A DNA stretch of 48,933 bases from Gemmiger formicilis (lineage in GTDB: Bacteria > Bacillota_I > Bacilli_A > RFN20 > CAG-826), in NCBI GenBank assembly GCA_963612735.1, contig CAVDWX010000062.1, positions 1-48,933 of the forward strand. The letters are read 5' to 3'. Every line of letters begins with the position of its first letter. Position 1 is the stretch's first letter. The notes under the pieces are model-generated. The model did no database searches. It saw nothing but the letters and a program-made list of their open reading frames with translations, and was not told the DNA's origin. Positions 1-48,933 of the stretch are shown here, one piece after another. The translations under genes were made by a program, and so were the position numbers.

Positions 1-1535
1 TTCCTACCCTTGTTTATTACGGTTGCAATTGTTTTGTTTGGATAAACAGTCTCACGTGAATTAATTTTGTTATGTGCGTAGTCTAAAACCCTTAATTTTT
101 GATAAGGAAGATATAAATTCACTTCTTTTCCAAGATTCACTTTTTCTTCATTGTTTATTTTTAAGGCGTAATATCCATCTAATCCTTTTAACGAGAAATA
201 AAGAGCTTGATAATCAGTTTTTGGTTCAATAAATTCAAGTTTTGCATTGATTTTGAGCGAATTAGGAATTTCTTTAATTGAAATATAATCGGGTTTTATA
301 GCTAAATGAACATCATTAATAAAGGCAGTATCTAATAGATGATTAGTGTATTCTTCATCTAAAATTAATTGTTGATCTCCTAATAAAACAATGTCTTTAT
401 TTATTTTTACTAAGAATTCATTTTCATAAGGAATGCCATTTATCGATTTGTGATTGTCCTTATCAAATAGATAAACTTTATTCATATCGATATCAATATA
501 TATATCTTGATTGGCTTTTATCTTATTATTAAATGAAAGTTTTATTACAAATGGATCTTTCCTATTTTCCATGCTGCAATAGATGATGCTTTCATCTCCT
601 AGATGTTCAACAACATCAATATGCACTTTTATATTTCCCTCGTTAATTTTGATATGTTCAGGTCTTATACCTAATAATACTTTTTGTCCAATATAGTTCT
701 TATTTGATAATTCTTTTCTTTTAATATCAGGAAAAACAACTAATGCATTTTCATCATCATTTAGTTTGGCTTTTAGAATATCTCCATCTAAAGATAATTC
801 AGCATTAATGATATTCATTTGGGGTGAGCCTAAAAATGTTGCTACAAATAAATTACACGGATCTTCAAATAAAGTTACAGGGGTGTCTACCTGCTGAACG
901 AATCCATTTTTCATGACAACTATTCTGTTACCCATTGTCATAGCTTCAGTCTGATCGTGAGTTACATAAATAAAGGTGGTTTCTAATTTATCATGGAGTT
1001 TTGTAATTTCACTTCGCATTGAGACACGTAATTTTGCATCAAGATTTGATAACGGTTCATCTAAAAGGAAAACTTTTGGATGCCTAACAATTGTTCTTCC
1101 GAGTGCTACTCTTTGTCGTTGACCTCCTGATAAAGCTTTGGGTTTGCGAGTTAATAATTCTGATATTTCTAATATCTCCGCAGCTTTTTTTACTCTTTCG
1201 TCAATTTCTTCTTTAGGAATATGTCTTAATTTTAGTCCAAATGCCATGTTGTCATAGACTGTCATATGAGGATAAAGTGCATAGCTTTGAAAAACCATTG
1301 CTATATCTCTATTCTTCGGTTCTACTTCATTCATCAGTTCCCCGTCAATATATAATTGACCTGCTGTTATTTCTTCTAGCCCCGCAATCATTCGCAGCGT
1401 CGTTGATTTTCCACATCCAGATGGTCCAACAAAAACAATAAATTCTTTATCTTTTATTTCTAAATCAAAATCATTTACCGCTCTTACGCCCCCTTCATAT
1501 ACCTTGTAGACATGTCTTAATGTAACATCTGCCAT
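1..1535 (-). CDS. MalK/MsmK/UgpC-type carbohydrate ABC transporter ATP-binding protein, cut by the window edge (at least 511 codons), with an extra C-terminal TOBE-like extension
   Basis: Absent from the supplied ORF track because it has no stop in the window. ATG at complement(1533..1535) is preceded by GGGAGG about 9 nt upstream. My manual triplet scan found no in-frame stop down to nt 3. Translation starts MADVTLRHVYKVYEGG. It shows Walker A GPSGCGKST, signature LSGGQRQRVALGR, Walker B FLLDEPLSNLD and H-loop YVTHDQ. Confidence 0.9.
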   Translation of the reverse strand, partial: MADVTLRHVYKVYEGGVRAVNDFDLEIKDKEFIVFVGPSGCGKSTTLRMIAGLEEITAGQLYIDGELMNEVEPKNRDIAMVFQSYALYPHMTVYDNMAFGLKLRHIPKEEIDERVKKAAEILEISELLTRKPKALSGGQRQRVALGRTIVRHPKVFLLDEPLSNLDAKLRVSMRSEITKLHDKLETTFIYVTHDQTEAMTMGNRIVVMKNGFVQQVDTPVTLFEDPCNLFVATFLGSPQMNIINAELSLDGDILKAKLNDDENALVVFPDIKRKELSNKNYIGQKVLLGIRPEHIKINEGNIKVHIDVVEHLGDESIIYCSMENRKDPFVIKLSFNNKIKANQDIYIDIDMNKVYLFDKDNHKSINGIPYENEFLVKINKDIVLLGDQQLILDEEYTNHLLDTAFINDVHLAIKPDYISIKEIPNSLKINAKLEFIEPKTDYQALYFSLKGLDGYYALKINNEEKVNLGKEVNLYLPYQKLRVLDYAHNKINSRETVYPNKTIATVINKGR

Positions 1536-1539
1536 ATTG

Positions 1540-2400
1540 TTACGCCTCCCTATCTTTTTTATATAAACCTTTATTTACCATTTCAGGATAATGGTCTTTG
1601 TTGATATATTTATCAAATGCATTGTGAGCGATTAAAGTATATAAAATAATGACAACACTATTAAAAATTGCAAACAATAGTAAACCAATGATAAGTGTTA
1701 TTAAATTAAATAGCGATAAGGTTATTACGACCCCTGTTGATAATAGAAAAACTACAAAGATTTTCCAATTCAATAATCCAAGAAAAGAAAATGAATTTTT
1801 TAAAGTAATAATGTAACTATTTTTATAATAAACAGATTGAGTATAATTAAGCGCTATAATCATTCCAAAGAGTATAAAAATTAATATTAAAGCCCCTATT
1901 CCTATACCTCGAACAATATTATTTAGTGGCTGGTAAATTAAAAGATAACTGCATCCAACAATTAAACCGAATAGAGTAAGTGAAAATACGAACCCATTTA
2001 TCAGTGAATGCTTCCAATTTTCTTTTAAACCAGTAAAAAAGTCATTTGATAGAGCAATACCTTCCTGCCATACAATTTTCTTGCTGACATAGAACGCCCC
2101 ACCTAAGGCGACAAAACCAATGCATATGCAGGGAATCATGATAAGCATTGAATAAAAAATAAATGAAAATAAATATTCATACTTTTCATTTGCAATACTC
2201 ATCGATTCAAGAAAATTAAAATAAATTAAATCAATTACTAGCGGAATAAAAAACATGAATGTATAACATGACAATGCAAATAGATTCATTTTTCGATATT
2301 TGAGCAAATCAAAAAATAGTTCCTTTCTAGTTGATGGAAGTTCTTTTAAAACTTCTTTATCTGAGATTTGTTTTTCTTTCTTTTTCATTAAATGCCCCAT
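1540..2400 (-). CDS. polytopic membrane protein, possibly YesL/DUF624-like accessory protein of sugar ABC systems
   Basis: 286-aa ORF with about 6-7 hydrophobic segments, immediately upstream of the ATPase gene (4-nt gap). An alternative start at 2388 (MKKKEKQ) would give a TAATG-type 1-nt overlap with the upstream gene. The family assignment is by general resemblance only. Confidence 0.55.
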   Translation of the reverse strand: MGHLMKKKEKQISDKEVLKELPSTRKELFFDLLKYRKMNLFALSCYTFMFFIPLVIDLIYFNFLESMSIANEKYEYLFSFIFYSMLIMIPCICIGFVALGGAFYVSKKIVWQEGIALSNDFFTGLKENWKHSLINGFVFSLTLFGLIVGCSYLLIYQPLNNIVRGIGIGALILIFILFGMIIALNYTQSVYYKNSYIITLKNSFSFLGLLNWKIFVVFLLSTGVVITLSLFNLITLIIGLLLFAIFNSVVIILYTLIAHNAFDKYINKDHYPEMVNKGLYKKDREA

Positions 2401-2987
2401 TCTGATGCAATGTTTAACACTATGTCATGGTCTTTATTTCCTTTAGTGGAATATTGTCCTATGTTTTCACTTTTCTCATTTAGAAATAAATAGCATTCTT
2501 CATTTGGTAAAGTTATATATTTATCAATCGACTCATTATTTATTTTTATCCCGTAGCGACCATTGTCTTGACTATAAAAATGATATGACGGATAGCATGT
2601 TTGTATTAGCTCCTCATTTAATTCCAAGGCAAAACTAGAGACATTGATATCGTTACAAATTGATAGAGGTATTATTAAGATATCGGAAGAATTATATCCA
2701 GGAACGCTTAATTTGGTTCGATAGTTTGCATCGTCTATTCTACTTGAAATGATTGTTATACTTTTTAACTCTTTTTCTTTGTATTTATCGAATAATTCTT
2801 CCTTAAGACCATTATCATCTTTTACTTCCCCACTTATAAAGAGAGTTAATGTTTGATAAGCAGGTAATCGATGAGTAAAACTGAAAATAAAATTCATTAA
2901 TAAAACTACAATTAAGGCTGAGACAATATAATATGGCCATGTATATCTTATTGTATTTAATAAACGCTTTCTTTTAACGCTATTCAT
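2388..2987 (-). CDS. hypothetical membrane-anchored protein (one N-terminal TM helix plus about 150-aa extracytoplasmic domain)
   Basis: 199-aa ORF. The basic N-terminus is followed by one hydrophobic helix (YYIVSALIVVLLMNFIFSF). Both ends overlap neighbouring genes (ATGA overlap at 2984..2987). I recognise no family. Confidence 0.55.
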   Translation of the reverse strand: MNSVKRKRLLNTIRYTWPYYIVSALIVVLLMNFIFSFTHRLPAYQTLTLFISGEVKDDNGLKEELFDKYKEKELKSITIISSRIDDANYRTKLSVPGYNSSDILIIPLSICNDINVSSFALELNEELIQTCYPSYHFYSQDNGRYGIKINNESIDKYITLPNEECYLFLNEKSENIGQYSTKGNKDHDIVLNIASEWGI

Positions 2988-3469
2988 TGATGAATCTCCG
3001 CTTCAATTAAGATTCTTTGGTATGTTTGTATAGTTAATTTATCACCTTGTACATAATTTAATTTTGTTTGACAATAGATGACTTTTTCTATTTGTTCTAA
3101 TCCGTATTGATAAAATACATGAATTGGATAAACATATAGCCCATTAATGTAATTTAAATCATCACTACATTTAATATATTCGACTTCTTGTTGTTCTTTT
3201 ATCCCACTGCCAAAATTCTTAAAAAAACGATAGCGTTTATTTATTTCTTGATAAGTTGTGGTAAAAAAATAAATAGAAAACCAAATGAAAAGGACACTTA
3301 TAATTATAGAAACAATCAAATTCAATCTATAATCTTGCCCAGCCTTGAAAACTAAGAAGACATCACTTATTAATACAATTGAAAAAAGTAAGGCAAAAAA
3401 TAAAGATGATATAAGCATTCTATTTTTTGATTTTTGATATTCATAAGCGGTGTCTAAATAATAGTTCAT
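2984..3469 (-). CDS. hypothetical membrane protein (two TM helices plus C-terminal soluble domain)
   Basis: 161-aa ORF with two hydrophobic helices (LISSLFFALLFSIVLISDVFLVF and LIVSIIISVLFIWFSIYFF). It has a TGA stop at 2984..2986. It starts 2 nt after the upstream esterase gene ends. Confidence 0.55.
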   Translation of the reverse strand: MNYYLDTAYEYQKSKNRMLISSLFFALLFSIVLISDVFLVFKAGQDYRLNLIVSIIISVLFIWFSIYFFTTTYQEINKRYRFFKNFGSGIKEQQEVEYIKCSDDLNYINGLYVYPIHVFYQYGLEQIEKVIYCQTKLNYVQGDKLTIQTYQRILIEAEIHQ

Positions 3470-3471
3470 AA

Positions 3472-4752
3472 TTAGTCTTTATTTAATCCATTTATAATCG
3501 ATTCTTTTATTTTGGCGCCCCATATGACATAGCCATATAAAGACAAATGTAAACCATCAGTTCTAAAATAAGCAGCATTTGGCTCGCCATTTTCTTTTAA
3601 TAGAGCAGTTCCAGGATTAATTAAAGTTAACCAATCATTATTTTGTTGGTATTCAATTACTTTAGTGTTGATAGCGTTAATTGTTTCAAAATAATTGGTA
3701 TATCCTGGTATAAGATTCATCATGATATATTGTATTTTTGTATTGGGTAATGCTTCATGAGTGTGATTAAAGAAATTTTCGAGATTATTCCATATAGTTT
3801 TAACATCTTGTTTTGAATTGATAACATTGTTAATTCCAACATAATATACGACCATTTTTGGTTTATATGGATAAACTAAACGAGCGTTTAATTTCTCATC
3901 CCATTCTTCTATTGTGGTTCCACCTATGCCATGATTAAAACTAATAATTGGATCCAAATCTTCTCTAGAGGTAGTCCAAAATTCAATTGAAGATGAACCT
4001 GCAAGCATGACATGATAATTGTCTTCTTCTAGAGCGTTTTGTTCATATTTTGAAGCTTTTGTTTCATAGGAAGAATTACTTAGTTTAAGATTATTGCTGT
4101 TATCTTTGACAACGATGATTTCTATTTCATCTCCGCACTCAATCTTGATTTTATTATTTTCGTATGTAGCGGTTATAGTCTTATCTTCTTTAACCCGATA
4201 TTCCATTAATGGAAGTATATTGTCCTTATTGGCCTCTAGTTTCGCTAATGCCGCTTTTGGGAGCTTAATTAAATTATCTTCAATTTCAAAATTCATAATA
4301 GATTCAATTTCATAAGATGAAGAAGCTCCACTTGGCAAAACTGTAGATGGTGGATTATATATTGGCTCCCCATCATCCTTTTTACTTGCATAATTCCATT
4401 TAGCGTAAAGTCTCATATTTTTCGTAACTTTGTCGTTTATAAAATCCCATTCCGTTATGCATTCCTCTTCATTAAACCAACCGTTAAATTCATAATTTTT
4501 CCTTATTGGGTCACTTGGCTTTTCAATAAGAGAATTTTCTTTAACAGAGATAGTTTGATAAAGAAGATTATTTCCTTTTCCCTTAAAATCCGTGGATAAG
4601 GTGAATTCTTCTCTTAGATAGTTTGAAAAGAAATCGACATAATAAGTCTTATCTTCCATTGCATTAGTTCCTTTTATAATTTTGTTTGGCATCAATAATG
4701 AAGTTGTTAAACACATCCCTATAATTAGAGGAAAAATTATTTTTTTAAACAT
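3472..4752 (-). CDS. secreted or membrane-anchored SGNH/GDSL-family esterase with an N-terminal Listeria-Bacteroides repeat domain (probable carbohydrate acetylesterase)
   Basis: N-terminal hydrophobic signal or anchor. Flg_new-type repeat YEFNGWFNEEECITEWDFINDKVTKNMRLYAKW. SGNH blocks are present: VMLAGSSSIEFW (I), GIGGTT (II), YYVGINN (III) and DGLHLS (V). Confidence 0.75.
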   Translation of the reverse strand: MFKKIIFPLIIGMCLTTSLLMPNKIIKGTNAMEDKTYYVDFFSNYLREEFTLSTDFKGKGNNLLYQTISVKENSLIEKPSDPIRKNYEFNGWFNEEECITEWDFINDKVTKNMRLYAKWNYASKKDDGEPIYNPPSTVLPSGASSSYEIESIMNFEIEDNLIKLPKAALAKLEANKDNILPLMEYRVKEDKTITATYENNKIKIECGDEIEIIVVKDNSNNLKLSNSSYETKASKYEQNALEEDNYHVMLAGSSSIEFWTTSREDLDPIISFNHGIGGTTIEEWDEKLNARLVYPYKPKMVVYYVGINNVINSKQDVKTIWNNLENFFNHTHEALPNTKIQYIMMNLIPGYTNYFETINAINTKVIEYQQNNDWLTLINPGTALLKENGEPNAAYFRTDGLHLSLYGYVIWGAKIKESIINGLNKD

Positions 4753-5767
4753 GGCATTCCTCCTTCAAATAATCGAGTAATTCTTTTTCATTGATAGTGG
4801 CTAAACAAATTACTTTATCACCCGCTCCATAATATATGAATAATGTTCCATTTTTATTTACAACAGCGGTTGGGAATACACACCCATTATAATAACCATT
4901 TGTTTCATATTCTTGTTCTGGTTCCATCAAGAAATCTTTGGTTCTTGCTATTATTTGTAGTGGGTTATTTAAGTCTAGCAGAATTGCTCCTACTCGATAT
5001 GCATCATCTTTTTTACAGACGCCGTGATATAAGATTAACCACCCTTCACTTGTCTTGATAGGAGCAGTGCCCACTCCAATTTTTTTATTTTCCCAATTCG
5101 TTTGGCCCTTCATTAATAAGGTGTAATTATTCCAAGATAACAAATCATCGCTACTCGATATCCATATTGCGGGATTTTCGTTTTCATAACCTTTGCCACA
5201 TCTTTCCATGGCTCTTGAAAGCATGTAATATTTTCCATTTATTTGTTCAGGGAAAATAACTACATCTCTATCATCGTAATGAGGATCAGTAATGGGACCT
5301 AATTTTTTCCATTTTTTTAAGTCTTTTGATATCGCTAGATGAGTCAGTGTATTGTTATAAACTAATACTTTTGGTCCGTATTGAGGTTTGAAACCAAAAT
5401 CTTGTTTATCTTCTCTCCAATATTGTCCTGGTGGAAATGGTCTAGAAGCATATGTTAGATAAAAATAATCACCCATTTTAATTAATCGTGGATCTTCGCA
5501 TCCACCTGCATCCAACCCATTTGGATCACCACTTAATAATGGAACATTACTTTCTCTTTTAAAATTAAAGCCGTCTTTGCTAGTTGCTAAACCAAGGTGA
5601 ATTAGATGTGTTTTGTCGTTTCCTGCTGCGCGATATAGCATATAAAAAGTATCATCTAAATCATTATAGATAACGGCTGGATTTAAAACGCACAGTTCTT
5701 CCCACTGGTTATTAGAATTAGCTTTTAATATAGGATTATTTTCATATTTTTTAAATTTCATAAACAT
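4745..5767 (-). CDS. GH130 (DUF377) beta-mannoside phosphorylase or hydrolase, cytoplasmic
   Basis: No signal peptide. GH130-type motifs are present: ENNPIL, WEELCVLNPAVIY, FYMLYRA, CEDPRLIKMGDYFYLTYA, WLILYHGV and LFIYYGAGD. Phosphorylase and hydrolase cannot be told apart by eye. Confidence 0.85.
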   Translation of the reverse strand: MFMKFKKYENNPILKANSNNQWEELCVLNPAVIYNDLDDTFYMLYRAAGNDKTHLIHLGLATSKDGFNFKRESNVPLLSGDPNGLDAGGCEDPRLIKMGDYFYLTYASRPFPPGQYWREDKQDFGFKPQYGPKVLVYNNTLTHLAISKDLKKWKKLGPITDPHYDDRDVVIFPEQINGKYYMLSRAMERCGKGYENENPAIWISSSDDLLSWNNYTLLMKGQTNWENKKIGVGTAPIKTSEGWLILYHGVCKKDDAYRVGAILLDLNNPLQIIARTKDFLMEPEQEYETNGYYNGCVFPTAVVNKNGTLFIYYGAGDKVICLATINEKELLDYLKEECHV

Positions 5768-5772
5768 TACCT

Positions 5773-8424
5773 CTAATCTATCAATGTTTTGGTATTTGTA
5801 CTATATGAGATGTTTTTCAAAAGCCTGATGTTATCGATATAAATATCACTTTCGGTATAAGAGTTATTTACAATACCAAACGATATAGATTCAATGTTTC
5901 TAGCACTACTCATGGTAATGGTTTTATTGCTTCCATTTGCATCTTTAAATAATTCAAATCCAATTTCATAATGTGACCAACTAGATGAAACGTTGTTTAA
6001 AGAGCATCTCATTTTTAATAAAGATGTGCCCACTCGCCAATTTAAATTGATGTAGATGGTGGCTTTATCATCACCTTTTATATCAATTGAAAATCCCTTT
6101 GCAGTAACGCTACTAGCGAATTGAGTATTTCTGATATATGAGACAGAGTCCGTTCCTTTATAGTGCATTCTTATAGATTTAGTCCCACCAATTGAAGAGA
6201 CATCGTTAGCTAAATACAACCCATTATAATCTTTGTTGTATCCATAACTCCAATTGTCAAATATGCTGTTATCATCACTATAATCTTCGAATGTGTCGAT
6301 GGTAATTTTATTGTTATCTTCTTCATCTTCCTTGATATTACCTGTTATTTCTGTAATTGATGTTTCTACATTTGACTTAAAATAGATTTCATCAACATAT
6401 ACTGGATTTGCGCTAGTATAAACTGGATAGTGGCTACCTACTTTATCGTAATATAGATATTTAAATCCAAATGCCATATGAATAATGTGCGAACAATCTA
6501 ATGGTTTAGGATTGTCAAAGAGAGAAGAGGCATTAATCAACTCAAAATCCTTGAAAGCAATTGTGTAATTATTCCACTCTTTATTTACTTTCATGATGGT
6601 GTAGCGATACCATTCACCGGTATCTAAAGTTAATTGGATAGTCATTTCAGCAGCGACATCTTCCTCGTTAAGATATGAAAACATGGAATCATCTGATTTA
6701 TTTGATGCATCTTTTAACCATAGGGATAATGAATATTTATCCGTCAATGATGAGGTGTCTAAATAGATTTGATAAACAGCTTGTTCCATATCGGATTTGT
6801 AGTCAAATTCAGCACAGTAAAGATTAGAATTATTTCCTGCCTTATGTATATTGTCTAACATTATTGATTCATCTTTATTGTTTACGCTTGGTTCCCAATA
6901 ATAATACATTTCAGTATAAAGATTATAACTATCAAAATTGTCGATACAGCCATCACTATTTACCACTCTAGTGCGATTTGAAACTACATCATCTATTTTT
7001 ATTATTTCTAAATCCTTTATTGACAAAGTTCCAGTGCTATAATTGTCCGCCAAACCGATATTGAATTTTTGGATATAATAGAATTGCTTGCTCCCATCTC
7101 CATTCATATAATCGGTTCGTTGAAATGCTTTAAATGGAATAATTATTTCTTTATAATCGTCTTTTATCAAATATGAGAATGATAATTTAAATTGCCACCT
7201 ATCGTTATCTTCTTCCAATATTCTAAAATAGAAAACTGAATTTGATGATGAGCCAGTATATTTAACATTCATTCTTATTGCATCACCTTGTGAGAAGAAC
7301 TTGTAAACATTGACATTTTGAAATCCGTATCCAGAAAATCCATTGGGATTGGTTTCAGTATTTTTAGCTTTATAGCTTAGAGTTAATTCGCTGCCATCTT
7401 CAGATATTATTTTTTCAAAATCAAAGTTTTCATATGTCCATTCTTTATTATCTGTATCATTGAAATTCATCTTTTTAATAAACATTTGCTGGTAATTTTC
7501 ATATTTTACAGCTTTTATATTTGATATTAAGCAAACTCCATCTCCAAATGTTCTTTCAAATACTATTTCAAAATAACGAATGTGTTGCCAATCGAATTTT
7601 CGATTATAAATATTGGTTCCAACAGTTCTAAGTTCAAACTCGTCATAGCGGAGTAAAACTGTTTGCTTTGCGTTATTAGAAATTTGAATTTGCTTATGCC
7701 AATATTCTCCATCATCATCTAAAACTCTTATTAGCACATTTGCGTCGTGCCCTGAATAATAGAAATTGAGATAAAAAGAATCAGTTCCATATAATTCTTT
7801 ATCTTCGTTTTTAGTAATGACAATCCATCCATCACTGTCAGGTTTACCTGAATTAGTTTGTTCTTTATCAAATACAATTGCTAATGAATTTTCATTGTTA
7901 TTAAAGAAATTTGTTCTATCTATTGAAACTGTGGCTTGACTTCCTTCCTTGTGCACTGTCCAGTCTTGTTCATCTTCAATTTTAATAGGAATTTCTTCAA
8001 TTTTTTTTGAAGCAAAAAAGAAATTATTAACGCTTTTGCTTTTCTTAGTGTGGTCTTTATTAAAGGCAGTCACCTTCCAAAAATAATTAATGCCTTTTGT
8101 TGGCAAATTGAAATTTAAAACATATTTATTGGATGATAAGTTACTTTCTTTAACATATATTTCATCCTCGTCGTTACTTATAAATTCATTGGTACTCGCT
8201 AATTCTAATTGATAATATTCCGCATTTGAGGCTTCTTCCCATGTAAAAGTAAATCCAGAATCGGTATTAAAACCATTTTGTGGTCCGGTTAAATCAAATT
8301 CACCAATTTCGCCACTTTTTCTTTCACCTTCAACACTATATTTGCTATATGATGAATTGCTGATTGAAGAGCATCCTGTTATAAGAAGTGGAAATAGTAA
8401 TATAGCTAGATATTTCTTTTTCAT
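5773..8424 (-). CDS. 883-aa surface lipoprotein with an Fn3-like segment and about four CBM-like beta-sandwich modules (putative glycan-binding protein)
   Basis: Lipobox LLITGCSS. Segment FTFTWEEASNAEYYQLELAS. Repeated module openings IEDEQDWTV, MNFNDTDNKEWTY, CIDNFDSYNLY and TIDTFEDYSDD resemble CBM11/CIA30-like modules. No catalytic motif seen. Confidence 0.75.
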   Translation of the reverse strand: MKKKYLAILLFPLLITGCSSISNSSYSKYSVEGERKSGEIGEFDLTGPQNGFNTDSGFTFTWEEASNAEYYQLELASTNEFISNDEDEIYVKESNLSSNKYVLNFNLPTKGINYFWKVTAFNKDHTKKSKSVNNFFFASKKIEEIPIKIEDEQDWTVHKEGSQATVSIDRTNFFNNNENSLAIVFDKEQTNSGKPDSDGWIVITKNEDKELYGTDSFYLNFYYSGHDANVLIRVLDDDGEYWHKQIQISNNAKQTVLLRYDEFELRTVGTNIYNRKFDWQHIRYFEIVFERTFGDGVCLISNIKAVKYENYQQMFIKKMNFNDTDNKEWTYENFDFEKIISEDGSELTLSYKAKNTETNPNGFSGYGFQNVNVYKFFSQGDAIRMNVKYTGSSSNSVFYFRILEEDNDRWQFKLSFSYLIKDDYKEIIIPFKAFQRTDYMNGDGSKQFYYIQKFNIGLADNYSTGTLSIKDLEIIKIDDVVSNRTRVVNSDGCIDNFDSYNLYTEMYYYWEPSVNNKDESIMLDNIHKAGNNSNLYCAEFDYKSDMEQAVYQIYLDTSSLTDKYSLSLWLKDASNKSDDSMFSYLNEEDVAAEMTIQLTLDTGEWYRYTIMKVNKEWNNYTIAFKDFELINASSLFDNPKPLDCSHIIHMAFGFKYLYYDKVGSHYPVYTSANPVYVDEIYFKSNVETSITEITGNIKEDEEDNNKITIDTFEDYSDDNSIFDNWSYGYNKDYNGLYLANDVSSIGGTKSIRMHYKGTDSVSYIRNTQFASSVTAKGFSIDIKGDDKATIYINLNWRVGTSLLKMRCSLNNVSSSWSHYEIGFELFKDANGSNKTITMSSARNIESISFGIVNNSYTESDIYIDNIRLLKNISYSTNTKTLID

Positions 8425-8426
8425 AA

Positions 8427-9962
8427 TTATAATTCCTTAGTGGATAAGATAACCATCGTATTGCTTGGAATAGATATTTGAATTTCTTCCCTTAAACTTG
8501 CTTTTATTATCAAGTTTTCTTTAACAAAGCCATCTTCACCAATTTTTAATTCATTTTCATTATAAATATAAACATAAATTTTGTCTGAATCGGTAAATTC
8601 TTCATCTATTCGAAAAGTTTTAGTTACCGCTTTTATGCTTCTATTTATAGCCACTATTCCGCCATAATCTTTATTTGGTCCAATAATTCCTATGCTTCTA
8701 AAGGTATTATCTATTTCTGGATTATTTGAATCTGTATCAATAATAGTGCTTCCTTTTCTCAATAAATTAGTTAATAGTACGCTTGAATGATACCATGGAC
8801 GTAGTTTTTGTTTACTAGCACTGTCGGTATTTAATGACGAAAACATTCCCCACCCTTTAGTTATAGTGGTGCCATCAGATAGATACATAAAGTGCATTGC
8901 ATCATCGAAATCCCAGTATACAATTGATGAAACACCCGAAATACAACATTGTAAGGTGTAGTCCGCCATACGAAGTCCATATGAAAAATTAGAAATAAAG
9001 GCATTGCTATCAGTTTCTTGATTTTTACCATCAAATAATCCAGCTTCCCAAATATGAGGCATGCGACTAATGCCTAGCTCCGGATCATTCTTCTTTATTT
9101 CTTTGCTCATTTCTTTAATACGTGTGGCTAAATCTCCGGTATCAATAGTCATATTAGGGCAATAAATATGAAAACCATAATCACCCACTTTGTTTCTTAT
9201 AGATTCATCGATTGAGATGTTAGTAAAATATTCATTAGTGCCATCAAATCCTGTAGTATCTCCACCAACGATTTTTATATAGTTGAAACCTCTATTATCT
9301 AATTCTTGCCTAACATTTTTAATGCCTTCAGCCCATTTTTCAAAGGTGTTATTATAATTTTTGCTTTTGCCTTCCACTCCTGTATAATTTGGTTCATTTG
9401 AATTAACAAAATATTTTATACATCTAATGCCTTGCTTTTTAATTAGATATTCAATGACATCTCCTGTCATTTTTGCCCACCTTATGTCACTAGTAACTTC
9501 AGTAAACATGTCATATTCATCGCTAGTTAAACTGCCTGGGACATTCCAACACCCAAAAGCGACTTCGATATTATGATCATCGCAATATCGGAGAATATCG
9601 ATTGTGTTATTCATATATTTGTTAGCAAAATTATATTCCCAAGTATCGTTGGTTTTATCTTTATCGCCTTTATCATCGTAGTTAGTTATAAACCAGTCAT
9701 AATTGAGCATGCATCGCGTCACTTGTGGGGACAATCTATCCATTATTTTTAATGACCTTGACCATGAATCAGTTGACAATTTATCTGGATCTTCGTATGT
9801 TCCCCATTCAACACCCAAACCTTCAAAACTGTCTAAAACAACGTTCTTTTTTGTAAAAACGATGTTACTTGTATCGATTTTTTTATTATTTTGGCACCCC
9901 ATAATTGATATTAAAGATGTTAATAATATTGGCAATGTTAAATAATTTTTCTTTTTATTCAT
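8427..9962 (-). CDS. lipoprotein glycoside hydrolase, clan GH-A TIM barrel (GH5-like), probable extracellular endo-glycanase
   Basis: Lipobox LISIMGCQ. Acid/base-type NEP in FVNSNEPNY. Candidate nucleophile Glu in HIWEAGL. Family and specificity (for example beta-mannanase) are not assignable by eye. Confidence 0.65.
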   Translation of the reverse strand: MNKKKNYLTLPILLTSLISIMGCQNNKKIDTSNIVFTKKNVVLDSFEGLGVEWGTYEDPDKLSTDSWSRSLKIMDRLSPQVTRCMLNYDWFITNYDDKGDKDKTNDTWEYNFANKYMNNTIDILRYCDDHNIEVAFGCWNVPGSLTSDEYDMFTEVTSDIRWAKMTGDVIEYLIKKQGIRCIKYFVNSNEPNYTGVEGKSKNYNNTFEKWAEGIKNVRQELDNRGFNYIKIVGGDTTGFDGTNEYFTNISIDESIRNKVGDYGFHIYCPNMTIDTGDLATRIKEMSKEIKKNDPELGISRMPHIWEAGLFDGKNQETDSNAFISNFSYGLRMADYTLQCCISGVSSIVYWDFDDAMHFMYLSDGTTITKGWGMFSSLNTDSASKQKLRPWYHSSVLLTNLLRKGSTIIDTDSNNPEIDNTFRSIGIIGPNKDYGGIVAINRSIKAVTKTFRIDEEFTDSDKIYVYIYNENELKIGEDGFVKENLIIKASLREEIQISIPSNTMVILSTKEL

Positions 9963-9966
9963 AACA

Positions 9967-11595
9967 TCATTTTCCTAATTTTTCATTTATTTCATTTAGG
10001 ATTCTTTTCCATGATACGTCTTTATCAAATTCTTTTTTATATGCTTCAATTGTGCTTATTTTTCCAAAGGCATATTTTAAGGCGAATGTATTAGCGTCCG
10101 CTAAAATTGATTCGGTCTTTTCATTTTTGGTTTTAGTTGACATCCAGTCTATATCAGCGGGTTCTTTGATAACTCTTAACTTGTCTTCTTGTTTAGCTTT
10201 TTTTATTTCTTCGCTCCAGGCGTTAAGGATGTTATAACTTTCCATATCCGTAAAAGGATCATAAGATTTTGTGTCATTTCCTAAAGTCGCCATATATCTT
10301 AAATATTTTGCGCCATTAATTTTAGGACCGTATTGACCGTCGCTTCCTTTTTCCCAACCAGTTTCACTTAACACAATGTTTCCATCTTGGATAGTGTAGT
10401 CATAGCCTTCTATTCCATATATGGCAAGTCTAGTTCCTTCTTCTGATAATAAATAATCGAGAATATCTAATATTTTGTTTAATTTGGCATCAGAAATATC
10501 ATAATTAAACATAGTCATTGAGAACCAGTTTTCAGTACCTTCTAAAGCATAGTATCCGTTTGGATCTTTTATTTTTAATAATGCGGTTCCATCATTGATA
10601 TCGATAGTTTTTTGATTCTTTTTAAATGACTTTCTTAATGCTATGTAGTTTGCCAATGAATAGTTATCGTATAGTATTGCGGCTTGTCCTCCTAAATAGA
10701 GCTCTTTAGCTTTATTCGCTACAAAGTTAAATTGATCTTGTGAATAATATTTGTTGCTGACAAATTCTTTTGATTTTTCTAATCCAGCGATATATTTATC
10801 ACTTGTAAAAGCATTAATTGCCTTTCCTGTTTCGTCTTTTGCAAAACAGTGCGGTACATCTTTATAGAAATTTGTAATAGAAGGAAATCCCCAAGACTCA
10901 TCTACCATAACGCTAGCTTGTTTGGTACCTGATACGGCTTCGATATTAACTAATAAAGCATTAACTAAACGATTGAATTCATCCCAAGTATAGACATCGC
11001 CTTCTTTGTATAATGGAGTATATCCAGTTTTATTTTCATTCATTTTATCGATGGCTTTAACCCAATCTCTTCGATAAACATATGTAAAATTTGAAAAATC
11101 TTTATCGGTGTTAACAATATCATTCATAATGGGTATTCCATATAGCTTCCCATCTATTTTTAATGCATCTATATTGCTAACCTTACTGAGCATTTTTTCT
11201 AAATTTTGCCATTTTGACATATCATCAGGCAATGGTTTAAGCATTAGATTTTGAACCCATTTTTCATAGGTAGAACCAAAGTTATATGCTTTTAGATTGA
11301 AATGAATGGCATCGGTTAGATTGTTGCCATTAATTGCGGTATTAACCATTTCATCCCATGAAGCATAGTCATAATTGCTAGGAGTGATTTTTACGTTAAA
11401 TTTTTCATTGATAACCTCAGTATAGGTGTCCGCTCCATCCCAAGTATCAAAGTAGACATTCTTAAGGTTTAAGATTAATCGCCCTTCCTTATCATATTTA
11501 TCTTTAACGCCACTAGTATTTTGACATCCGGATAAAGATAATAGACTTAGTAAAGCGGTCATACATCCTACAAATAAGATTTTTTTAGATTTCAT
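9967..11595 (-). CDS. extracellular solute-binding lipoprotein (family 1, LplA-like) of a CUT1 oligosaccharide ABC importer
   Basis: Lipobox LSLSGCQN. Size of about 540 aa is typical of LplA-type binders. GGAGGA RBS. It lies directly downstream of the two permease genes. Confidence 0.85.
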   Translation of the reverse strand: MKSKKILFVGCMTALLSLLSLSGCQNTSGVKDKYDKEGRLILNLKNVYFDTWDGADTYTEVINEKFNVKITPSNYDYASWDEMVNTAINGNNLTDAIHFNLKAYNFGSTYEKWVQNLMLKPLPDDMSKWQNLEKMLSKVSNIDALKIDGKLYGIPIMNDIVNTDKDFSNFTYVYRRDWVKAIDKMNENKTGYTPLYKEGDVYTWDEFNRLVNALLVNIEAVSGTKQASVMVDESWGFPSITNFYKDVPHCFAKDETGKAINAFTSDKYIAGLEKSKEFVSNKYYSQDQFNFVANKAKELYLGGQAAILYDNYSLANYIALRKSFKKNQKTIDINDGTALLKIKDPNGYYALEGTENWFSMTMFNYDISDAKLNKILDILDYLLSEEGTRLAIYGIEGYDYTIQDGNIVLSETGWEKGSDGQYGPKINGAKYLRYMATLGNDTKSYDPFTDMESYNILNAWSEEIKKAKQEDKLRVIKEPADIDWMSTKTKNEKTESILADANTFALKYAFGKISTIEAYKKEFDKDVSWKRILNEINEKLGK

Positions 11596-11614
11596 TTTTA
11601 AATCCTCCTAATAA

Positions 11615-12523
11615 TTAACCTTTGATAGCGCCGACGACGATACCTTTAACAAAAAACCTTTGTAAAAAGGGATAAAAGCACATCATCGGTACGATTGTGA
11701 AAAAGATAGATGCCATAGTTAAACCTTGTGAAAAAGTTTCTTTTGCATCTGGATTTTCAATATTTGATGAGACTTTGGTAATCATTGATCTTAAAACCAT
11801 TTGTAATGGCCATATCTCATGATTATCAGGGATAAATAGCATTGCGTTATACCATGAATTCCAGTTACCCACAGCAAAGAATAAACCAATAGTGGCAAGC
11901 ATTGGCAGTGATAGTGGTAGAAAAATTTTAACGAATATTGTTATATCGTTTGCACCATCTATTTTGGCACTTTCTTCTAATTCAGCCGGCAAGGATGCGA
12001 AGTAATTACGCATTAATAACATGTTAAATGTGTCGATAGCGCCAGGAATAATCATGACCCATATCGTATTCATCATCCCTAAATCTTTAATTAAATAATA
12101 ATAAGGAATCATTCCGCCTCCAAAAAACATGGTGACTAAAATCATATTCATGACAAAGTTTTTTCCTACCCATTTATTCCTTGATAAGGCATAACCAGTT
12201 ATTACAGTAAAGAACAATTGATATAATGTCCCTCCAATAAGAAGTATCATTGTAATACCAAATCCTGACCATAATTCATTATTAGTGAATACTTTTTGAT
12301 ACGAAGTTAAATCTATCTCTGTGGGCCATAATAAAAGATTATTTTTTAAGTAAGATGATTCACTTGAGATTGAAATGACGAAAGCATTCCAAAATGGAAA
12401 AATTATTAAAAAGGCATAAATGACTAAAATAATACAAATTATGACATCCAGCCCTTGTATTTTTGTATCACGAGATGCTCTTTTAGCTCGAAGTGGTAAT
12501 TTTTCTAATTTTGTTTTCTTCAT
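11615..12523 (-). CDS. carbohydrate ABC transporter permease (MalG/LplC-like)
   Basis: Six hydrophobic segments. EAA loop EESAKIDGANDITIFVKIFLPLSLP. Confidence 0.9.
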   Translation of the reverse strand: MKKTKLEKLPLRAKRASRDTKIQGLDVIICIILVIYAFLIIFPFWNAFVISISSESSYLKNNLLLWPTEIDLTSYQKVFTNNELWSGFGITMILLIGGTLYQLFFTVITGYALSRNKWVGKNFVMNMILVTMFFGGGMIPYYYLIKDLGMMNTIWVMIIPGAIDTFNMLLMRNYFASLPAELEESAKIDGANDITIFVKIFLPLSLPMLATIGLFFAVGNWNSWYNAMLFIPDNHEIWPLQMVLRSMITKVSSNIENPDAKETFSQGLTMASIFFTIVPMMCFYPFLQRFFVKGIVVGAIKG

Positions 12524-12524
12524 A

Positions 12525-13466
12525 TTAGATAATTCCTCTTTCTCCGCAGGCTTTCGCTATCCTATCAACAACAATGACAAGAGCAAAACTTATAACCGAT
12601 TTAAATAGGCCAATTGCCGTTCCTATACCGGCGGAATCACTTCCCACAATAGCGTGATAATAGATATAAGTATCGATAATATTGACATCTTCACGAATTA
12701 AAGGGTTACCTAAATTTAAAATTTGATCAAATCCAGCGGAAAGTACACCTCCCACTGACATGATTAATAAAAGTATAGCGGTTGGTTTAATTCCTGGTAG
12801 AGTGATGTGCCAAATTTTTTGTAAACGCGTTGCTCCATCGATATCCGCGGCTTCGTATTGGTCTTGAGGGATACCCGCCATTGTGGCTAGGTAAATTATT
12901 GAACCCCATCCCGCTTCTTTCCAAATGTCGGAAGCAAATATTAATCCAAAAAAGAAACCCTTATCCGCTAAAAAGTTAGTTCTATTGCCACCCATTGCTT
13001 CGACAAGAGCGTTGATGGCGCCATTATATGCGAATAGTGAAAAAACAAATCCCGATACAACTACCCAAGATAGAAAATGAGGGAATGTAACTATGGTTTG
13101 AATCACTTTTTTAGTCTTTCTCATTCTCAATTCGTTGAGCAATAATGCAATTGTTACTGCTCCTAAAAATGAAATAACTATTTTTATTGAGCCGATGATT
13201 AATGTATTTTTGAAAGCTAACCAAAATTTTGGTTCTTCAAAGACCCTAATAAAGTTATCTACGCCATTCCAAGGAGAACCTAAAATTCCTAATTTTGGTC
13301 TAAAGTCTTTAAAGGCCATTAATATGCCATACATTGGAACATAATTAAAGACGATATAGAAAATAACAGCGGGAATAATCATAAAAATAAGATATTTGCT
13401 TTTATTGACTCTTCTTGCCAATTTTCTAAATGGGTTATTACGTCTTGAAATAGTTAGTTGTTCCAT
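12525..13466 (-). CDS. carbohydrate ABC transporter permease (MalF/LplB-like)
   Basis: Polytopic. EAA loop YEAADIDGATRLQKIWHITLPGIKP. 1-nt gap to the next permease gene. Confidence 0.9.
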   Translation of the reverse strand: MEQLTISRRNNPFRKLARRVNKSKYLIFMIIPAVIFYIVFNYVPMYGILMAFKDFRPKLGILGSPWNGVDNFIRVFEEPKFWLAFKNTLIIGSIKIVISFLGAVTIALLLNELRMRKTKKVIQTIVTFPHFLSWVVVSGFVFSLFAYNGAINALVEAMGGNRTNFLADKGFFFGLIFASDIWKEAGWGSIIYLATMAGIPQDQYEAADIDGATRLQKIWHITLPGIKPTAILLLIMSVGGVLSAGFDQILNLGNPLIREDVNIIDTYIYYHAIVGSDSAGIGTAIGLFKSVISFALVIVVDRIAKACGERGII

Positions 13467-13469
13467 GGT

Positions 13470-14453
13470 TTATCTTTCGTATTTGAGAATGTATTCAATA
13501 ACTGTATCAATATCGGTGAATAATAATTCAGTTATAGTATCTGCCCCTCCTGCGTATATGGCTATTCGTCCAGTTTTGGAATCAGTTAAGCAAGATACTG
13601 GAAATAAAACATTTGGTACATATCCTGTTGTTTCATAGTTCATTTCAGGAGCTAATAAGAAATTAGAGCAGCGATGTAAGACTTTACTCGGATCATCTCT
13701 ATCTAGAATTGCCGCTCCAATGGAATAAACAAGTCCTGAACATGTAAGATTGACACCATGAAAGAATATTAGCCATCCTAGATCGCATTCAATAGGATTT
13801 GGTCCAGCACCAATTTTAGTGCCACACCACCATTCATAGCCTCTTTCTAAAACGTGTTTATGATGTCCCCAATATTCTAAATCTTTTGAATATGAGAGAA
13901 AAATATCTCCAAAATGTGTATGCCCTGAATCACTTGGGCGAGAAAGCATTGCATATTCTCCGTTTATTTTCCTTGGGAATAACACTCCATTTCTATTGAA
14001 TGGTAAAAATGGATTATCCACTAATTCGAAATATTCAAAATCATTAGTTTTCCCTATTCCAATAGTGGGACCATGATTTGATGTACAGAAAATAATATAA
14101 TATGTTCCGTCTAATTCCACTAAGCGAGGGTCATAAGCATATTCTAATTTAATTTCTTTTCCATTTTTATCATGAAAAATAATCGGATTAATTTTAAAGT
14201 CAAAATGAATACCATCTTTTGATTGGCCAACAAACAAAAATGGAACTCCACTTTTTGTATCAGCGCGAAATACTCCTATAAATTCCCCTTTATATGCCAT
14301 GACAGCGCTATTGAAGACGCGTGAAGCGTTTGGGAATGGGTTCATTTTAATAATTGGATTATTGGAATATCTCCAAATAGGAGAGTCTAATCCTTCAGGG
14401 CGATTTTCATAAGGCATATTGCCTAATTCGTTTCCATAAATATGATGTTTCAT
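13470..14453 (-). CDS. GH130 subfamily-2-like beta-1,4-mannoside phosphorylase (mannooligosaccharide or Man-GlcNAc type), cytoplasmic
   Basis: No signal peptide. Long stretches match, from memory, characterised GH130_2 phosphorylases: PFNRNGVLFPRKINGEYAMLSRPSDSGHTHFGDIF, YDPRLVELDGTYYIIF, KIGAGPNPIE and GRIAIYAGGADT. Confidence 0.9.
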   Translation of the reverse strand: MKHHIYGNELGNMPYENRPEGLDSPIWRYSNNPIIKMNPFPNASRVFNSAVMAYKGEFIGVFRADTKSGVPFLFVGQSKDGIHFDFKINPIIFHDKNGKEIKLEYAYDPRLVELDGTYYIIFCTSNHGPTIGIGKTNDFEYFELVDNPFLPFNRNGVLFPRKINGEYAMLSRPSDSGHTHFGDIFLSYSKDLEYWGHHKHVLERGYEWWCGTKIGAGPNPIECDLGWLIFFHGVNLTCSGLVYSIGAAILDRDDPSKVLHRCSNFLLAPEMNYETTGYVPNVLFPVSCLTDSKTGRIAIYAGGADTITELLFTDIDTVIEYILKYER

Positions 14454-14462
14454 GTGTAATAC

Positions 14463-15473
14463 CTACTTGTTAATTTCTACATTTGAGTCTCGTTCAATAA
14501 AATCACATCTAATAACAATTTGAGAATATGGGATTTGATGTGATTTGATGGAATTAGCGACATATTTTGCCACTTCTTCGCCAATTTCTTGTCGAGGAAT
14601 ATTAAATGTTGATAGTCGCGGAGTAAGAAAATCTCCAGTTTTTATATTATCAAAGCCTATGATAGATATGTCTTCTGGCACCTTTTTACCTAATCGATTA
14701 ATTGTCTTAATTGCGTTTAAAGCAATAATATCGTTAGCACATACAATTGCAGTAATTGGATTATTATTAATAGCGTTGGTGAGCATTTCTTCATCTGCAT
14801 AATTTTTATTAGTGTTATCAAAAATAATGGAGCATGGTTTATTTATTTCATTTTTATGATTTTCCATGCATGCCATATATCCTTCATGTCTTTCTCTGAA
14901 TGATAAGCTATGTGAATCACTTCCGTAGAAAGCAATATTGGTGTGTCCTTGTTCGATTAGTCTTTGTACCGCTAAATAGATTGAATCATAGTTAGAAAAT
15001 TTAAATTGTGTGGCTTCGGAATGAAATGTTTTTGGATCTACAATAACAATTGGTTTTCCTTTGCCGACTAAGGCATTCATGATAGCCTGAGGAGCAACAT
15101 GGATGATAATAAAAGCACTATATGATGAATCTTTTAATTTTTTTGTTATATCATCATCAATGTTTTGCTCTTCAAAATTGAAATATTTAACAATAAGATT
15201 GTATCTAGATAAGGTCGAAGAGATAGAAATAATTATTGGTTGCCAGAAATCCTCCTTGAATAATATTCGATTAGAACCAATCAAAAGAACACAATTTGAA
15301 TATGCTTTATGCACTTTTAATTTTGAAGTGTCATATCCTAATTCTGTGGCTTTGCGAATGATTTTTTCTCTCATCACATCGGAGACATTATTTTTCCCCG
15401 CTAATGCACGAGAAACTAAACCTTTGGTAACGCCACATTCTAGAGCAATTTGTTCCAATGTTGGTTTCTTCAT
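14463..15473 (-). CDS. LacI-family transcriptional regulator
   Basis: HTH PTLEQIALECGVTKGLVSRALAG..VSDVMREKI followed by a sugar-binding fold. I place the start at ATG 15471..15473 (AAAGGA 7-8 nt upstream) rather than the track start at 15506. Confidence 0.9.
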   Translation of the reverse strand: MKKPTLEQIALECGVTKGLVSRALAGKNNVSDVMREKIIRKATELGYDTSKLKVHKAYSNCVLLIGSNRILFKEDFWQPIIISISSTLSRYNLIVKYFNFEEQNIDDDITKKLKDSSYSAFIIIHVAPQAIMNALVGKGKPIVIVDPKTFHSEATQFKFSNYDSIYLAVQRLIEQGHTNIAFYGSDSHSLSFRERHEGYMACMENHKNEINKPCSIIFDNTNKNYADEEMLTNAINNNPITAIVCANDIIALNAIKTINRLGKKVPEDISIIGFDNIKTGDFLTPRLSTFNIPRQEIGEEVAKYVANSIKSHQIPYSQIVIRCDFIERDSNVEINK

Positions 15474-15509
15474 ATTTTTGTCCTTTATATTATTAGTTAG
15501 AAGCATTTA

Positions 15510-15530
15510 GGAGGGGTTACAAGCCCCTCC
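15510..15530 (-). terminator. GC-rich stem-loop downstream of the 1160-aa lipoprotein gene (weak intrinsic terminator or processing/attenuation site)
   Basis: GGAGGGG-(loop)-CCCCTCC, a 7-bp G/C stem that stands out in AT-rich DNA, 24 nt after the stop at 15555. There is no clear U-tract on the minus strand, so read-through into lacI is likely. Confidence 0.4.
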
Positions 15531-15554
15531 AAAGTGCGCTGTGTATATGCTGTA

Positions 15555-18500
15555 TTAATTGGTAAATGCTACTCCAGAAGAGACAAGGTTTGCAAATGCT
15601 CCGCTTGCACTAGTAACAGTAAATGTTGATTTCATCGTACTGGGATTAACCACATATTTACCAGTCATTGTATTTTCACCAATTGTGATGACCATAATGT
15701 GATTTGTGCCATTATTTACTAATGTATATGTCCCTTCTACATCGGTATACGAAGCAGCAGCACATGTGAGATAAACTTTTCCATTTTCGCCAAATTTAAT
15801 GCTAGCTGACCCTACGCTTGTAGTGCCGCTTAGTGTCATATCTTTTTTAGCATAATAATTAAGAGTAGGATCGTTATCCACTGATGAAGAAACTGGTGAA
15901 TAATAAGCCATATCAGCATAGATATAATCAGCTGTTTTATTAGTATTTAGAATTATTCCAAATCCATAATAAGTTTTACTAGCATCTAATGTTACAGTAT
16001 AAGGCATCCAATTAGTATTTGCTGGAATTGTGAAACTCAATTCTGCTCTATTTGAACCTTGGTTTGATTTATTAACTGTTTGAATTGAATAAACAACAAT
16101 TTTTCCGGAGACAGCATTAGAAGTAGGATTTTTTAAGTAAATCGTGAAAGATTTTAGGCCGGTTTTTCCTTCGTTAGTGCCTTTATACAATCCCCATTGG
16201 AGATATCTCATATTTCCAGCTGTTCCATATTTTAATTTTAAAGAATGATTTCCACTTAATTTGGTATCGCTATCTAATGATAATTGATCACCATTTCCGC
16301 CCATGAGCGACCAACCAGAACCTCCTAATGGAGAACCTGAACTGCCACTGTAATAATCGCAGTAATATGCACCACGAGCACCGCTGATTTTACTCTCATC
16401 GGTTTGACTTTGATAATACATAGTTCCACTTTCAGTATAGGATTCTGCATCCTCCGCTACAAAATATTGATTGAAACTTACACCATTAAGAGCTTGGGCA
16501 ACAAGGTCGCTTCCTTCGATTGACTTGAATGTTAATGAGTTTCTATCACTATTTAATGTAGCGATATATTTAGTAGTGCCGAATGCGATTTCAATTTCAT
16601 CTCCATCAATAGCGTATGTACCTGTTACAGTTTGATTCATCGCAGGAACGGATAATGTTATGCTATCTTCGCCTATTACAGTTAAATTAGCATTTAGTAA
16701 TTCATTGATTTTCCCACTATAGGTTGAACCTGTTGATAAAGTTTCGACGGTATCAGGAGCAACATAGGTAGCGTATGGATTAGCGGTATAAACTTCAACA
16801 TCATCAATGTATAAATAAGAATCAGCTTTATTGTTCTTTTCCATGAAGACGAGGAATCCATAGTATGTTTTTGTAATATCAAGCTCGATTTCAAAATGTG
16901 TCCACTCACTAATCGCTGTTGATTGAGTGAATTCATATGATTTTACATATTGATCCTTAGTGGCATTACGAGGTTTAGTTTGCGAATACATTGATACTTT
17001 GAATTTCGGGACTAGGCCATTTGTTTTAGCCCAGAAGCTTAATTTTGAACCGCGGAAATTATTTTGTTCAGAAGTTCCATCAAATAAGCCCCATTGCATA
17101 TATCTTAAAGCACTGTATTGACCGTTTTTCATACAGAGATAATTCTTTCCAGAGTGGCCTCCATCTGTTTTAAGCTTGAGTTGAGATCCATCTCCTCCTA
17201 ATAAAACCCAGCCATTTCCACCAAAGGTTTCAACATCACTAGTTCCACCAGAATAATATTCAGAATAGTAAGCACCACGAGCACCGCTTCTTTGACTCAT
17301 GTCTTTATTGTTTTGATAATATGCTTTTCCATCTTCTGTATATTGATCATAATTATCAACTATTTGGACAGAATTGAGATTCATATCGTTAACTGCATCT
17401 TTTAATGTTCCAGTTGCAGAAACAAATTTAACGCTTTGTCCACCGTTGACTAGCTTTCCTTTATAAATTAATGAAGTGCCATTGTCAGTGGAGGTAAATG
17501 TCATAACTTTATTGGCATCAATACTATATGATCCTGGGATAGACATTGGAGTTTCCATATCTAAAACAGTTGCAGTCGCGGTATTTTCTGCACCTAATTG
17601 AACTTTTAAGGTGTAGCCGTTATTCAATAATCCAGTATATGTGCCATATTGTCCCATTTGTTCGTTTTGACTTGAGGTTGGATTATCTAATGTGACAAAT
17701 GAGACTGAATCTAAGAATGCGAAATATGGTTGCCCGCCCGCATTATCACTACCTGAAGCATAAAATTCAATAGCGGTTAAGTAATTAACAAGATCGTCTT
17801 CGTGAATTCCAGTCCAAGATGATATTGATTTAATTGATTTACCTGCTTCGCCCCATAAGGCCCAAGAATCATCTGCGAATGAAACAACATATTCAACATA
17901 TTCATCTGATTGAACATTGAGCGTGTAACTGAAATAAGGAGTTTGTTCAGTACCACCGATTGTTGCTTTAGCGTGTAATAAAACTTTAACGCTATTTAAA
18001 CTAGGAATTTGCAATCTAAATTTAATAGCGTTTGCCGATTTATTAAATTCATTTATTGTCAAATCTTTTCTAAATTTGTAACCTGTGCCATTAGTCCATG
18101 CATCAAATCTCAAGGCTTTATTTCCTTCTACTGATTTACTTCCTAATGAAACACTGGCTTTTGTTTCTTCATCCCATTTATTAGTTGTGCTGTTGTAATA
18201 TAAGGCTTTCCAACCAGCGTCAATCATGTCACTGCTACTTTCATAGGATTCGAAATCATCAACGATTTGTTTTTCTGCGTAGGCCGCAAATAAAGCAGTG
18301 AATGTTGTATCTTCAGTAATTTTTGTTGCTAAATCTTTATCCCAGCCTTTAAAGCGGTATTTAATAGCACTATCGTCCCCCTCTTTTGTGGGGATTTCAC
18401 CGGTGTATGTTGCTGTATTTCCTTCTTCCACTTTTTCAGATAAGACTTCATTACCATCAACAACAAATTTTACTTCGTATTTCTTAGGCAATTTATCAGT

Positions 18501-19037
18501 TTCGTTATCCTTGTATGAATAAGGACAAGTTTTACAAGCGTGCAACGTATAACCTTTTGCATCCTCTGTTGGAACAATGACAGTTTCGGTTAGTTCGTGT
18601 TCACCTTTTTCAATTAATAAATTTTCGTATCCTTCATCAGTACAAGCGTGCCAGTGATAAGTTTTATCGTATGTCCATTCTTCAGAATAATTATGTTTTA
18701 ATTTTTCTGTTTTCTCATCTATATAAGAGTAGTCACAAATACTACATTTATTAATGGTGTATCCTTCAGTTTCAAAGGTTGGATTGACTACTTCTTTTAC
18801 AAATGTATGGTTGGCCTTTCCATCAACTACATCATGGCCACAAGTTGAGGCATGCCAGTGGCTTGTTTCATCATATGACCAGGTTGCTGCAAATGTGTGC
18901 TCATGAGAAGAGACTACTGAGCTATCACTCGATGATGTTATCTTGTCGCTAGAAGAAGTAGTGGTGTGACACGCACTTAAAAGAACTCCAGTGGCAAGAA
19001 AAATTGAGAATAAAGTGAATTTTGTCTTATTCTTCAT
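15555..19037 (-). CDS. 1160-aa surface lipoprotein with two Cys/His-rich repeats, a Listeria-Bacteroides repeat and three CBM-like modules
   Basis: Start moved to ATG 19035..19037 (MKNKTKF; GGAAGGA RBS). The track start at 19097 is a GTG. Lipobox LLSACH followed by a Ser-rich linker. Flg_new repeat YRFKGWDKDLATKITEDTTFTALF. Module openings are QIVDDFESY, QIVDNYDQY and FVAEDAESY. Confidence 0.8.
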   Translation of the reverse strand: MKNKTKFTLFSIFLATGVLLSACHTTTSSSDKITSSSDSSVVSSHEHTFAATWSYDETSHWHASTCGHDVVDGKANHTFVKEVVNPTFETEGYTINKCSICDYSYIDEKTEKLKHNYSEEWTYDKTYHWHACTDEGYENLLIEKGEHELTETVIVPTEDAKGYTLHACKTCPYSYKDNETDKLPKKYEVKFVVDGNEVLSEKVEEGNTATYTGEIPTKEGDDSAIKYRFKGWDKDLATKITEDTTFTALFAAYAEKQIVDDFESYESSSDMIDAGWKALYYNSTTNKWDEETKASVSLGSKSVEGNKALRFDAWTNGTGYKFRKDLTINEFNKSANAIKFRLQIPSLNSVKVLLHAKATIGGTEQTPYFSYTLNVQSDEYVEYVVSFADDSWALWGEAGKSIKSISSWTGIHEDDLVNYLTAIEFYASGSDNAGGQPYFAFLDSVSFVTLDNPTSSQNEQMGQYGTYTGLLNNGYTLKVQLGAENTATATVLDMETPMSIPGSYSIDANKVMTFTSTDNGTSLIYKGKLVNGGQSVKFVSATGTLKDAVNDMNLNSVQIVDNYDQYTEDGKAYYQNNKDMSQRSGARGAYYSEYYSGGTSDVETFGGNGWVLLGGDGSQLKLKTDGGHSGKNYLCMKNGQYSALRYMQWGLFDGTSEQNNFRGSKLSFWAKTNGLVPKFKVSMYSQTKPRNATKDQYVKSYEFTQSTAISEWTHFEIELDITKTYYGFLVFMEKNNKADSYLYIDDVEVYTANPYATYVAPDTVETLSTGSTYSGKINELLNANLTVIGEDSITLSVPAMNQTVTGTYAIDGDEIEIAFGTTKYIATLNSDRNSLTFKSIEGSDLVAQALNGVSFNQYFVAEDAESYTESGTMYYQSQTDESKISGARGAYYCDYYSGSSGSPLGGSGWSLMGGNGDQLSLDSDTKLSGNHSLKLKYGTAGNMRYLQWGLYKGTNEGKTGLKSFTIYLKNPTSNAVSGKIVVYSIQTVNKSNQGSNRAELSFTIPANTNWMPYTVTLDASKTYYGFGIILNTNKTADYIYADMAYYSPVSSSVDNDPTLNYYAKKDMTLSGTTSVGSASIKFGENGKVYLTCAAASYTDVEGTYTLVNNGTNHIMVITIGENTMTGKYVVNPSTMKSTFTVTSASGAFANLVSSGVAFTN

Positions 19038-19292
19038 AAGATTTTCCTTCCTTGCATTAAGCAATATGTGTTTGAGTTTGCACTCGTTTACAATCACATT
19101 GTAGTGGACATTTTGCTTATGCTTAAGAATAAGTAGATAAACTTTATGTTGTTTTTCGTAAACATTTTACAAAGTTTACTTAAATAGCGGAATAGTTAAA
19201 ATTTATTCGATGATAAAATAACTAAATAGATGTCAAATAACATACAAATTTATATAAATTTATAATTAATAAAAATATGAGTCGGTAAACTT

Positions 19293-20261
19293 TTATCGTA
19301 ACAATTCTTTGATAATGGTTTTTAGTTCTTCACACATTATTTTGTGTTGACTAACAAAGGCATGATTGCTAATTGCAGTTTTGTCACCATTAAATTTATG
19401 AATAAATAAGTATGGGTATTTTGACTTTAATGAATTATATGTTTGTTCCACTAAATAGTAAGCCTGTTCTTCTTTTAAAGTTCCATATACCATTAATATT
19501 TTTAGTTCTTTATTCTTCTTTAGTTCATGTTTAATAAGATGCTCATATTGCTTAATGAAATAATCCACTAGGGTGGGCATTTTATCTATATTGGCTTTGA
19601 TATATGAATCATCGTTTGTACCAAGTGATATGATTAGTAAATCTTCCTTAAAAGCATCTTTATAGTCAATGTTTAAATTAGGTCCTACTTTGTTTATAAA
19701 GTTGATTATTCCTATATTTTTAGGAGACGTGTAATTAGAAAAAGTTAAGCCCCAACCTGAAGCAGAAAAAATATCTATACCCATATTAAGCTCATATAAG
19801 CTATTAAAAATAAAATCTGATACCGAATCTGAATTATGAATATTGCCTTCGCCTTCTTTTGCTAATATTCCATACCCAGCGACAGTGGAGTCTCCATATA
19901 TTCTTACTTTTTTATTATATTCATGATCGTAATCAAATAATTCCCCATTAACTTTTATATCTTCTATTAAAAGAATATTCATATTGCATTCATTGGCTTT
20001 AATTATGTCGACATAATATATATCTTTTTTTGAAAAAGTATATGTGTAGCCATTATTATCTAAATAAACTTTAATTTTATTTTCATAGTCACGATTAATA
20101 ATTATGTAGAAATAGCCTTGTGTAGTGGCAAATCTCATTGATAATGTAAAACTATCGCCACTCATTTTAAAGGAGATAGACGATCCACCATGGAATAGAC
20201 TCAATACATTGTTTTTAATTGCATATCTCCCACTTATATAAAACTTCTTATTAATGTTCAT
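19293..20261 (-). CDS. CE2-like SGNH acetylesterase (N-terminal beta-sandwich plus C-terminal SGNH domain), cytoplasmic
   Basis: No signal peptide. The N-terminal region of about 110 aa (GRYAIKNNVLSLFHGGSSISFKMSG) resembles the CE2 jelly-roll. SGNH blocks are VRIYGDSTVAGYG, SASGWG and ISLGTNDD. Confidence 0.65.
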   Translation of the reverse strand: MNINKKFYISGRYAIKNNVLSLFHGGSSISFKMSGDSFTLSMRFATTQGYFYIIINRDYENKIKVYLDNNGYTYTFSKKDIYYVDIIKANECNMNILLIEDIKVNGELFDYDHEYNKKVRIYGDSTVAGYGILAKEGEGNIHNSDSVSDFIFNSLYELNMGIDIFSASGWGLTFSNYTSPKNIGIINFINKVGPNLNIDYKDAFKEDLLIISLGTNDDSYIKANIDKMPTLVDYFIKQYEHLIKHELKKNKELKILMVYGTLKEEQAYYLVEQTYNSLKSKYPYLFIHKFNGDKTAISNHAFVSQHKIMCEELKTIIKELLR

Positions 20262-20468
20262 GATTTAGTTGTATCACACGATATAATTTGATTAAAAGCG
20301 TTTTTAGCGTGTTATTTTTGTTGAAACCGTTTTCTTAAAATTATGATTGCAGTTTCTTATTTTCTTTGTTAACTTAAAAATGCAAATGCACATGTTGTTC
20401 AAAAAAGAAAAATAATTGTTCCTTTAGGGGAATTTTTTTATTTTTTCTAAATTTAAAGGAGTAAAAAT

Positions 20469-21815
20469 ATGTATAAAAGTGCTTATTTAAATGATTTACT
20501 AGTGGACGTAAAAAGAAGGTATGGCAATGAGGCTGAATTTGTTGCCGCAGTGGAAGAATTTTTTGATTCAATGGATTACATTGTTGATAAAGATCCACGC
20601 ATTGAAGCTAATGCAATTTTAGAAAGACTTGTTGTTCCAGAACGAGTTATTGAAACGAGAGTCTCTTGGGTTGATGATAAAGGTAAGATTCAAGTCAACA
20701 CTGGATATCGCGTTCAATTTAATTCCGCGATTGGACCATATAAAGGTGGAATGAGATTCCATCCATCTGTTAATTTATCTATTTTAAAATTCTTAGGTTT
20801 TGAACAAACGTTTAAAAATAGTTTAACTGGTTTACCAATGGGTGGTGGAAAAGGTGGAGCGGATTTTGATCCACGTGGCAAAAGCGATGCTGAAGTTATG
20901 AGATTCTGTCAAGCCTTTATGTCAGAATTATACCGTCATATTGGGCCTAACACTGATGTCCCCGCTGGCGATTTAGGATTTGGGGCTCGTGAAGTTGGCT
21001 ATATGTTTGGCATGTATAAAAAATTACAAAATGAATTTAGTGGTGTCTTTACAGGGAAAGGCATTTCATATGGTGGTTCCTTATTTAGACCTGAATCTAC
21101 GGGATATGGATTGCTTTATTTTGCTGAAGAAATGTTAAAAACATATTTTGATAAGACTTTTAAGGGCAGAAAAATTATTATTTCCGGCTCCGGCAAGGTT
21201 GGAGGCATGGCTTTAGAAAAAGCTACTCACTTAGGCGCTATTGTGGTTGCTATGTCCGATATCGATGGATTTATTTACGATGAAAATGGCATTGACGCTG
21301 AACTTGTTATTAAATTAAGTAAGCAAAAAGGTATGTTTACAAAAGAATATAAAAACATCCATCCAGAAGCTACTTATAATCCAGACCCACACGAAATGTG
21401 GAATGTTCCTTGCGAAATTGCTTTACCATGTGCAACACAAGGAGAAATTCATTTAGATGATGCCAAATTATTAAAGAAGAATGGCTGCTATATGGTTGTA
21501 GAAGGTGCAAATATGCCTTGTGATGTGGAAGCCATCCGTTATTTCAATTCAAATGATGTATTATTTGCCCCTGGCAAGGCTTCCAATGCTGGTGGAGTAG
21601 CCACTTCTGGATTAGAAATGAGTCAAAATGCAATGCATTTATCTTGGACTTTTGAAGAAGTTGATGAAAAATTAAAAGGTATTATGAAAAATATCTTTAA
21701 ACAATGCTATGAAACAGCTTGCAAATACGGTCAACCTAAAAATTTAGCTTTAGGGGCTAATATTGTTGGATTCTTAAAAGTCTATGATGCCATGCTCGCA
21801 CAAGGAGTTATTTAA
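20469..21815 (+). CDS. gdhA: NADP-specific glutamate dehydrogenase
   Basis: 448 aa. Motifs KGGMRFHPSVNLSILKFLGFEQTFKNSLTGLPMGGGKGG and the dinucleotide fold ISGSGKVG. AAAGGAG RBS. Confidence 0.95.
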   Translation: MYKSAYLNDLLVDVKRRYGNEAEFVAAVEEFFDSMDYIVDKDPRIEANAILERLVVPERVIETRVSWVDDKGKIQVNTGYRVQFNSAIGPYKGGMRFHPSVNLSILKFLGFEQTFKNSLTGLPMGGGKGGADFDPRGKSDAEVMRFCQAFMSELYRHIGPNTDVPAGDLGFGAREVGYMFGMYKKLQNEFSGVFTGKGISYGGSLFRPESTGYGLLYFAEEMLKTYFDKTFKGRKIIISGSGKVGGMALEKATHLGAIVVAMSDIDGFIYDENGIDAELVIKLSKQKGMFTKEYKNIHPEATYNPDPHEMWNVPCEIALPCATQGEIHLDDAKLLKKNGCYMVVEGANMPCDVEAIRYFNSNDVLFAPGKASNAGGVATSGLEMSQNAMHLSWTFEEVDEKLKGIMKNIFKQCYETACKYGQPKNLALGANIVGFLKVYDAMLAQGVI

Positions 21816-23038
21816 TGAATAACAAAACTATTCATGTTCCTCATATATATATACCTAAAAAAGGCATTGATTTAACTAAATACGCAGTTATTGCATGCGA
21901 CCAATTTACTTCGCAAATCGATTACTGGGAAAAAGTAAAATCATTAGTGGGCGATAATGTTTCTACCTATCATATGATTTTTCCTGAAGCTTATTTAGGC
22001 AAAGTTGATGAAAAAAAATATATCGAAGGAATAAACAACAATATTAACACTTATTTAAATGATGGTTCTCTTATTGATATAGGCGAATATTTCATATTAG
22101 TGGAACGAACTACATCCTTTGGTATTAGAAGGTTAGGTTTAGTTTTATCAATTGATTTAGAAGATTATTCTTATAATTTAAAAGATAACGCTAAAATAAG
22201 AGCTAGCGAGGCTACGATTGTGGAACGTATTCCACCTCGATTAAAGATCAGAAAAGACGCGCCATTAGAGCTTCCTCATACACTTTTATTATACGACGAC
22301 AAAAATAAGCAAATTATTGAAAAACTATATCAAAACCGCACTAATTTAGAAAAAATATATGATTTTGATTTAAATATGGATGGTGGTCATATACGCGGGT
22401 ATCGAGTAGATAATGTTAATGAAATCATTGAACAATTTGAAGATTTATATGCCAAAAATAATAACGGCATTATGTTTGTTGTTGGAGATGGCAATCATTC
22501 GTTAGCAACCGCTAAAGCACACTGGAATATTGTTAAAGAACATTTAAGTGAAAAAGATAGGTTAAATCATCCAGCCCGTTTTGCTCTTGTTGAAGTGAAT
22601 AATTTATACGATGATGGAATTATTTTTGAACCTATTCATCGCATTATATTTAACGCTTCTAATGATTTTGCGGACAAATTAATTCAAGCTATGGAAGGTA
22701 ATTATCTATCTCGTGTCCATCTTAGTTCTGGATTTTCTTTAGATTTGCATATTCCTAAAAATGGGCCTGAAGCTTATTTGATGGTGCAGACTTATTTAGA
22801 TGAATATTTAAAAGAACATTTAGAATCTTCAATTGATTTTATTCACGATGAAGATCAGCTCATTGAAGTATGTGAACAAAATGATAAAAGTGTTGCTATT
22901 ATCATGCCAAGTTTGACTAAAGATGATATTTTCACTTACCTATCTTTAGGACGTGTCCTACCAAGAAAATCTTTTTCGATGGGACACGCAAGTGAAAAAA
23001 GATATTATTTTGAAAGTAAAAAAATAATAAAAAAATAA
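21815..23038 (+). CDS. DUF1015-family protein (function unknown)
   Basis: 407 aa, with an N-terminus typical of DUF1015 (IHVPHIYIPKKG...YAVIACDQFTSQ). Its start overlaps the gdhA stop (TAATG, 21813..21817). AAGGAG RBS. From memory, this family often lies next to serA and serC. Confidence 0.7.
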   Translation: MNNKTIHVPHIYIPKKGIDLTKYAVIACDQFTSQIDYWEKVKSLVGDNVSTYHMIFPEAYLGKVDEKKYIEGINNNINTYLNDGSLIDIGEYFILVERTTSFGIRRLGLVLSIDLEDYSYNLKDNAKIRASEATIVERIPPRLKIRKDAPLELPHTLLLYDDKNKQIIEKLYQNRTNLEKIYDFDLNMDGGHIRGYRVDNVNEIIEQFEDLYAKNNNGIMFVVGDGNHSLATAKAHWNIVKEHLSEKDRLNHPARFALVEVNNLYDDGIIFEPIHRIIFNASNDFADKLIQAMEGNYLSRVHLSSGFSLDLHIPKNGPEAYLMVQTYLDEYLKEHLESSIDFIHDEDQLIEVCEQNDKSVAIIMPSLTKDDIFTYLSLGRVLPRKSFSMGHASEKRYYFESKKIIKK

Positions 23039-23058
23039 TAGAAAGGAATTAATTTATT

Positions 23059-24144
23059 ATGAAACGAATTTTTAACTTTTCTGCGGGACCTGCTATGCTC
23101 CCTTTAGAAGTATTAAAAGAAGCTCAAGATGAGATGCTTGATTATCATGATTCAGGAATGTCTGTCATGGAAATGAGCCATCGTAGCAAGGTTTATCAAC
23201 AAATTATTGATGAAGCTGAAGCTGATTTAAGAAAATTATTAAATATCCCTGATAACTACAAAGTCTTGTTTTTACAGGGCGGCGCTACTCTTCAATTTGG
23301 AATGATTCCAATGAATTTTATGGTTAATCATGTCGCTGATTATATCAATACTGGTGTATGGACTAAAAAGGCGATTAAGGACGCAAAAATATTTGGTCAA
23401 GTCAATATAATTGCTAGTAGTGAAGATCGTGATTTTGCATATATTCCAGATGTAAAACATCTTAAGTATACTCATAATGCAGATTATGTTTATATTTGTG
23501 ACAACAATACTATTTTTGGGACAAAATACAAAGAATATCCCGATACTGGCGATATCCCTTTAATAGCTGATATGTCTTCATGTTTCTTATCTGAACCAAT
23601 TGATGTGAAAAAGTTTGGTATGATTTATGCTGGAGCGCAGAAAAACGTTGGTCCAGCGGGGGTGACAATTTGTATTATTCGTGATGATTTATTAGCTAGA
23701 GAACCAGATTCAAAAGCTTTTACTTATTTAAGATATAATACTCATGTAGAAAATGGCTCTATGTATAATACTCCACCTACTTACGCTATCTATATTTGTG
23801 GAAAAGTGTTTAAATGGCTTCTTAAAACAGGTGGCTTAGAAGTTAGAAAGAAAATCAATGAAGAAAAGGCTGCTTTGCTTTATGATTATTTAGATCATTC
23901 CAAAATATTTAAACCATATGTTGATAAAGATTCTCGCTCGATTATGAATGTCACATTTAGAACTGGTGATGACGCTCTTGATGCTGAATTCATCGAAGGC
24001 AGTAAAAAATATGGTTTTACTAATTTAAAAGGCCATCGTTCAACTGGTGGAATGAGAGCTTCAATATATAATGCTATGCCTATAGAAGGGGTTAAAGCTT
24101 TGATTGAATATATGAAAGAATTTGAAGAAGCTCATCTTAAATAG
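23059..24144 (+). CDS. serC: phosphoserine aminotransferase
   Basis: 361 aa, starting FNFSAGPAMLPLEVLKEAQDEMLDYHDSGMSVMEMSHRSK. The size and C-terminus are typical of SerC. Confidence 0.95.
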   Translation: MKRIFNFSAGPAMLPLEVLKEAQDEMLDYHDSGMSVMEMSHRSKVYQQIIDEAEADLRKLLNIPDNYKVLFLQGGATLQFGMIPMNFMVNHVADYINTGVWTKKAIKDAKIFGQVNIIASSEDRDFAYIPDVKHLKYTHNADYVYICDNNTIFGTKYKEYPDTGDIPLIADMSSCFLSEPIDVKKFGMIYAGAQKNVGPAGVTICIIRDDLLAREPDSKAFTYLRYNTHVENGSMYNTPPTYAIYICGKVFKWLLKTGGLEVRKKINEEKAALLYDYLDHSKIFKPYVDKDSRSIMNVTFRTGDDALDAEFIEGSKKYGFTNLKGHRSTGGMRASIYNAMPIEGVKALIEYMKEFEEAHLK

Positions 24145-24158
24145 GAGGTAAAAAGAAT

Positions 24159-25331
24159 ATGAAAATATTTTGTTTAAATAAGATATCTCCAGTCGGGTTA
24201 AAAGTATTGACCCCGGAATATGTTATTGTTGACGATATTAATGACGCTGATGCAATCATGGTTAGAAGTGCACAAATGCATGACATGCTACTCCCTGAAA
24301 GAGTGCTCTGCGTTGCTCGTGCTGGTGCTGGAGTTAATAACATTCCATTATTAGATTATGCTAAAAAAGGAGTTGTGGTCTTTAACACGCCTGGCGCTAA
24401 CGCTAACGCAGTAAAAGAATTAGCTATTGCTTCAATGTTATTAGCGTCAAGAGATATTCTTGGAGGTGTTTCCTGGGTTAAGGAAAATCGTGATGATGAA
24501 AACATAGCTAAATCAGTTGAAAAAGCTAAGTCAGCTTTTGCTGGAAATGAAATACTTGGCAAAACTTTAGGTATTATTGGTTTAGGTGCAGTTGGTGCTT
24601 TAGTGGCTCAGGCAGCGGGAAATTTAGGAATGCATGTTGTTGCTATTGAACCAAGCACTGCGACAATTGAAAGAAATAAACATCTATTCCCTCACGATAT
24701 TAAATTAGTGACTGATTATGATGATTTATATAAAGTATCTGACTTCTTATCTATTCATGTTCCACTTCTTGACTCCACTCGTGGCATGATTAATAAAGAT
24801 GCCATTAGCAAGATGAAAGATGGCGTTATCATAATCAATATTGCTAGAGATGCTATTGTTAATGATGATGATATAAAAGAAGCACTTTTAAATAAAAAAG
24901 TGCGCAAATACGTAACGGATTTCCCTAATTTTGCAACTGCAAATATGGAAGGAGTTATTGCTATTCCCCATTTAGGCGCGTCTAGTGAAGAGGCTGAAGA
25001 TAACTGTGCCATGATGGCTAGTAAAGAAGTTATGGATTTCATTGAAAACGGAAATATTATCAATTCAGTTAACTATCCACGTTTAGATTTAGGCAAAAGA
25101 ATTCATAAACGTATGATTATCCTTCATGAAGCTAAAGAAGGACTTCCAGATCATATTGTTGATGCTATTCGTAGTTCGAATAAAGAAATTTATAAGATGG
25201 AAACCGGTGTTAAAGGAGAATACGGCGCTACTCTTATTGAATTTGATCAATTGCCTAATGCTCCACATTTATGTCCGTTTGAAACGATTGAATCTTTAGA
25301 TGGTGTCATTCGTGTTAGGGTAATTAAATAG
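24159..25331 (+). CDS. serA: D-3-phosphoglycerate dehydrogenase with a C-terminal ACT-like domain
   Basis: 390 aa. 2-hydroxyacid dehydrogenase motifs ARAGAGVNNIP and GIIGLGAVGALVA, plus catalytic His in IPHLGAS. It follows serC. Confidence 0.9.
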   Translation: MKIFCLNKISPVGLKVLTPEYVIVDDINDADAIMVRSAQMHDMLLPERVLCVARAGAGVNNIPLLDYAKKGVVVFNTPGANANAVKELAIASMLLASRDILGGVSWVKENRDDENIAKSVEKAKSAFAGNEILGKTLGIIGLGAVGALVAQAAGNLGMHVVAIEPSTATIERNKHLFPHDIKLVTDYDDLYKVSDFLSIHVPLLDSTRGMINKDAISKMKDGVIIINIARDAIVNDDDIKEALLNKKVRKYVTDFPNFATANMEGVIAIPHLGASSEEAEDNCAMMASKEVMDFIENGNIINSVNYPRLDLGKRIHKRMIILHEAKEGLPDHIVDAIRSSNKEIYKMETGVKGEYGATLIEFDQLPNAPHLCPFETIESLDGVIRVRVIK

Positions 25332-25350
25332 TTTGATAAATTCGTAATAA

Positions 25351-25374
25351 AAAAGCTCTCTAATGAGAGCTTTT
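25351..25374. terminator. bidirectional intrinsic terminator between convergent serA and the lipoprotein gene
   Basis: AAAAGCTCTC-TAAT-GAGAGCTTTT, a perfect 10-bp stem (including the A/T arms) with T-runs on both strands. Confidence 0.75.
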
Positions 25375-25393
25375 AATTTGCGTAACTTATTAT

Positions 25394-26662
25394 TTATTCA
25401 AATTTGATTGGTGTAAAATCGCTAAAATCATTAGGTAATTGAACTGATTGATTATAAGCAATTTCAGTTGAAAATCCTGATGATAATTCATAGGTTACAT
25501 CGACATTAGTATTTATTACTCCATTATAAAGACTTAATGGTACATTTGAATTTACGCTTATATCATATGATTCGCCAATCTTGCTTAATAATCCGTTTTC
25601 GTCGAACAAAATAGCGGCTTTAACATTAAATTTTTTGATAGAATCAGATAATTGTTTTTTAATTGATGAGGCGTAGTCTATAGATGAAGTAGAGGTAGAT
25701 CCATCTTCGTCCCATGTAGCATATGTCAATAATTCAAGTGTAATAAAATCATCTTTAGTCAATGATAAACTTATACCAAATCTTTCATCATCATATTTTT
25801 GGAAGGTGAGGGGTTTAACTCCAGTCATATTTTCGACTTCCACTAAATTATCCAAATATTCTTTTATTGATTCTTCAAGAGATGAAACTGTATCTTCATC
25901 AATTTCTGGAAGTATTTTTTCGTTAGCTTTATCTCCAATGTAAGAAGTTAAGTCGTAACTTATCTTTTTATTTTCGCCAAGTAAGCCATTGAATAAATCT
26001 AAAATATTATAATTGGCATCTTGAACTGAAAAATCAGTGGTCACTTTATTTACAACTTCGTCCAATGATTTAACAAAAGAATATAAGTTATCATCGCTAA
26101 AATCGCCGTATAAAGTATTATCCTTATAGTAAGCAAGGATACTTGCATCTTTAGCACTTAGTGAATATGAATATTTCTTGTTAGTAACAGTCGCGGCAGT
26201 ACCATTCAAATTAATATTAGCGGTATCTGGTAAGTTACCTTCAAAAGAAACGCTTCCACCAAAATTTAAATTAGCAATACCTTCCAAATCAGCATATGTC
26301 TTATCTAATCCACTGAGTTGGTATACTGCTTTTGCCTTTAAATTTTTAACTTTTAATGTAGCGTCAATATCCTCCATAGTGACACCCATAATCGGATTTT
26401 GCGCTAAATCTGTTGTTTTAGCTTTTAATGTAAAATTAGTATTACTTAAATTATTAGTGATACTTACACTATTTAATCCCTTCACAGTTTCTTGAATACT
26501 ACGTGAAAGTTTTTGTTTAACTTCGATAGCTCCCTTTTCACTTGTGATATCAATAGTGGTGCCTCCACTTGGAAGAGTGTTGTCTTTAGTGGTTGACTTT
26601 CCACAGGCCGCTAATGATAAAGCAGCAATTGAAGTTAAGAATAAAAATTTTATTTTTTTCAT
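25394..26662 (-). CDS. hypothetical lipoprotein (422 aa)
   Basis: Start moved to ATG 26660..26662 (MKKIKFLF; AAGGAG RBS 10 nt upstream). Lipobox LSLAACGK. I recognise no family. Confidence 0.75.
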   Translation of the reverse strand: MKKIKFLFLTSIAALSLAACGKSTTKDNTLPSGGTTIDITSEKGAIEVKQKLSRSIQETVKGLNSVSITNNLSNTNFTLKAKTTDLAQNPIMGVTMEDIDATLKVKNLKAKAVYQLSGLDKTYADLEGIANLNFGGSVSFEGNLPDTANINLNGTAATVTNKKYSYSLSAKDASILAYYKDNTLYGDFSDDNLYSFVKSLDEVVNKVTTDFSVQDANYNILDLFNGLLGENKKISYDLTSYIGDKANEKILPEIDEDTVSSLEESIKEYLDNLVEVENMTGVKPLTFQKYDDERFGISLSLTKDDFITLELLTYATWDEDGSTSTSSIDYASSIKKQLSDSIKKFNVKAAILFDENGLLSKIGESYDISVNSNVPLSLYNGVINTNVDVTYELSSGFSTEIAYNQSVQLPNDFSDFTPIKFE

Positions 26663-26690
26663 AAATTTTGTTCTCCTTTCGAACAAATAT

Positions 26691-26699
26691 ATTATAGCA
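26691..26699 (-). promoter_or_regulatory. extended -10 promoter element (TGCTATAAT) for the lipoprotein gene
   Basis: The minus strand reads TGCTATAAT about 30 nt upstream of the ATG at 26662. TTGAAA lies upstream but the spacer is short. Confidence 0.4.
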
Positions 26700-26726
26700 A
26701 ATTTATTTACTTTCAACTTTTATAAT

Positions 26727-26758
26727 AAAAAAGAAACCTAATAAATTTTATAGGTTTC
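26727..26758 (-). terminator. intrinsic terminator of the carbamate kinase gene
   Basis: GAAACCTA-(10-nt loop)-TAGGTTTC, followed by TTTTTT on the minus strand, 28 nt after the stop at 26786. Confidence 0.7.
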
Positions 26759-26785
26759 AATTTTATATTGATTATATCAATGCTT

Positions 26786-27703
26786 TTATCTAATGATGGT
26801 TCCACTTTCCTCTTTAAACGCTTTTTCGGCGTTTTCTAGATGAGCGATAATTGCACATTTACCTGGACAATGTTTTAGAAAGGATAAACATGCATTTACT
26901 TTTGGATACATTGAACCTTTGGCAAAATAATCTTTGGTTAGATAAGATTCCATTTCATTAATAGTAACATGTTCTAGTTTTACCTGGTCGGGTTTACCAA
27001 AATTAATGCATACATTATCCACAGCCGTAAGAATAACTAAATAATCAGCATGAACGAGTTCTGCGACTTTAGCACTGGCGTAATCTTTATCAACAACCGC
27101 AGCGACACCCACTAATTGATCGTTGTCTTTTATAACAGGGATACCGCCTCCACCAGCGCATATGACGACATCTTTATTTTTAACCAGTGTTAATATGGTA
27201 TCTTTTTCAATTATGTCTATTGGTAGTGGAGAAGGAACTACTCGACGATATCCTCTATTAGCGTCCTCTTTCATTACATAACCTTTAGTTTTAACTATTT
27301 CATCCGATTCTTCTTTCGAATAGAAACTTCCAACTGGTTTAGTTGGATTTAAAAATAATGGATCATTTTTATCGACGAGTACCTGACTAATAACTGTTAC
27401 TACATTACGCTTGACGCCTTCTTTTTTTAAGGCGTTACCAATTGCGTTTTGTAAATGATAGCCAATATATCCTTGTGACATCGCCCCACATTCTGGGAAT
27501 GGCATATCAGGAACACTTTTTGCGTCGGTAAAAGCAAGATTAATCATTCCCACTTGTGGGCCGTTACCATGAACGATAATAACTTCATTGCCATCTCTTA
27601 TTAATTCCACAATATAGGTAGCCACTTTACTGACTAATTCTTTTTGCTCTACTGCATTATTACCTAAGGCATTTCCACCTAAAGAAACAACATATCTTTT
27701 CAT
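26786..27703 (-). CDS. arcC: carbamate kinase
   Basis: Start moved to ATG 27701..27703 (MKRYVVSLGGNALG; GAGGTG RBS). The track start at 27763 is a TTG. Motif IIVHGNGPQVG. It is the counterpart of E. coli YqeA in the ygeW neighbourhood. Confidence 0.9.
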   Translation of the reverse strand: MKRYVVSLGGNALGNNAVEQKELVSKVATYIVELIRDGNEVIIVHGNGPQVGMINLAFTDAKSVPDMPFPECGAMSQGYIGYHLQNAIGNALKKEGVKRNVVTVISQVLVDKNDPLFLNPTKPVGSFYSKEESDEIVKTKGYVMKEDANRGYRRVVPSPLPIDIIEKDTILTLVKNKDVVICAGGGGIPVIKDNDQLVGVAAVVDKDYASAKVAELVHADYLVILTAVDNVCINFGKPDQVKLEHVTINEMESYLTKDYFAKGSMYPKVNACLSFLKHCPGKCAIIAHLENAEKAFKEESGTIIR

Positions 27704-27818
27704 AGACACCTCGCATATACTTTTCTCTATCATTATAAAGGATGAATTTCTTATTTTCATCAATTGTCGATTTTGAACTACATTTGAAAAATTAATTTAA
27801 TCTTTTTTTCTTCTAAAC

Positions 27819-27840
27819 CTTGCGTATACGCGTTCGCAAG
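27819..27840. promoter_or_regulatory. GC-rich inverted repeat in the arcC/mocA divergent intergenic region (candidate operator)
   Basis: CTTGCG-TATACGCGTT-CGCAAG, with an internal ACGCGT palindrome. It stands out in a very AT-rich 215-bp spacer. Confidence 0.3.
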
Positions 27841-27918
27841 ATGTTAACTTACAATTTCACAAATTAGATTGAAGAAAGTGCTAAAATCAATTAAACTAAT
27901 ATATATTAGAGGTCATTA

Positions 27919-28470
27919 ATGATTGATGCAGTCATTCTTGCTGGTGGATGTTCAGTTCGCTTTAAATCGAATAAACTCCTTTTTCTTATAAATGATAAAC
28001 CTCTTATAGTCCATTCTATTGAATCTCTTTTAGATTTTGCTTCTCATATTTATGTGGTGACAGGTCATTATCATAATGAAATATCTGAAGCAATTAAAAA
28101 TATTGATAAGGTCTCAATAATTTATAATTCTAATTATATGAAAGGGATGTTTTCATCTGCTCAAACCGGAATAAAAGAAACCTCGAATGATATTTTACTC
28201 CTTCCCGGAGATTGCTCTTTTGTTGATAAAAAAACAATTCAAAAAATAATTAGTGGAAAAGGGATGATGAGATGCCCTATTTATCAAGGTAAAACCGGAC
28301 ATCCTCTTTTTATCAAGAAAGAACTAAAGGATGAGATATTAAAATTACCAATTGATTCCAATTTAAAAGCATTTCGTGACCAAATTGGATATGAGACTAT
28401 CGAATGTGATGATCCTCATATTTTTATTGATATAGACACATTAAAAGATTATCAAAATCTTATTATTTAA
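27919..28470 (+). CDS. mocA: MobA/MocA-like nucleotidyltransferase (molybdenum cofactor cytidylyltransferase, YgfJ-like)
   Basis: 183 aa. N-terminal AVILAGGCSVRF..NKLL motif. It lies immediately upstream of the Mo-hydroxylase genes. Confidence 0.8.
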   Translation: MIDAVILAGGCSVRFKSNKLLFLINDKPLIVHSIESLLDFASHIYVVTGHYHNEISEAIKNIDKVSIIYNSNYMKGMFSSAQTGIKETSNDILLLPGDCSFVDKKTIQKIISGKGMMRCPIYQGKTGHPLFIKKELKDEILKLPIDSNLKAFRDQIGYETIECDDPHIFIDIDTLKDYQNLII

Positions 28471-28485
28471 GAGAAAGGAACTAAA

Positions 28486-29277
28486 ATGAAGATACAACAA
28501 TATTATCGTCCCACTAGTGTGGAAGATGCTTATCAAAAACTCGTTGAAAATCCTAAAAATGTTTTACTTGCTGGTGGATTTTGGCTTAAGAAAATGAATC
28601 AAAATTGTGAAACAATTATTGATTTATCTCCGTTAAAGCTCAATCAAATTCATGAAAATAAAGATTATGTTGTTGTTGGGAGCATGGTTAGTCAAAGAGA
28701 TTTTGAAAATTCTAAGATTATCCAAAACCTTTTTAATGATATGGCTGGATTTGCCGTTCGAGAAATAATGTCGGTCCCATTTAGAAATAGCGCAACGATT
28801 GGTGGATCAATCATGGGAAGATATCCTTTTTCGGATGTTATAACTGCCTTACTCGCGATGGATGTAACATTAAGGTTTTATCCAAAACAAGAAATTTCGT
28901 TAGTGGATTTTTTAAATTACAAAGGCAAATTTAATTCCATATTAGTTGATATTGTTATTAAAAAAGAAAAAGGAAAAGGCTTCTTTAAAAAAGTAAAAAC
29001 GACAGCCTTAGATTTCCCACTTATTAATATTGCTGTTAGTAAAAGTGATAAATATCGAATTGTTGTTGGTTCACGTCCCATGGTAGCGTCTTTAGCTATT
29101 AATGCGATGGATTACTTAAATAATTTTTCTAATCCGAGTGAAGAAGACTTTATTAAAGCTAGTGAAATTGCGGTGAATGAATTGAATTTCCTTGATAGCA
29201 TCAATATTTCTAAGGATTATCGCATCGCTTTAGCTAAAACTTATATTAAACGTGGTTTATTGGAGGTCAGCCAATAA
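28486..29277 (+). CDS. Mo-hydroxylase (xanthine dehydrogenase family) FAD-binding subunit, set 1
   Basis: 263 aa. CoxM/XdhB-like FAD_binding_5 start (YYRPTSVEDAY...LLAGGFWL) and ATIGGSI. Confidence 0.85.
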   Translation: MKIQQYYRPTSVEDAYQKLVENPKNVLLAGGFWLKKMNQNCETIIDLSPLKLNQIHENKDYVVVGSMVSQRDFENSKIIQNLFNDMAGFAVREIMSVPFRNSATIGGSIMGRYPFSDVITALLAMDVTLRFYPKQEISLVDFLNYKGKFNSILVDIVIKKEKGKGFFKKVKTTALDFPLINIAVSKSDKYRIVVGSRPMVASLAINAMDYLNNFSNPSEEDFIKASEIAVNELNFLDSINISKDYRIALAKTYIKRGLLEVSQ

Positions 29278-29726
29278 TGAAAGTAACATTTTATTTAAAT
29301 GAAATTTTGATGTCATTTGATGTCAAAGAAAGCGAATATCTTGCTGAAACGTTAAGAAAAAGTGGTCTTAAATCGATACGTTTAGGTTGTAATGAAACAT
29401 CTTGTGGAGCTTGCACTGTTTTAATTGATAATAAGCCAGTCTTATCGTGTGGAGTATTGACTGGACAAGTTGAAGGTCACCACATTACAACTGTAGAGGG
29501 AATTCAAGAAGAAGCTCTTAAAATCGCAAATTATTTTGCTGACCAAGGAGCGGATCAATGTGGATTTTGCAACGTTGGTTATGCATTAGTCCTATACGCT
29601 CTAAAAAGAGAATTAAATAATCCTAGTGATGATGAAATTAAAGATTATATCGTTGGTAATTTATGTCGTTGCACTGGCTATCAATCGCAATTAAAAGCTA
29701 TTCGTGCTTACTTGGAGGACAAATAA
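29277..29726 (+). CDS. Mo-hydroxylase [2Fe-2S]-binding small subunit, set 1
   Basis: 149 aa. Cys clusters CNETSCGACTV...SC and CGFC...CRCTGY. Its ATG overlaps the upstream stop (TAATG). Confidence 0.9.
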   Translation: MKVTFYLNEILMSFDVKESEYLAETLRKSGLKSIRLGCNETSCGACTVLIDNKPVLSCGVLTGQVEGHHITTVEGIQEEALKIANYFADQGADQCGFCNVGYALVLYALKRELNNPSDDEIKDYIVGNLCRCTGYQSQLKAIRAYLEDK

Positions 29727-29728
29727 AC

Positions 29729-32035
29729 ATGAGAGTTGTTAATAATAAAACCCATTCAGTGGATGGCAAAGGCCTCATGATGGGTCGCCCTGCTTACACT
29801 GATGATTTAGCGGAACAAAATTCATTAGTTATTAAAATATTACGTTCACCTCATGCTTTTGCTCATATTAAAAATATTGATACTAGCGAAGCGGAAGCAT
29901 TAAATGGTGTTGTTTTGGTTTTGACATATAAAGATGTGCCTCGCGTTTCTTTTTCCCGTGCTGGTCAAGGTTATCCTGAGCCATCTCCTCATGATAAATT
30001 CATTCTCGATGAATATGTGAGATATGTCGGTGATGAAGTAGCATGCGTTGCCGCGATTAATGAAGAAATTGCTGTTGAAGCTCTTAAACTTATCAAGGTT
30101 GATTATGAAATATTAGAACCTGTTTTAGATTTTGAAACCGCTTATGAAAATAAATCGGTTATTCATCCTGAAGATGGAATAAATGAAATGTTCCCGATTG
30201 GCTTTGAACCAAAGAAAAATGTCGCTGCTGCTTATGATATGGTAGTGGGAGACGTCAACAAAGTCATGAACGAATGCGATGTCGTTATTGAACACACCAT
30301 TTATTCACAAGCTCAAGCTCACGCTATGCTTGAACCTCATTCTTCTAATGCTAGATTAGACGAACATAATCGATTAGTTATCTATTCATCGACACAAACA
30401 CCATTCCATATGCGAAGAATTATGTCTACAACTCTAGGCATTCCAATTTCCAAAATTAGATTTATCAAACCTCGTGTTGGCGGTGGTTTTGGTGGAAAGC
30501 AAGCTTTTCATGGCGAATTCTTCTGTGCGTTAGTAACCTTGAAAACAGGTAGACCTACTAGATGCGTCTATACAAGAGAAGAAGTATTTGAATCTTCTTA
30601 TACTCGTCATCCAATGAAAATATCGATTAAATTAGGAGCAACTAAGGAAGGTAGAATTAGAGCCATTGATTGTAACGCTTTAAGCGATACTGGAGCGTAT
30701 GGAGAACATTCATTAACAGTTTTTATGATTGTAGGTAGTAAAGTTTTACCTCTATACAATAAGGTTGATGCCGTTCATTTTGGAGGAAAAGTGGTTTATA
30801 CCAATCACGTTTCCGCTGGTGCGTATAGAGGGTATGGCGCTATTCAAGGAAATTATGCTTTAGAAACAGCAGTGGATATCCTTGCTGAAAAACTTCACAT
30901 GAATCCAATGGTGGTTCGTGAAATTAATTCCATGAGAGAAAAAGAAACCTCTCCTATTTTTGAAATCATGGGAGAAGGTACAAAAGGTACCGCTATGATT
31001 ATGGAAAGTTGTAAATTACCATACTGCATTAAACGCGGTGCAGAATTAATTGATTGGAATAACAATTATCCGCGTAAAGTAGTCGGCCCTCATAAAGTCA
31101 GAGGATACGGAATGGCCATTGCCATGCAAGGAAGTGGCATACCATTTATGGATATGGGAAGCGCTACTATCAAATTGAATGATGGTGGTTCGTATAATTT
31201 AACCGTTGGAGCGACTGATATTGGACAAGGTTCCGATACCATCCTATGCCAAATTGCAGCGGAGGAATTAAGAACTACTGTTGATAAGATATTGATTTAT
31301 TCATCTGATACCGATTTAACCCCGTTTGATTGTGGAGCATATGCTTCATCTACTACTTATATATCCGGTAATGCGACTTGGAATGCTGCAAAAAAGATGA
31401 GAGAAAGATTAGAAAAAGAAGCAGCGGACTATTTAGGTGTGAAGTCAAATAGTATTGAATTTGACGGAGAAAAATTCACTTCAGGAGATAAGACTGTTAC
31501 TTTAAATGAACTATCAATTAAACTCTTATATAATCAAAATCAACATCAAGTTGCAGTGACTGAATCTTATTTTGGAAAAGTATCTCCCCCTCCCTTTATG
31601 GCGGCTTATGCTGAAGTGGAAGTTGATACTGAAACTGGCGAATATGAAGTCTTAAATTATGTTACGGTTACGGATTGTGGCACTACCATTAATCCGATGT
31701 TAGCGAAAGGACAAGTGGAAGGTGGTATTGCTCAAGGTTTAGGCATGGCATGCTTTGAAAGAGTAATCTATGATAAGAAAGGTAAACTTCTTTCTAATAA
31801 TTTCCTTTCATATCATGTGCCTACTCATAAAGAGATTCATCATTACATTACTGAATTTGCGGATTCATATGAACCAACTGGTCCATTTGGGGCAAAATCA
31901 GTGGGGGAAATTGGAATTGATACTCCGCCCGCAGTTATTTGTAATGCTATTTATAACGCTGTTGGAGTAAGAATTAACGATTTGCCAATCACTCCTGAAA
32001 AAATATATTTAGGCATGCAAAAACTTAAAAAATAA
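29729..32035 (+). CDS. Mo-hydroxylase molybdopterin-binding large subunit, set 1 (768 aa)
   Basis: Start moved to ATG 29729 (MRVVNNKTHSVDGKG; GGAGGA 9 nt upstream). The track start at 29663 overlaps the small subunit gene. Motifs RVGGGFGGKQ, GAYRGYG and C-terminal GAKSVGEIG. The substrate cannot be assigned by eye. Confidence 0.9.
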   Translation: MRVVNNKTHSVDGKGLMMGRPAYTDDLAEQNSLVIKILRSPHAFAHIKNIDTSEAEALNGVVLVLTYKDVPRVSFSRAGQGYPEPSPHDKFILDEYVRYVGDEVACVAAINEEIAVEALKLIKVDYEILEPVLDFETAYENKSVIHPEDGINEMFPIGFEPKKNVAAAYDMVVGDVNKVMNECDVVIEHTIYSQAQAHAMLEPHSSNARLDEHNRLVIYSSTQTPFHMRRIMSTTLGIPISKIRFIKPRVGGGFGGKQAFHGEFFCALVTLKTGRPTRCVYTREEVFESSYTRHPMKISIKLGATKEGRIRAIDCNALSDTGAYGEHSLTVFMIVGSKVLPLYNKVDAVHFGGKVVYTNHVSAGAYRGYGAIQGNYALETAVDILAEKLHMNPMVVREINSMREKETSPIFEIMGEGTKGTAMIMESCKLPYCIKRGAELIDWNNNYPRKVVGPHKVRGYGMAIAMQGSGIPFMDMGSATIKLNDGGSYNLTVGATDIGQGSDTILCQIAAEELRTTVDKILIYSSDTDLTPFDCGAYASSTTYISGNATWNAAKKMRERLEKEAADYLGVKSNSIEFDGEKFTSGDKTVTLNELSIKLLYNQNQHQVAVTESYFGKVSPPPFMAAYAEVEVDTETGEYEVLNYVTVTDCGTTINPMLAKGQVEGGIAQGLGMACFERVIYDKKGKLLSNNFLSYHVPTHKEIHHYITEFADSYEPTGPFGAKSVGEIGIDTPPAVICNAIYNAVGVRINDLPITPEKIYLGMQKLKK

Positions 32036-32052
32036 TGCAAAACGAGGTTTAA

Positions 32053-33360
32053 ATGAACGATTTATTAATTAAAAATGGTTTAGTTTATATTGATAATGAA
32101 TTTAAAAAGATAAATATCGGTATCAAAGATGAGCTCATATCTTATCTTGGTGAAGATGAGCTTCCTTCTTTAAAAGTTATCGACGCTAGTGGAAAGAAAA
32201 TCATTCCCGGCTTAATCGATAGTCATGTTCATTTTGAACTTTATTGTGGCACTATTACCTCTAGAGATGATTTTAGAAGTGGAACTATTTCTGGAGCGTA
32301 TGGAGGGGTCACCACTATAATTGACTTTTTAGACCCTTCTAGCACGGTTGAGGAACTCGTAACTACTTATAATGAAAGAAAAAAATTAGCCAAAAAAAGC
32401 GTTACGGATTATTGCTTTCACGCTTGCATTAAGGAACCTAAATGTGACTTAGAAGATTATGTTAAGAAAGTCAAAGAATTAGGAATGAATACCATTAAAT
32501 TATTCACTACTTATTCTGAAACACATCGAAGAACATATGATAAAGATATTATAAAATTATTGGAACTATCAAAAAAATATCATATTTTAATCACTGCTCA
32601 TATTGAAAATGATGAGCTTATTAATCATGATGATAATTTGCTTTGTGTAGATATAAATAAGGCCCGACCATCCATTGCTGAAACTAGTGAAGCCTTAAAA
32701 TTAGCATTGTACGCTAAAGAGACAGGCGGTTATTTATATATGGTTCATTGTAGCAGTGGTAAAACACTTAAATACCTTGTTGAACAATTTGGTGACATCT
32801 TGAATAAAAATTTATTCATCGAAAGCTGCCCGCAATATTTTATGTTTGATGATAGTGAATTTAATAAACCCAGCGGTGCTTTGTTCACTTTTGCTCCACC
32901 TTTAAGAAGTCGTGGTGAAAAAGAATTATTAAGTCAATATTATCGATATATAAATACGATAGGTACTGATCACTGTTCTTTTACCAAAAAGGATAAATTA
33001 TCTCATCCTTTATTAAATGGACACCCTCTTGGAATAGGTGGAATTGAATCTTCTTTCATGGTTATGCATTCATTATTCGGTGATGACATGATTGACAAAA
33101 TGAGCAAAAATATCGCTGATTTGATGGGAATTAAGAAAAAAGGTAGCATAAAAATTGGAAATTATGCTGATTTTGTTTTCTATATTGAAAAGGATGTAAT
33201 CATTGATAAACCTCATTCTAATGTCGATTATTCGATATATGAAGGGTTACATAGTGACATTGAAATTACTGATACTATAATTAGAGGTAGATATATTATT
33301 AATAACAAAAAATACATCGAAAATGTTGGGAGACTTTTAAATGAAGAAAGCACTGATTAA
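32053..33360 (+). CDS. hyuA: cyclic amidohydrolase of the dihydropyrimidinase/D-hydantoinase type (HyuA/YgeZ-like)
   Basis: 435 aa. Metal ligands DSHVHF, IKLFTTY (carboxylated Lys position), AHIEND, VHCSS and TDHCSF. CPQYFMFD matches the HyuA region as I remember it. Confidence 0.8.
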   Translation: MNDLLIKNGLVYIDNEFKKINIGIKDELISYLGEDELPSLKVIDASGKKIIPGLIDSHVHFELYCGTITSRDDFRSGTISGAYGGVTTIIDFLDPSSTVEELVTTYNERKKLAKKSVTDYCFHACIKEPKCDLEDYVKKVKELGMNTIKLFTTYSETHRRTYDKDIIKLLELSKKYHILITAHIENDELINHDDNLLCVDINKARPSIAETSEALKLALYAKETGGYLYMVHCSSGKTLKYLVEQFGDILNKNLFIESCPQYFMFDDSEFNKPSGALFTFAPPLRSRGEKELLSQYYRYINTIGTDHCSFTKKDKLSHPLLNGHPLGIGGIESSFMVMHSLFGDDMIDKMSKNIADLMGIKKKGSIKIGNYADFVFYIEKDVIIDKPHSNVDYSIYEGLHSDIEITDTIIRGRYIINNKKYIENVGRLLNEESTD

Positions 33361-34636
33361 CATTCGACTATATGATTATCATATTTACATTGAAAACGCT
33401 TATGTTGTTTTTGATAAAGAAATAATAGAAGTTGGTGAAATGACTGCTTTTCAAAATAATGATTATTTAATAATCGATGGAAAAGGAAAATTGTTGCTCC
33501 CTAATTTCGTTTGTGCTCACGCTCATATTTATTCGATATTTGCTCGAGGATTAGCTCTTCCCTTTAATCCCGCTAATTTTCAAGAGATATTGGATCAAAT
33601 GTGGTGGAAATTGGATTCACAAATCGATAATAAAATTACTTATTATTCAGGAATAGCGGCCGGCACTGAATTCATTAAAAATGGTGTTACCACGATTATT
33701 GATCATCACGCCTCAGGAAAAGAAATTTTAGCCTCTTTATCATCTTTAAAAAAATCTCTTGTAGACACCCTTAATTTAAGAGCGATTCTTTGCTTCGAAA
33801 CTAGCGATAGATATAAAATTGATGATTGCATCAAAGAAAATGTTTCATTCGCTAAAAGGTATCATAATTCTCACATTTCAGGATTATTTGGTTTGCATGC
33901 CTCTATGTCTTTAAGCGAAGACACCTTAAAATTAATCAAAAGAAAACAAAAAGATATTCCTCTTCATGTTCATGTTGGCGAATCGATTATGGATGAAGAA
34001 GACTCTATTAATAAATACGGATTAAGAATAATCAATCGATTTGCTAAATATGGATTGATTAAAGAAGATTCGTTAATTGTACATGGTGTATATTTAGATG
34101 AATGCGAATTAGATATAATTAAAAACTTAAAAGCCTATATGGTAGTAAATACTACTTCAAATATGAATAACGCAGTTGGACTACCAAACGTTAAAGCTTT
34201 TATTGATAAAGGCATTCCCGTCTTAGTGGGTAATGATGGGCTTTCCACTAGTATGGCGAATGAATATAATAATATTTTTTACACTTCTCATCTTAAAAAT
34301 GAATCCGCTACAACGCTTAATTTGAGTGATATTTTAAAGATGATTCTTAATGCTTATGACTATGCTTCAAGAAGACTAAATATTAAATTAGGAAGAATTG
34401 AAGCAGGCTATGTTTCTGACTTTTTGTTACTACCATATACACCATTTACTAAAATGGATAATTCTAATGCATTTGGTCATTTATTTTACGGCTTATATCC
34501 TAGTTTTAAACCAAGTCATGTCTTTGTTGATGGAAAATTATTGTTAAAGAATTATGAATTGGTTTCTAAAAAAGCAAAAGATGAATTAACAAAAGCAAAA
34601 ACTATATCTAATATACTTTGGGAAAGGGTTATTTAA
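33341..34636 (+). CDS. ssnA: SsnA-family amidohydrolase (chlorohydrolase/deaminase superfamily)
   Basis: 431 aa. Motifs CAHAHIYS, MWWKLD, YYSG, IDHHAS, CFETSDR, NMNNAVG and EAGYVSDF line up with E. coli SsnA as I remember it. 20-nt overlap with the upstream gene. Confidence 0.85.
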   Translation: MKKALINIRLYDYHIYIENAYVVFDKEIIEVGEMTAFQNNDYLIIDGKGKLLLPNFVCAHAHIYSIFARGLALPFNPANFQEILDQMWWKLDSQIDNKITYYSGIAAGTEFIKNGVTTIIDHHASGKEILASLSSLKKSLVDTLNLRAILCFETSDRYKIDDCIKENVSFAKRYHNSHISGLFGLHASMSLSEDTLKLIKRKQKDIPLHVHVGESIMDEEDSINKYGLRIINRFAKYGLIKEDSLIVHGVYLDECELDIIKNLKAYMVVNTTSNMNNAVGLPNVKAFIDKGIPVLVGNDGLSTSMANEYNNIFYTSHLKNESATTLNLSDILKMILNAYDYASRRLNIKLGRIEAGYVSDFLLLPYTPFTKMDNSNAFGHLFYGLYPSFKPSHVFVDGKLLLKNYELVSKKAKDELTKAKTISNILWERVI

Positions 34637-34638
34637 TT

Positions 34639-35727
34639 ATGGATTTAACAACTAAATTTGATGGATTAATTCTCAAAAATCCTTTAATGCCTGCGGCTGG
34701 TCCTCTTGTAGGTGATGCTCAAAAAATGCTTTGGCTAAAAGAGCAAGGATGTGGAGCAATTGTCGCTAAAACGATATCCACGAAGGATGCTCATATTCCT
34801 CATCCATGCATTTTTGGAGAAGGGCAAGGAACAATCTTTAACTGTGAATTATGGAGCGAATATCCTAAAGAAAAATGGATAAATGAATTCCTACCTGAAT
34901 TTGTTAAAAATAAAGGCGACACTCCCTTAATTATTTCTGTTGGCTATACCAAACAAGATATGGAAGAATTGATTCCTCTTTTAGATGAATTTGCGGATGC
35001 ATTTGAAGTCTCCACTCATTATGTTGGGACTTCTCATGAAGCGATTGGTGAAACTGTTAGAACTATTCGTTCTTTAACTTCTAAACCAATCTATATGAAA
35101 ATATCGCCACATATTCCTGATCCTAGTGGATTTGCAAGAACTATAAAAGAAAACGGTGCTAACGGAGTGGTAGCGATAAATTCTCTCGGACCAGCCATGA
35201 AAATTGACATTAAAGATAGAAGCATGGCAATCTCTAATTATGGCGGTTATGTGTGGATGAGTGGCCCTGTTATTAAACCTTTAGCATTAGCTACTGTTTA
35301 TACCATTAAACAAGCAGAGTCATCTTTAACCGTTATTGGAGTAGGTGGAGTTAGCTCCGCTGACGATGTCATCGAATTCCTTTTAGCGGGTGCTTCCGCA
35401 GTGGGAATGCTTTCCGCTCCAATGTTAAGAGGAAAAGAACTATATAAAAAGATTATTGATGATTTACCAAAAGCACTTATTAAATATGGGTTTAATTCTG
35501 TCCAAGAAGTCATCGATACTGCTTTAACAAATAAAGTTAAATATGAAGCTAATTTGCCTAGTGTAGATGCTTTAAAATGCACGCACTGCAAATTATGTAT
35601 GAGGAATTGCCCATATTTTGCTATTGATATGGATGAACATGTTGTTCCATTTTTTAATACAAATAAATGTTTTAGATGTGGTCTATGTGCCTCTAAATGT
35701 CCAAGTAAGGCTATTAATTTTAAATAA
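34639..35727 (+). CDS. dihydroorotate/dihydropyrimidine dehydrogenase-like FMN protein with a C-terminal 2x[4Fe-4S] ferredoxin domain (PreA-like)
   Basis: Start moved to ATG 34639 (MDLTTKFDGL; GGAAAGGG upstream). The track start is a TTG. Motifs NPLMPAAGP, AIVAKTIS, MKISP, VAINSLGP and IGVGGVSSADDVIEFLLAGASAV. Fe-S motifs CTHCKLCMRNCP and CFRCGLCASKCP. Confidence 0.85.
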   Translation: MDLTTKFDGLILKNPLMPAAGPLVGDAQKMLWLKEQGCGAIVAKTISTKDAHIPHPCIFGEGQGTIFNCELWSEYPKEKWINEFLPEFVKNKGDTPLIISVGYTKQDMEELIPLLDEFADAFEVSTHYVGTSHEAIGETVRTIRSLTSKPIYMKISPHIPDPSGFARTIKENGANGVVAINSLGPAMKIDIKDRSMAISNYGGYVWMSGPVIKPLALATVYTIKQAESSLTVIGVGGVSSADDVIEFLLAGASAVGMLSAPMLRGKELYKKIIDDLPKALIKYGFNSVQEVIDTALTNKVKYEANLPSVDALKCTHCKLCMRNCPYFAIDMDEHVVPFFNTNKCFRCGLCASKCPSKAINFK

Positions 35728-35732
35728 AATAT

Positions 35733-37829
35733 ATGCGAAATCAATTTCTAACATCAGTAAAAAAAGTCGATAACGAAGAGAAAATGTCTGGTGAAGCCTT
35801 ATTCACAGATGATATCCCCATGGATGGTGTTTTAAACGCAATCATGATAAGGAGTAGCATAGCTAGAGGCAAAATTAATGAAATTGAAGTTCCCCCTCTT
35901 CCTGATGGCTATTATTTCATCAGCGCAAAAGATATCGTTAAAGAAAATGTATGCAATATTATCTTTTCAGATTGGCCAGTTTTCGCTGATAAAGAAGTTA
36001 ATTATTTAGGTGAAACTATTGGCTTATTAATTGGTGAAGATAAAAACATTTTACTGGAATTATCGCATCAAATTTATGTTGATTATGAAGAAGAAACGCC
36101 AGTATATGATATGGTTAATAGTTATATTCATAAAGAATTCACTAAAGGCGATATTATTAAAATAAAAAAAGATGCAATTAAAGTAATTAGTGAATCTTTT
36201 GAAACTGGTTATCAAGAGCAAGTCTATTTAGAAACTCAAGGGATGCTCATGTATTTAGACGACGATAAGATTACAGTTAAAGCTTCTATGCAATGTCCAT
36301 TTTATGTTAAAAAAGCTATTGTTAGAACTCTTGGCTGTCCTGAAGATAAAGTAAGAGTTATTCAACCTGCAGTGGGTGGAGCATTTGGTGGTAAGGAACA
36401 TTTCCCCTCCCTTATGGCAGCTCAATTAGCCACAGCGATTGTTAAAATTAAAAAACCCATCAAAATGATTTTTGATCGAAGTGAAGACATTGCTTTTACT
36501 ACAAAAAGACATCCTAGTAAAACAACGATATCGGCTTATATCGATGATAACAACAATATCTTAGGAATGAAAATTGTGGTGGGTATTGATGGAGGTGCCT
36601 ATAAAGGGTGTTCAGGAGTAGTTTTATCGCGTGCTCTTATCGCTTGTACAAATACGTATACCTTTGATAATTTAGAAGTATATGGCGATGCTTATTGCAC
36701 TAACAAAGTTCCTTCTGCTGCCTTTAGAGGATTTGGTTCGCCTCAAACCATATTTGCTATTGAAATGTTTATGCATCATTTGGCAAAAGAATTAGGCGTT
36801 GATCCTTTATTATTAAGAGAAAAATATATGGTCAAAACAGGAGATATTACAGCTACTTCTGGTATATTTAGAGATGATATTATTCTTGATAAAATCGAGC
36901 ATAAAGCGATGGAAATGTCTCACTATAAAGAAAAAATAAAAGAGTATAGTAAGCCAAATTGTTATAAAGGAATTGGCATGTCATTCTTTTTACATGGCTG
37001 TGGATTTACCGGTAGTGGAGAAAGCGACATCATCAAAGCTAAAGTGAGAATGAATAAGGATGAGAATGGAATAGTTAGGTTTTATACTTCTCAAGTTGAT
37101 TTTGGACAAGGCAATAGAACTACACTTAAAAGAATCGTTGTTGATACCCTTCAAATTCCAGAAGATAAGGTTATATATGACGCTCCTGATACTGACTTAA
37201 CTTTAAATAGTGGACCCACTGCCGCATCTAGAACTACGATTATCGTGGGTGGATTGGTGGCTAAGGCTGCAAAGCATTTAAAATCGATATGGAAAGATGG
37301 AGAATTTCAAGAAATCATCGAGCCATATGTTGGTCCTAGTTATATTAAATGGGATGAAAATACTATGCAAGGTGATGCTTATCCAGGCTATGCTTGGGGC
37401 GCTAATGTGGTTGAAGTAGATGTAGATCCGATTACTTATCAAGTTAAGATTTTGGGTTGCTGGTCGGTTTATGATGTCGGTCATTGTATTGATGAAAGAA
37501 TATGTTACGGGCAAGCTGATGGTGGCTTAGTTCAAGCATTAGGTTATGGCTATATGGAAAATTGTGTTGCAGTAGATGGCAAGTTTAGACAAAAAACTTT
37601 GTCAGATTATATTATTCCTACTACCAAAGATATTCCTACTTTAGAAACTGCTTTCATAGATAACCCGTTTAAATTTGGAGCCTTTGGGGCAAAAGGAGCA
37701 GGAGAACTTACTTTTGTTGGTGGAGCCCCCGCTTTAGCCTTAGCTATTGAAAACGCAATTAATAAAAAAATAAATAAAATTCCTGCAAATCCTGAATATA
37801 TTATGGAGTTAATGAATAATGAAGATTAA
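35733..37829 (+). CDS. Mo-hydroxylase molybdopterin-binding large subunit, set 2 (698 aa, shorter than set 1)
   Basis: Motifs AVGGAFGGKE, AAFRGFG and GAKGAGELT. The N-terminus KKVDNEEKMSGEALFTDDI aligns with the usual R-x-D-x3-K-x-TG-x-A-x-Y-x-D start. It begins 5 nt after the PreA-like gene. No obvious Shine-Dalgarno (SD) sequence. Confidence 0.85.
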   Translation: MRNQFLTSVKKVDNEEKMSGEALFTDDIPMDGVLNAIMIRSSIARGKINEIEVPPLPDGYYFISAKDIVKENVCNIIFSDWPVFADKEVNYLGETIGLLIGEDKNILLELSHQIYVDYEEETPVYDMVNSYIHKEFTKGDIIKIKKDAIKVISESFETGYQEQVYLETQGMLMYLDDDKITVKASMQCPFYVKKAIVRTLGCPEDKVRVIQPAVGGAFGGKEHFPSLMAAQLATAIVKIKKPIKMIFDRSEDIAFTTKRHPSKTTISAYIDDNNNILGMKIVVGIDGGAYKGCSGVVLSRALIACTNTYTFDNLEVYGDAYCTNKVPSAAFRGFGSPQTIFAIEMFMHHLAKELGVDPLLLREKYMVKTGDITATSGIFRDDIILDKIEHKAMEMSHYKEKIKEYSKPNCYKGIGMSFFLHGCGFTGSGESDIIKAKVRMNKDENGIVRFYTSQVDFGQGNRTTLKRIVVDTLQIPEDKVIYDAPDTDLTLNSGPTAASRTTIIVGGLVAKAAKHLKSIWKDGEFQEIIEPYVGPSYIKWDENTMQGDAYPGYAWGANVVEVDVDPITYQVKILGCWSVYDVGHCIDERICYGQADGGLVQALGYGYMENCVAVDGKFRQKTLSDYIIPTTKDIPTLETAFIDNPFKFGAFGAKGAGELTFVGGAPALALAIENAINKKINKIPANPEYIMELMNNED

Positions 37830-38292
37830 TTTCACGCTTAATCATAAGCCGCTAGAAGTCGATGTCGATCCATCGATGAGGCTTTTAGATTTACTTAGAG
37901 ATGTTTTAAATTTAAAAGGTGTTAAAGAAGGATGTGGGGAAGGTGCATGTGGTGCATGTACTGTTTTAGTTGATAAACAATGTTACGATTCCTGCCTTAC
38001 TCCCGTGGCTAATATAATTAATAAAGATATATTAACAATTGAAGGATTTAAGTTAACAAAAGAATATCGAATCATCGCTGATGCTTTTGCTGATATGGGA
38101 GGAAGCCAATGCGGTTTTTGTACCCCTGGAATGATTATGGCAACGTATGGTTTATTTTTGCATAACCCTCATCCAAGTGAAGAAGAAATACGCGTTGCAC
38201 TATCTGGCAATTTATGCCGATGCACAGGCTATCAGGCTATTATTAATGCTGTTTTAGAAGCTAGTGAAAAAGGAGACGGATTATGGAAATAA
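37819..38292 (+). CDS. Mo-hydroxylase [2Fe-2S]-binding small subunit, set 2
   Basis: 157 aa. Cys clusters CGEGACGACTV...SC and CGFCTPG...CRCTGY. 11-nt overlap with the large subunit gene. Confidence 0.9.
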   Translation: MKINFTLNHKPLEVDVDPSMRLLDLLRDVLNLKGVKEGCGEGACGACTVLVDKQCYDSCLTPVANIINKDILTIEGFKLTKEYRIIADAFADMGGSQCGFCTPGMIMATYGLFLHNPHPSEEEIRVALSGNLCRCTGYQAIINAVLEASEKGDGLWK

Positions 38293-39134
38293 AACATTTC
38301 ATTCCAACTTCCTTAAAAGAAGCACTTGAAATTATTTCTAATCATGATTGTTTTATCTTAGCTGGTGGAACGGATTTGATGGTTCAAAAACATAAAAGTA
38401 AAGGACTTCTTCCTAACTTTGATAAAGATGTCATTTATATCTCTAATTTAAAAGAATTAAATTATGAATATATTGATGAAAACGGTGATTATCATATTGG
38501 CTCAACTGTTAAATATGTTCAATTAGAAAATAGCAAAATTTGTCCTCAAATATTAAAAGATATAATTGTTGAAATTGCCTCACCAAATATTCGAAATATG
38601 GCGACACTAGCAGGAAATATTGGAAATGCATCTCCTGCTGGAGATTCTCTAGTGGGGCTTTATCTATTAGATGCTAAAATCAAATTGTCATCGTTAAAAG
38701 GCGAAAGAATTCTTCCGATAAATGAATTCATTAAAGGCGTTAGAAAAATTGATAGGCATTTTGATGAATTGATTACTGAAATTATTATTCCTAATGGATA
38801 TCAAAAACTAACTTATTATTGGAAGAAAGTTGGCTCTCGCGCTGCCGAATCAATTTCTAAATTGTCCTTTTTAGGAGCATATGAAATTAAAGACAACCAT
38901 TTAGTGGATTTCCGCCTTGCATTTGGAAGCGTTTCAATTACTGTTGTAAGGAATAAAGATATTGAAAAAGATTATATAGGGTTAGAGGTACCGCTCTTAC
39001 CTTCTATAATAGATAGTATAGTATCAAGGTATTATACGATTATTAATCCAATTACTGATCAAAGATCAAACAAGGATTATCGGAAAAAGGTGGCAATGAA
39101 TTTGCTCACCCATTTCTTAACTAACATCAAATAA
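38283..39134 (+). CDS. Mo-hydroxylase FAD-binding subunit, set 2 (YgfM/XdhB-like)
   Basis: 283 aa. Motifs ILAGGTDLMV and ATLAGNIGNASPAGDS. 10-nt overlap with the small subunit gene. Confidence 0.85.
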   Translation: MEIKHFIPTSLKEALEIISNHDCFILAGGTDLMVQKHKSKGLLPNFDKDVIYISNLKELNYEYIDENGDYHIGSTVKYVQLENSKICPQILKDIIVEIASPNIRNMATLAGNIGNASPAGDSLVGLYLLDAKIKLSSLKGERILPINEFIKGVRKIDRHFDELITEIIIPNGYQKLTYYWKKVGSRAAESISKLSFLGAYEIKDNHLVDFRLAFGSVSITVVRNKDIEKDYIGLEVPLLPSIIDSIVSRYYTIINPITDQRSNKDYRKKVAMNLLTHFLTNIK

Positions 39135-39144
39135 GGAGGCGATA

Positions 39145-40389
39145 ATGAGCTACATTAAAGGTTATGTTTGTACTATATGTGGAAAGTTTTTTCTCCCAGA
39201 AGAAGTTGATTTAACTTGTCCAAATTGTGGGGAAAAAGGAATTCTCGATGTCGTTTTTGACTATGAAGCACTTAAAAAAGTCTTAACGAAAGATTATTTT
39301 AAGAATAATAAAGATTATTCAATGTGGAGATATGCTCCTCTAATGGGTATAGAAAATACCCATGTTAACGAAATGCTTAGAATTGGTTGGACACCATTAA
39401 TTAAGTCGAGAAATCTAGCAAAAGAGCTAGGAATTAAAGAACTTTTCATAAAAGATGATGGTTTAAACCCAAGCGGTTCAAGTAAAGATAGAGCCTCTGG
39501 AGTAGCAGTTTTAAATGCGATTGAAGCGGGAGCGGATACCATATCTTGTTCTTCAACTGGCAACGCCGCATCTAGCTGCGCATGTCATGCTGCTCATATG
39601 GGACTTAAATCAGTTATCTTTGTTCCAAAACGCGCTCCAATTGGAAAATTAACACAAATATCGATGTATGGAGCAACTCTAATTGTTGTGGACGGAGATT
39701 ATAAAGCAGCTTTTTCATTATCTAAAGAAGCGATTAAAAAATATCATTGGTATAATCGAAATGCCGCAATTAATCCTTTTATGGTTGAAGGCAAAAAAAC
39801 TGTCTCTTTAGAAATTGCCGAACAACTCGATTTCAAACCAACTGATTGGGTATGTGTTTCAGTCGGTGATGGCTGCACTATTGGTGGAGTTTATAAAGGC
39901 TTCTCTGATTTATATAAATTAGGATTTATTGATTATATTCCACGTATATTAGGTGTTCAATCCACCGGCTGTGAGCCATTTGTTGCTGCTAATAAGCAAA
40001 ATGCTCCACTTGTGGAATGCGAAGAAAATACTATCGCAGATTCAATTGCGGTTGGCATTCCTCGCAATCCTATTAAAGCTTTAAATGCTGTTAAAAATTC
40101 TCATGGAGCCTGGATAAGTGTTCCTGATGAAGATATTTTAAAAGCGATGGCTTTATTAGGTAAAAAAGAAGGTGTCTTTGGCGAACCAGCGGGTGTTACT
40201 TCTCTTGCTGGATTAATCAAAGCGCTAGAAACTGGCATTATTAAAAAGGATGAAACTGTGACTATAATAGTGACAGGTAATGGTTTAAAAGATCCTTTGA
40301 ATGCACAAAAAGCCATTATGCATCCTGAAATTATGAAACCAAATATAAATGAACTTGACAAATATTTAAAAGAAAAAGGAGTGATTTAG
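39145..40389 (+). CDS. threonine synthase-like fold-type II PLP enzyme with an N-terminal zinc ribbon
   Basis: 414 aa. Zinc ribbon CTICGKFF...CPNCGEKG...VVFDY, as in archaeal/Thermotoga-type ThrC. PLP-Lys motif NPSGSSKDR. Gly-rich loop SVGDG. GGAGG RBS. Confidence 0.75.
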   Translation: MSYIKGYVCTICGKFFLPEEVDLTCPNCGEKGILDVVFDYEALKKVLTKDYFKNNKDYSMWRYAPLMGIENTHVNEMLRIGWTPLIKSRNLAKELGIKELFIKDDGLNPSGSSKDRASGVAVLNAIEAGADTISCSSTGNAASSCACHAAHMGLKSVIFVPKRAPIGKLTQISMYGATLIVVDGDYKAAFSLSKEAIKKYHWYNRNAAINPFMVEGKKTVSLEIAEQLDFKPTDWVCVSVGDGCTIGGVYKGFSDLYKLGFIDYIPRILGVQSTGCEPFVAANKQNAPLVECEENTIADSIAVGIPRNPIKALNAVKNSHGAWISVPDEDILKAMALLGKKEGVFGEPAGVTSLAGLIKALETGIIKKDETVTIIVTGNGLKDPLNAQKAIMHPEIMKPNINELDKYLKEKGVI

Positions 40390-40390
40390 T

Positions 40391-41758
40391 ATGTCAAAAA
40401 TTCCATTTGGTCCAACTTATGATGAGATGTTAAATCCTAATCATCAAGATCCAGAAGTCAGAAAGCTTGCTTCAAAGGCATTAAAAGAAAATGAACTTGA
40501 TCCGATTAATCTATTTAACATTACTTGGAAAAATGAAAAAGGCGAAGTAAGAAAAATAGTTCTCCCCAAAGAATTGACTGGTGTCGATGCAAATATAGTG
40601 GTCTTACTTGGCAAAGATTTTCCTTCAGGCTCACATAAAGTTGGTCCTGCTTATTCAACATTAATTGAGGGCTGTGTTGATGGAGATATTATTCCTGGTA
40701 AACACACCATCTTAGGGCCATCAACTGGTAACTTTGGTATTGGAGTTAGCTACATTGCTAATCTAATGAAATATGATGCCATTGTTATTATGCCTGATAA
40801 CATGTCTAAAGAAAGATACGAAAGAATTCAAAGATATGGAGCGAAATTAGATCTTACTCCTGGTAGTGAATCTGATGTTATTTTAACGTTAGAAAGAACA
40901 TATGAATTAAAGAAAAATCCTAACTACCGCACCTTAGCGCAGTTCGAACTACTTCCAAATTATCGTTTCCATCGTCATGTAACAGGTAATTCTTGTGTTG
41001 AAGCTGTTAAGGGTATTGGAAATGGACGTATTGCTTGCTTCTGTAGCGCTCCTGGTAGCGCTGGCACCTTAGCGGCAGGTGATCAAATTAAAGCTGTCTT
41101 CCCTGAAGCTAAAATCGTGGCTTTAGAACCGCATGAATGTTCTACTCTTACCAATGGTGGACGTGGACAACATCGTATTGAAGGTATCGGAGATAAGATG
41201 TGTACACTTATTCACAATGTTTTGACTACTGATTTTATTACTCAAATTATTGATGATGATTGTGTTAGAGGATTAGAAGTCATCCATGAAGGTAGTGAAG
41301 TTTTAGAAAAGCATGGTATTTCTAAACAAGTAGCGGAATCTTTAAAAGATTTATTTGGCGTTTCTGGAATTTGTAATATTTTAGGCGCTATTAAAATGGC
41401 TAAATATTTGCGTTTAGGACCCGATGATAATGTGGTTACTATTGCCACTGATAGTTTTGATAGATATGAATCAGTCATTCAAAATCTCCATCAACGCGAA
41501 TTAGAAGTAACCGATAATGTTTTAGAAAGATGGTATGAAGATATCTTCCTTGGCGCTGACACTAATTACGTTTTAGATACACGTGGTAATGAAGCCAAAG
41601 AACTATTATTTGCTCAAAAAGAAAGAGATTGGCTCCCATTTGGTTATACCAAAAACTATTTAGATTCAATGAGAAAAATGTCCTTCTGGGACCATGAATA
41701 TCATAAAATTGATGAATATGACGAAAAGATTAAAAGAATGCGAGGTAAAGAAATTTAA
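40391..41758 (+). CDS. fold-type II PLP enzyme, CysK/CBS-like core with a long C-terminal extension (possibly of the OrtB-type lyase/thiolase group)
   Basis: 455 aa. Candidate PLP-Lys in FPSGSHKVG. Motifs [23 protein letters not shown] and HRIEGIGD. The OrtB relationship is a recollection-based guess, not verified. Confidence 0.65.
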
Positions 41759-42969
41759 TGAAAATCCCTTTTAGTGAAGTACTCGAAAAAGCCAAATCAT
41801 ATGAAAAAGATATGACCAAGTTTCTTCGCGATATGATTGCTATTCCTAGTGAATCATGTGGAGAAGAAAAAGTAATTTTAAGAATTAAAGAAGAAATGGA
41901 AAAAGTAGGTTTTGATAAGATTGTTATCGATCCTATGGGAAACATTTTAGGCTATGTTGGTCACGGCTCACACCTCATCGGTATGGACGCCCATATCGAC
42001 ACAGTTGGAATTGGAGAAATCAAAAACTGGAAGTTTGATCCATACACTGGTTTTGAAGATGATGTCTATATCGGTGGAAGAGGTGCCTCTGATCAAGAAG
42101 GTGGTATGGCCTCTATGGTCTATGCTGCAAAAATCATCAAAGATTTACATTTAGAAGATGATTACACCTTAGTAATTACTGGCACTGTTCAAGAAGAAGA
42201 CTGCGACGGTCTATGTTGGCAATATATTATTGAACAAGATAAAGTTAAACCAGAGTTTGTCTTAATTACTGAACCAACTTCTTGTCGAATTTATCGCGGT
42301 CATCGTGGAAGAATGGAAATTAAAGTTTCCACGCGCGGCATTTCTTGCCATGGCAGCGCTCCCGAAAGAGGAGTTAATGCTATCTATATGATGGCACCTA
42401 TCATTGAAGATATTAAAAAGCTTAACGAAAGACTAAAGGATGATCCATTCTTAGGAAAAGGGACAGTCACTATTTCTCAAATCTTCCATAAATCACCATC
42501 TCGATGTGCTGTAGCAGATGGATGCTGGATTTCTTTAGATCGAAGATTGACCGATGGAGAAACTTATTTATCAGCGATTAAAGAAATAGAAGAGTTACCC
42601 TCAGTTAAAGCCGCGAATGCCGTAGTGGAAATGTATGATTATGATCGACCTGCTTACACTGGATTAGTTTATCCAACGAAAGCGTTCTTCCCAACATGGG
42701 TTATTCCAGAAGATGATATTTTATGTCGTTCTATGAAAGAAGGATATGAAGAATTATTTAATGAAGAACCAATTATCGATAAATGGACCTTCTCCACTAA
42801 TGGAGTTTCCATTATGGGAAGATTTGGCATTAAATGTATTGGCTTTGGCCCAGGCGATGAAAAAGAAGCCCATGCTCCAAATGAAAAAACAAGGAAAGCC
42901 GATCTTGTTAAATGTGCTGCATTATATGCCGTTATGCCTCTTCTATATTTAGAAAATTTAAAAAAATAA
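41758..42969 (+). CDS. ygeY: YgeY-family M20 metallohydrolase (deacylase / N-carbamoyl-amino-acid-amidohydrolase-like)
   Basis: 403 aa. Near-collinear with E. coli YgeY as I remember it: [62 protein letters not shown] and [13 protein letters not shown]. Its ATG overlaps the upstream stop. Confidence 0.9.
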
Positions 42970-42989
42970 AGGAGTTTTACACTAAATTT

Positions 42990-43994
42990 ATGGAAAAAGT
43001 TACAAAAATGGAACCTTTATTCAAAGGTCGCCATCTCATCACACTTGAAGAATGGAGCAAACCAGAAATCGACAAATTACTCGAAGTCAGTAAGGAACTT
43101 AAAGAAATGTTCCACAATGATATTCCCACTCCATTTTTAGAAAACAAAACTGGATTTTTAATGTTCTTTGAACAATCCACAAGAACTCGTAATTCATTTG
43201 AAGCTGGAATGGCTGAATTAGGAGGACATGCTACGTTCTTAGATACTTCAATGATGCAAATCGCTCACGGAGAAAGCGCTAAAGACACCGCTACAATTTT
43301 ATCCTCTTTTGGACATATGATCGCTTGTCGTTATTGCAACTGGGGATTAGGCAATAAATATATTCGTGAAATGGCGAAATGGTCAACCGTGCCAGTTATC
43401 AATTTACAATGTGATTTGTTCCATCCTATGCAAGCGCTTGCTGATTTGATGACCATGCAAGAAGTTTTCCCAACTACTAAACATTTAAAAGTGTCTATTA
43501 TTTGGGCTTACGCTACTACTCATAAAAAACCAATTTCAGTTCCTCTTTCTCAAATTCTATTATTCCCTAGATATGGAATGGATGTTACTTTAGCTTATCC
43601 TGAAGGATACGATTTACCTGATTGGGCCATTGAAAAAGCGAAAAAGAACGCTATTGAAAATGGTGGTTCATTTAGAATTACACATGATATGGAAGAAGCA
43701 TATCGCGGAGCGGATGTTGTCTTTCCTAAAAACTGGGGTTCATGGGTTACAAATCAATCAACCGCGGTCGTCGATGATTTATTAGAATCTTATAAGAGTT
43801 GGAAATGTACTGAAGCGATGATGGCTTTAGCAAATCCTGGCTGCAAATTCATGCATGCTCTTCCTGCTGATAGAAACCACGAAGTCGAAGATTCTGTTAT
43901 CGATGGTCCTCAATCTATTGTCTATCAAGAGGCTGAAAATCGTTTACATACCGCTAAAGCTGTTATGTGCATGGTTGTAGGTGGCAAGAAATAG
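42990..43994 (+). CDS. ygeW: YgeW-type (knotted) carbamoyltransferase
   Basis: Start moved to ATG 42990 (MEKVTKMEPLF; AAAGGAG 15 nt upstream). The track start at 42912 overlaps ygeY. Motifs STRTR, QIAHGES, INLQCDLFHPMQALADL, GMDVTLAYPEGYDLP, GGSFRITHDMEEAYRGADVVFPKNWGSW and HALPADR. Confidence 0.9.
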   Translation: MEKVTKMEPLFKGRHLITLEEWSKPEIDKLLEVSKELKEMFHNDIPTPFLENKTGFLMFFEQSTRTRNSFEAGMAELGGHATFLDTSMMQIAHGESAKDTATILSSFGHMIACRYCNWGLGNKYIREMAKWSTVPVINLQCDLFHPMQALADLMTMQEVFPTTKHLKVSIIWAYATTHKKPISVPLSQILLFPRYGMDVTLAYPEGYDLPDWAIEKAKKNAIENGGSFRITHDMEEAYRGADVVFPKNWGSWVTNQSTAVVDDLLESYKSWKCTEAMMALANPGCKFMHALPADRNHEVEDSVIDGPQSIVYQEAENRLHTAKAVMCMVVGGKK

Positions 43995-44018
43995 ATATCT
44001 TAATCATTTAATACAATT

Positions 44019-44051
44019 GGAGTGTTTCTTATTTGAAACGCTCCTTTTTTT
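44019..44051 (+). terminator. intrinsic terminator ending the purine island operon
   Basis: GGAGTGTTTC-TTATTT-GAAACGCTCC (10-bp stem, one G-U pair) followed by TTTTTTT, 25 nt after the ygeW stop. Confidence 0.8.
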
Positions 44052-44172
44052 AAGTTCATTTAAATATAAATATATAATGATAGTGGTAATATACACAAAT
44101 CATAATATTTTAACGTTATTATCTTATTTAATTTTATTTTTATTGTTTATATACATAAAAATATGATAATAT

Positions 44173-44210
44173 TTCAAAGCAAAACTTTCTTTGAACAAGT
44201 TATAGTTCAA
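44173..44210 (+). promoter_or_regulatory. two mutually exclusive hairpins in the rpmE leader (candidate L31 autoregulatory leader)
   Basis: TTCAAAG (44173..44179) pairs with CTTTGAA (44189..44195). The overlapping TTGAAC (44191..44196) pairs with GTTCAA (44205..44210). The second hairpin ends 3 nt before the SD sequence GGAAGGAG. Confidence 0.3.
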
Positions 44211-44227
44211 GGCGGAAGGAGAAAAAA

Positions 44228-44449
44228 ATGAAAAAAGGAATTCATCCAGAATACCATCGTTGCACAGTGACTTGCATCTCCTGTGGAGCGACATTCGAAA
44301 CAGGTTCAACATTAAAGGAAATTAAAGTTGATACATGTTCTAATTGCCATCCCTATTACACTGGCAAACAAAGATATGTTCAAGCTGATGGCCGTGTTGA
44401 TCGTTTCAACCGTAAATACGGATTACAAAATAATAACGAAAAGAAATAA
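44228..44449 (+). CDS. rpmE: 50S ribosomal protein L31 (zinc-binding type A)
   Basis: 73 aa, starting [10 protein letters not shown]. Two CxxC motifs (CISCG, CSNCH) and HPYYTGKQR. Strong GGAAGGAG RBS. Confidence 0.95.
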
Positions 44450-44450
44450 T

Positions 44451-44469
44451 AGACCGGTTAATCCGGTTT
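44451..44469 (+). terminator. short stem-loop between rpmE and metG (weak terminator or attenuator)
   Basis: ACCGG-TTAAT-CCGGT followed by TTATTTATT. The stem has only 5-7 bp. Confidence 0.3.
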
Positions 44470-44487
44470 ATTTATTATGGTGACATT

Positions 44488-46080
44488 ATGAAGAAGAGAT
44501 TTTACATTACTACTCCTATATATTATCCAAGCGCTAAATTACATATTGGACACGCTTATTGCACAGTTTTAACTGATGTTTTTGCTCGTAGTAAAAGAGA
44601 AAGAGGCTTTGAATGCTATTTTCTTACTGGCGCTGATGAACACGGCTTAAAAATCGAAAAGAATGCCGCTTTAGCGGGTAAGACTCCTCAAGAATTTGTC
44701 GATGATATTGTCGAAGGTTTTTATAAATTATGGGATTTGCTTCATATTTCAAATGACGATTTTATAAGAACTACGCAAACCAGACATACAAAAGTCGTCC
44801 AAGACATTTTTTCTAAAATGCTTAAAAATGATGACATCTATTTAGGGCATTATGAAGGATGGTACTGTAAAGATTGTGAAGCTTTTTGGACTGATACTCA
44901 AGTAGGGGAAGAACATCTTTGCCCCGATTGTCATCGTCCAGTGAGCAAGGCTCAAGAAGAAGCTTATTTCTTTAAAACCGGGAAATATGTTGAAAGATTG
45001 TTAAAATTTTATGATGAAAATCCTAAATTTTTAATTCCTGAATCAAGAAAAAATGAAATGATAAATACATTTATTAAACCTGGGTTAGGGGATTTATGTA
45101 TTTCGAGAACTTCTTTTACTTGGGGCATTACAATTAAAGAAAATCCAAAACATGTTATTTATGTGTGGCTCGATGCCTTGACTAATTATATCACCGCTTT
45201 AGGTTATGATAGCGACGACCCAACTTTATTTAAGAAATATTGGGAAGATGAAGATTCAGAAATTATTCACATTTTAGGAGCGGACATTACTAGATTCCAC
45301 GCTATTTACTGGCCTATGTTTTTAATGTCTTTAGGTTTACGCCTTCCTGATCGAGAATTTGTTCATGGCTTACTTATGATGAAAGATAGCAAAATGAGTA
45401 AATCAAAAGGCAATACTGTCGATCCATTCCCACTTGTTGAAAGATATGGAGTGGACGCTGTTAGATATTATTTAGTTAGAGAAGTTAATTTTGGTAGTGA
45501 TGGCTCTTTTACTCCTGAACAATTCGTTGAACGAATTAATATGGATTTAGCTAATTCTTTAGGCAATTTATTAAATAGAACAGTATCTATGATTATTAAA
45601 TATTTTGATGGCGTTATTCCAGAATATAAAGGCTCCATCACTGAATTTGACGACTCTTTAAAATCTTTAGCCGTAGCAACCATAAAAGCATATGAAACCG
45701 CTATGGATGATATTAGAATGACTGATGCTATTATTTTTGTTAATGAATTAGTGAGTAGAGCCAATAAATACATTGATGAAACAACTCCTTGGGCTTTGGC
45801 CAAGGACGAATCAAAAAAAGCTTCATTAGCGTCAGTTATGTCTCATCTTGCTAATGTAATCTATATTGCTGGAATGCTGTATCGTCCAGTTTTAGTAACG
45901 GCTTCTGATAAACTATTTGACCAATTAGGAGTTAATAAACAATTGAGAGATTATCAAAATATTTATCAATTTGGTATATTAGGAAATACCAAAGTAAATA
46001 AAGGTGAGCAACTCTTTCCTCGACTTGATGCCGCAGTGGAAGTTCCTTATATTAATGAATTGATGAAAGGCAATAAATAA
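44488..46080 (+). CDS. metG: methionine--tRNA ligase, short form without the C-terminal tRNA-binding appendix
   Basis: 530 aa. HIGH motif (KLHIGHAY), KMSKS, and a zinc knuckle CKDCEAFW...CPDCHRP. Confidence 0.95.
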   Translation: MKKRFYITTPIYYPSAKLHIGHAYCTVLTDVFARSKRERGFECYFLTGADEHGLKIEKNAALAGKTPQEFVDDIVEGFYKLWDLLHISNDDFIRTTQTRHTKVVQDIFSKMLKNDDIYLGHYEGWYCKDCEAFWTDTQVGEEHLCPDCHRPVSKAQEEAYFFKTGKYVERLLKFYDENPKFLIPESRKNEMINTFIKPGLGDLCISRTSFTWGITIKENPKHVIYVWLDALTNYITALGYDSDDPTLFKKYWEDEDSEIIHILGADITRFHAIYWPMFLMSLGLRLPDREFVHGLLMMKDSKMSKSKGNTVDPFPLVERYGVDAVRYYLVREVNFGSDGSFTPEQFVERINMDLANSLGNLLNRTVSMIIKYFDGVIPEYKGSITEFDDSLKSLAVATIKAYETAMDDIRMTDAIIFVNELVSRANKYIDETTPWALAKDESKKASLASVMSHLANVIYIAGMLYRPVLVTASDKLFDQLGVNKQLRDYQNIYQFGILGNTKVNKGEQLFPRLDAAVEVPYINELMKGNK

Positions 46081-46090
46081 TGGCATTAAT

Positions 46091-46108
46091 GGTGATAGAA
46101 ATGTCACC
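46091..46108. terminator. small hairpin between convergent metG and the AAA ATPase gene
   Basis: GGTGATA-GAAA-TGTCACC (7 bp with one wobble) in a 29-nt spacer. T-tracts are poor. Confidence 0.3.
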
Positions 46109-46109
46109 T

Positions 46110-47438
46110 TTACCAATCTAAAGAATCAATATTGATTAAGAAATCTAATAGACTAATTCTTAAAAAACCTTCATCTGTGTAATAATGTAGTCCTTCATTT
46201 TTAACTATTATTATTTTTTTAAATGAATTGGGAATATTTCTAATAGATTGATATTCTTGGTCTTTTTTATTTTGACTATCAATGGCTAACGAAACTTGGA
46301 TATAGTAAGTTTTATTGCCTTTGTTAGCCACAAAATCGCATTCTGTTTCTATTTCGGTATAAATCCATTTATCATTCCTATCTTTTTTATCAGTTTTCTT
46401 TTTTATTTTAACAACGCCGACATCAACATTAAAACCGCGATATCTTAGCTCGTTATAAACAATATTTTCAATTAAATCAGATTCATCGACATTTCTAAAA
46501 TTTAAAATTGCATTACGTATCCCTATATCTTCAAAATAAATTTTATATGGTGAACCAATATATTCACGTCCTTTAATATCGTATCTAAGACATTTTTTGA
46601 TTAAAAAAGCATCTTCAAACCAATTTACATAGTTATTAATTGTGTTATTTGACAATTTAATATGATGTTTACTTTTAAAAGTGTTTTCGATTCTCGTTGG
46701 ATTAATAGGAGTAGATATCATAGAAGCGATTACTTTTAGTGTTTCGTCTAAATTATTTTGATCTATTTGATTATGTCTTTTTTTAACATCACTTAAATAT
46801 GTATCTCTATAAATACTAATAGCCTGGCTAATTTTATTTTCATCATCCTTTTGTAATTGAACTAAAGGAATTCCACCATATCGAATATACTCGTTTAAAG
46901 CATCTATTTTATGAACATTTGTATCAGATAAATATTCATTAAAAGTTAACGGAAGTAGGTGAATGTTAGATGAACGTCCACTGAATTCAGTATCGATATT
47001 AGAAGAAAGTAGATAAGAATTACTTCCACTTACATAAACATCGTAATTATCATGTGTTAAGAAGCCATTTAACACGCGAACGAAATTTTCTAAATTTTGA
47101 ATTTCATCTAAAATGAAATAATACATTTGATTATCCTTTATTAAACTTTGGATATATAACATGAACTTCCGATTATTGACAATTTGTTGCCCGTTTTTAA
47201 TTACGATTGTTTTTTGAGCTGGTAAATATTTATCTAATTGCATGATGTCTTCTTCATTATCAAAAGCAAATCGAATTATGTGTTCATTATCTATATTTTG
47301 ATTTTCAAATAGATGATGATAAAAAATTGTGTTTAAAAGATAGGATTTCCCACTTCTTCTCACTCCAGTAACAACCTTTATTAAGTGATTGTGTTCAAGC
47401 TTAATTAATTGATCTAAATATTTATTTCTTTTAAACAT
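46110..47438 (-). CDS. AAA+ ATPase of the DUF4143/COG1373 type with a C-terminal nuclease-like (PD-(D/E)XK-type) domain
   Basis: 442 aa. Walker A GVRRSGKS and Walker B YFILDEIQ. The C-terminal ECDFV...YYIQVS resembles the restriction-endonuclease-like core described for this family. Confidence 0.8.
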   Translation of the reverse strand: MFKRNKYLDQLIKLEHNHLIKVVTGVRRSGKSYLLNTIFYHHLFENQNIDNEHIIRFAFDNEEDIMQLDKYLPAQKTIVIKNGQQIVNNRKFMLYIQSLIKDNQMYYFILDEIQNLENFVRVLNGFLTHDNYDVYVSGSNSYLLSSNIDTEFSGRSSNIHLLPLTFNEYLSDTNVHKIDALNEYIRYGGIPLVQLQKDDENKISQAISIYRDTYLSDVKKRHNQIDQNNLDETLKVIASMISTPINPTRIENTFKSKHHIKLSNNTINNYVNWFEDAFLIKKCLRYDIKGREYIGSPYKIYFEDIGIRNAILNFRNVDESDLIENIVYNELRYRGFNVDVGVVKIKKKTDKKDRNDKWIYTEIETECDFVANKGNKTYYIQVSLAIDSQNKKDQEYQSIRNIPNSFKKIIIVKNEGLHYYTDEGFLRISLLDFLINIDSLDW

Positions 47439-47447
47439 GGTTTCATC

Positions 47448-47475
47448 TTTCTTTCAGTACTGAACCTTTTGTCAA
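47448..47475. repeat. copy 1 of a perfect 28-bp direct repeat with a 12-bp palindromic core (candidate operator over the transcription start and 5' UTR)
   Basis: TTTCTTTCAGTACTGAACCTTTTGTCAA, identical to 47524..47551. The core TTCAGTACTGAA is a perfect palindrome. The copy ends 9 nt upstream of the ATPase ATG. Confidence 0.9.
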
Positions 47476-47479
47476 CTCT

Positions 47480-47508
47480 ATTATAATCATGTTATATGGC
47501 AATTTAAA
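47480..47508 (-). promoter_or_regulatory. candidate sigma-70-type promoter of the AAA ATPase gene
   Basis: The minus strand reads TTTAAA (47508..47503), a 17-nt spacer, then TATAAT (47485..47480). It sits exactly between the two 28-bp repeats. Confidence 0.4.
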
Positions 47509-47523
47509 AGAATTTTATTGATA

Positions 47524-47551
47524 TTTCTTTCAGTACTGAACCTTTTGTCAA
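47524..47551. repeat. copy 2 of the perfect 28-bp direct repeat (candidate upstream operator)
   Basis: Identical to 47448..47475, offset by 76 bp. Confidence 0.9.
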
Positions 47552-47634
47552 GGCGTTTAGTGCATATAAAAACAATATCACTTTAGATAAAAAATGGCTA
47601 AATTCTTATAGACTAAAATTTTTTCTAGCAAGAT

Positions 47635-48465
47635 TTAGTCGTATGGCCAACCTTTAATGCTAATTTTGTTAATCCCAAAGTTATAACATTGACTGCCTTT
47701 ATAGGGGAAAGCATTTAATCTAATTTCAAAATAAGAGATATCAATATTTTTTAAGTAGAATTTAATTTCACTATTTTCTTTTTGTTTTGTGATTGTACCT
47801 TGTTCTATATAACTTGTTGAAATTAACGCTTCTTCTTTATCATAACCATAAATATGGAGAACTTCGTTTTTTTGACTTTTAGCGGATTGAGAATTATTAG
47901 TAATAGGATTGATCAATAGCCTTACTTCTATTTTTTTAAACGGAGTTAATTTTGGAGATTGTATTCCTTTATATAATTGATCAAATTTAATTGCGTAATT
48001 ATTACCATTTTCTCTATAAAAGGAAGGGCTAGAGAAATTATTACCATAAATATGCCTAAATCCAGTTGGTATCTCATTATCTACTTCATAATTTACCCAT
48101 TCTTCAATGTTGACTTCCTCATTAGTGGGCCCATCTAATTTCTTATTTCCAATCGGCAAAATAACATCGCTTTCATCTTCCTTTTTAGATTCGCTTGAAG
48201 AAGCAGAAGACGAAGATGATGAAGAAGGTGCTGAAGACGAAGAAGAGGATGAAAAAGAAGACTCTGAAGACGATGTAGAATTTTCTTTTGTTGATGAATT
48301 AGAACTACTAGGTTCGTTACTTGTTGTACTCGAACTACTAACTTCACCAGTGGATGTAGAAAATTGACTGCTAAAAGTAAAAATGCTTGTTTTAATATTA
48401 GTATTTGTACAACTAGAAATTGACAATATTATTAATAAGGCAAGTAAATAATTTATTTTTTTCAT
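47635..48465 (-). CDS. hypothetical lipoprotein with a long Ser-rich linker
   Basis: Lipobox LSISSC. About 70 aa of low-complexity S/T (SSSSSSSAPSSSSSSSASSSES), then a C-terminal domain of about 180 aa of unknown family. Confidence 0.75.
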   Translation of the reverse strand: MKKINYLLALLIILSISSCTNTNIKTSIFTFSSQFSTSTGEVSSSSTTSNEPSSSNSSTKENSTSSSESSFSSSSSSSAPSSSSSSSASSSESKKEDESDVILPIGNKKLDGPTNEEVNIEEWVNYEVDNEIPTGFRHIYGNNFSSPSFYRENGNNYAIKFDQLYKGIQSPKLTPFKKIEVRLLINPITNNSQSAKSQKNEVLHIYGYDKEEALISTSYIEQGTITKQKENSEIKFYLKNIDISYFEIRLNAFPYKGSQCYNFGINKISIKGWPYD

Positions 48466-48513
48466 CGCACTAATTAATACTATACTCTTGTTTAATATAT
48501 AAATTAAGTAAAC

Positions 48514-48744
48514 TTAGCTAATAATCTCCCAGTGGCCTGTTTTATTTGAACCACAACGTTTGATAATATTATTTTTCCTTAAGTTAGAAATTATTCTTTG
48601 AACTGTTCTTTTTGGAATTTTAGTTTGCTTAGAAATTTCATCGATAACAATATCGTTTTTAATAAATATTTCTTCAATCACTTTCTTTTCCGATGTGTTT
48701 AATTCGTTTATCGCACCATTTATCGCGCCACTTATCGCGCCACT
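48514..48744 (-). pseudogene. remnant (C-terminal winged-helix HTH) of a larger putative regulator/ATPase gene, or a 55-aa GTG-initiated HTH protein
   Basis: The open frame of 76 codons has no ATG. It translates SGAISGAINGAINELNTSEKKVIEEIFIKNDIVIDEISKQTKIPKRTVQRIISNLRKNNIIKRCGSNKTGHWEIIS. The ending GS-x-K-x-G-x-W-E is typical of the C-terminal HTH of AlbA_2/ATPase-type putative regulators. The only start candidate is GTG at 48681. Confidence 0.45.
48709..48744. repeat. three tandem 12-nt repeats
   Basis: TATCGCACCATT, TATCGCGCCACT, TATCGCGCCACT. On the minus strand these encode (S/N)GAI x3 at the 5' end of the HTH remnant. Confidence 0.85.
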
Positions 48745-48933
48745 TTATATTATTACTATTTATAGTAAAAACATGATGAGTGAAAAAGAATCCGTTATTA
48801 GATGATGCGTTAACTATTTCTTATATCATTGTTATTTAATTATTTAAAAGGAATAAAATTAACGATTTTAAAATAATTAGATACCGTTTGCAATTTGTAG
48901 GTAACGTTATAAAAAGGAAAGTCTTACAATGTT

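Follow-up and report, generated by a model that had tools for sequence, protein, structure and literature searches.

The locus analysed here, part of a window of 48,933 nucleotides (the whole stretch of DNA under study), appears to be an anaerobic purine-fermentation operon of the reductive uric-acid (2,8-dioxopurine) pathway in which a ThrC-like and a CysK-like enzyme replace YgeX, a reading to which we give a probability of roughly 0.6. The host is an uncultured bacterium of low GC content that resembles Bacilli/Erysipelotrichaceae. Most of the pathway steps encoded by the operon are ordinary, and its departure is most likely the replacement of YgeX by this conserved pair of PLP (vitamin-B6) enzymes. 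The original prediction, a cluster for purine/uric-acid fermentation with kinship to the ygeW-xdhD neighbourhood of E. coli, is supported by our analysis. Its description of the chemistry as not settled is outdated, as the pathway was reconstituted in two studies in 2025 (Li et al., PMC12507026; Liu et al., bioRxiv 10.1101/2025.04.24.650524), running from urate through 2,8-dioxopurine, the dihydro form, ureidomethyl-hydantoin, 2,3-diureidopropionate and 2,3-diaminopropionate (DAP) to pyruvate. The two published versions differ over which ureido group goes first.

Organisation of the operon

Pfam and NCBIfam scans found all of the predicted genes in the predicted order, with the divergent carbamate kinase on the minus strand; the plus-strand string at 27919-43994, counted earlier as 16 genes, consists of 14 tightly packed ones. 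The features are as follows.

26786-27703, minus strand: carbamate kinase arcC, divergent from the operon (longest ORF reaches 27763)
27704-27918, no strand: intergenic region separating arcC from the divergent operon
27919-28470, plus strand: MocA/MobA-like NTP transferase
28486-29277, plus strand: FAD subunit, Mo hydroxylase set 1 (YgfM-like)
29277-29726, plus strand: 2Fe-2S subunit, Mo hydroxylase set 1 (PF01799 and PF00111)
29729-32035, plus strand: Mo subunit, set 1, XdhD-like (longest ORF from 29663)
32053-33360, plus strand: cyclic amidohydrolase, hydantoinase/dihydropyrimidinase type
33341-34636, plus strand: SsnA-like amidohydrolase
34639-35727, plus strand: UacX-type reductase (longest ORF from 34618)
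35733-37829, plus strand: Mo subunit, set 2, classic xanthine-dehydrogenase type
37819-38292, plus strand: 2Fe-2S subunit, set 2 (PF01799)
38283-39134, plus strand: FAD subunit, set 2 (PF00941 and PF03450)
39145-40389, plus strand: ThrC-like PLP enzyme (PF00291)
40391-41758, plus strand: CysK-like PLP enzyme, 455 aa (PF00291)
41758-42969, plus strand: YgeY, M20 hydrolase
42990-43994, plus strand: shortened YgeW-like carbamoyltransferase, "mini-YgeW" (longest ORF from 42912)
44019-44044, plus strand: intrinsic-terminator-like hairpin that closes the operon

Since neighbouring plus-strand genes are separated by at most 20 nt or overlap, the string reads as one operon. Four genes probably start later than their longest ORFs, namely arcC (27703, where GAGGTG precedes the ATG), the set 1 Mo subunit (29729), uacX (34639) and the carbamoyltransferase (42990). 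The terminator predicted at 44019 is present in the sequence as a hairpin with a 10-bp stem, containing five GC pairs, followed by TTTTTTT. The intergenic region contains a partial palindrome, TTGCGTATACGCGTTCGCAA, at 27821-27840 as read from the sequence, and may have a regulatory role. With the terminator at one end and the divergent promoter region at the other, no further gene of the operon, ygfK and ygeX included, lies outside the window. The other ORFs of the window belong to a mannoside-utilisation locus, gdhA, DUF1015, serC, a serA-like gene, a lipoprotein and metG. The arrangement of the operon is far beyond chance, and dozens of species-level genomes show its genes in the same order.

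Searches of the window by tblastn with E. coli YgeX, YgfK, YqeB, YqeC, XanQ, UacT and GhxQ gave no match, which agrees with the predicted absence of YgfK, YgeX and a purine permease. The accompanying claim that maturation genes are missing holds by tblastn for YqeB and YqeC, and for SelD on ORF annotation only: no annotated ORF of the window resembles it, several ORFs having no family match. The lack of permease and maturation genes had been taken as meaningful, however it says little; XdhC-type, NTPase or UacT-type genes are found near sister loci.

Enzymes of the ordinary steps

The carbamate kinase is of the ArcC/YqeA type (TIGR00746, 381 bits against a cut-off of 358; 51% identical to E. 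coli YqeA). The MocA/MobA-like protein (PF12804, 92 bits; TIGR03310 MocA/YgfJ, 120 bits against a cut-off of 186; 27% identical to E. coli MocA) is, from its sequence, probably a molybdenum-cofactor cytidylyltransferase. In the first Mo hydroxylase, the FAD subunit (PF00941) has YgfM as its best E. coli match, at 26% identity, and the Mo subunit is 37.5% identical to E. coli XdhD over 794 aa as against 31.6% to XdhA. This Mo subunit also has the XdhD-only insertion with a GEG motif that aligns to XdhD Glu606, a residue whose role comes from Li et al. (PMC12507026), and it is a candidate for the reductase that converts urate to 2,8-dioxopurine (DOPDH). The Mo subunit of set 2 (PF02738 and PF20256) is without the XdhD insertion and carries a GGAFGGKE motif with the Glu that corresponds to bovine Glu802; its 2Fe-2S and FAD partners are 45% identical to E. 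coli XdhC and 28% identical to XdhB, respectively. Which of the two sets is the DOPDH is ambiguous, as four related loci (L034, L038, L045 and L072) show the set 2 type as the only Mo set in the fetched 10 kb. The proposal that the second Mo hydroxylase is a replacement for something missing does not hold, because purines normally enter the pathway through two such enzymes, xanthine dehydrogenase (XDH) and a urate-reducing DOPDH.

Profile-HMM searches, which had been suggested as a check, gave a mixed outcome. YgeY passes clearly (TIGR03526, 679 bits against a cut-off of 321) and is 68% identical to its E. coli counterpart, whereas the SsnA-like, hydantoinase-type and carbamoyltransferase proteins fall below their equivalog cut-offs. 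The SsnA-like protein scores 361 bits with NF005540 (cut-off 444), the runner-up family scoring 138, and the hydantoinase-type protein, whose gene is syntenic in 53 related loci, scores 218 bits with TIGR02033 (cut-off 393); they are each 28% identical to E. coli SsnA and HyuA, respectively. The carbamoyltransferase (Asp/Orn type) was predicted to be YgeW, to which it is related: it is 37% identical to the E. coli protein and shares the motifs PKxW, WAYxxxxKPxSVP and NLQCDxxHPxQ, but four YgeW insertions are missing. It is not a YgeW equivalog, because it scores 210 bits where the curated cut-off is 453 (196 against 500 with a second YgeW model; 259 against 281 with the OTC model). In six related loci a genuine YgeW stands in place of mini-YgeW.

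The original prediction also held that a PreA-like reductase takes the place of YgfK. This part is borne out, YgfK being absent and the reductase present, but it is not new, because UacX of C. difficile is a known substitute for YgfK with a DHODH-like FMN and 4Fe-4S architecture (Li et al., PMC12507026). The protein of the window shares that architecture (PF01180 and Fer4, with a DHODH/PydA-like FMN domain and two 4Fe-4S motifs), DHODH 1B and DPD come closest to it among solved structures, and by analogy with the published UacX it matches the YgfK (DOPOR) role.

Going by what experiments have shown for the homologues in E. coli, C. sporogenes and C. difficile, the first six steps would run as follows. 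The set 2 enzyme would oxidise hypoxanthine and xanthine to urate, and the set 1 enzyme (XdhD/YgfM type, three split subunits) would strip the C6 oxygen from urate, yielding 2,8-dioxopurine, which the UacX-type FMN/Fe-S reductase would dearomatise. The SsnA-like enzyme would then open the reduced purine ring and the hydantoinase-like enzyme would open ureidomethyl-hydantoin, giving 2,3-diureidopropionate. Mini-YgeW would phosphorolyse one ureido group to carbamoyl phosphate, from which carbamate kinase would make ATP, and YgeY would hydrolyse the other, leaving DAP. The roles suggested for YgeY and carbamate kinase follow from their identities to the reconstituted E. coli enzymes.

A PLP enzyme pair as the probable replacement of YgeX

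Public databases label the pair as threonine synthase and cysteine synthase, and these are mislabels. The ThrC-like protein exceeds the TIGR00260 thrC cut-off (214 bits against 167), and its family retains the PLP lysine together with an N-terminal zinc ribbon of four invariant Cys. However, four of the five threonine-synthase phosphate ligands are lost in 72 of 72 family members (T88 to A, S155 to A, R160 to L or M, and N188 to D, the last giving an invariant Asp), and by its residues the protein is not a threonine synthase. The CysK-like protein scores 134 bits with the cysK model, whose cut-off is 351, and has 155 extra residues, which form helical extensions at both ends (about 60 aa N-terminal, about 95 aa C-terminal). 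Its AF2 model (pLDDT 94) has CysK and beta-cyanoalanine synthase as top folds, none of which spans the extensions. An alignment of 81 sequences has 180 of 455 positions invariant and, judged by the retained Lys, Asn loop (STGNF), Gln and GSAGT, the family keeps the core for aminoacrylate chemistry.

A scan of species-representative genomes returned at least 573 relatives of the CysK-like protein, and the best 80 loci were analysed over about 10 kb either side of its gene. Among these best 80, the CysK-like protein is 74-89% identical, its minimum of 74% being the highest of the compared cluster proteins. A ThrC-like gene is nearby in 76 of 81 loci (the window plus the best 80), and in the other five the CysK-like gene is close to a contig end. 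The same best 80 of at least 573 hold YgeY in 72 loci, a carbamoyltransferase in 66 (60 of the window type, 6 true YgeW), SsnA in 55 and UacX or YgfK in 55, while tblastn over the 10-kb flanks found YgeX in none, all matches being on the ThrC-like gene at 22-26% identity. The suggestion that the PLP enzymes stand in for ygeX is thus upheld by the neighbourhoods. Synteny of the pair with purine genes spans several Bacillota orders and Mycoplasmatota-type lineages. Carriers of the pair include the complete genomes CP076020.1, NZ_CP168077.1 and NZ_CP172056.1. In Desulfitobacterium sp. Sab5 (L069) the pair lies within an E. coli-like cluster (xdhABC, ygfK, uacT-like, ssnA, ygeV-like, ygeY, arcC and hyuA), and no ygeX was found in the fetched stretch. 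Deaminases accompany the cluster in some of the best 80 loci: adenine deaminase is inside it in 26, mostly Izemoplasmatales and Acholeplasmataceae relatives, and a CDA-type deaminase adjoins it in 22.

A comparable cluster is known from cultured Xianfuyuplasma coldseepsis zrk13, in which XDH genes, adenine and guanine deaminases, an "ornithine carbamoyltransferase", a "cysteine synthase", a "threonine synthase" and an aminohydrolase are co-induced as one gene cluster (PMC8397711). That cluster is induced by thiosulfate (PMC8397711), a hint at a sulfur link that is not used in our main explanation.

Because the pair is conserved with the rest of the pathway and YgeX is absent, it most likely replaces YgeX at the exit from DAP, and we infer that the two enzymes would carry DAP to pyruvate and ammonia. 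One member, most likely the ThrC-like protein with its invariant Asp in the phosphate pocket, may bind or stereo-invert DAP, and the other would perform beta-elimination via an aminoacrylate intermediate, possibly in a complex with the first; this division into racemase and lyase is a guess. An R (D-type) stereochemistry of the pathway intermediates has been proposed (PMC12990295), and YgeX is unusual in taking both D- and L-DAP (Li et al., PMC12507026). A single enzyme is enough for this step in E. coli, and that two should be needed counts against reading the pair as a YgeX substitute.

Alternative explanations

The pair could instead form an assimilatory branch that directs purine carbon and nitrogen to amino-acid supply rather than to pyruvate, which we consider unlikely. 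The CysK-like enzyme might trap an aminoacrylate derived from DAP (or albizziin), with sulfide or thiosulfate as the nucleophile and cysteine or S-sulfocysteine as the product, in keeping with its full beta-replacement core, its fold and the thiosulfate induction in X. coldseepsis. Alternatively, the ThrC-like enzyme might add water to give serine, threonine synthases being the enzymes of fold type II whose natural reaction includes the addition of water at C-beta. In twelve closely related loci the gene that immediately follows the carbamoyltransferase encodes an Fe-S L-serine dehydratase, which would fit a serine product; however, this may be coincidental synteny because the housekeeping genes cysS and nusG follow. 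The clusters contain no serine acetyltransferase or sulfur-assimilation gene, the rest of the cluster is geared to energy yield through carbamate kinase, and carbon exits as pyruvate in every organism studied.

YgeX or another DAP lyase might be encoded elsewhere in the genome, which is about as improbable. The pair would then be accessory, for example removing the wrong enantiomer (D versus L) or the wrong mono-ureido isomer (albizziin versus 3-amino-2-ureidopropionate), or it would detoxify DAP or aminoacrylate. The search of each related genome covered about 10 kb to either side of the gene, in one locus (L074) the pair stands alone, apart from other purine genes, and side isomers are plausible because the published versions disagree on the first-leaving ureido group. 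Against this, canonical clusters hold ygeX inside the cluster, none of the best 80 loci has it, including the E. coli-like one of Desulfitobacterium, and the strong conservation of the CysK-like protein suits a core step.

A Pyd-like route for another N-heterocycle, for instance a pyrimidine or hydantoin, in place of purines is a very unlikely function of the cluster. The combination of PydA-like reductase, dihydropyrimidinase-like amidohydrolase and M20 ureido-hydrolase does resemble the reductive pyrimidine pathway, and the SsnA-like and hydantoinase-type proteins score under their cut-offs, but YgeY is close to its E. coli counterpart, the SsnA-like protein matches the SsnA family far better than any other, and an XdhD-type Mo subunit with the Glu606 insertion occurs beside a second, XDH-type enzyme. 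Sister clusters moreover contain embedded adenine- and guanine-type deaminases and, in L069, a UacT-like urate permease. Ordinary biosynthetic threonine and cysteine synthases present in the operon by chance are scarcely credible: the public labels and the thrC score point that way, but the replaced phosphate-binding residues, the low cysK score with the extra residues, and the strict synteny with purine genes across lineages argue against it.

We found no paper describing the ThrC-like and CysK-like pair in purine fermentation. The exchange of UacX for YgfK is already published, and the new part of this locus is the pair. Because CysK-like relatives of 45-46% identity also adjoin a second PLP gene outside a purine context, the pair may have a chemistry broader than the cleavage of DAP.

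Gene content of the operon and its surroundings

The operon is best read as a variant of the reductive uric-acid pathway in which a pair of PLP enzymes, one ThrC-like and one CysK-like, replaces YgeX at the exit through 2,3-diaminopropionate (DAP); we give this reading a probability of about 0.6. The assignment to the reductive uric-acid pathway alone we regard as very probable. The ORF listing and profile searches bore out the gene content and order described in the original prediction, and the plus-strand string was found to hold 14 genes, not 16 as had been counted. Its features are the following.

Features of the cluster, in order along the window
26786-27703, minus strand: divergent carbamate kinase gene, arcC (TIGR00746, 381 bits against a cut-off of 358)
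27821-27840: partial palindrome TTGCGTATACGCGTTCGCAA in the stretch between the divergent arcC gene and the operon, a possible operator
27919-43994, plus strand: the operon, starting with a MobA/MocA-like NTP transferase gene
28486-32035, plus strand: set 1, FAD (FAD1), 2Fe-2S and Mo (Mo1) subunits; then genes for a hydantoinase-type cyclic amidohydrolase, an SsnA-like amidohydrolase and a DHODH/PreA-like FMN protein with two 4Fe-4S motifs
35733-39134, plus strand: set 2, Mo (Mo2), 2Fe-2S and FAD subunits
39145-40389, plus strand: ThrC-like PLP enzyme
40391-41758, plus strand: CysK-like PLP enzyme; then, at the end of the string, YgeY (TIGR03526, 679 bits against a cut-off of 321) and an Asp/Orn-type carbamoyltransferase
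44019-44044: hairpin and T-run after the string

All intergenic gaps in the string are of 20 nt or less, or the genes overlap, and the cluster contains no regulator gene. Four genes probably start downstream of the beginning of the longest ORF, namely arcC at 27703, Mo1 at 29729, the FMN/Fe-S reductase at 34639 and the carbamoyltransferase at 42990. The G+C content of the window is low, about 32%, and its remainder is made up of a mannoside-utilisation locus, gdhA, a DUF1015 gene, serC, a serA-like gene, a lipoprotein gene, metG and an AAA ATPase gene. The first of these (1540-15506, minus strand) is a mannoside or mannan-oligosaccharide utilisation locus with two GH130 phosphorylases, two ABC permeases and a LacI regulator, in which large proteins of 883, 511, 542 and 1180 aa have no family match. 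The string gdhA-DUF1015-serC-serA-like lies at 20469-25331 on the plus strand, with the DUF1015 gene flanked by those for glutamate dehydrogenase and the serine pathway, to which its product may have a functional connection. The AAA_14/DUF4143 ATPase gene downstream of metG (46110-47438, minus strand) is unrelated to the purine cluster.

The genes that had been reported as missing are indeed absent within the window. Searches by tblastn with the E. coli proteins gave no match in it to YgeX, YgfK, YqeB, YqeC, XanQ, UacT or GhxQ, YqeB and YqeC being encoded by accessory genes of the selenium-dependent molybdenum hydroxylase trait. Among the window's annotated ORFs none resembles SelD, and several ORFs match no family. 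Among the sister loci (designated L with a number, related genome loci found with the CysK-like protein), an XdhC-type gene is present in L072 and a YqeC-like gene in L058.

Comparison with the reconstituted uric-acid pathway

The original prediction described the chemistry of the pathway as unsettled, a view that is outdated since the uric-acid pathway was reconstituted in 2025 by Li et al. (bioRxiv 10.1101/2025.05.19.654654 = PMC12507026) and Liu et al. (bioRxiv 10.1101/2025.04.24.650524); a commentary summarises it (PMC12990295). Urate is reduced to 2,8-dioxopurine by XdhD-YgfM in E. coli or by XdhAC in C. sporogenes, YgfK dearomatises 2,8-dioxopurine, SsnA opens the ring to give ureidomethyl-hydantoin and HyuA forms 2,3-diureidopropionate. 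One ureido group is then phosphorolysed by YgeW, with carbamate kinase turning the carbamoyl phosphate into ATP, the other is hydrolysed by YgeY to leave DAP, and YgeX converts DAP to pyruvate and ammonia (PMC12507026; 10.1101/2025.04.24.650524). In ygeX mutants of E. coli or C. sporogenes, DAP builds up. Hypoxanthine and xanthine are converted to urate by a separate XDH. In C. difficile, the PydA homologue UacX serves for YgfK, and the hydrolase UacY for YgeW and carbamate kinase (Li et al. 2025). The pathway itself and the UacX swap are thus already known; the replacement of YgeX by the pair, the shortened YgeW and the three-subunit XdhD are not described in the pathway papers, their 2022 precursors, the commentary or the later citing papers.

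The locus has the overall logic and most of the enzyme families of the E. coli xdhD-ygfM/ygfK/ssnA/hyuA/ygeW/yqeA/ygeY/ygeX cluster. Common to both are an XdhD-type Mo enzyme with a YgfM-like FAD partner, ring openers of the SsnA and hydantoinase families, a YgeW-related carbamoyltransferase with a carbamate kinase for ATP, YgeY (68% identical) and a MocA-like cofactor gene. In contrast to E. coli, the window locus has a reductase of the UacX type for YgfK and the ThrC-like and CysK-like pair for YgeX, within the window it is without YqeB, YqeC, YgeV or a permease, and its SsnA and HyuA counterparts are only 28% identical. The C. difficile cluster differs in another way, as UacY there replaces YgeW and carbamate kinase and YgeX is kept, whereas the window locus has kept the carbamoyltransferase and the kinase and dropped YgeX.

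Mo1 is 37.5% identical to E. coli XdhD over 794 aa and 31.6% identical to XdhA. It carries an insertion found otherwise only in XdhD, and the GEG motif of the insertion aligns with XdhD Glu606, the residue that orients urate according to Li et al. (PMC12507026). The best E. coli match of FAD1 is YgfM. Unlike in E. coli XdhD, the 2Fe-2S and Mo subunits here are separate proteins. Mo2 is just 24% identical to each of XdhA and XdhD, has no XdhD insertion, and contains GGAFGGKE, with the Glu of the classic purine-hydroxylating XDH site. Set 1 would then be the urate-reducing enzyme and set 2 a xanthine dehydrogenase, an assignment that is not certain. Several sister loci have the set 2 type alone within the stretch that was fetched, and Mo2 could instead be the urate-to-2,8-dioxopurine reductase (DOPDH).

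The FMN/Fe-S reductase consists of PF01180 and two 4Fe-4S motifs with no FAD/NAD domain, which is the architecture described for UacX. By this domain architecture the locus can be likened to the C. difficile UacX cluster, where a PydA/DHODH-like FMN and Fe-S reductase likewise stands in place of YgfK; the electron donor of C. difficile UacX is probably ferredoxin, not NAD(P)H (Li et al. 2025). Judged by architecture and synteny only, the cluster would possess the 2,8-dioxopurine reductase, YgfK or UacX, that the pathway requires. For the SsnA-like protein the SsnA models were best by far, at 361 and 331 bits, below the cut-offs of 444 and 455, and it is 28% identical to E. coli SsnA, the amidohydrolase used as a marker gene by Li et al. 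(PMC12507026). The hydantoinase-like protein scores 218 bits with TIGR02033 (cut-off 393) and is 28% identical to HyuA; some sister loci have an E. coli-type HyuA (40% identical) in its place. Both proteins are best classed as predicted family members that fall below the equivalog cut-offs. At L028:165-4235 the set 1 Mo subunit gene is followed directly by ssnA, the hydantoinase gene is missing, and the rest of the cluster is intact.

YgeY is an M20 hydrolase well above its model's cut-off, and the carbamate kinase, also above its cut-off, is 51% identical to YqeA. The carbamoyltransferase scores below the YgeW cut-offs (210 against 453 and 196 against 500 bits) and below that for ornithine carbamoyltransferase (259 against 281 bits). 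Ornithine carbamoyltransferases bind ornithine through the motifs DxxxSMG and HCLP. The present protein has PKNWGSW and HALP instead of the SMG and HCLP motifs and, with its score, was rejected as an ornithine carbamoyltransferase. We aligned it with E. coli YgeW, 59 window-type and 6 YgeW-type homologues, and we consider it a shortened relative of YgeW ("mini-YgeW") because the YgeW-specific motifs PKxW, WAYxxxxKPxSVP, NLQCDxxHPxQ and GGSF are kept, four YgeW insertions are missing and the YgeW cut-off is failed. In six sister loci among the best 80 of at least 573 relatives, a true YgeW is found at this position instead.

The PLP pair in related loci

With the CysK-like protein as query, one genome per species was searched, yielding at least 600 pattern matches and at least 573 confirmed relatives. 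The best 80 of these loci were analysed with up to 10 kb on each side, by tblastn with proteins of the window and of E. coli as queries and by clustering of all ORFs, and the window brings the number to 81. The 80 loci come from rumen and gut "Erysipelotrichaceae" and Bacilli MAGs, Izemoplasmatales, Acholeplasmataceae and a few Clostridia; cultured or complete among them are Mycoplasmatota strain zrk2, Ca. Izemoplasma sp. B36 and Desulfitobacterium sp. Sab5. Complete genomes with the pair have the accessions CP076020.1, NZ_CP168077.1 and NZ_CP172056.1.

Occurrence of cluster genes among 81 loci (the best 80 of at least 573 relatives, and the window)
ThrC-like gene: 76 (in the other five the CysK-like gene is near a contig end)
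YgeY: 72
Carbamoyltransferase: 66
Set 2 subunits: about 61
SsnA: 55
Hydantoinase: 55
UacX: 52
YgfK: 3
YgeX: 0 (tblastn, flanks of up to 10 kb)

This occurrence marks the loci as purine clusters in which YgeX consistently has the pair as its counterpart. Across the related loci, as in the window, other PLP genes stand where ygeX would be expected, and the weak tblastn matches of YgeX all land on the ThrC-like gene. In L069, a Desulfitobacterium locus, the pair is found within an E. coli-like cluster comprising xdhABC, ygfK, a UacT-like permease, ssnA, a YgeV-like regulator, ygeY, arcC and hyuA. The CysK-like protein has the highest minimum identity of the cluster proteins compared (74-89%, median 76%); the medians for YgeY and the carbamoyltransferase are 76% and 78%, with minima far below that of the CysK-like protein, and those for SsnA and the hydantoinase are 55% and 51% (all among the best 80 of at least 573). 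At L074 and L080 the pair stands alone or in an odd context, with only unrelated genes as neighbours. A LigT/2'-5' RNA ligase-like gene follows the carbamoyltransferase gene in nine of the same 80 loci.

One alternative is that the pair forms an assimilatory branch to cysteine or serine, which we consider unlikely. An Fe-S L-serine dehydratase (SDH_alpha and SDH_beta) is encoded directly after the carbamoyltransferase in 12 related loci, for example at L023:13692-14915, the 12 including L014-L023 and L028. We looked at this gene as a sign of a serine product and set it aside, since housekeeping genes (cysS, nusG) come next and the synteny is probably coincidental. RidA beside the clusters would signal released aminoacrylate; the ORF in question, of 125 aa in L034, has no family match. 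Another alternative is that the pair has an accessory role and YgeX is encoded elsewhere in the genome, beyond the flanks of up to 10 kb to which the count of zero applies. This too seems improbable to us.

That the cluster acts on a non-purine substrate is very improbable. Its XdhD-type, SsnA-like and YgeY components resemble those of the uric-acid pathway, and among the best 80 of at least 573 loci an adenine deaminase gene lies between the FAD subunit and ThrC-like genes in 26, mostly from Izemoplasmatales and Acholeplasmataceae relatives, and a CDA-type deaminase gene adjoins the cluster in 22. In L044, L040, L053 and similar loci, again mostly of Izemoplasmatales and Acholeplasmataceae, the adenine deaminase gene is accompanied by a CDA-type (guanine-deaminase-like) gene just downstream; in the example locus the two are at L044:7044-8759 and L044:14120-14602.

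Loci of this composition appear to have been seen before. In the transcriptome of cultured Xianfuyuplasma coldseepsis, Zheng et al. (2021, PMC8397711) found co-induction of the zrk13 cluster G4Z02_01105-01195, which holds xanthine-dehydrogenase genes and genes for adenine and guanine deaminases, an NTPase and a nucleotidyltransferase, and also an "ornithine carbamoyltransferase", a "cysteine synthase", a "threonine synthase" and an aminohydrolase; these last four the authors read as amino-acid metabolism. Wasmund et al. (2021, PMC8289736) noted "xanthine-degradation loci" of Ca. Izemoplasmatales and left them unresolved. The Izemoplasmatales loci in our set (among the best 80 of at least 573) have the gene order of the window together with the adenine and CDA-type deaminases. 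By composition, and for zrk13 through product names only, the published loci are probably of the present cluster type, and if the product-name match holds, the pair would be expressed together with the purine genes in zrk13. Both papers predate the elucidation of the pathway and do not tie the PLP pair to purine breakdown. The inducer of the zrk13 cluster was 100 mM thiosulfate, which also promoted growth (PMC8397711); our main explanation gives no account of a link between thiosulfate and purines.

The ThrC-like protein

The best solved relatives of the ThrC-like protein are short bacterial threonine synthases (PDB 1UIM, 2ZSJ, 2D1F, 6CGQ), with which it has in common the fold, about 35-40% overall similarity, the PLP lysine and the S-T-G-N loop. 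It passes the TIGR00260 thrC cut-off (214 against 167 bits), and public records name it threonine synthase. We take the phosphate ligands of O-phosphohomoserine in T. thermophilus ThrC to be T88, N154, S155, R160 and N188, a numbering that was confirmed by counting along the alignment. In all 72 of 72 members of the ThrC-like family T88 and S155 are replaced by Ala, R160 by Leu or Met and N188 by Asp, and N154 is Asn or Ser; Q164 is changed to Lys and G190 to Cys. The family also has an invariant N-terminal four-Cys zinc ribbon, an addition relative to threonine synthase. With four of the five phosphate ligands replaced throughout we rejected threonine synthase as its identity, and that the pair is ordinary biosynthetic ThrC and CysK, as the public names would have it, is hardly credible. 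A pocket that has lost the Arg and gained an Asp is ill-suited to a phosphate ester; we infer that a positively charged side chain, for instance the beta-ammonium group of DAP, would fit there.

Among the window proteins the ThrC-like protein is the best match of YgeX, weakly (25% identity, E = 1e-9), and the scores of the two PLP proteins with the NF006058 DAP-lyase model are 69 and 27 bits (cut-off 276). Convergence of the ThrC-like protein on YgeX was considered and rejected, since in the alignment a Thr and not an Asp occupies the position of the Asn-loop Asp120. The pair has the PLP fold type (II) and the pathway position of YgeX/DpaL. It differs in consisting of two genes instead of one, neither of them orthologous, and its reaction is one that we infer.

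The CysK-like protein

In the 81 CysK-like sequences (the best 80 of at least 573 and the window) the PLP lysine, the Asn-loop carboxylate site, Gln142 and the Gly/Thr phosphate loop are invariant. The Asn loop reads STGNF, with Phe for Thr73 of cysteine synthase. The protein scores below the cut-offs for cysK (134 against 351 bits) and cysM (86 against 394 bits), and its N and C termini are extended by helical segments of about 60 aa and about 95 aa, respectively. An AF model from a shallow alignment (at least 80% identity) had a pLDDT of 64, and one that included relatives at 25-53% identity had a pLDDT of 94. The latter is predicted to match CysK and beta-cyanoalanine synthase with a TM-score of about 0.85 over about 325 residues. 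The fold search with it returned CysK-type enzymes alone and does not discriminate substrate specificity; no PDB structure in that search covers the terminal extensions. CysK, CysM, beta-cyanoalanine synthase, SbnA and DcsD are the best matches in sequence and structure, yet their identity is 25-30%. Compared with beta-substituted alanine synthases, the conservation of the CysK-like protein is extreme, at 74% or more across orders, and the ThrC-like partner accompanies it in every locus where the contig reaches far enough.

The original prediction had also named OrtB as a likeness of the CysK-like protein. We dropped it because an NCBIfam scan gave only cysteine-synthase-type models (NCBIfam may hold no OrtB model) and there is no small OrtA-like partner gene. 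An exact-sequence look-up found no record of the CysK-like sequence, and a search of 1.8 billion representative proteins gave full-length relatives at 32-46% identity. None of ten relatives scanned, at 28%-54% identity, reaches any curated family cut-off. As to the genomic context of the 32-46% relatives, two have a second PLP gene as their neighbour (L083, and the P0244 contigs, which include L084), one is near a YgeW-like gene and two are uninformative. At L083:6644-9395 and L084:3-2898 the CysK-like relatives, at 45-46% identity, adjoin a second PALP-family gene outside a purine context, and a radical-SAM gene follows on the other contig with the L084 protein. It is suggestive that a long CysK-like protein with a second PLP enzyme may be a more general module.

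What the variant would mean

YgeX tolerates both D- and L-DAP (Li et al., PMC12507026). We would guess that the pair divides the task into stereo-inversion and elimination, or that it forms a heteromeric lyase, either of which would explain why two enzymes stand for one D/L-tolerant YgeX. We put at about even odds the broader proposal that a two-enzyme PLP system, a heteromer or an inverting and eliminating couple, is a previously unrecognised purine-pathway exit in a large bacterial group. Its carriers would be rumen and gut Bacilli, Izemoplasmatales, Acholeplasmataceae, and some Clostridia and Desulfitobacteria, with at least 573 species-representative matches.

Published surveys of purine degraders used BLAST to YgeX, YgeW, YgfK, HyuA and SsnA with identity thresholds, or required ygeX among five markers. 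Li et al. scored "YgeX" in gene neighbourhoods by the whole PALP Pfam family (PMC12507026), which would hide the substitution of YgeX by the pair, and Liu et al. and Kasahara et al. applied YgeX and YgeW identity thresholds, which the present variant would probably fail. The variant lacks both YgeX and YgfK, its YgeW relative is 37% identical and its SsnA and HyuA counterparts are 28% identical, so it would probably be missed or misread, and rumen Bacilli and Izemoplasmatales would be under-counted. The names "threonine synthase" and "cysteine synthase", which are widely propagated, are probably wrong for the proteins of the pair.

Debate in the field concerns the order in which the two ureido groups leave and the stereochemistry, for which an R (D-type) configuration has been proposed (PMC12990295). 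The pair offers a handle on the stereochemistry and fate of DAP, which are unsettled in the field (PMC12990295). The anaerobic uric-acid pathway is relevant to gout and hyperuricaemia, to nitrogen recycling in uricotelic animals and to the turnover of DNA and purines in sediments. If the broader proposal of a two-enzyme exit is true, this pathway has a terminal chemistry that has not been described, and surveys that need YgeX and YgeW would probably overlook its carriers as purine degraders.

Follow-up and report, generated by a model that had tools for sequence, protein, structure and literature searches.

The window analysed here is a 48,933-nt stretch of contig CAVDWX010000062.1, from an uncultured, small-genome lineage of Bacilli, and it holds a 14-gene operon that begins with a gene for a MocA/YgfJ-like molybdenum-cofactor cytidylyltransferase. 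Two hydroxylase gene trios, referred to as set 1 and set 2, lie on either side of genes for a HyuA-like hydantoinase, an SsnA amidohydrolase and, directly 3′ of SsnA, a flavin- and iron-sulfur-dependent reductase. The operon closes with two PLP fold-type II enzymes, a YgeY peptidase and a YgeW-like carbamoyltransferase, while a carbamate kinase gene diverges from it (Table 1). The ThrC-like and CysK-like PLP pair occupies the slot expected for YgeX, but its similarity to E. coli YgeX is weak, and no YgeX orthologue was found in the genome. Outside the operon, a 1180-aa ORF (15555-19097) was considered as a pyruvate:ferredoxin oxidoreductase (PFOR) and rejected, as it has no Pfam match and the PFOR of this genome sits on another contig (C55).

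Table 1. Genes and features of the purine operon and its divergent neighbour, with the matches on which each assignment is based.
Feature	Position	Strand	Basis
Carbamate kinase (YqeA/ArcC), divergent from operon	26786..27763	-	TIGR00746 381 bits; 51% identity to E. coli YqeA
MocA/YgfJ-like Mo-cofactor cytidylyltransferase, operon gene 1	27919..28470	+	TIGR03310 120 bits
Set-1 hydroxylase, FAD-FeS-Mo	28486..32035	+	FAD 28486-29277, 2Fe-2S 29277-29726, Mo 29729-32035
HyuA-like hydantoinase/dihydropyrimidinase	32053..33360	+	TIGR02033 218 bits; 28% identity to E. coli HyuA
SsnA amidohydrolase	33341..34636	+	NF005540 SsnA 361 bits
UacX-type reductase (proposed), 362 aa	34639..35727	+	ATG 34639, TAA 35727; PF01180 115 bits and Fer4 motifs; directly 3′ of SsnA
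Ferredoxin-like domain of the UacX-type reductase	35551..35724	+	Fer4_7 match, residues 313-358
Set-2 Mo-pterin large subunit, XDH-like, 698 aa	35733..37829	+	PF01315/PF02738/PF20256
Set-2 2x[2Fe-2S] subunit, 157 aa	37819..38292	+	Fer2 and Fer2_2; 45% identity to E. coli XdhC
Set-2 FAD subunit, 283 aa	38283..39134	+	FAD_binding_5 and CO_deh_flav_C; 28% identity to E. coli XdhB
Two PLP fold-type II enzymes, ThrC-like (414 aa) and CysK-like (455 aa)	39145..41758	+	Family matches
YgeY peptidase	41758-42969	+	68% identity to E. coli YgeY
YgeW-like carbamoyltransferase	start near 42990-43008, end 43994	+	37% identity to E. coli YgeW

The first-pass annotation had read the reductase gene and the three set-2 genes as a tightly coupled group, and its measurements hold in the ORF reading. 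The reductase gene ends 5 nt before the ATG of the set-2 large subunit (35727 to 35733), and the set-2 genes overlap by 11 nt (Mo/FeS; 37819 against 37829) and 10 nt (FeS/FAD; 38283 against 38292). The coupling, however, is operon-wide: all 12 measured junctions from MocA to YgeY fall between -20 and +17 nt, and the gap from SsnA to the reductase gene is 2 nt. The 5-nt spacing and the overlaps probably reflect compaction of the whole 14-gene operon rather than a dedicated complex. The set-2 large subunit, as also noted in that first reading, is about 70 aa shorter than that of set 1 (698 against 768 aa) and has no visible Shine-Dalgarno (SD) sequence; its gene has the only start among 13 in the operon without an upstream purine-rich, SD-like run, while the set-1 Mo gene has GGAGG at -12 of its start at 29729. 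The ATG at 35733 is the real start of the set-2 gene, because residues 1-17 of the product are conserved among relatives while Met18 is variable; for the same reason the internal Met18 was rejected as a start.

The reductase consists of an FMN-binding TIM barrel of the dihydroorotate dehydrogenase/dihydropyrimidine dehydrogenase (DHODH/DPD) fold and a C-terminal domain for two [4Fe-4S] clusters, as identified with Pfam and NCBIfam. Neither these profiles nor an AF2 model with fold search found an FAD or NAD(P)H domain in the protein. The predicted cluster ligands are Cys314/317/320/324 and Cys344/347/350/354, and all eight are invariant in 62 homologues. The AF2 model (pLDDT 93.6) has pig DPD as its top match (TMq 0.84), over DPD domains IV-V, with DPD and DHODB as the best folds. 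The best-scoring families are PyrD-type DHODH (163 bits) and PreA (134 bits), against curated NCBIfam cut-offs of 269-335 bits; for the PreA family NF006183 itself, the protein reaches 133.7 bits, below the cut-off of 335 bits. In the alignment, the seven-residue catalytic loop MNLSCPQ, which houses the proton-donor cysteine (pig Cys671), is deleted, and the orthologues have FE-[VIL]STHYV where the DPD/DHODH loop would stand. At this position the reductase reads FEVSTHYVG, compared with IEMNLSCPQMTSHAMG in the canonical PreA encoded in the same genome.

A PF01180/Fe-S protein named UacX has been proposed to replace YgfK beside SsnA in uricolytic clusters (Li et al., Life Metab 2025, PMC12507026). 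In that study UacX is a bioinformatic proposal, accompanied by an assay protocol without an activity result (PMC12507026). We propose that the product of 34639-35727 is of the UacX type, the ferredoxin-domain counterpart of YgfK and a putative 2,8-dioxopurine (yanthine/isoxanthine) reductase. The assignment rests on architecture and cluster context, in which the protein agrees with the description of C. difficile UacX (Q181U4). One cluster of the UacY type, resembling that of C. difficile, encodes a homologue with 60% identity. As described, C. difficile UacX likewise pairs a PF01180 FMN domain with a C-terminal Fe-S domain and has no FAD/NADPH domain, and it also takes the place of YgfK in a uricolytic cluster marked by SsnA, where a donor other than NAD(P)H is expected (Li et al., PMC12507026). 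The two clusters differ in that the one described here has two complete Mo-FeS-FAD trios, YgeW and carbamate kinase instead of UacY, and no YgeX, and in that its host belongs to a Bacilli lineage without free ferredoxin. YgfK, the NAD(P)H:2,8-dioxopurine oxidoreductase (DOPOR) of E. coli and C. sporogenes, acts at the same point of the pathway, just ahead of SsnA, and the N-terminus of the UacX-type protein is weakly similar to YgfK residues 54-168 (30% identity, E=6e-4). YgfK differs in its length of ~1030 aa and in that a GltD-like FAD/NAD(P)H module is part of the protein.

The first-pass annotation had suggested that the protein may reduce a purine ring. A role in purine rather than pyrimidine metabolism agrees with the published UacX proposal, whereas the C4=C5 bond named in that reading does not. 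The published products of YgfK and SsnA are ureidomethyl-hydantoin and 5-ureido-dihydrouracil (PMC12507026). Since C5 and C6 are saturated in both, the reduction parallels that of uracil at C5=C6 rather than C4=C5. With PreA/PreT and mammalian DPD the UacX-type protein shares the fold of DPD domains IV and V and an expected electron path from two [4Fe-4S] clusters to FMN to substrate. It differs from them in having no adjacent PreT, in the deleted catalytic Cys loop and in its putative purine substrate.

The two hydroxylases appear to serve different steps. The set-1 Mo subunit is 37.6% identical to E. coli XdhD (494 bits) compared with 31.6% to E. coli XdhA (367 bits), the FAD subunit is nearer to YgfM, and the gene order agrees with ygfM-xdhD. 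The Mo subunit also carries the GEG insertion that holds Glu606 of E. coli XdhD, where EIMGEGTKGTAM aligns with GAIGEGKAPTSV; in the alignment neither XdhA nor set 2 has this Glu606-type insertion. Against the TIGR03313 cut-off of 1101.9 bits set 1 scores 568 bits, a value for the Mo part only, the FeS and Mo proteins being unfused here. Judged on these features, set 1 is a split XdhD/YgfM-type 2,8-dioxopurine dehydrogenase and a putative urate 6-dehydroxylase.

Set 2 resembles bovine xanthine oxidoreductase (XOR) and the bacterial XdhABC/PucCDE enzymes in its Mo, 2x[2Fe-2S] and FAD modules. Bovine XOR is the closest solved relative of the Mo subunit (202 bits), and the residues equivalent to its E802, R880 and E1261 are all kept in the alignment, as Glu222, Arg332 and Glu658. 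Differences from xanthine dehydrogenase (XDH) are the low identity to E. coli XdhA (24-25%) and the order Mo-FeS-FAD. Set 2 misses every NCBIfam equivalog cut-off, including those for XDH (NF043082, 328 against 780 bits; TIGR03196, 321 against 783 bits). In relatives from sister families, the set-2 trio is followed by adenine deaminase. From its sequence, set 2 looks like a separate, xanthine-dehydrogenase-like purine hydroxylase, electron-releasing in appearance, as had been suggested in the first reading.

Taken together, the locus probably encodes a version of the reductive (2,8-dioxopurine) pathway published for anaerobic uric-acid degradation, with a UacX-type enzyme, a separate set 2 and no dedicated complex between them. 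The observed basis for this reading is domain architecture, fold, cluster membership and synteny, from which we infer the substrate, the electron donor and the absence of a complex. In the proposed scheme, set 2 would feed hypoxanthine and xanthine into urate, and set 1 would dehydroxylate urate to 2,8-dioxopurine. Electrons would then pass through the two [4Fe-4S] clusters of UacX to FMN and saturate C5/C6 of 2,8-dioxopurine. SsnA is predicted to open the reduced purine ring at once, which would draw the unfavourable UacX reduction forward, and HyuA, YgeY, the YgeW-like transferase and carbamate kinase would carry out the last steps.

An alternative, which we consider unlikely, is that UacX docks stably or transiently on set 2 and its [4Fe-4S] clusters take electrons directly from the 2Fe-2S/FAD chain. 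Oxidation of hypoxanthine or xanthine would then, with the same low probability, power the reduction of 2,8-dioxopurine and require neither a soluble carrier nor an NAD(P)H subunit. The stoichiometry fits, as hypoxanthine to urate yields four electrons and urate to diaminopropionate uses four. Gene order in related Bacilli also fits, with UacX adjacent to set 2 in all 88 related loci; 17 of these have a TAATG stop-start overlap, and most have a spacer of 0-13 nt. In these 88 loci, however, the entire operon is collinear, so the adjacency carries no specific information there.

Beyond the related Bacilli, seven orthologues (56-62% identity to UacX) were gathered by representative search, profile search and contig look-ups. 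UacX is followed by a set-1 trio with the FAD subunit first in four of the seven, by no hydroxylase within 9-10 kb in two, and by set 2 in one, a single contig that would favour docking. The order in Clostridium spp. is SsnA-UacX-[FAD-FeS-Mo set 1]-[set 2]. In Thermosipho ferrireducens and one metagenome contig, UacX is the last operon gene, and the hydroxylases of Thermosipho are encoded over 100 kb from it. The adjacency of UacX to set 2, on which the idea of a four-subunit module had leaned, is therefore kept throughout the clade in which the operon is frozen but is not conserved beyond it. SsnA, by comparison, is directly upstream of UacX in six of the seven distant contexts (in the seventh, it is one gene removed), and UacX orthologues from three phyla adjoin SsnA, or lie within one gene of it, in uricolytic clusters. 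SsnA rather than a hydroxylase is the steadier neighbour of UacX.

Rate covariation linked UacX weakly to set 2. With distance matrices, the strongest partner of UacX was the set-2 FeS subunit (partial r 0.56), a value resembling pairs within set 2. Pairwise distances in such mirror-tree matrices are not independent, and the set-1 trio, expected to behave as a positive control, yielded hardly any signal. For these reasons the mirror-tree block of UacX and set 2 was set aside as evidence of a complex. Branch-based covariation on a fixed tree kept a weak signal for the FeS subunit (r 0.24, n=107; third highest of 66 pairs), which at approximately p=0.01 uncorrected is not significant over the 66 pairs, signals being weak throughout; the Mo and FAD subunits gave r of -0.14 and -0.17. 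Fusions that occur naturally in the wider family attach the DHO_dh barrel to GltD-like or FrhB-like modules. Of the 150 best representatives, the eight that were unusually long or had multiple stretches were scanned, and none combined the barrel with an FeS or FAD module of the XDH type. The comparative data thus lend little support to a dedicated four-subunit machine of UacX and set 2, which we regard as improbable.

The supply of electrons offers a further point in favour of direct docking. The donor of a UacX-type reductase should be a low-potential carrier, by analogy with PydAc of Clostridium chromiireducens, a ferredoxin-dependent DPD and thus a precedent for a ferredoxin-driven reductase of the DPD type (PMC7332683). 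PydAc differs in having two ferredoxin domains (four clusters), a pyrimidine gene cluster and uracil as substrate (PMC7332683), compared with a single dicluster domain (eight cysteines) and a purine cluster for UacX. No stand-alone dicluster ferredoxin was found in this genome or in three genomes of the same family, and no Flavodoxin_1 protein was found in this genome, so that a soluble ferredoxin is not an obvious donor here. It is conceivable, at rather long odds, that in such small-genome Bacilli the [4Fe-4S] domain of UacX plugs into the XDH-like 2Fe-2S/FAD wire to form a hydroxylase-reductase supercomplex. The sole visible low-potential candidate in the lineage is an EFR1-like protein of 295 aa on contig C87, which combines a flavodoxin-like domain with a dicluster ferredoxin domain.

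A GltD/PreT-type NAD(P)H module acting in trans, which with UacX would make up a YgfK-like NAD(P)H:2,8-dioxopurine oxidoreductase, is less probable still. No PreT or YgfK module was found in the window, as the first-pass annotation had stated, and YgfK is absent from the genome, where no protein reaches the TIGR03315 cut-off. In the genome profile search, PF14691 and TIGR03315 matched contigs C10 and C76 only, which supply two possible partners: a PreT of 409 aa (PF14691, 111 bits) in a canonical PreT-PreA pair on C10, and a 968-aa Fe-S flavoprotein with a GltD-like core on C76. A PreT-like partner that was encoded elsewhere and co-regulated had been named at the outset as an argument against the four-subunit module; the encoded-elsewhere part of this is borne out by the C10 pair. 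YgfK and DPD unite exactly such modules, and one protein of the wider family (P0179) is naturally fused from DHO_dh, Fer4_20, Pyr_redox_2 and Fer4. The PreT gene, however, overlaps that of its own canonical PreA, which keeps the catalytic NLSCP loop, and PreT is thus already partnered. The C76 gene sits beside hypB/hypA rather than purine genes, and in the loci examined, neither protein shows linkage with the urate operon. A last alternative is that the reductase belongs to ordinary pyrimidine metabolism, as either a dihydroorotate dehydrogenase or a dihydrouracil dehydrogenase of the PreA/PydA type, and lies in the operon by chance. This would suit its best families and folds but is very improbable given scores far under the family cut-offs, the deleted proton-donor loop, the separate canonical PreA in the genome, and the association of its orthologues with SsnA across three phyla.

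The favoured reading therefore remains that of a UacX-type reductase working beside SsnA, with set 2 as a separate enzyme. How gut bacteria degrade uric acid anaerobically was established as recently as 2025, and the pathway is relevant to gout and the disposal of urate. What the locus adds is that the catalytic Cys loop found in DPD and DHODH is missing from UacX orthologues and that SsnA is their conserved partner gene, and the family's genomes, which have no free dicluster ferredoxin, sharpen the question of the UacX donor. Direct coupling of UacX to a xanthine dehydrogenase, if true, would be a new wiring of a Mo hydroxylase. As the evidence stands, the locus is an ordinary and well-conserved variant of the pathway, and the UacX variant is widespread, in the form of a frozen operon of 14 genes, among uncultured Bacilli of the rumen and gut.

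The anaerobic uric-acid pathway was published in 2025 by two groups. XdhD (DOPDH) dehydroxylates urate to 2,8-dioxopurine, which is then reduced by YgfK (DOPOR); the two ring openings fall to SsnA and HyuA, and removal of the ureido groups to YgeW (or UacY) together with YgeY. In C. difficile, a PF01180 protein named UacX, which has an Fe-S domain but no FAD domain, takes the place of YgfK; reduced ferredoxin was proposed as its electron donor, and an assay protocol was given without a reported result (Li et al., PMC12507026). Judged by its genes, the window (G+C ~32%) carries the gene set of this pathway in a single long operon, and the reductase gene within it fits the published description of UacX. 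No YgfK was found in the genome, which is 99% complete. The first-pass annotation had read this gene as a purine-ring reductase without its own NAD(P)H module, which agrees with UacX, and had joined it with the adjoining Mo-hydroxylase trio (set 2) into a four-subunit hydroxylase-reductase module, which is without comparative support and which we consider improbable. It had also placed the reduction at C4=C5. YgfK reduction was seen only when coupled to SsnA, and because both resulting products, ureidomethyl-hydantoin and 5-ureido-dihydrouracil, are saturated at C5 and C6, we infer that the reduced bond is instead the counterpart of uracil C5=C6.

Features of the window and of the contigs and loci compared with it (C, other contigs of the same genome; L, compared loci)
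Feature	Location	Strand	Remarks
1180-aa ORF	15555-19097	-	without any Pfam match
Predicted lipoprotein, 440 aa	25394-26716	-	signal peptide and lipobox Cys; without Pfam match
Operon	27919-43994	+	
Set 1 (FAD-FeS-Mo)	28486-32035	+	Mo start 29729
MocA-like cytidylyltransferase			neighbour gene in operon
HyuA-like hydantoinase			neighbour gene in operon
SsnA			in operon, directly before UacX
UacX	34639-35727	+	ATG 34639, 2 nt past SsnA stop; TAA ends at 35727
Set 2 (Mo-FeS-FAD)	35733-39134	+	Mo ATG 35733
ThrC-like (414 aa) and CysK-like (455 aa) PLP enzymes	39145-41758		after set-2 trio
YgeY			68% identical to E. coli YgeY
YgeW-like carbamoyltransferase			neighbour gene
Carbamate kinase			divergent from operon; 51% identical to YqeA
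PreT-PreA pair	C10:76873-79352 (L013 6873-9352)		
Fe-S flavoprotein, 968 aa	C76 (L014 898-3804)		between hypB and hypA
EFR1-like protein, 295 aa	C87:880-1767		
Cluster of the YVPRYV relative	L110/L111 8926-14173		
Gene between SsnA and UacX, 425 aa	L118 7705-8982		without Pfam match; Thermosipho-like uricolytic operon
Adenine deaminase, sister families of the same class	L097 14260-15972; L100 13800-15524		directly after set-2 FAD gene
XdhC/CoxI-type chaperone and small extra genes, sister families	L097 6334-7176; L100 4773-6686		after set 1

UacX is a 362-residue protein with a DHO_dh domain (PF01180, residues 3-280) followed by two 4Fe-4S motifs (residues 307-359). It scores 163 bits for PyrD against a cut-off of 269 and 134 bits for PreA against a cut-off of 335, and would be called PreA-like only loosely. 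The best superposition of a high-confidence structure model built from 62 homologues (pLDDT 93.6, pTM 0.90) is with pig DPD (TMq 0.84) and takes in the FMN barrel as well as the C-terminal cluster domain; with lactococcal DHODB (TMq 0.74) the match is confined to the barrel. DPD, PreA and class-1 DHODH have their proton-donor cysteine on a seven-residue active-site loop, and UacX has this loop deleted. Where the canonical PreA of the same genome reads 'IEMNLSCPQMTSHAMG', UacX and all orthologues of at least 56% identity read 'FE-[VIL]STHYVG', and the catalytic N-L-S-C-P loop is absent. The replacing motif lies at residues 122-130, and another cysteine, Cys57 in a 'P-x-P-C' motif, is nearly invariant instead. 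A 50%-identical relative has a different loop (YVPRYV) and is surrounded by genes for a carbamoyltransferase, an M20 peptidase, an SsnA-like amidohydrolase (41% identical), cytidine/dCMP-type deaminases and a nucleoside ABC transporter. No Mo enzyme lies beside it in L110/L111, and the cluster may serve a different reductive N-heterocycle pathway.

The two Mo hydroxylases, the only ones found in the whole genome, appear to have separate roles. The set-1 Mo subunit shares 37.6% identity with E. coli XdhD (494 bits) versus 31.6% with XdhA (367 bits), the set-1 FAD subunit is closer to YgfM than to XdhB, and the FAD-FeS-Mo order is that of ygfM-xdhD, although FeS and Mo are separate polypeptides in set 1, unlike in XdhD. 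The Mo subunit also has the short insertion of XdhD bearing Glu606, the residue held responsible for urate orientation (Li et al., PMC12507026), which is absent from XdhA and all set-2-type proteins. For these reasons set 1 is predicted to be the urate/2,8-dioxopurine enzyme. Set 2 has its domains on one protein each, in the order Ald_Xan_dh_C/MoCoBD_1/MoCoBD_2, Fer2/Fer2_2 and FAD_binding_5/CO_deh_flav_C. Its Mo subunit shares only 24-25% identity with both E. coli enzymes, has bovine xanthine oxidoreductase as best solved relative (202 bits across the full length) and retains the equivalents of Glu802, Arg880 and Glu1261. Set 2 is best read as a putative xanthine/hypoxanthine dehydrogenase feeding other purines into urate, a role demonstrated genetically for a separate XDH in C. 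sporogenes. In this genome E. coli YqeB has only a partial match (on contig C43, 29% over residues 19-250); for YqeC there is none above 60 bits.

The gene layout first described was confirmed from ORFs, Pfam domains and start-site reading: a 5-nt spacer separates UacX from the set-2 Mo gene, the Mo and FeS genes of set 2 share 11 nt and its FeS and FAD genes 10 nt, and the large subunits differ by 70 aa (698 aa in set 2, 768 aa in set 1). The set-2 Mo gene is likewise the sole operon start without an SD-like run (GGAGG lies at -12 from the set-1 Mo start). Its annotated ATG is genuine, since residues 1-17 are kept in relatives and the internal Met18, the other start considered, is not. The UacX stop codon overlaps the set-2 start codon as TAATG in 17 of the 80 related loci and lies 0-13 nt from it in most others, and GGAGG is present ahead of set 2 once the spacer reaches ~9-26 nt. 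Translational coupling is therefore real and conserved, yet it is the general style of the operon and not special to the four genes: all 12 junctions measured fall within -20 to +17 nt.

The 80 loci, from a scan of species-representative genomes, encode UacX proteins 64-82% identical to that of the window and all belong to uncultured Bacilli, among them MAGs from rumen and horse gut and MAGs of Acholeplasmatales and Mariniplasma. A 14-gene order is identical in every sufficiently long locus, and recurs in 12 more divergent genomes of three other families save for two insertions absent from the window's family, a chaperone after set 1 and an adenine deaminase after set 2. Set 2 follows UacX in 88/88 related loci, which is not specific to the four genes because the whole operon is collinear. 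Outside the clade, representative and profile searches reached orthologues (56-62% identity) in seven contexts, and the conserved adjacency that the module would predict breaks down, with set 2 next to UacX in only one. That contig has a UacY-type cluster with a 120-nt spacer between UacX and set 2, and a fused FeS-Mo enzyme further along. Clostridium sp. MB40-C1, C. brassicae and two metagenome/MAG contigs have the order SsnA-UacX-[FAD-FeS-Mo, set-1 type]-(MocA)-[Mo-FeS-FAD, set-2 type]. In Thermosipho ferrireducens and one further contig UacX is the last operon gene, and the Thermosipho hydroxylase genes lie >100 kb away. SsnA is immediately upstream of UacX in 6/7 of these contexts, with one unknown gene between them in the seventh. 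SsnA is thus the steadier neighbour, which agrees with the published SsnA-coupled reduction. The whole genome has no orthologue of YgeX (diaminopropionate ammonia-lyase), whose place is taken by the two PLP enzymes; homologues of both adjoin Mo-hydroxylase genes in T. ferrireducens (L115, L116), and Clostridium-type clusters retain a true YgeX.

Co-evolution gives a hint only of a physical link between UacX and set 2. In a mirror-tree comparison of 55 loci plus the window, whose pairwise distances are not independent, UacX groups with the set-2 subunits (partial r 0.56 for FeS and 0.42 for Mo, against 0.35-0.53 inside set 2), while the set-1 trio, surely a complex, reaches merely 0.06-0.17. 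Branch-based rate covariation on a fixed tree (107 branches, 66 pairs) is weak throughout: r is 0.33 for set-1 FAD/FeS, 0.26 for the two PLP enzymes, and 0.24, -0.14 and -0.17 for UacX with set-2 FeS, Mo and FAD. The UacX/FeS signal (p ~0.01 uncorrected) is not significant across 66 pairs. No fusion of the barrel to XDH-type modules occurs among the wider-family proteins examined. In the natural fusions seen there, the barrel is combined with GltD-like or FrhB-like modules; among the DHO_dh/Fer4 fusions P0179, P0234 and P0236, one has Fer4_20 and Pyr_redox_2 in a YgfK-like layout and the others FrhB/FdhB. These suggest that other family members are served by donors of the NAD(P)H type and the F420/ferredoxin type.

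A PreT encoded elsewhere had been named beforehand as evidence against the module, and one exists: a 409-aa GltD/PreT-like gene, unlinked to the purine operon, overlaps a ~415-aa canonical PreA with an NLSCP loop. This finding is not decisive, because that PreT has its own PreA partner. The multi-domain flavoprotein on C76 has a second GltD-like core and matches YgfK over positions 439-888 only.

PydAc, whose DPD-type barrel lacks an FAD module, can run on reduced ferredoxin (PMC7332683). Ferredoxins of 61-112 aa are present in sister-family genomes (63-94 aa), Thermosipho and the Clostridium genome, and no stand-alone dicluster (2x[4Fe-4S]) ferredoxin was found in this genome or in its family-mates G231, G244 and G396, although PFOR and hydrogenase-like genes are present. 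Nor does this genome encode a Flavodoxin_1 protein. Its dicluster domains occur only within UacX, PreA, PFOR, hydrogenase-like proteins, the C76 protein and the C87 protein, which joins a flavodoxin-like to a Fer4 dicluster domain and is the sole small candidate carrier. This lack of free ferredoxin in the window's family is the sole point left in favour of the four-subunit module, and direct electron supply from set 2 to UacX seems quite unlikely to us. A purine-ring reductase lacking a dedicated NAD(P)H module has already been proposed under the name UacX; the locus is of modest interest for its missing catalytic cysteine loop, its lack of YgeX and free ferredoxin, and the linkage of UacX to SsnA.
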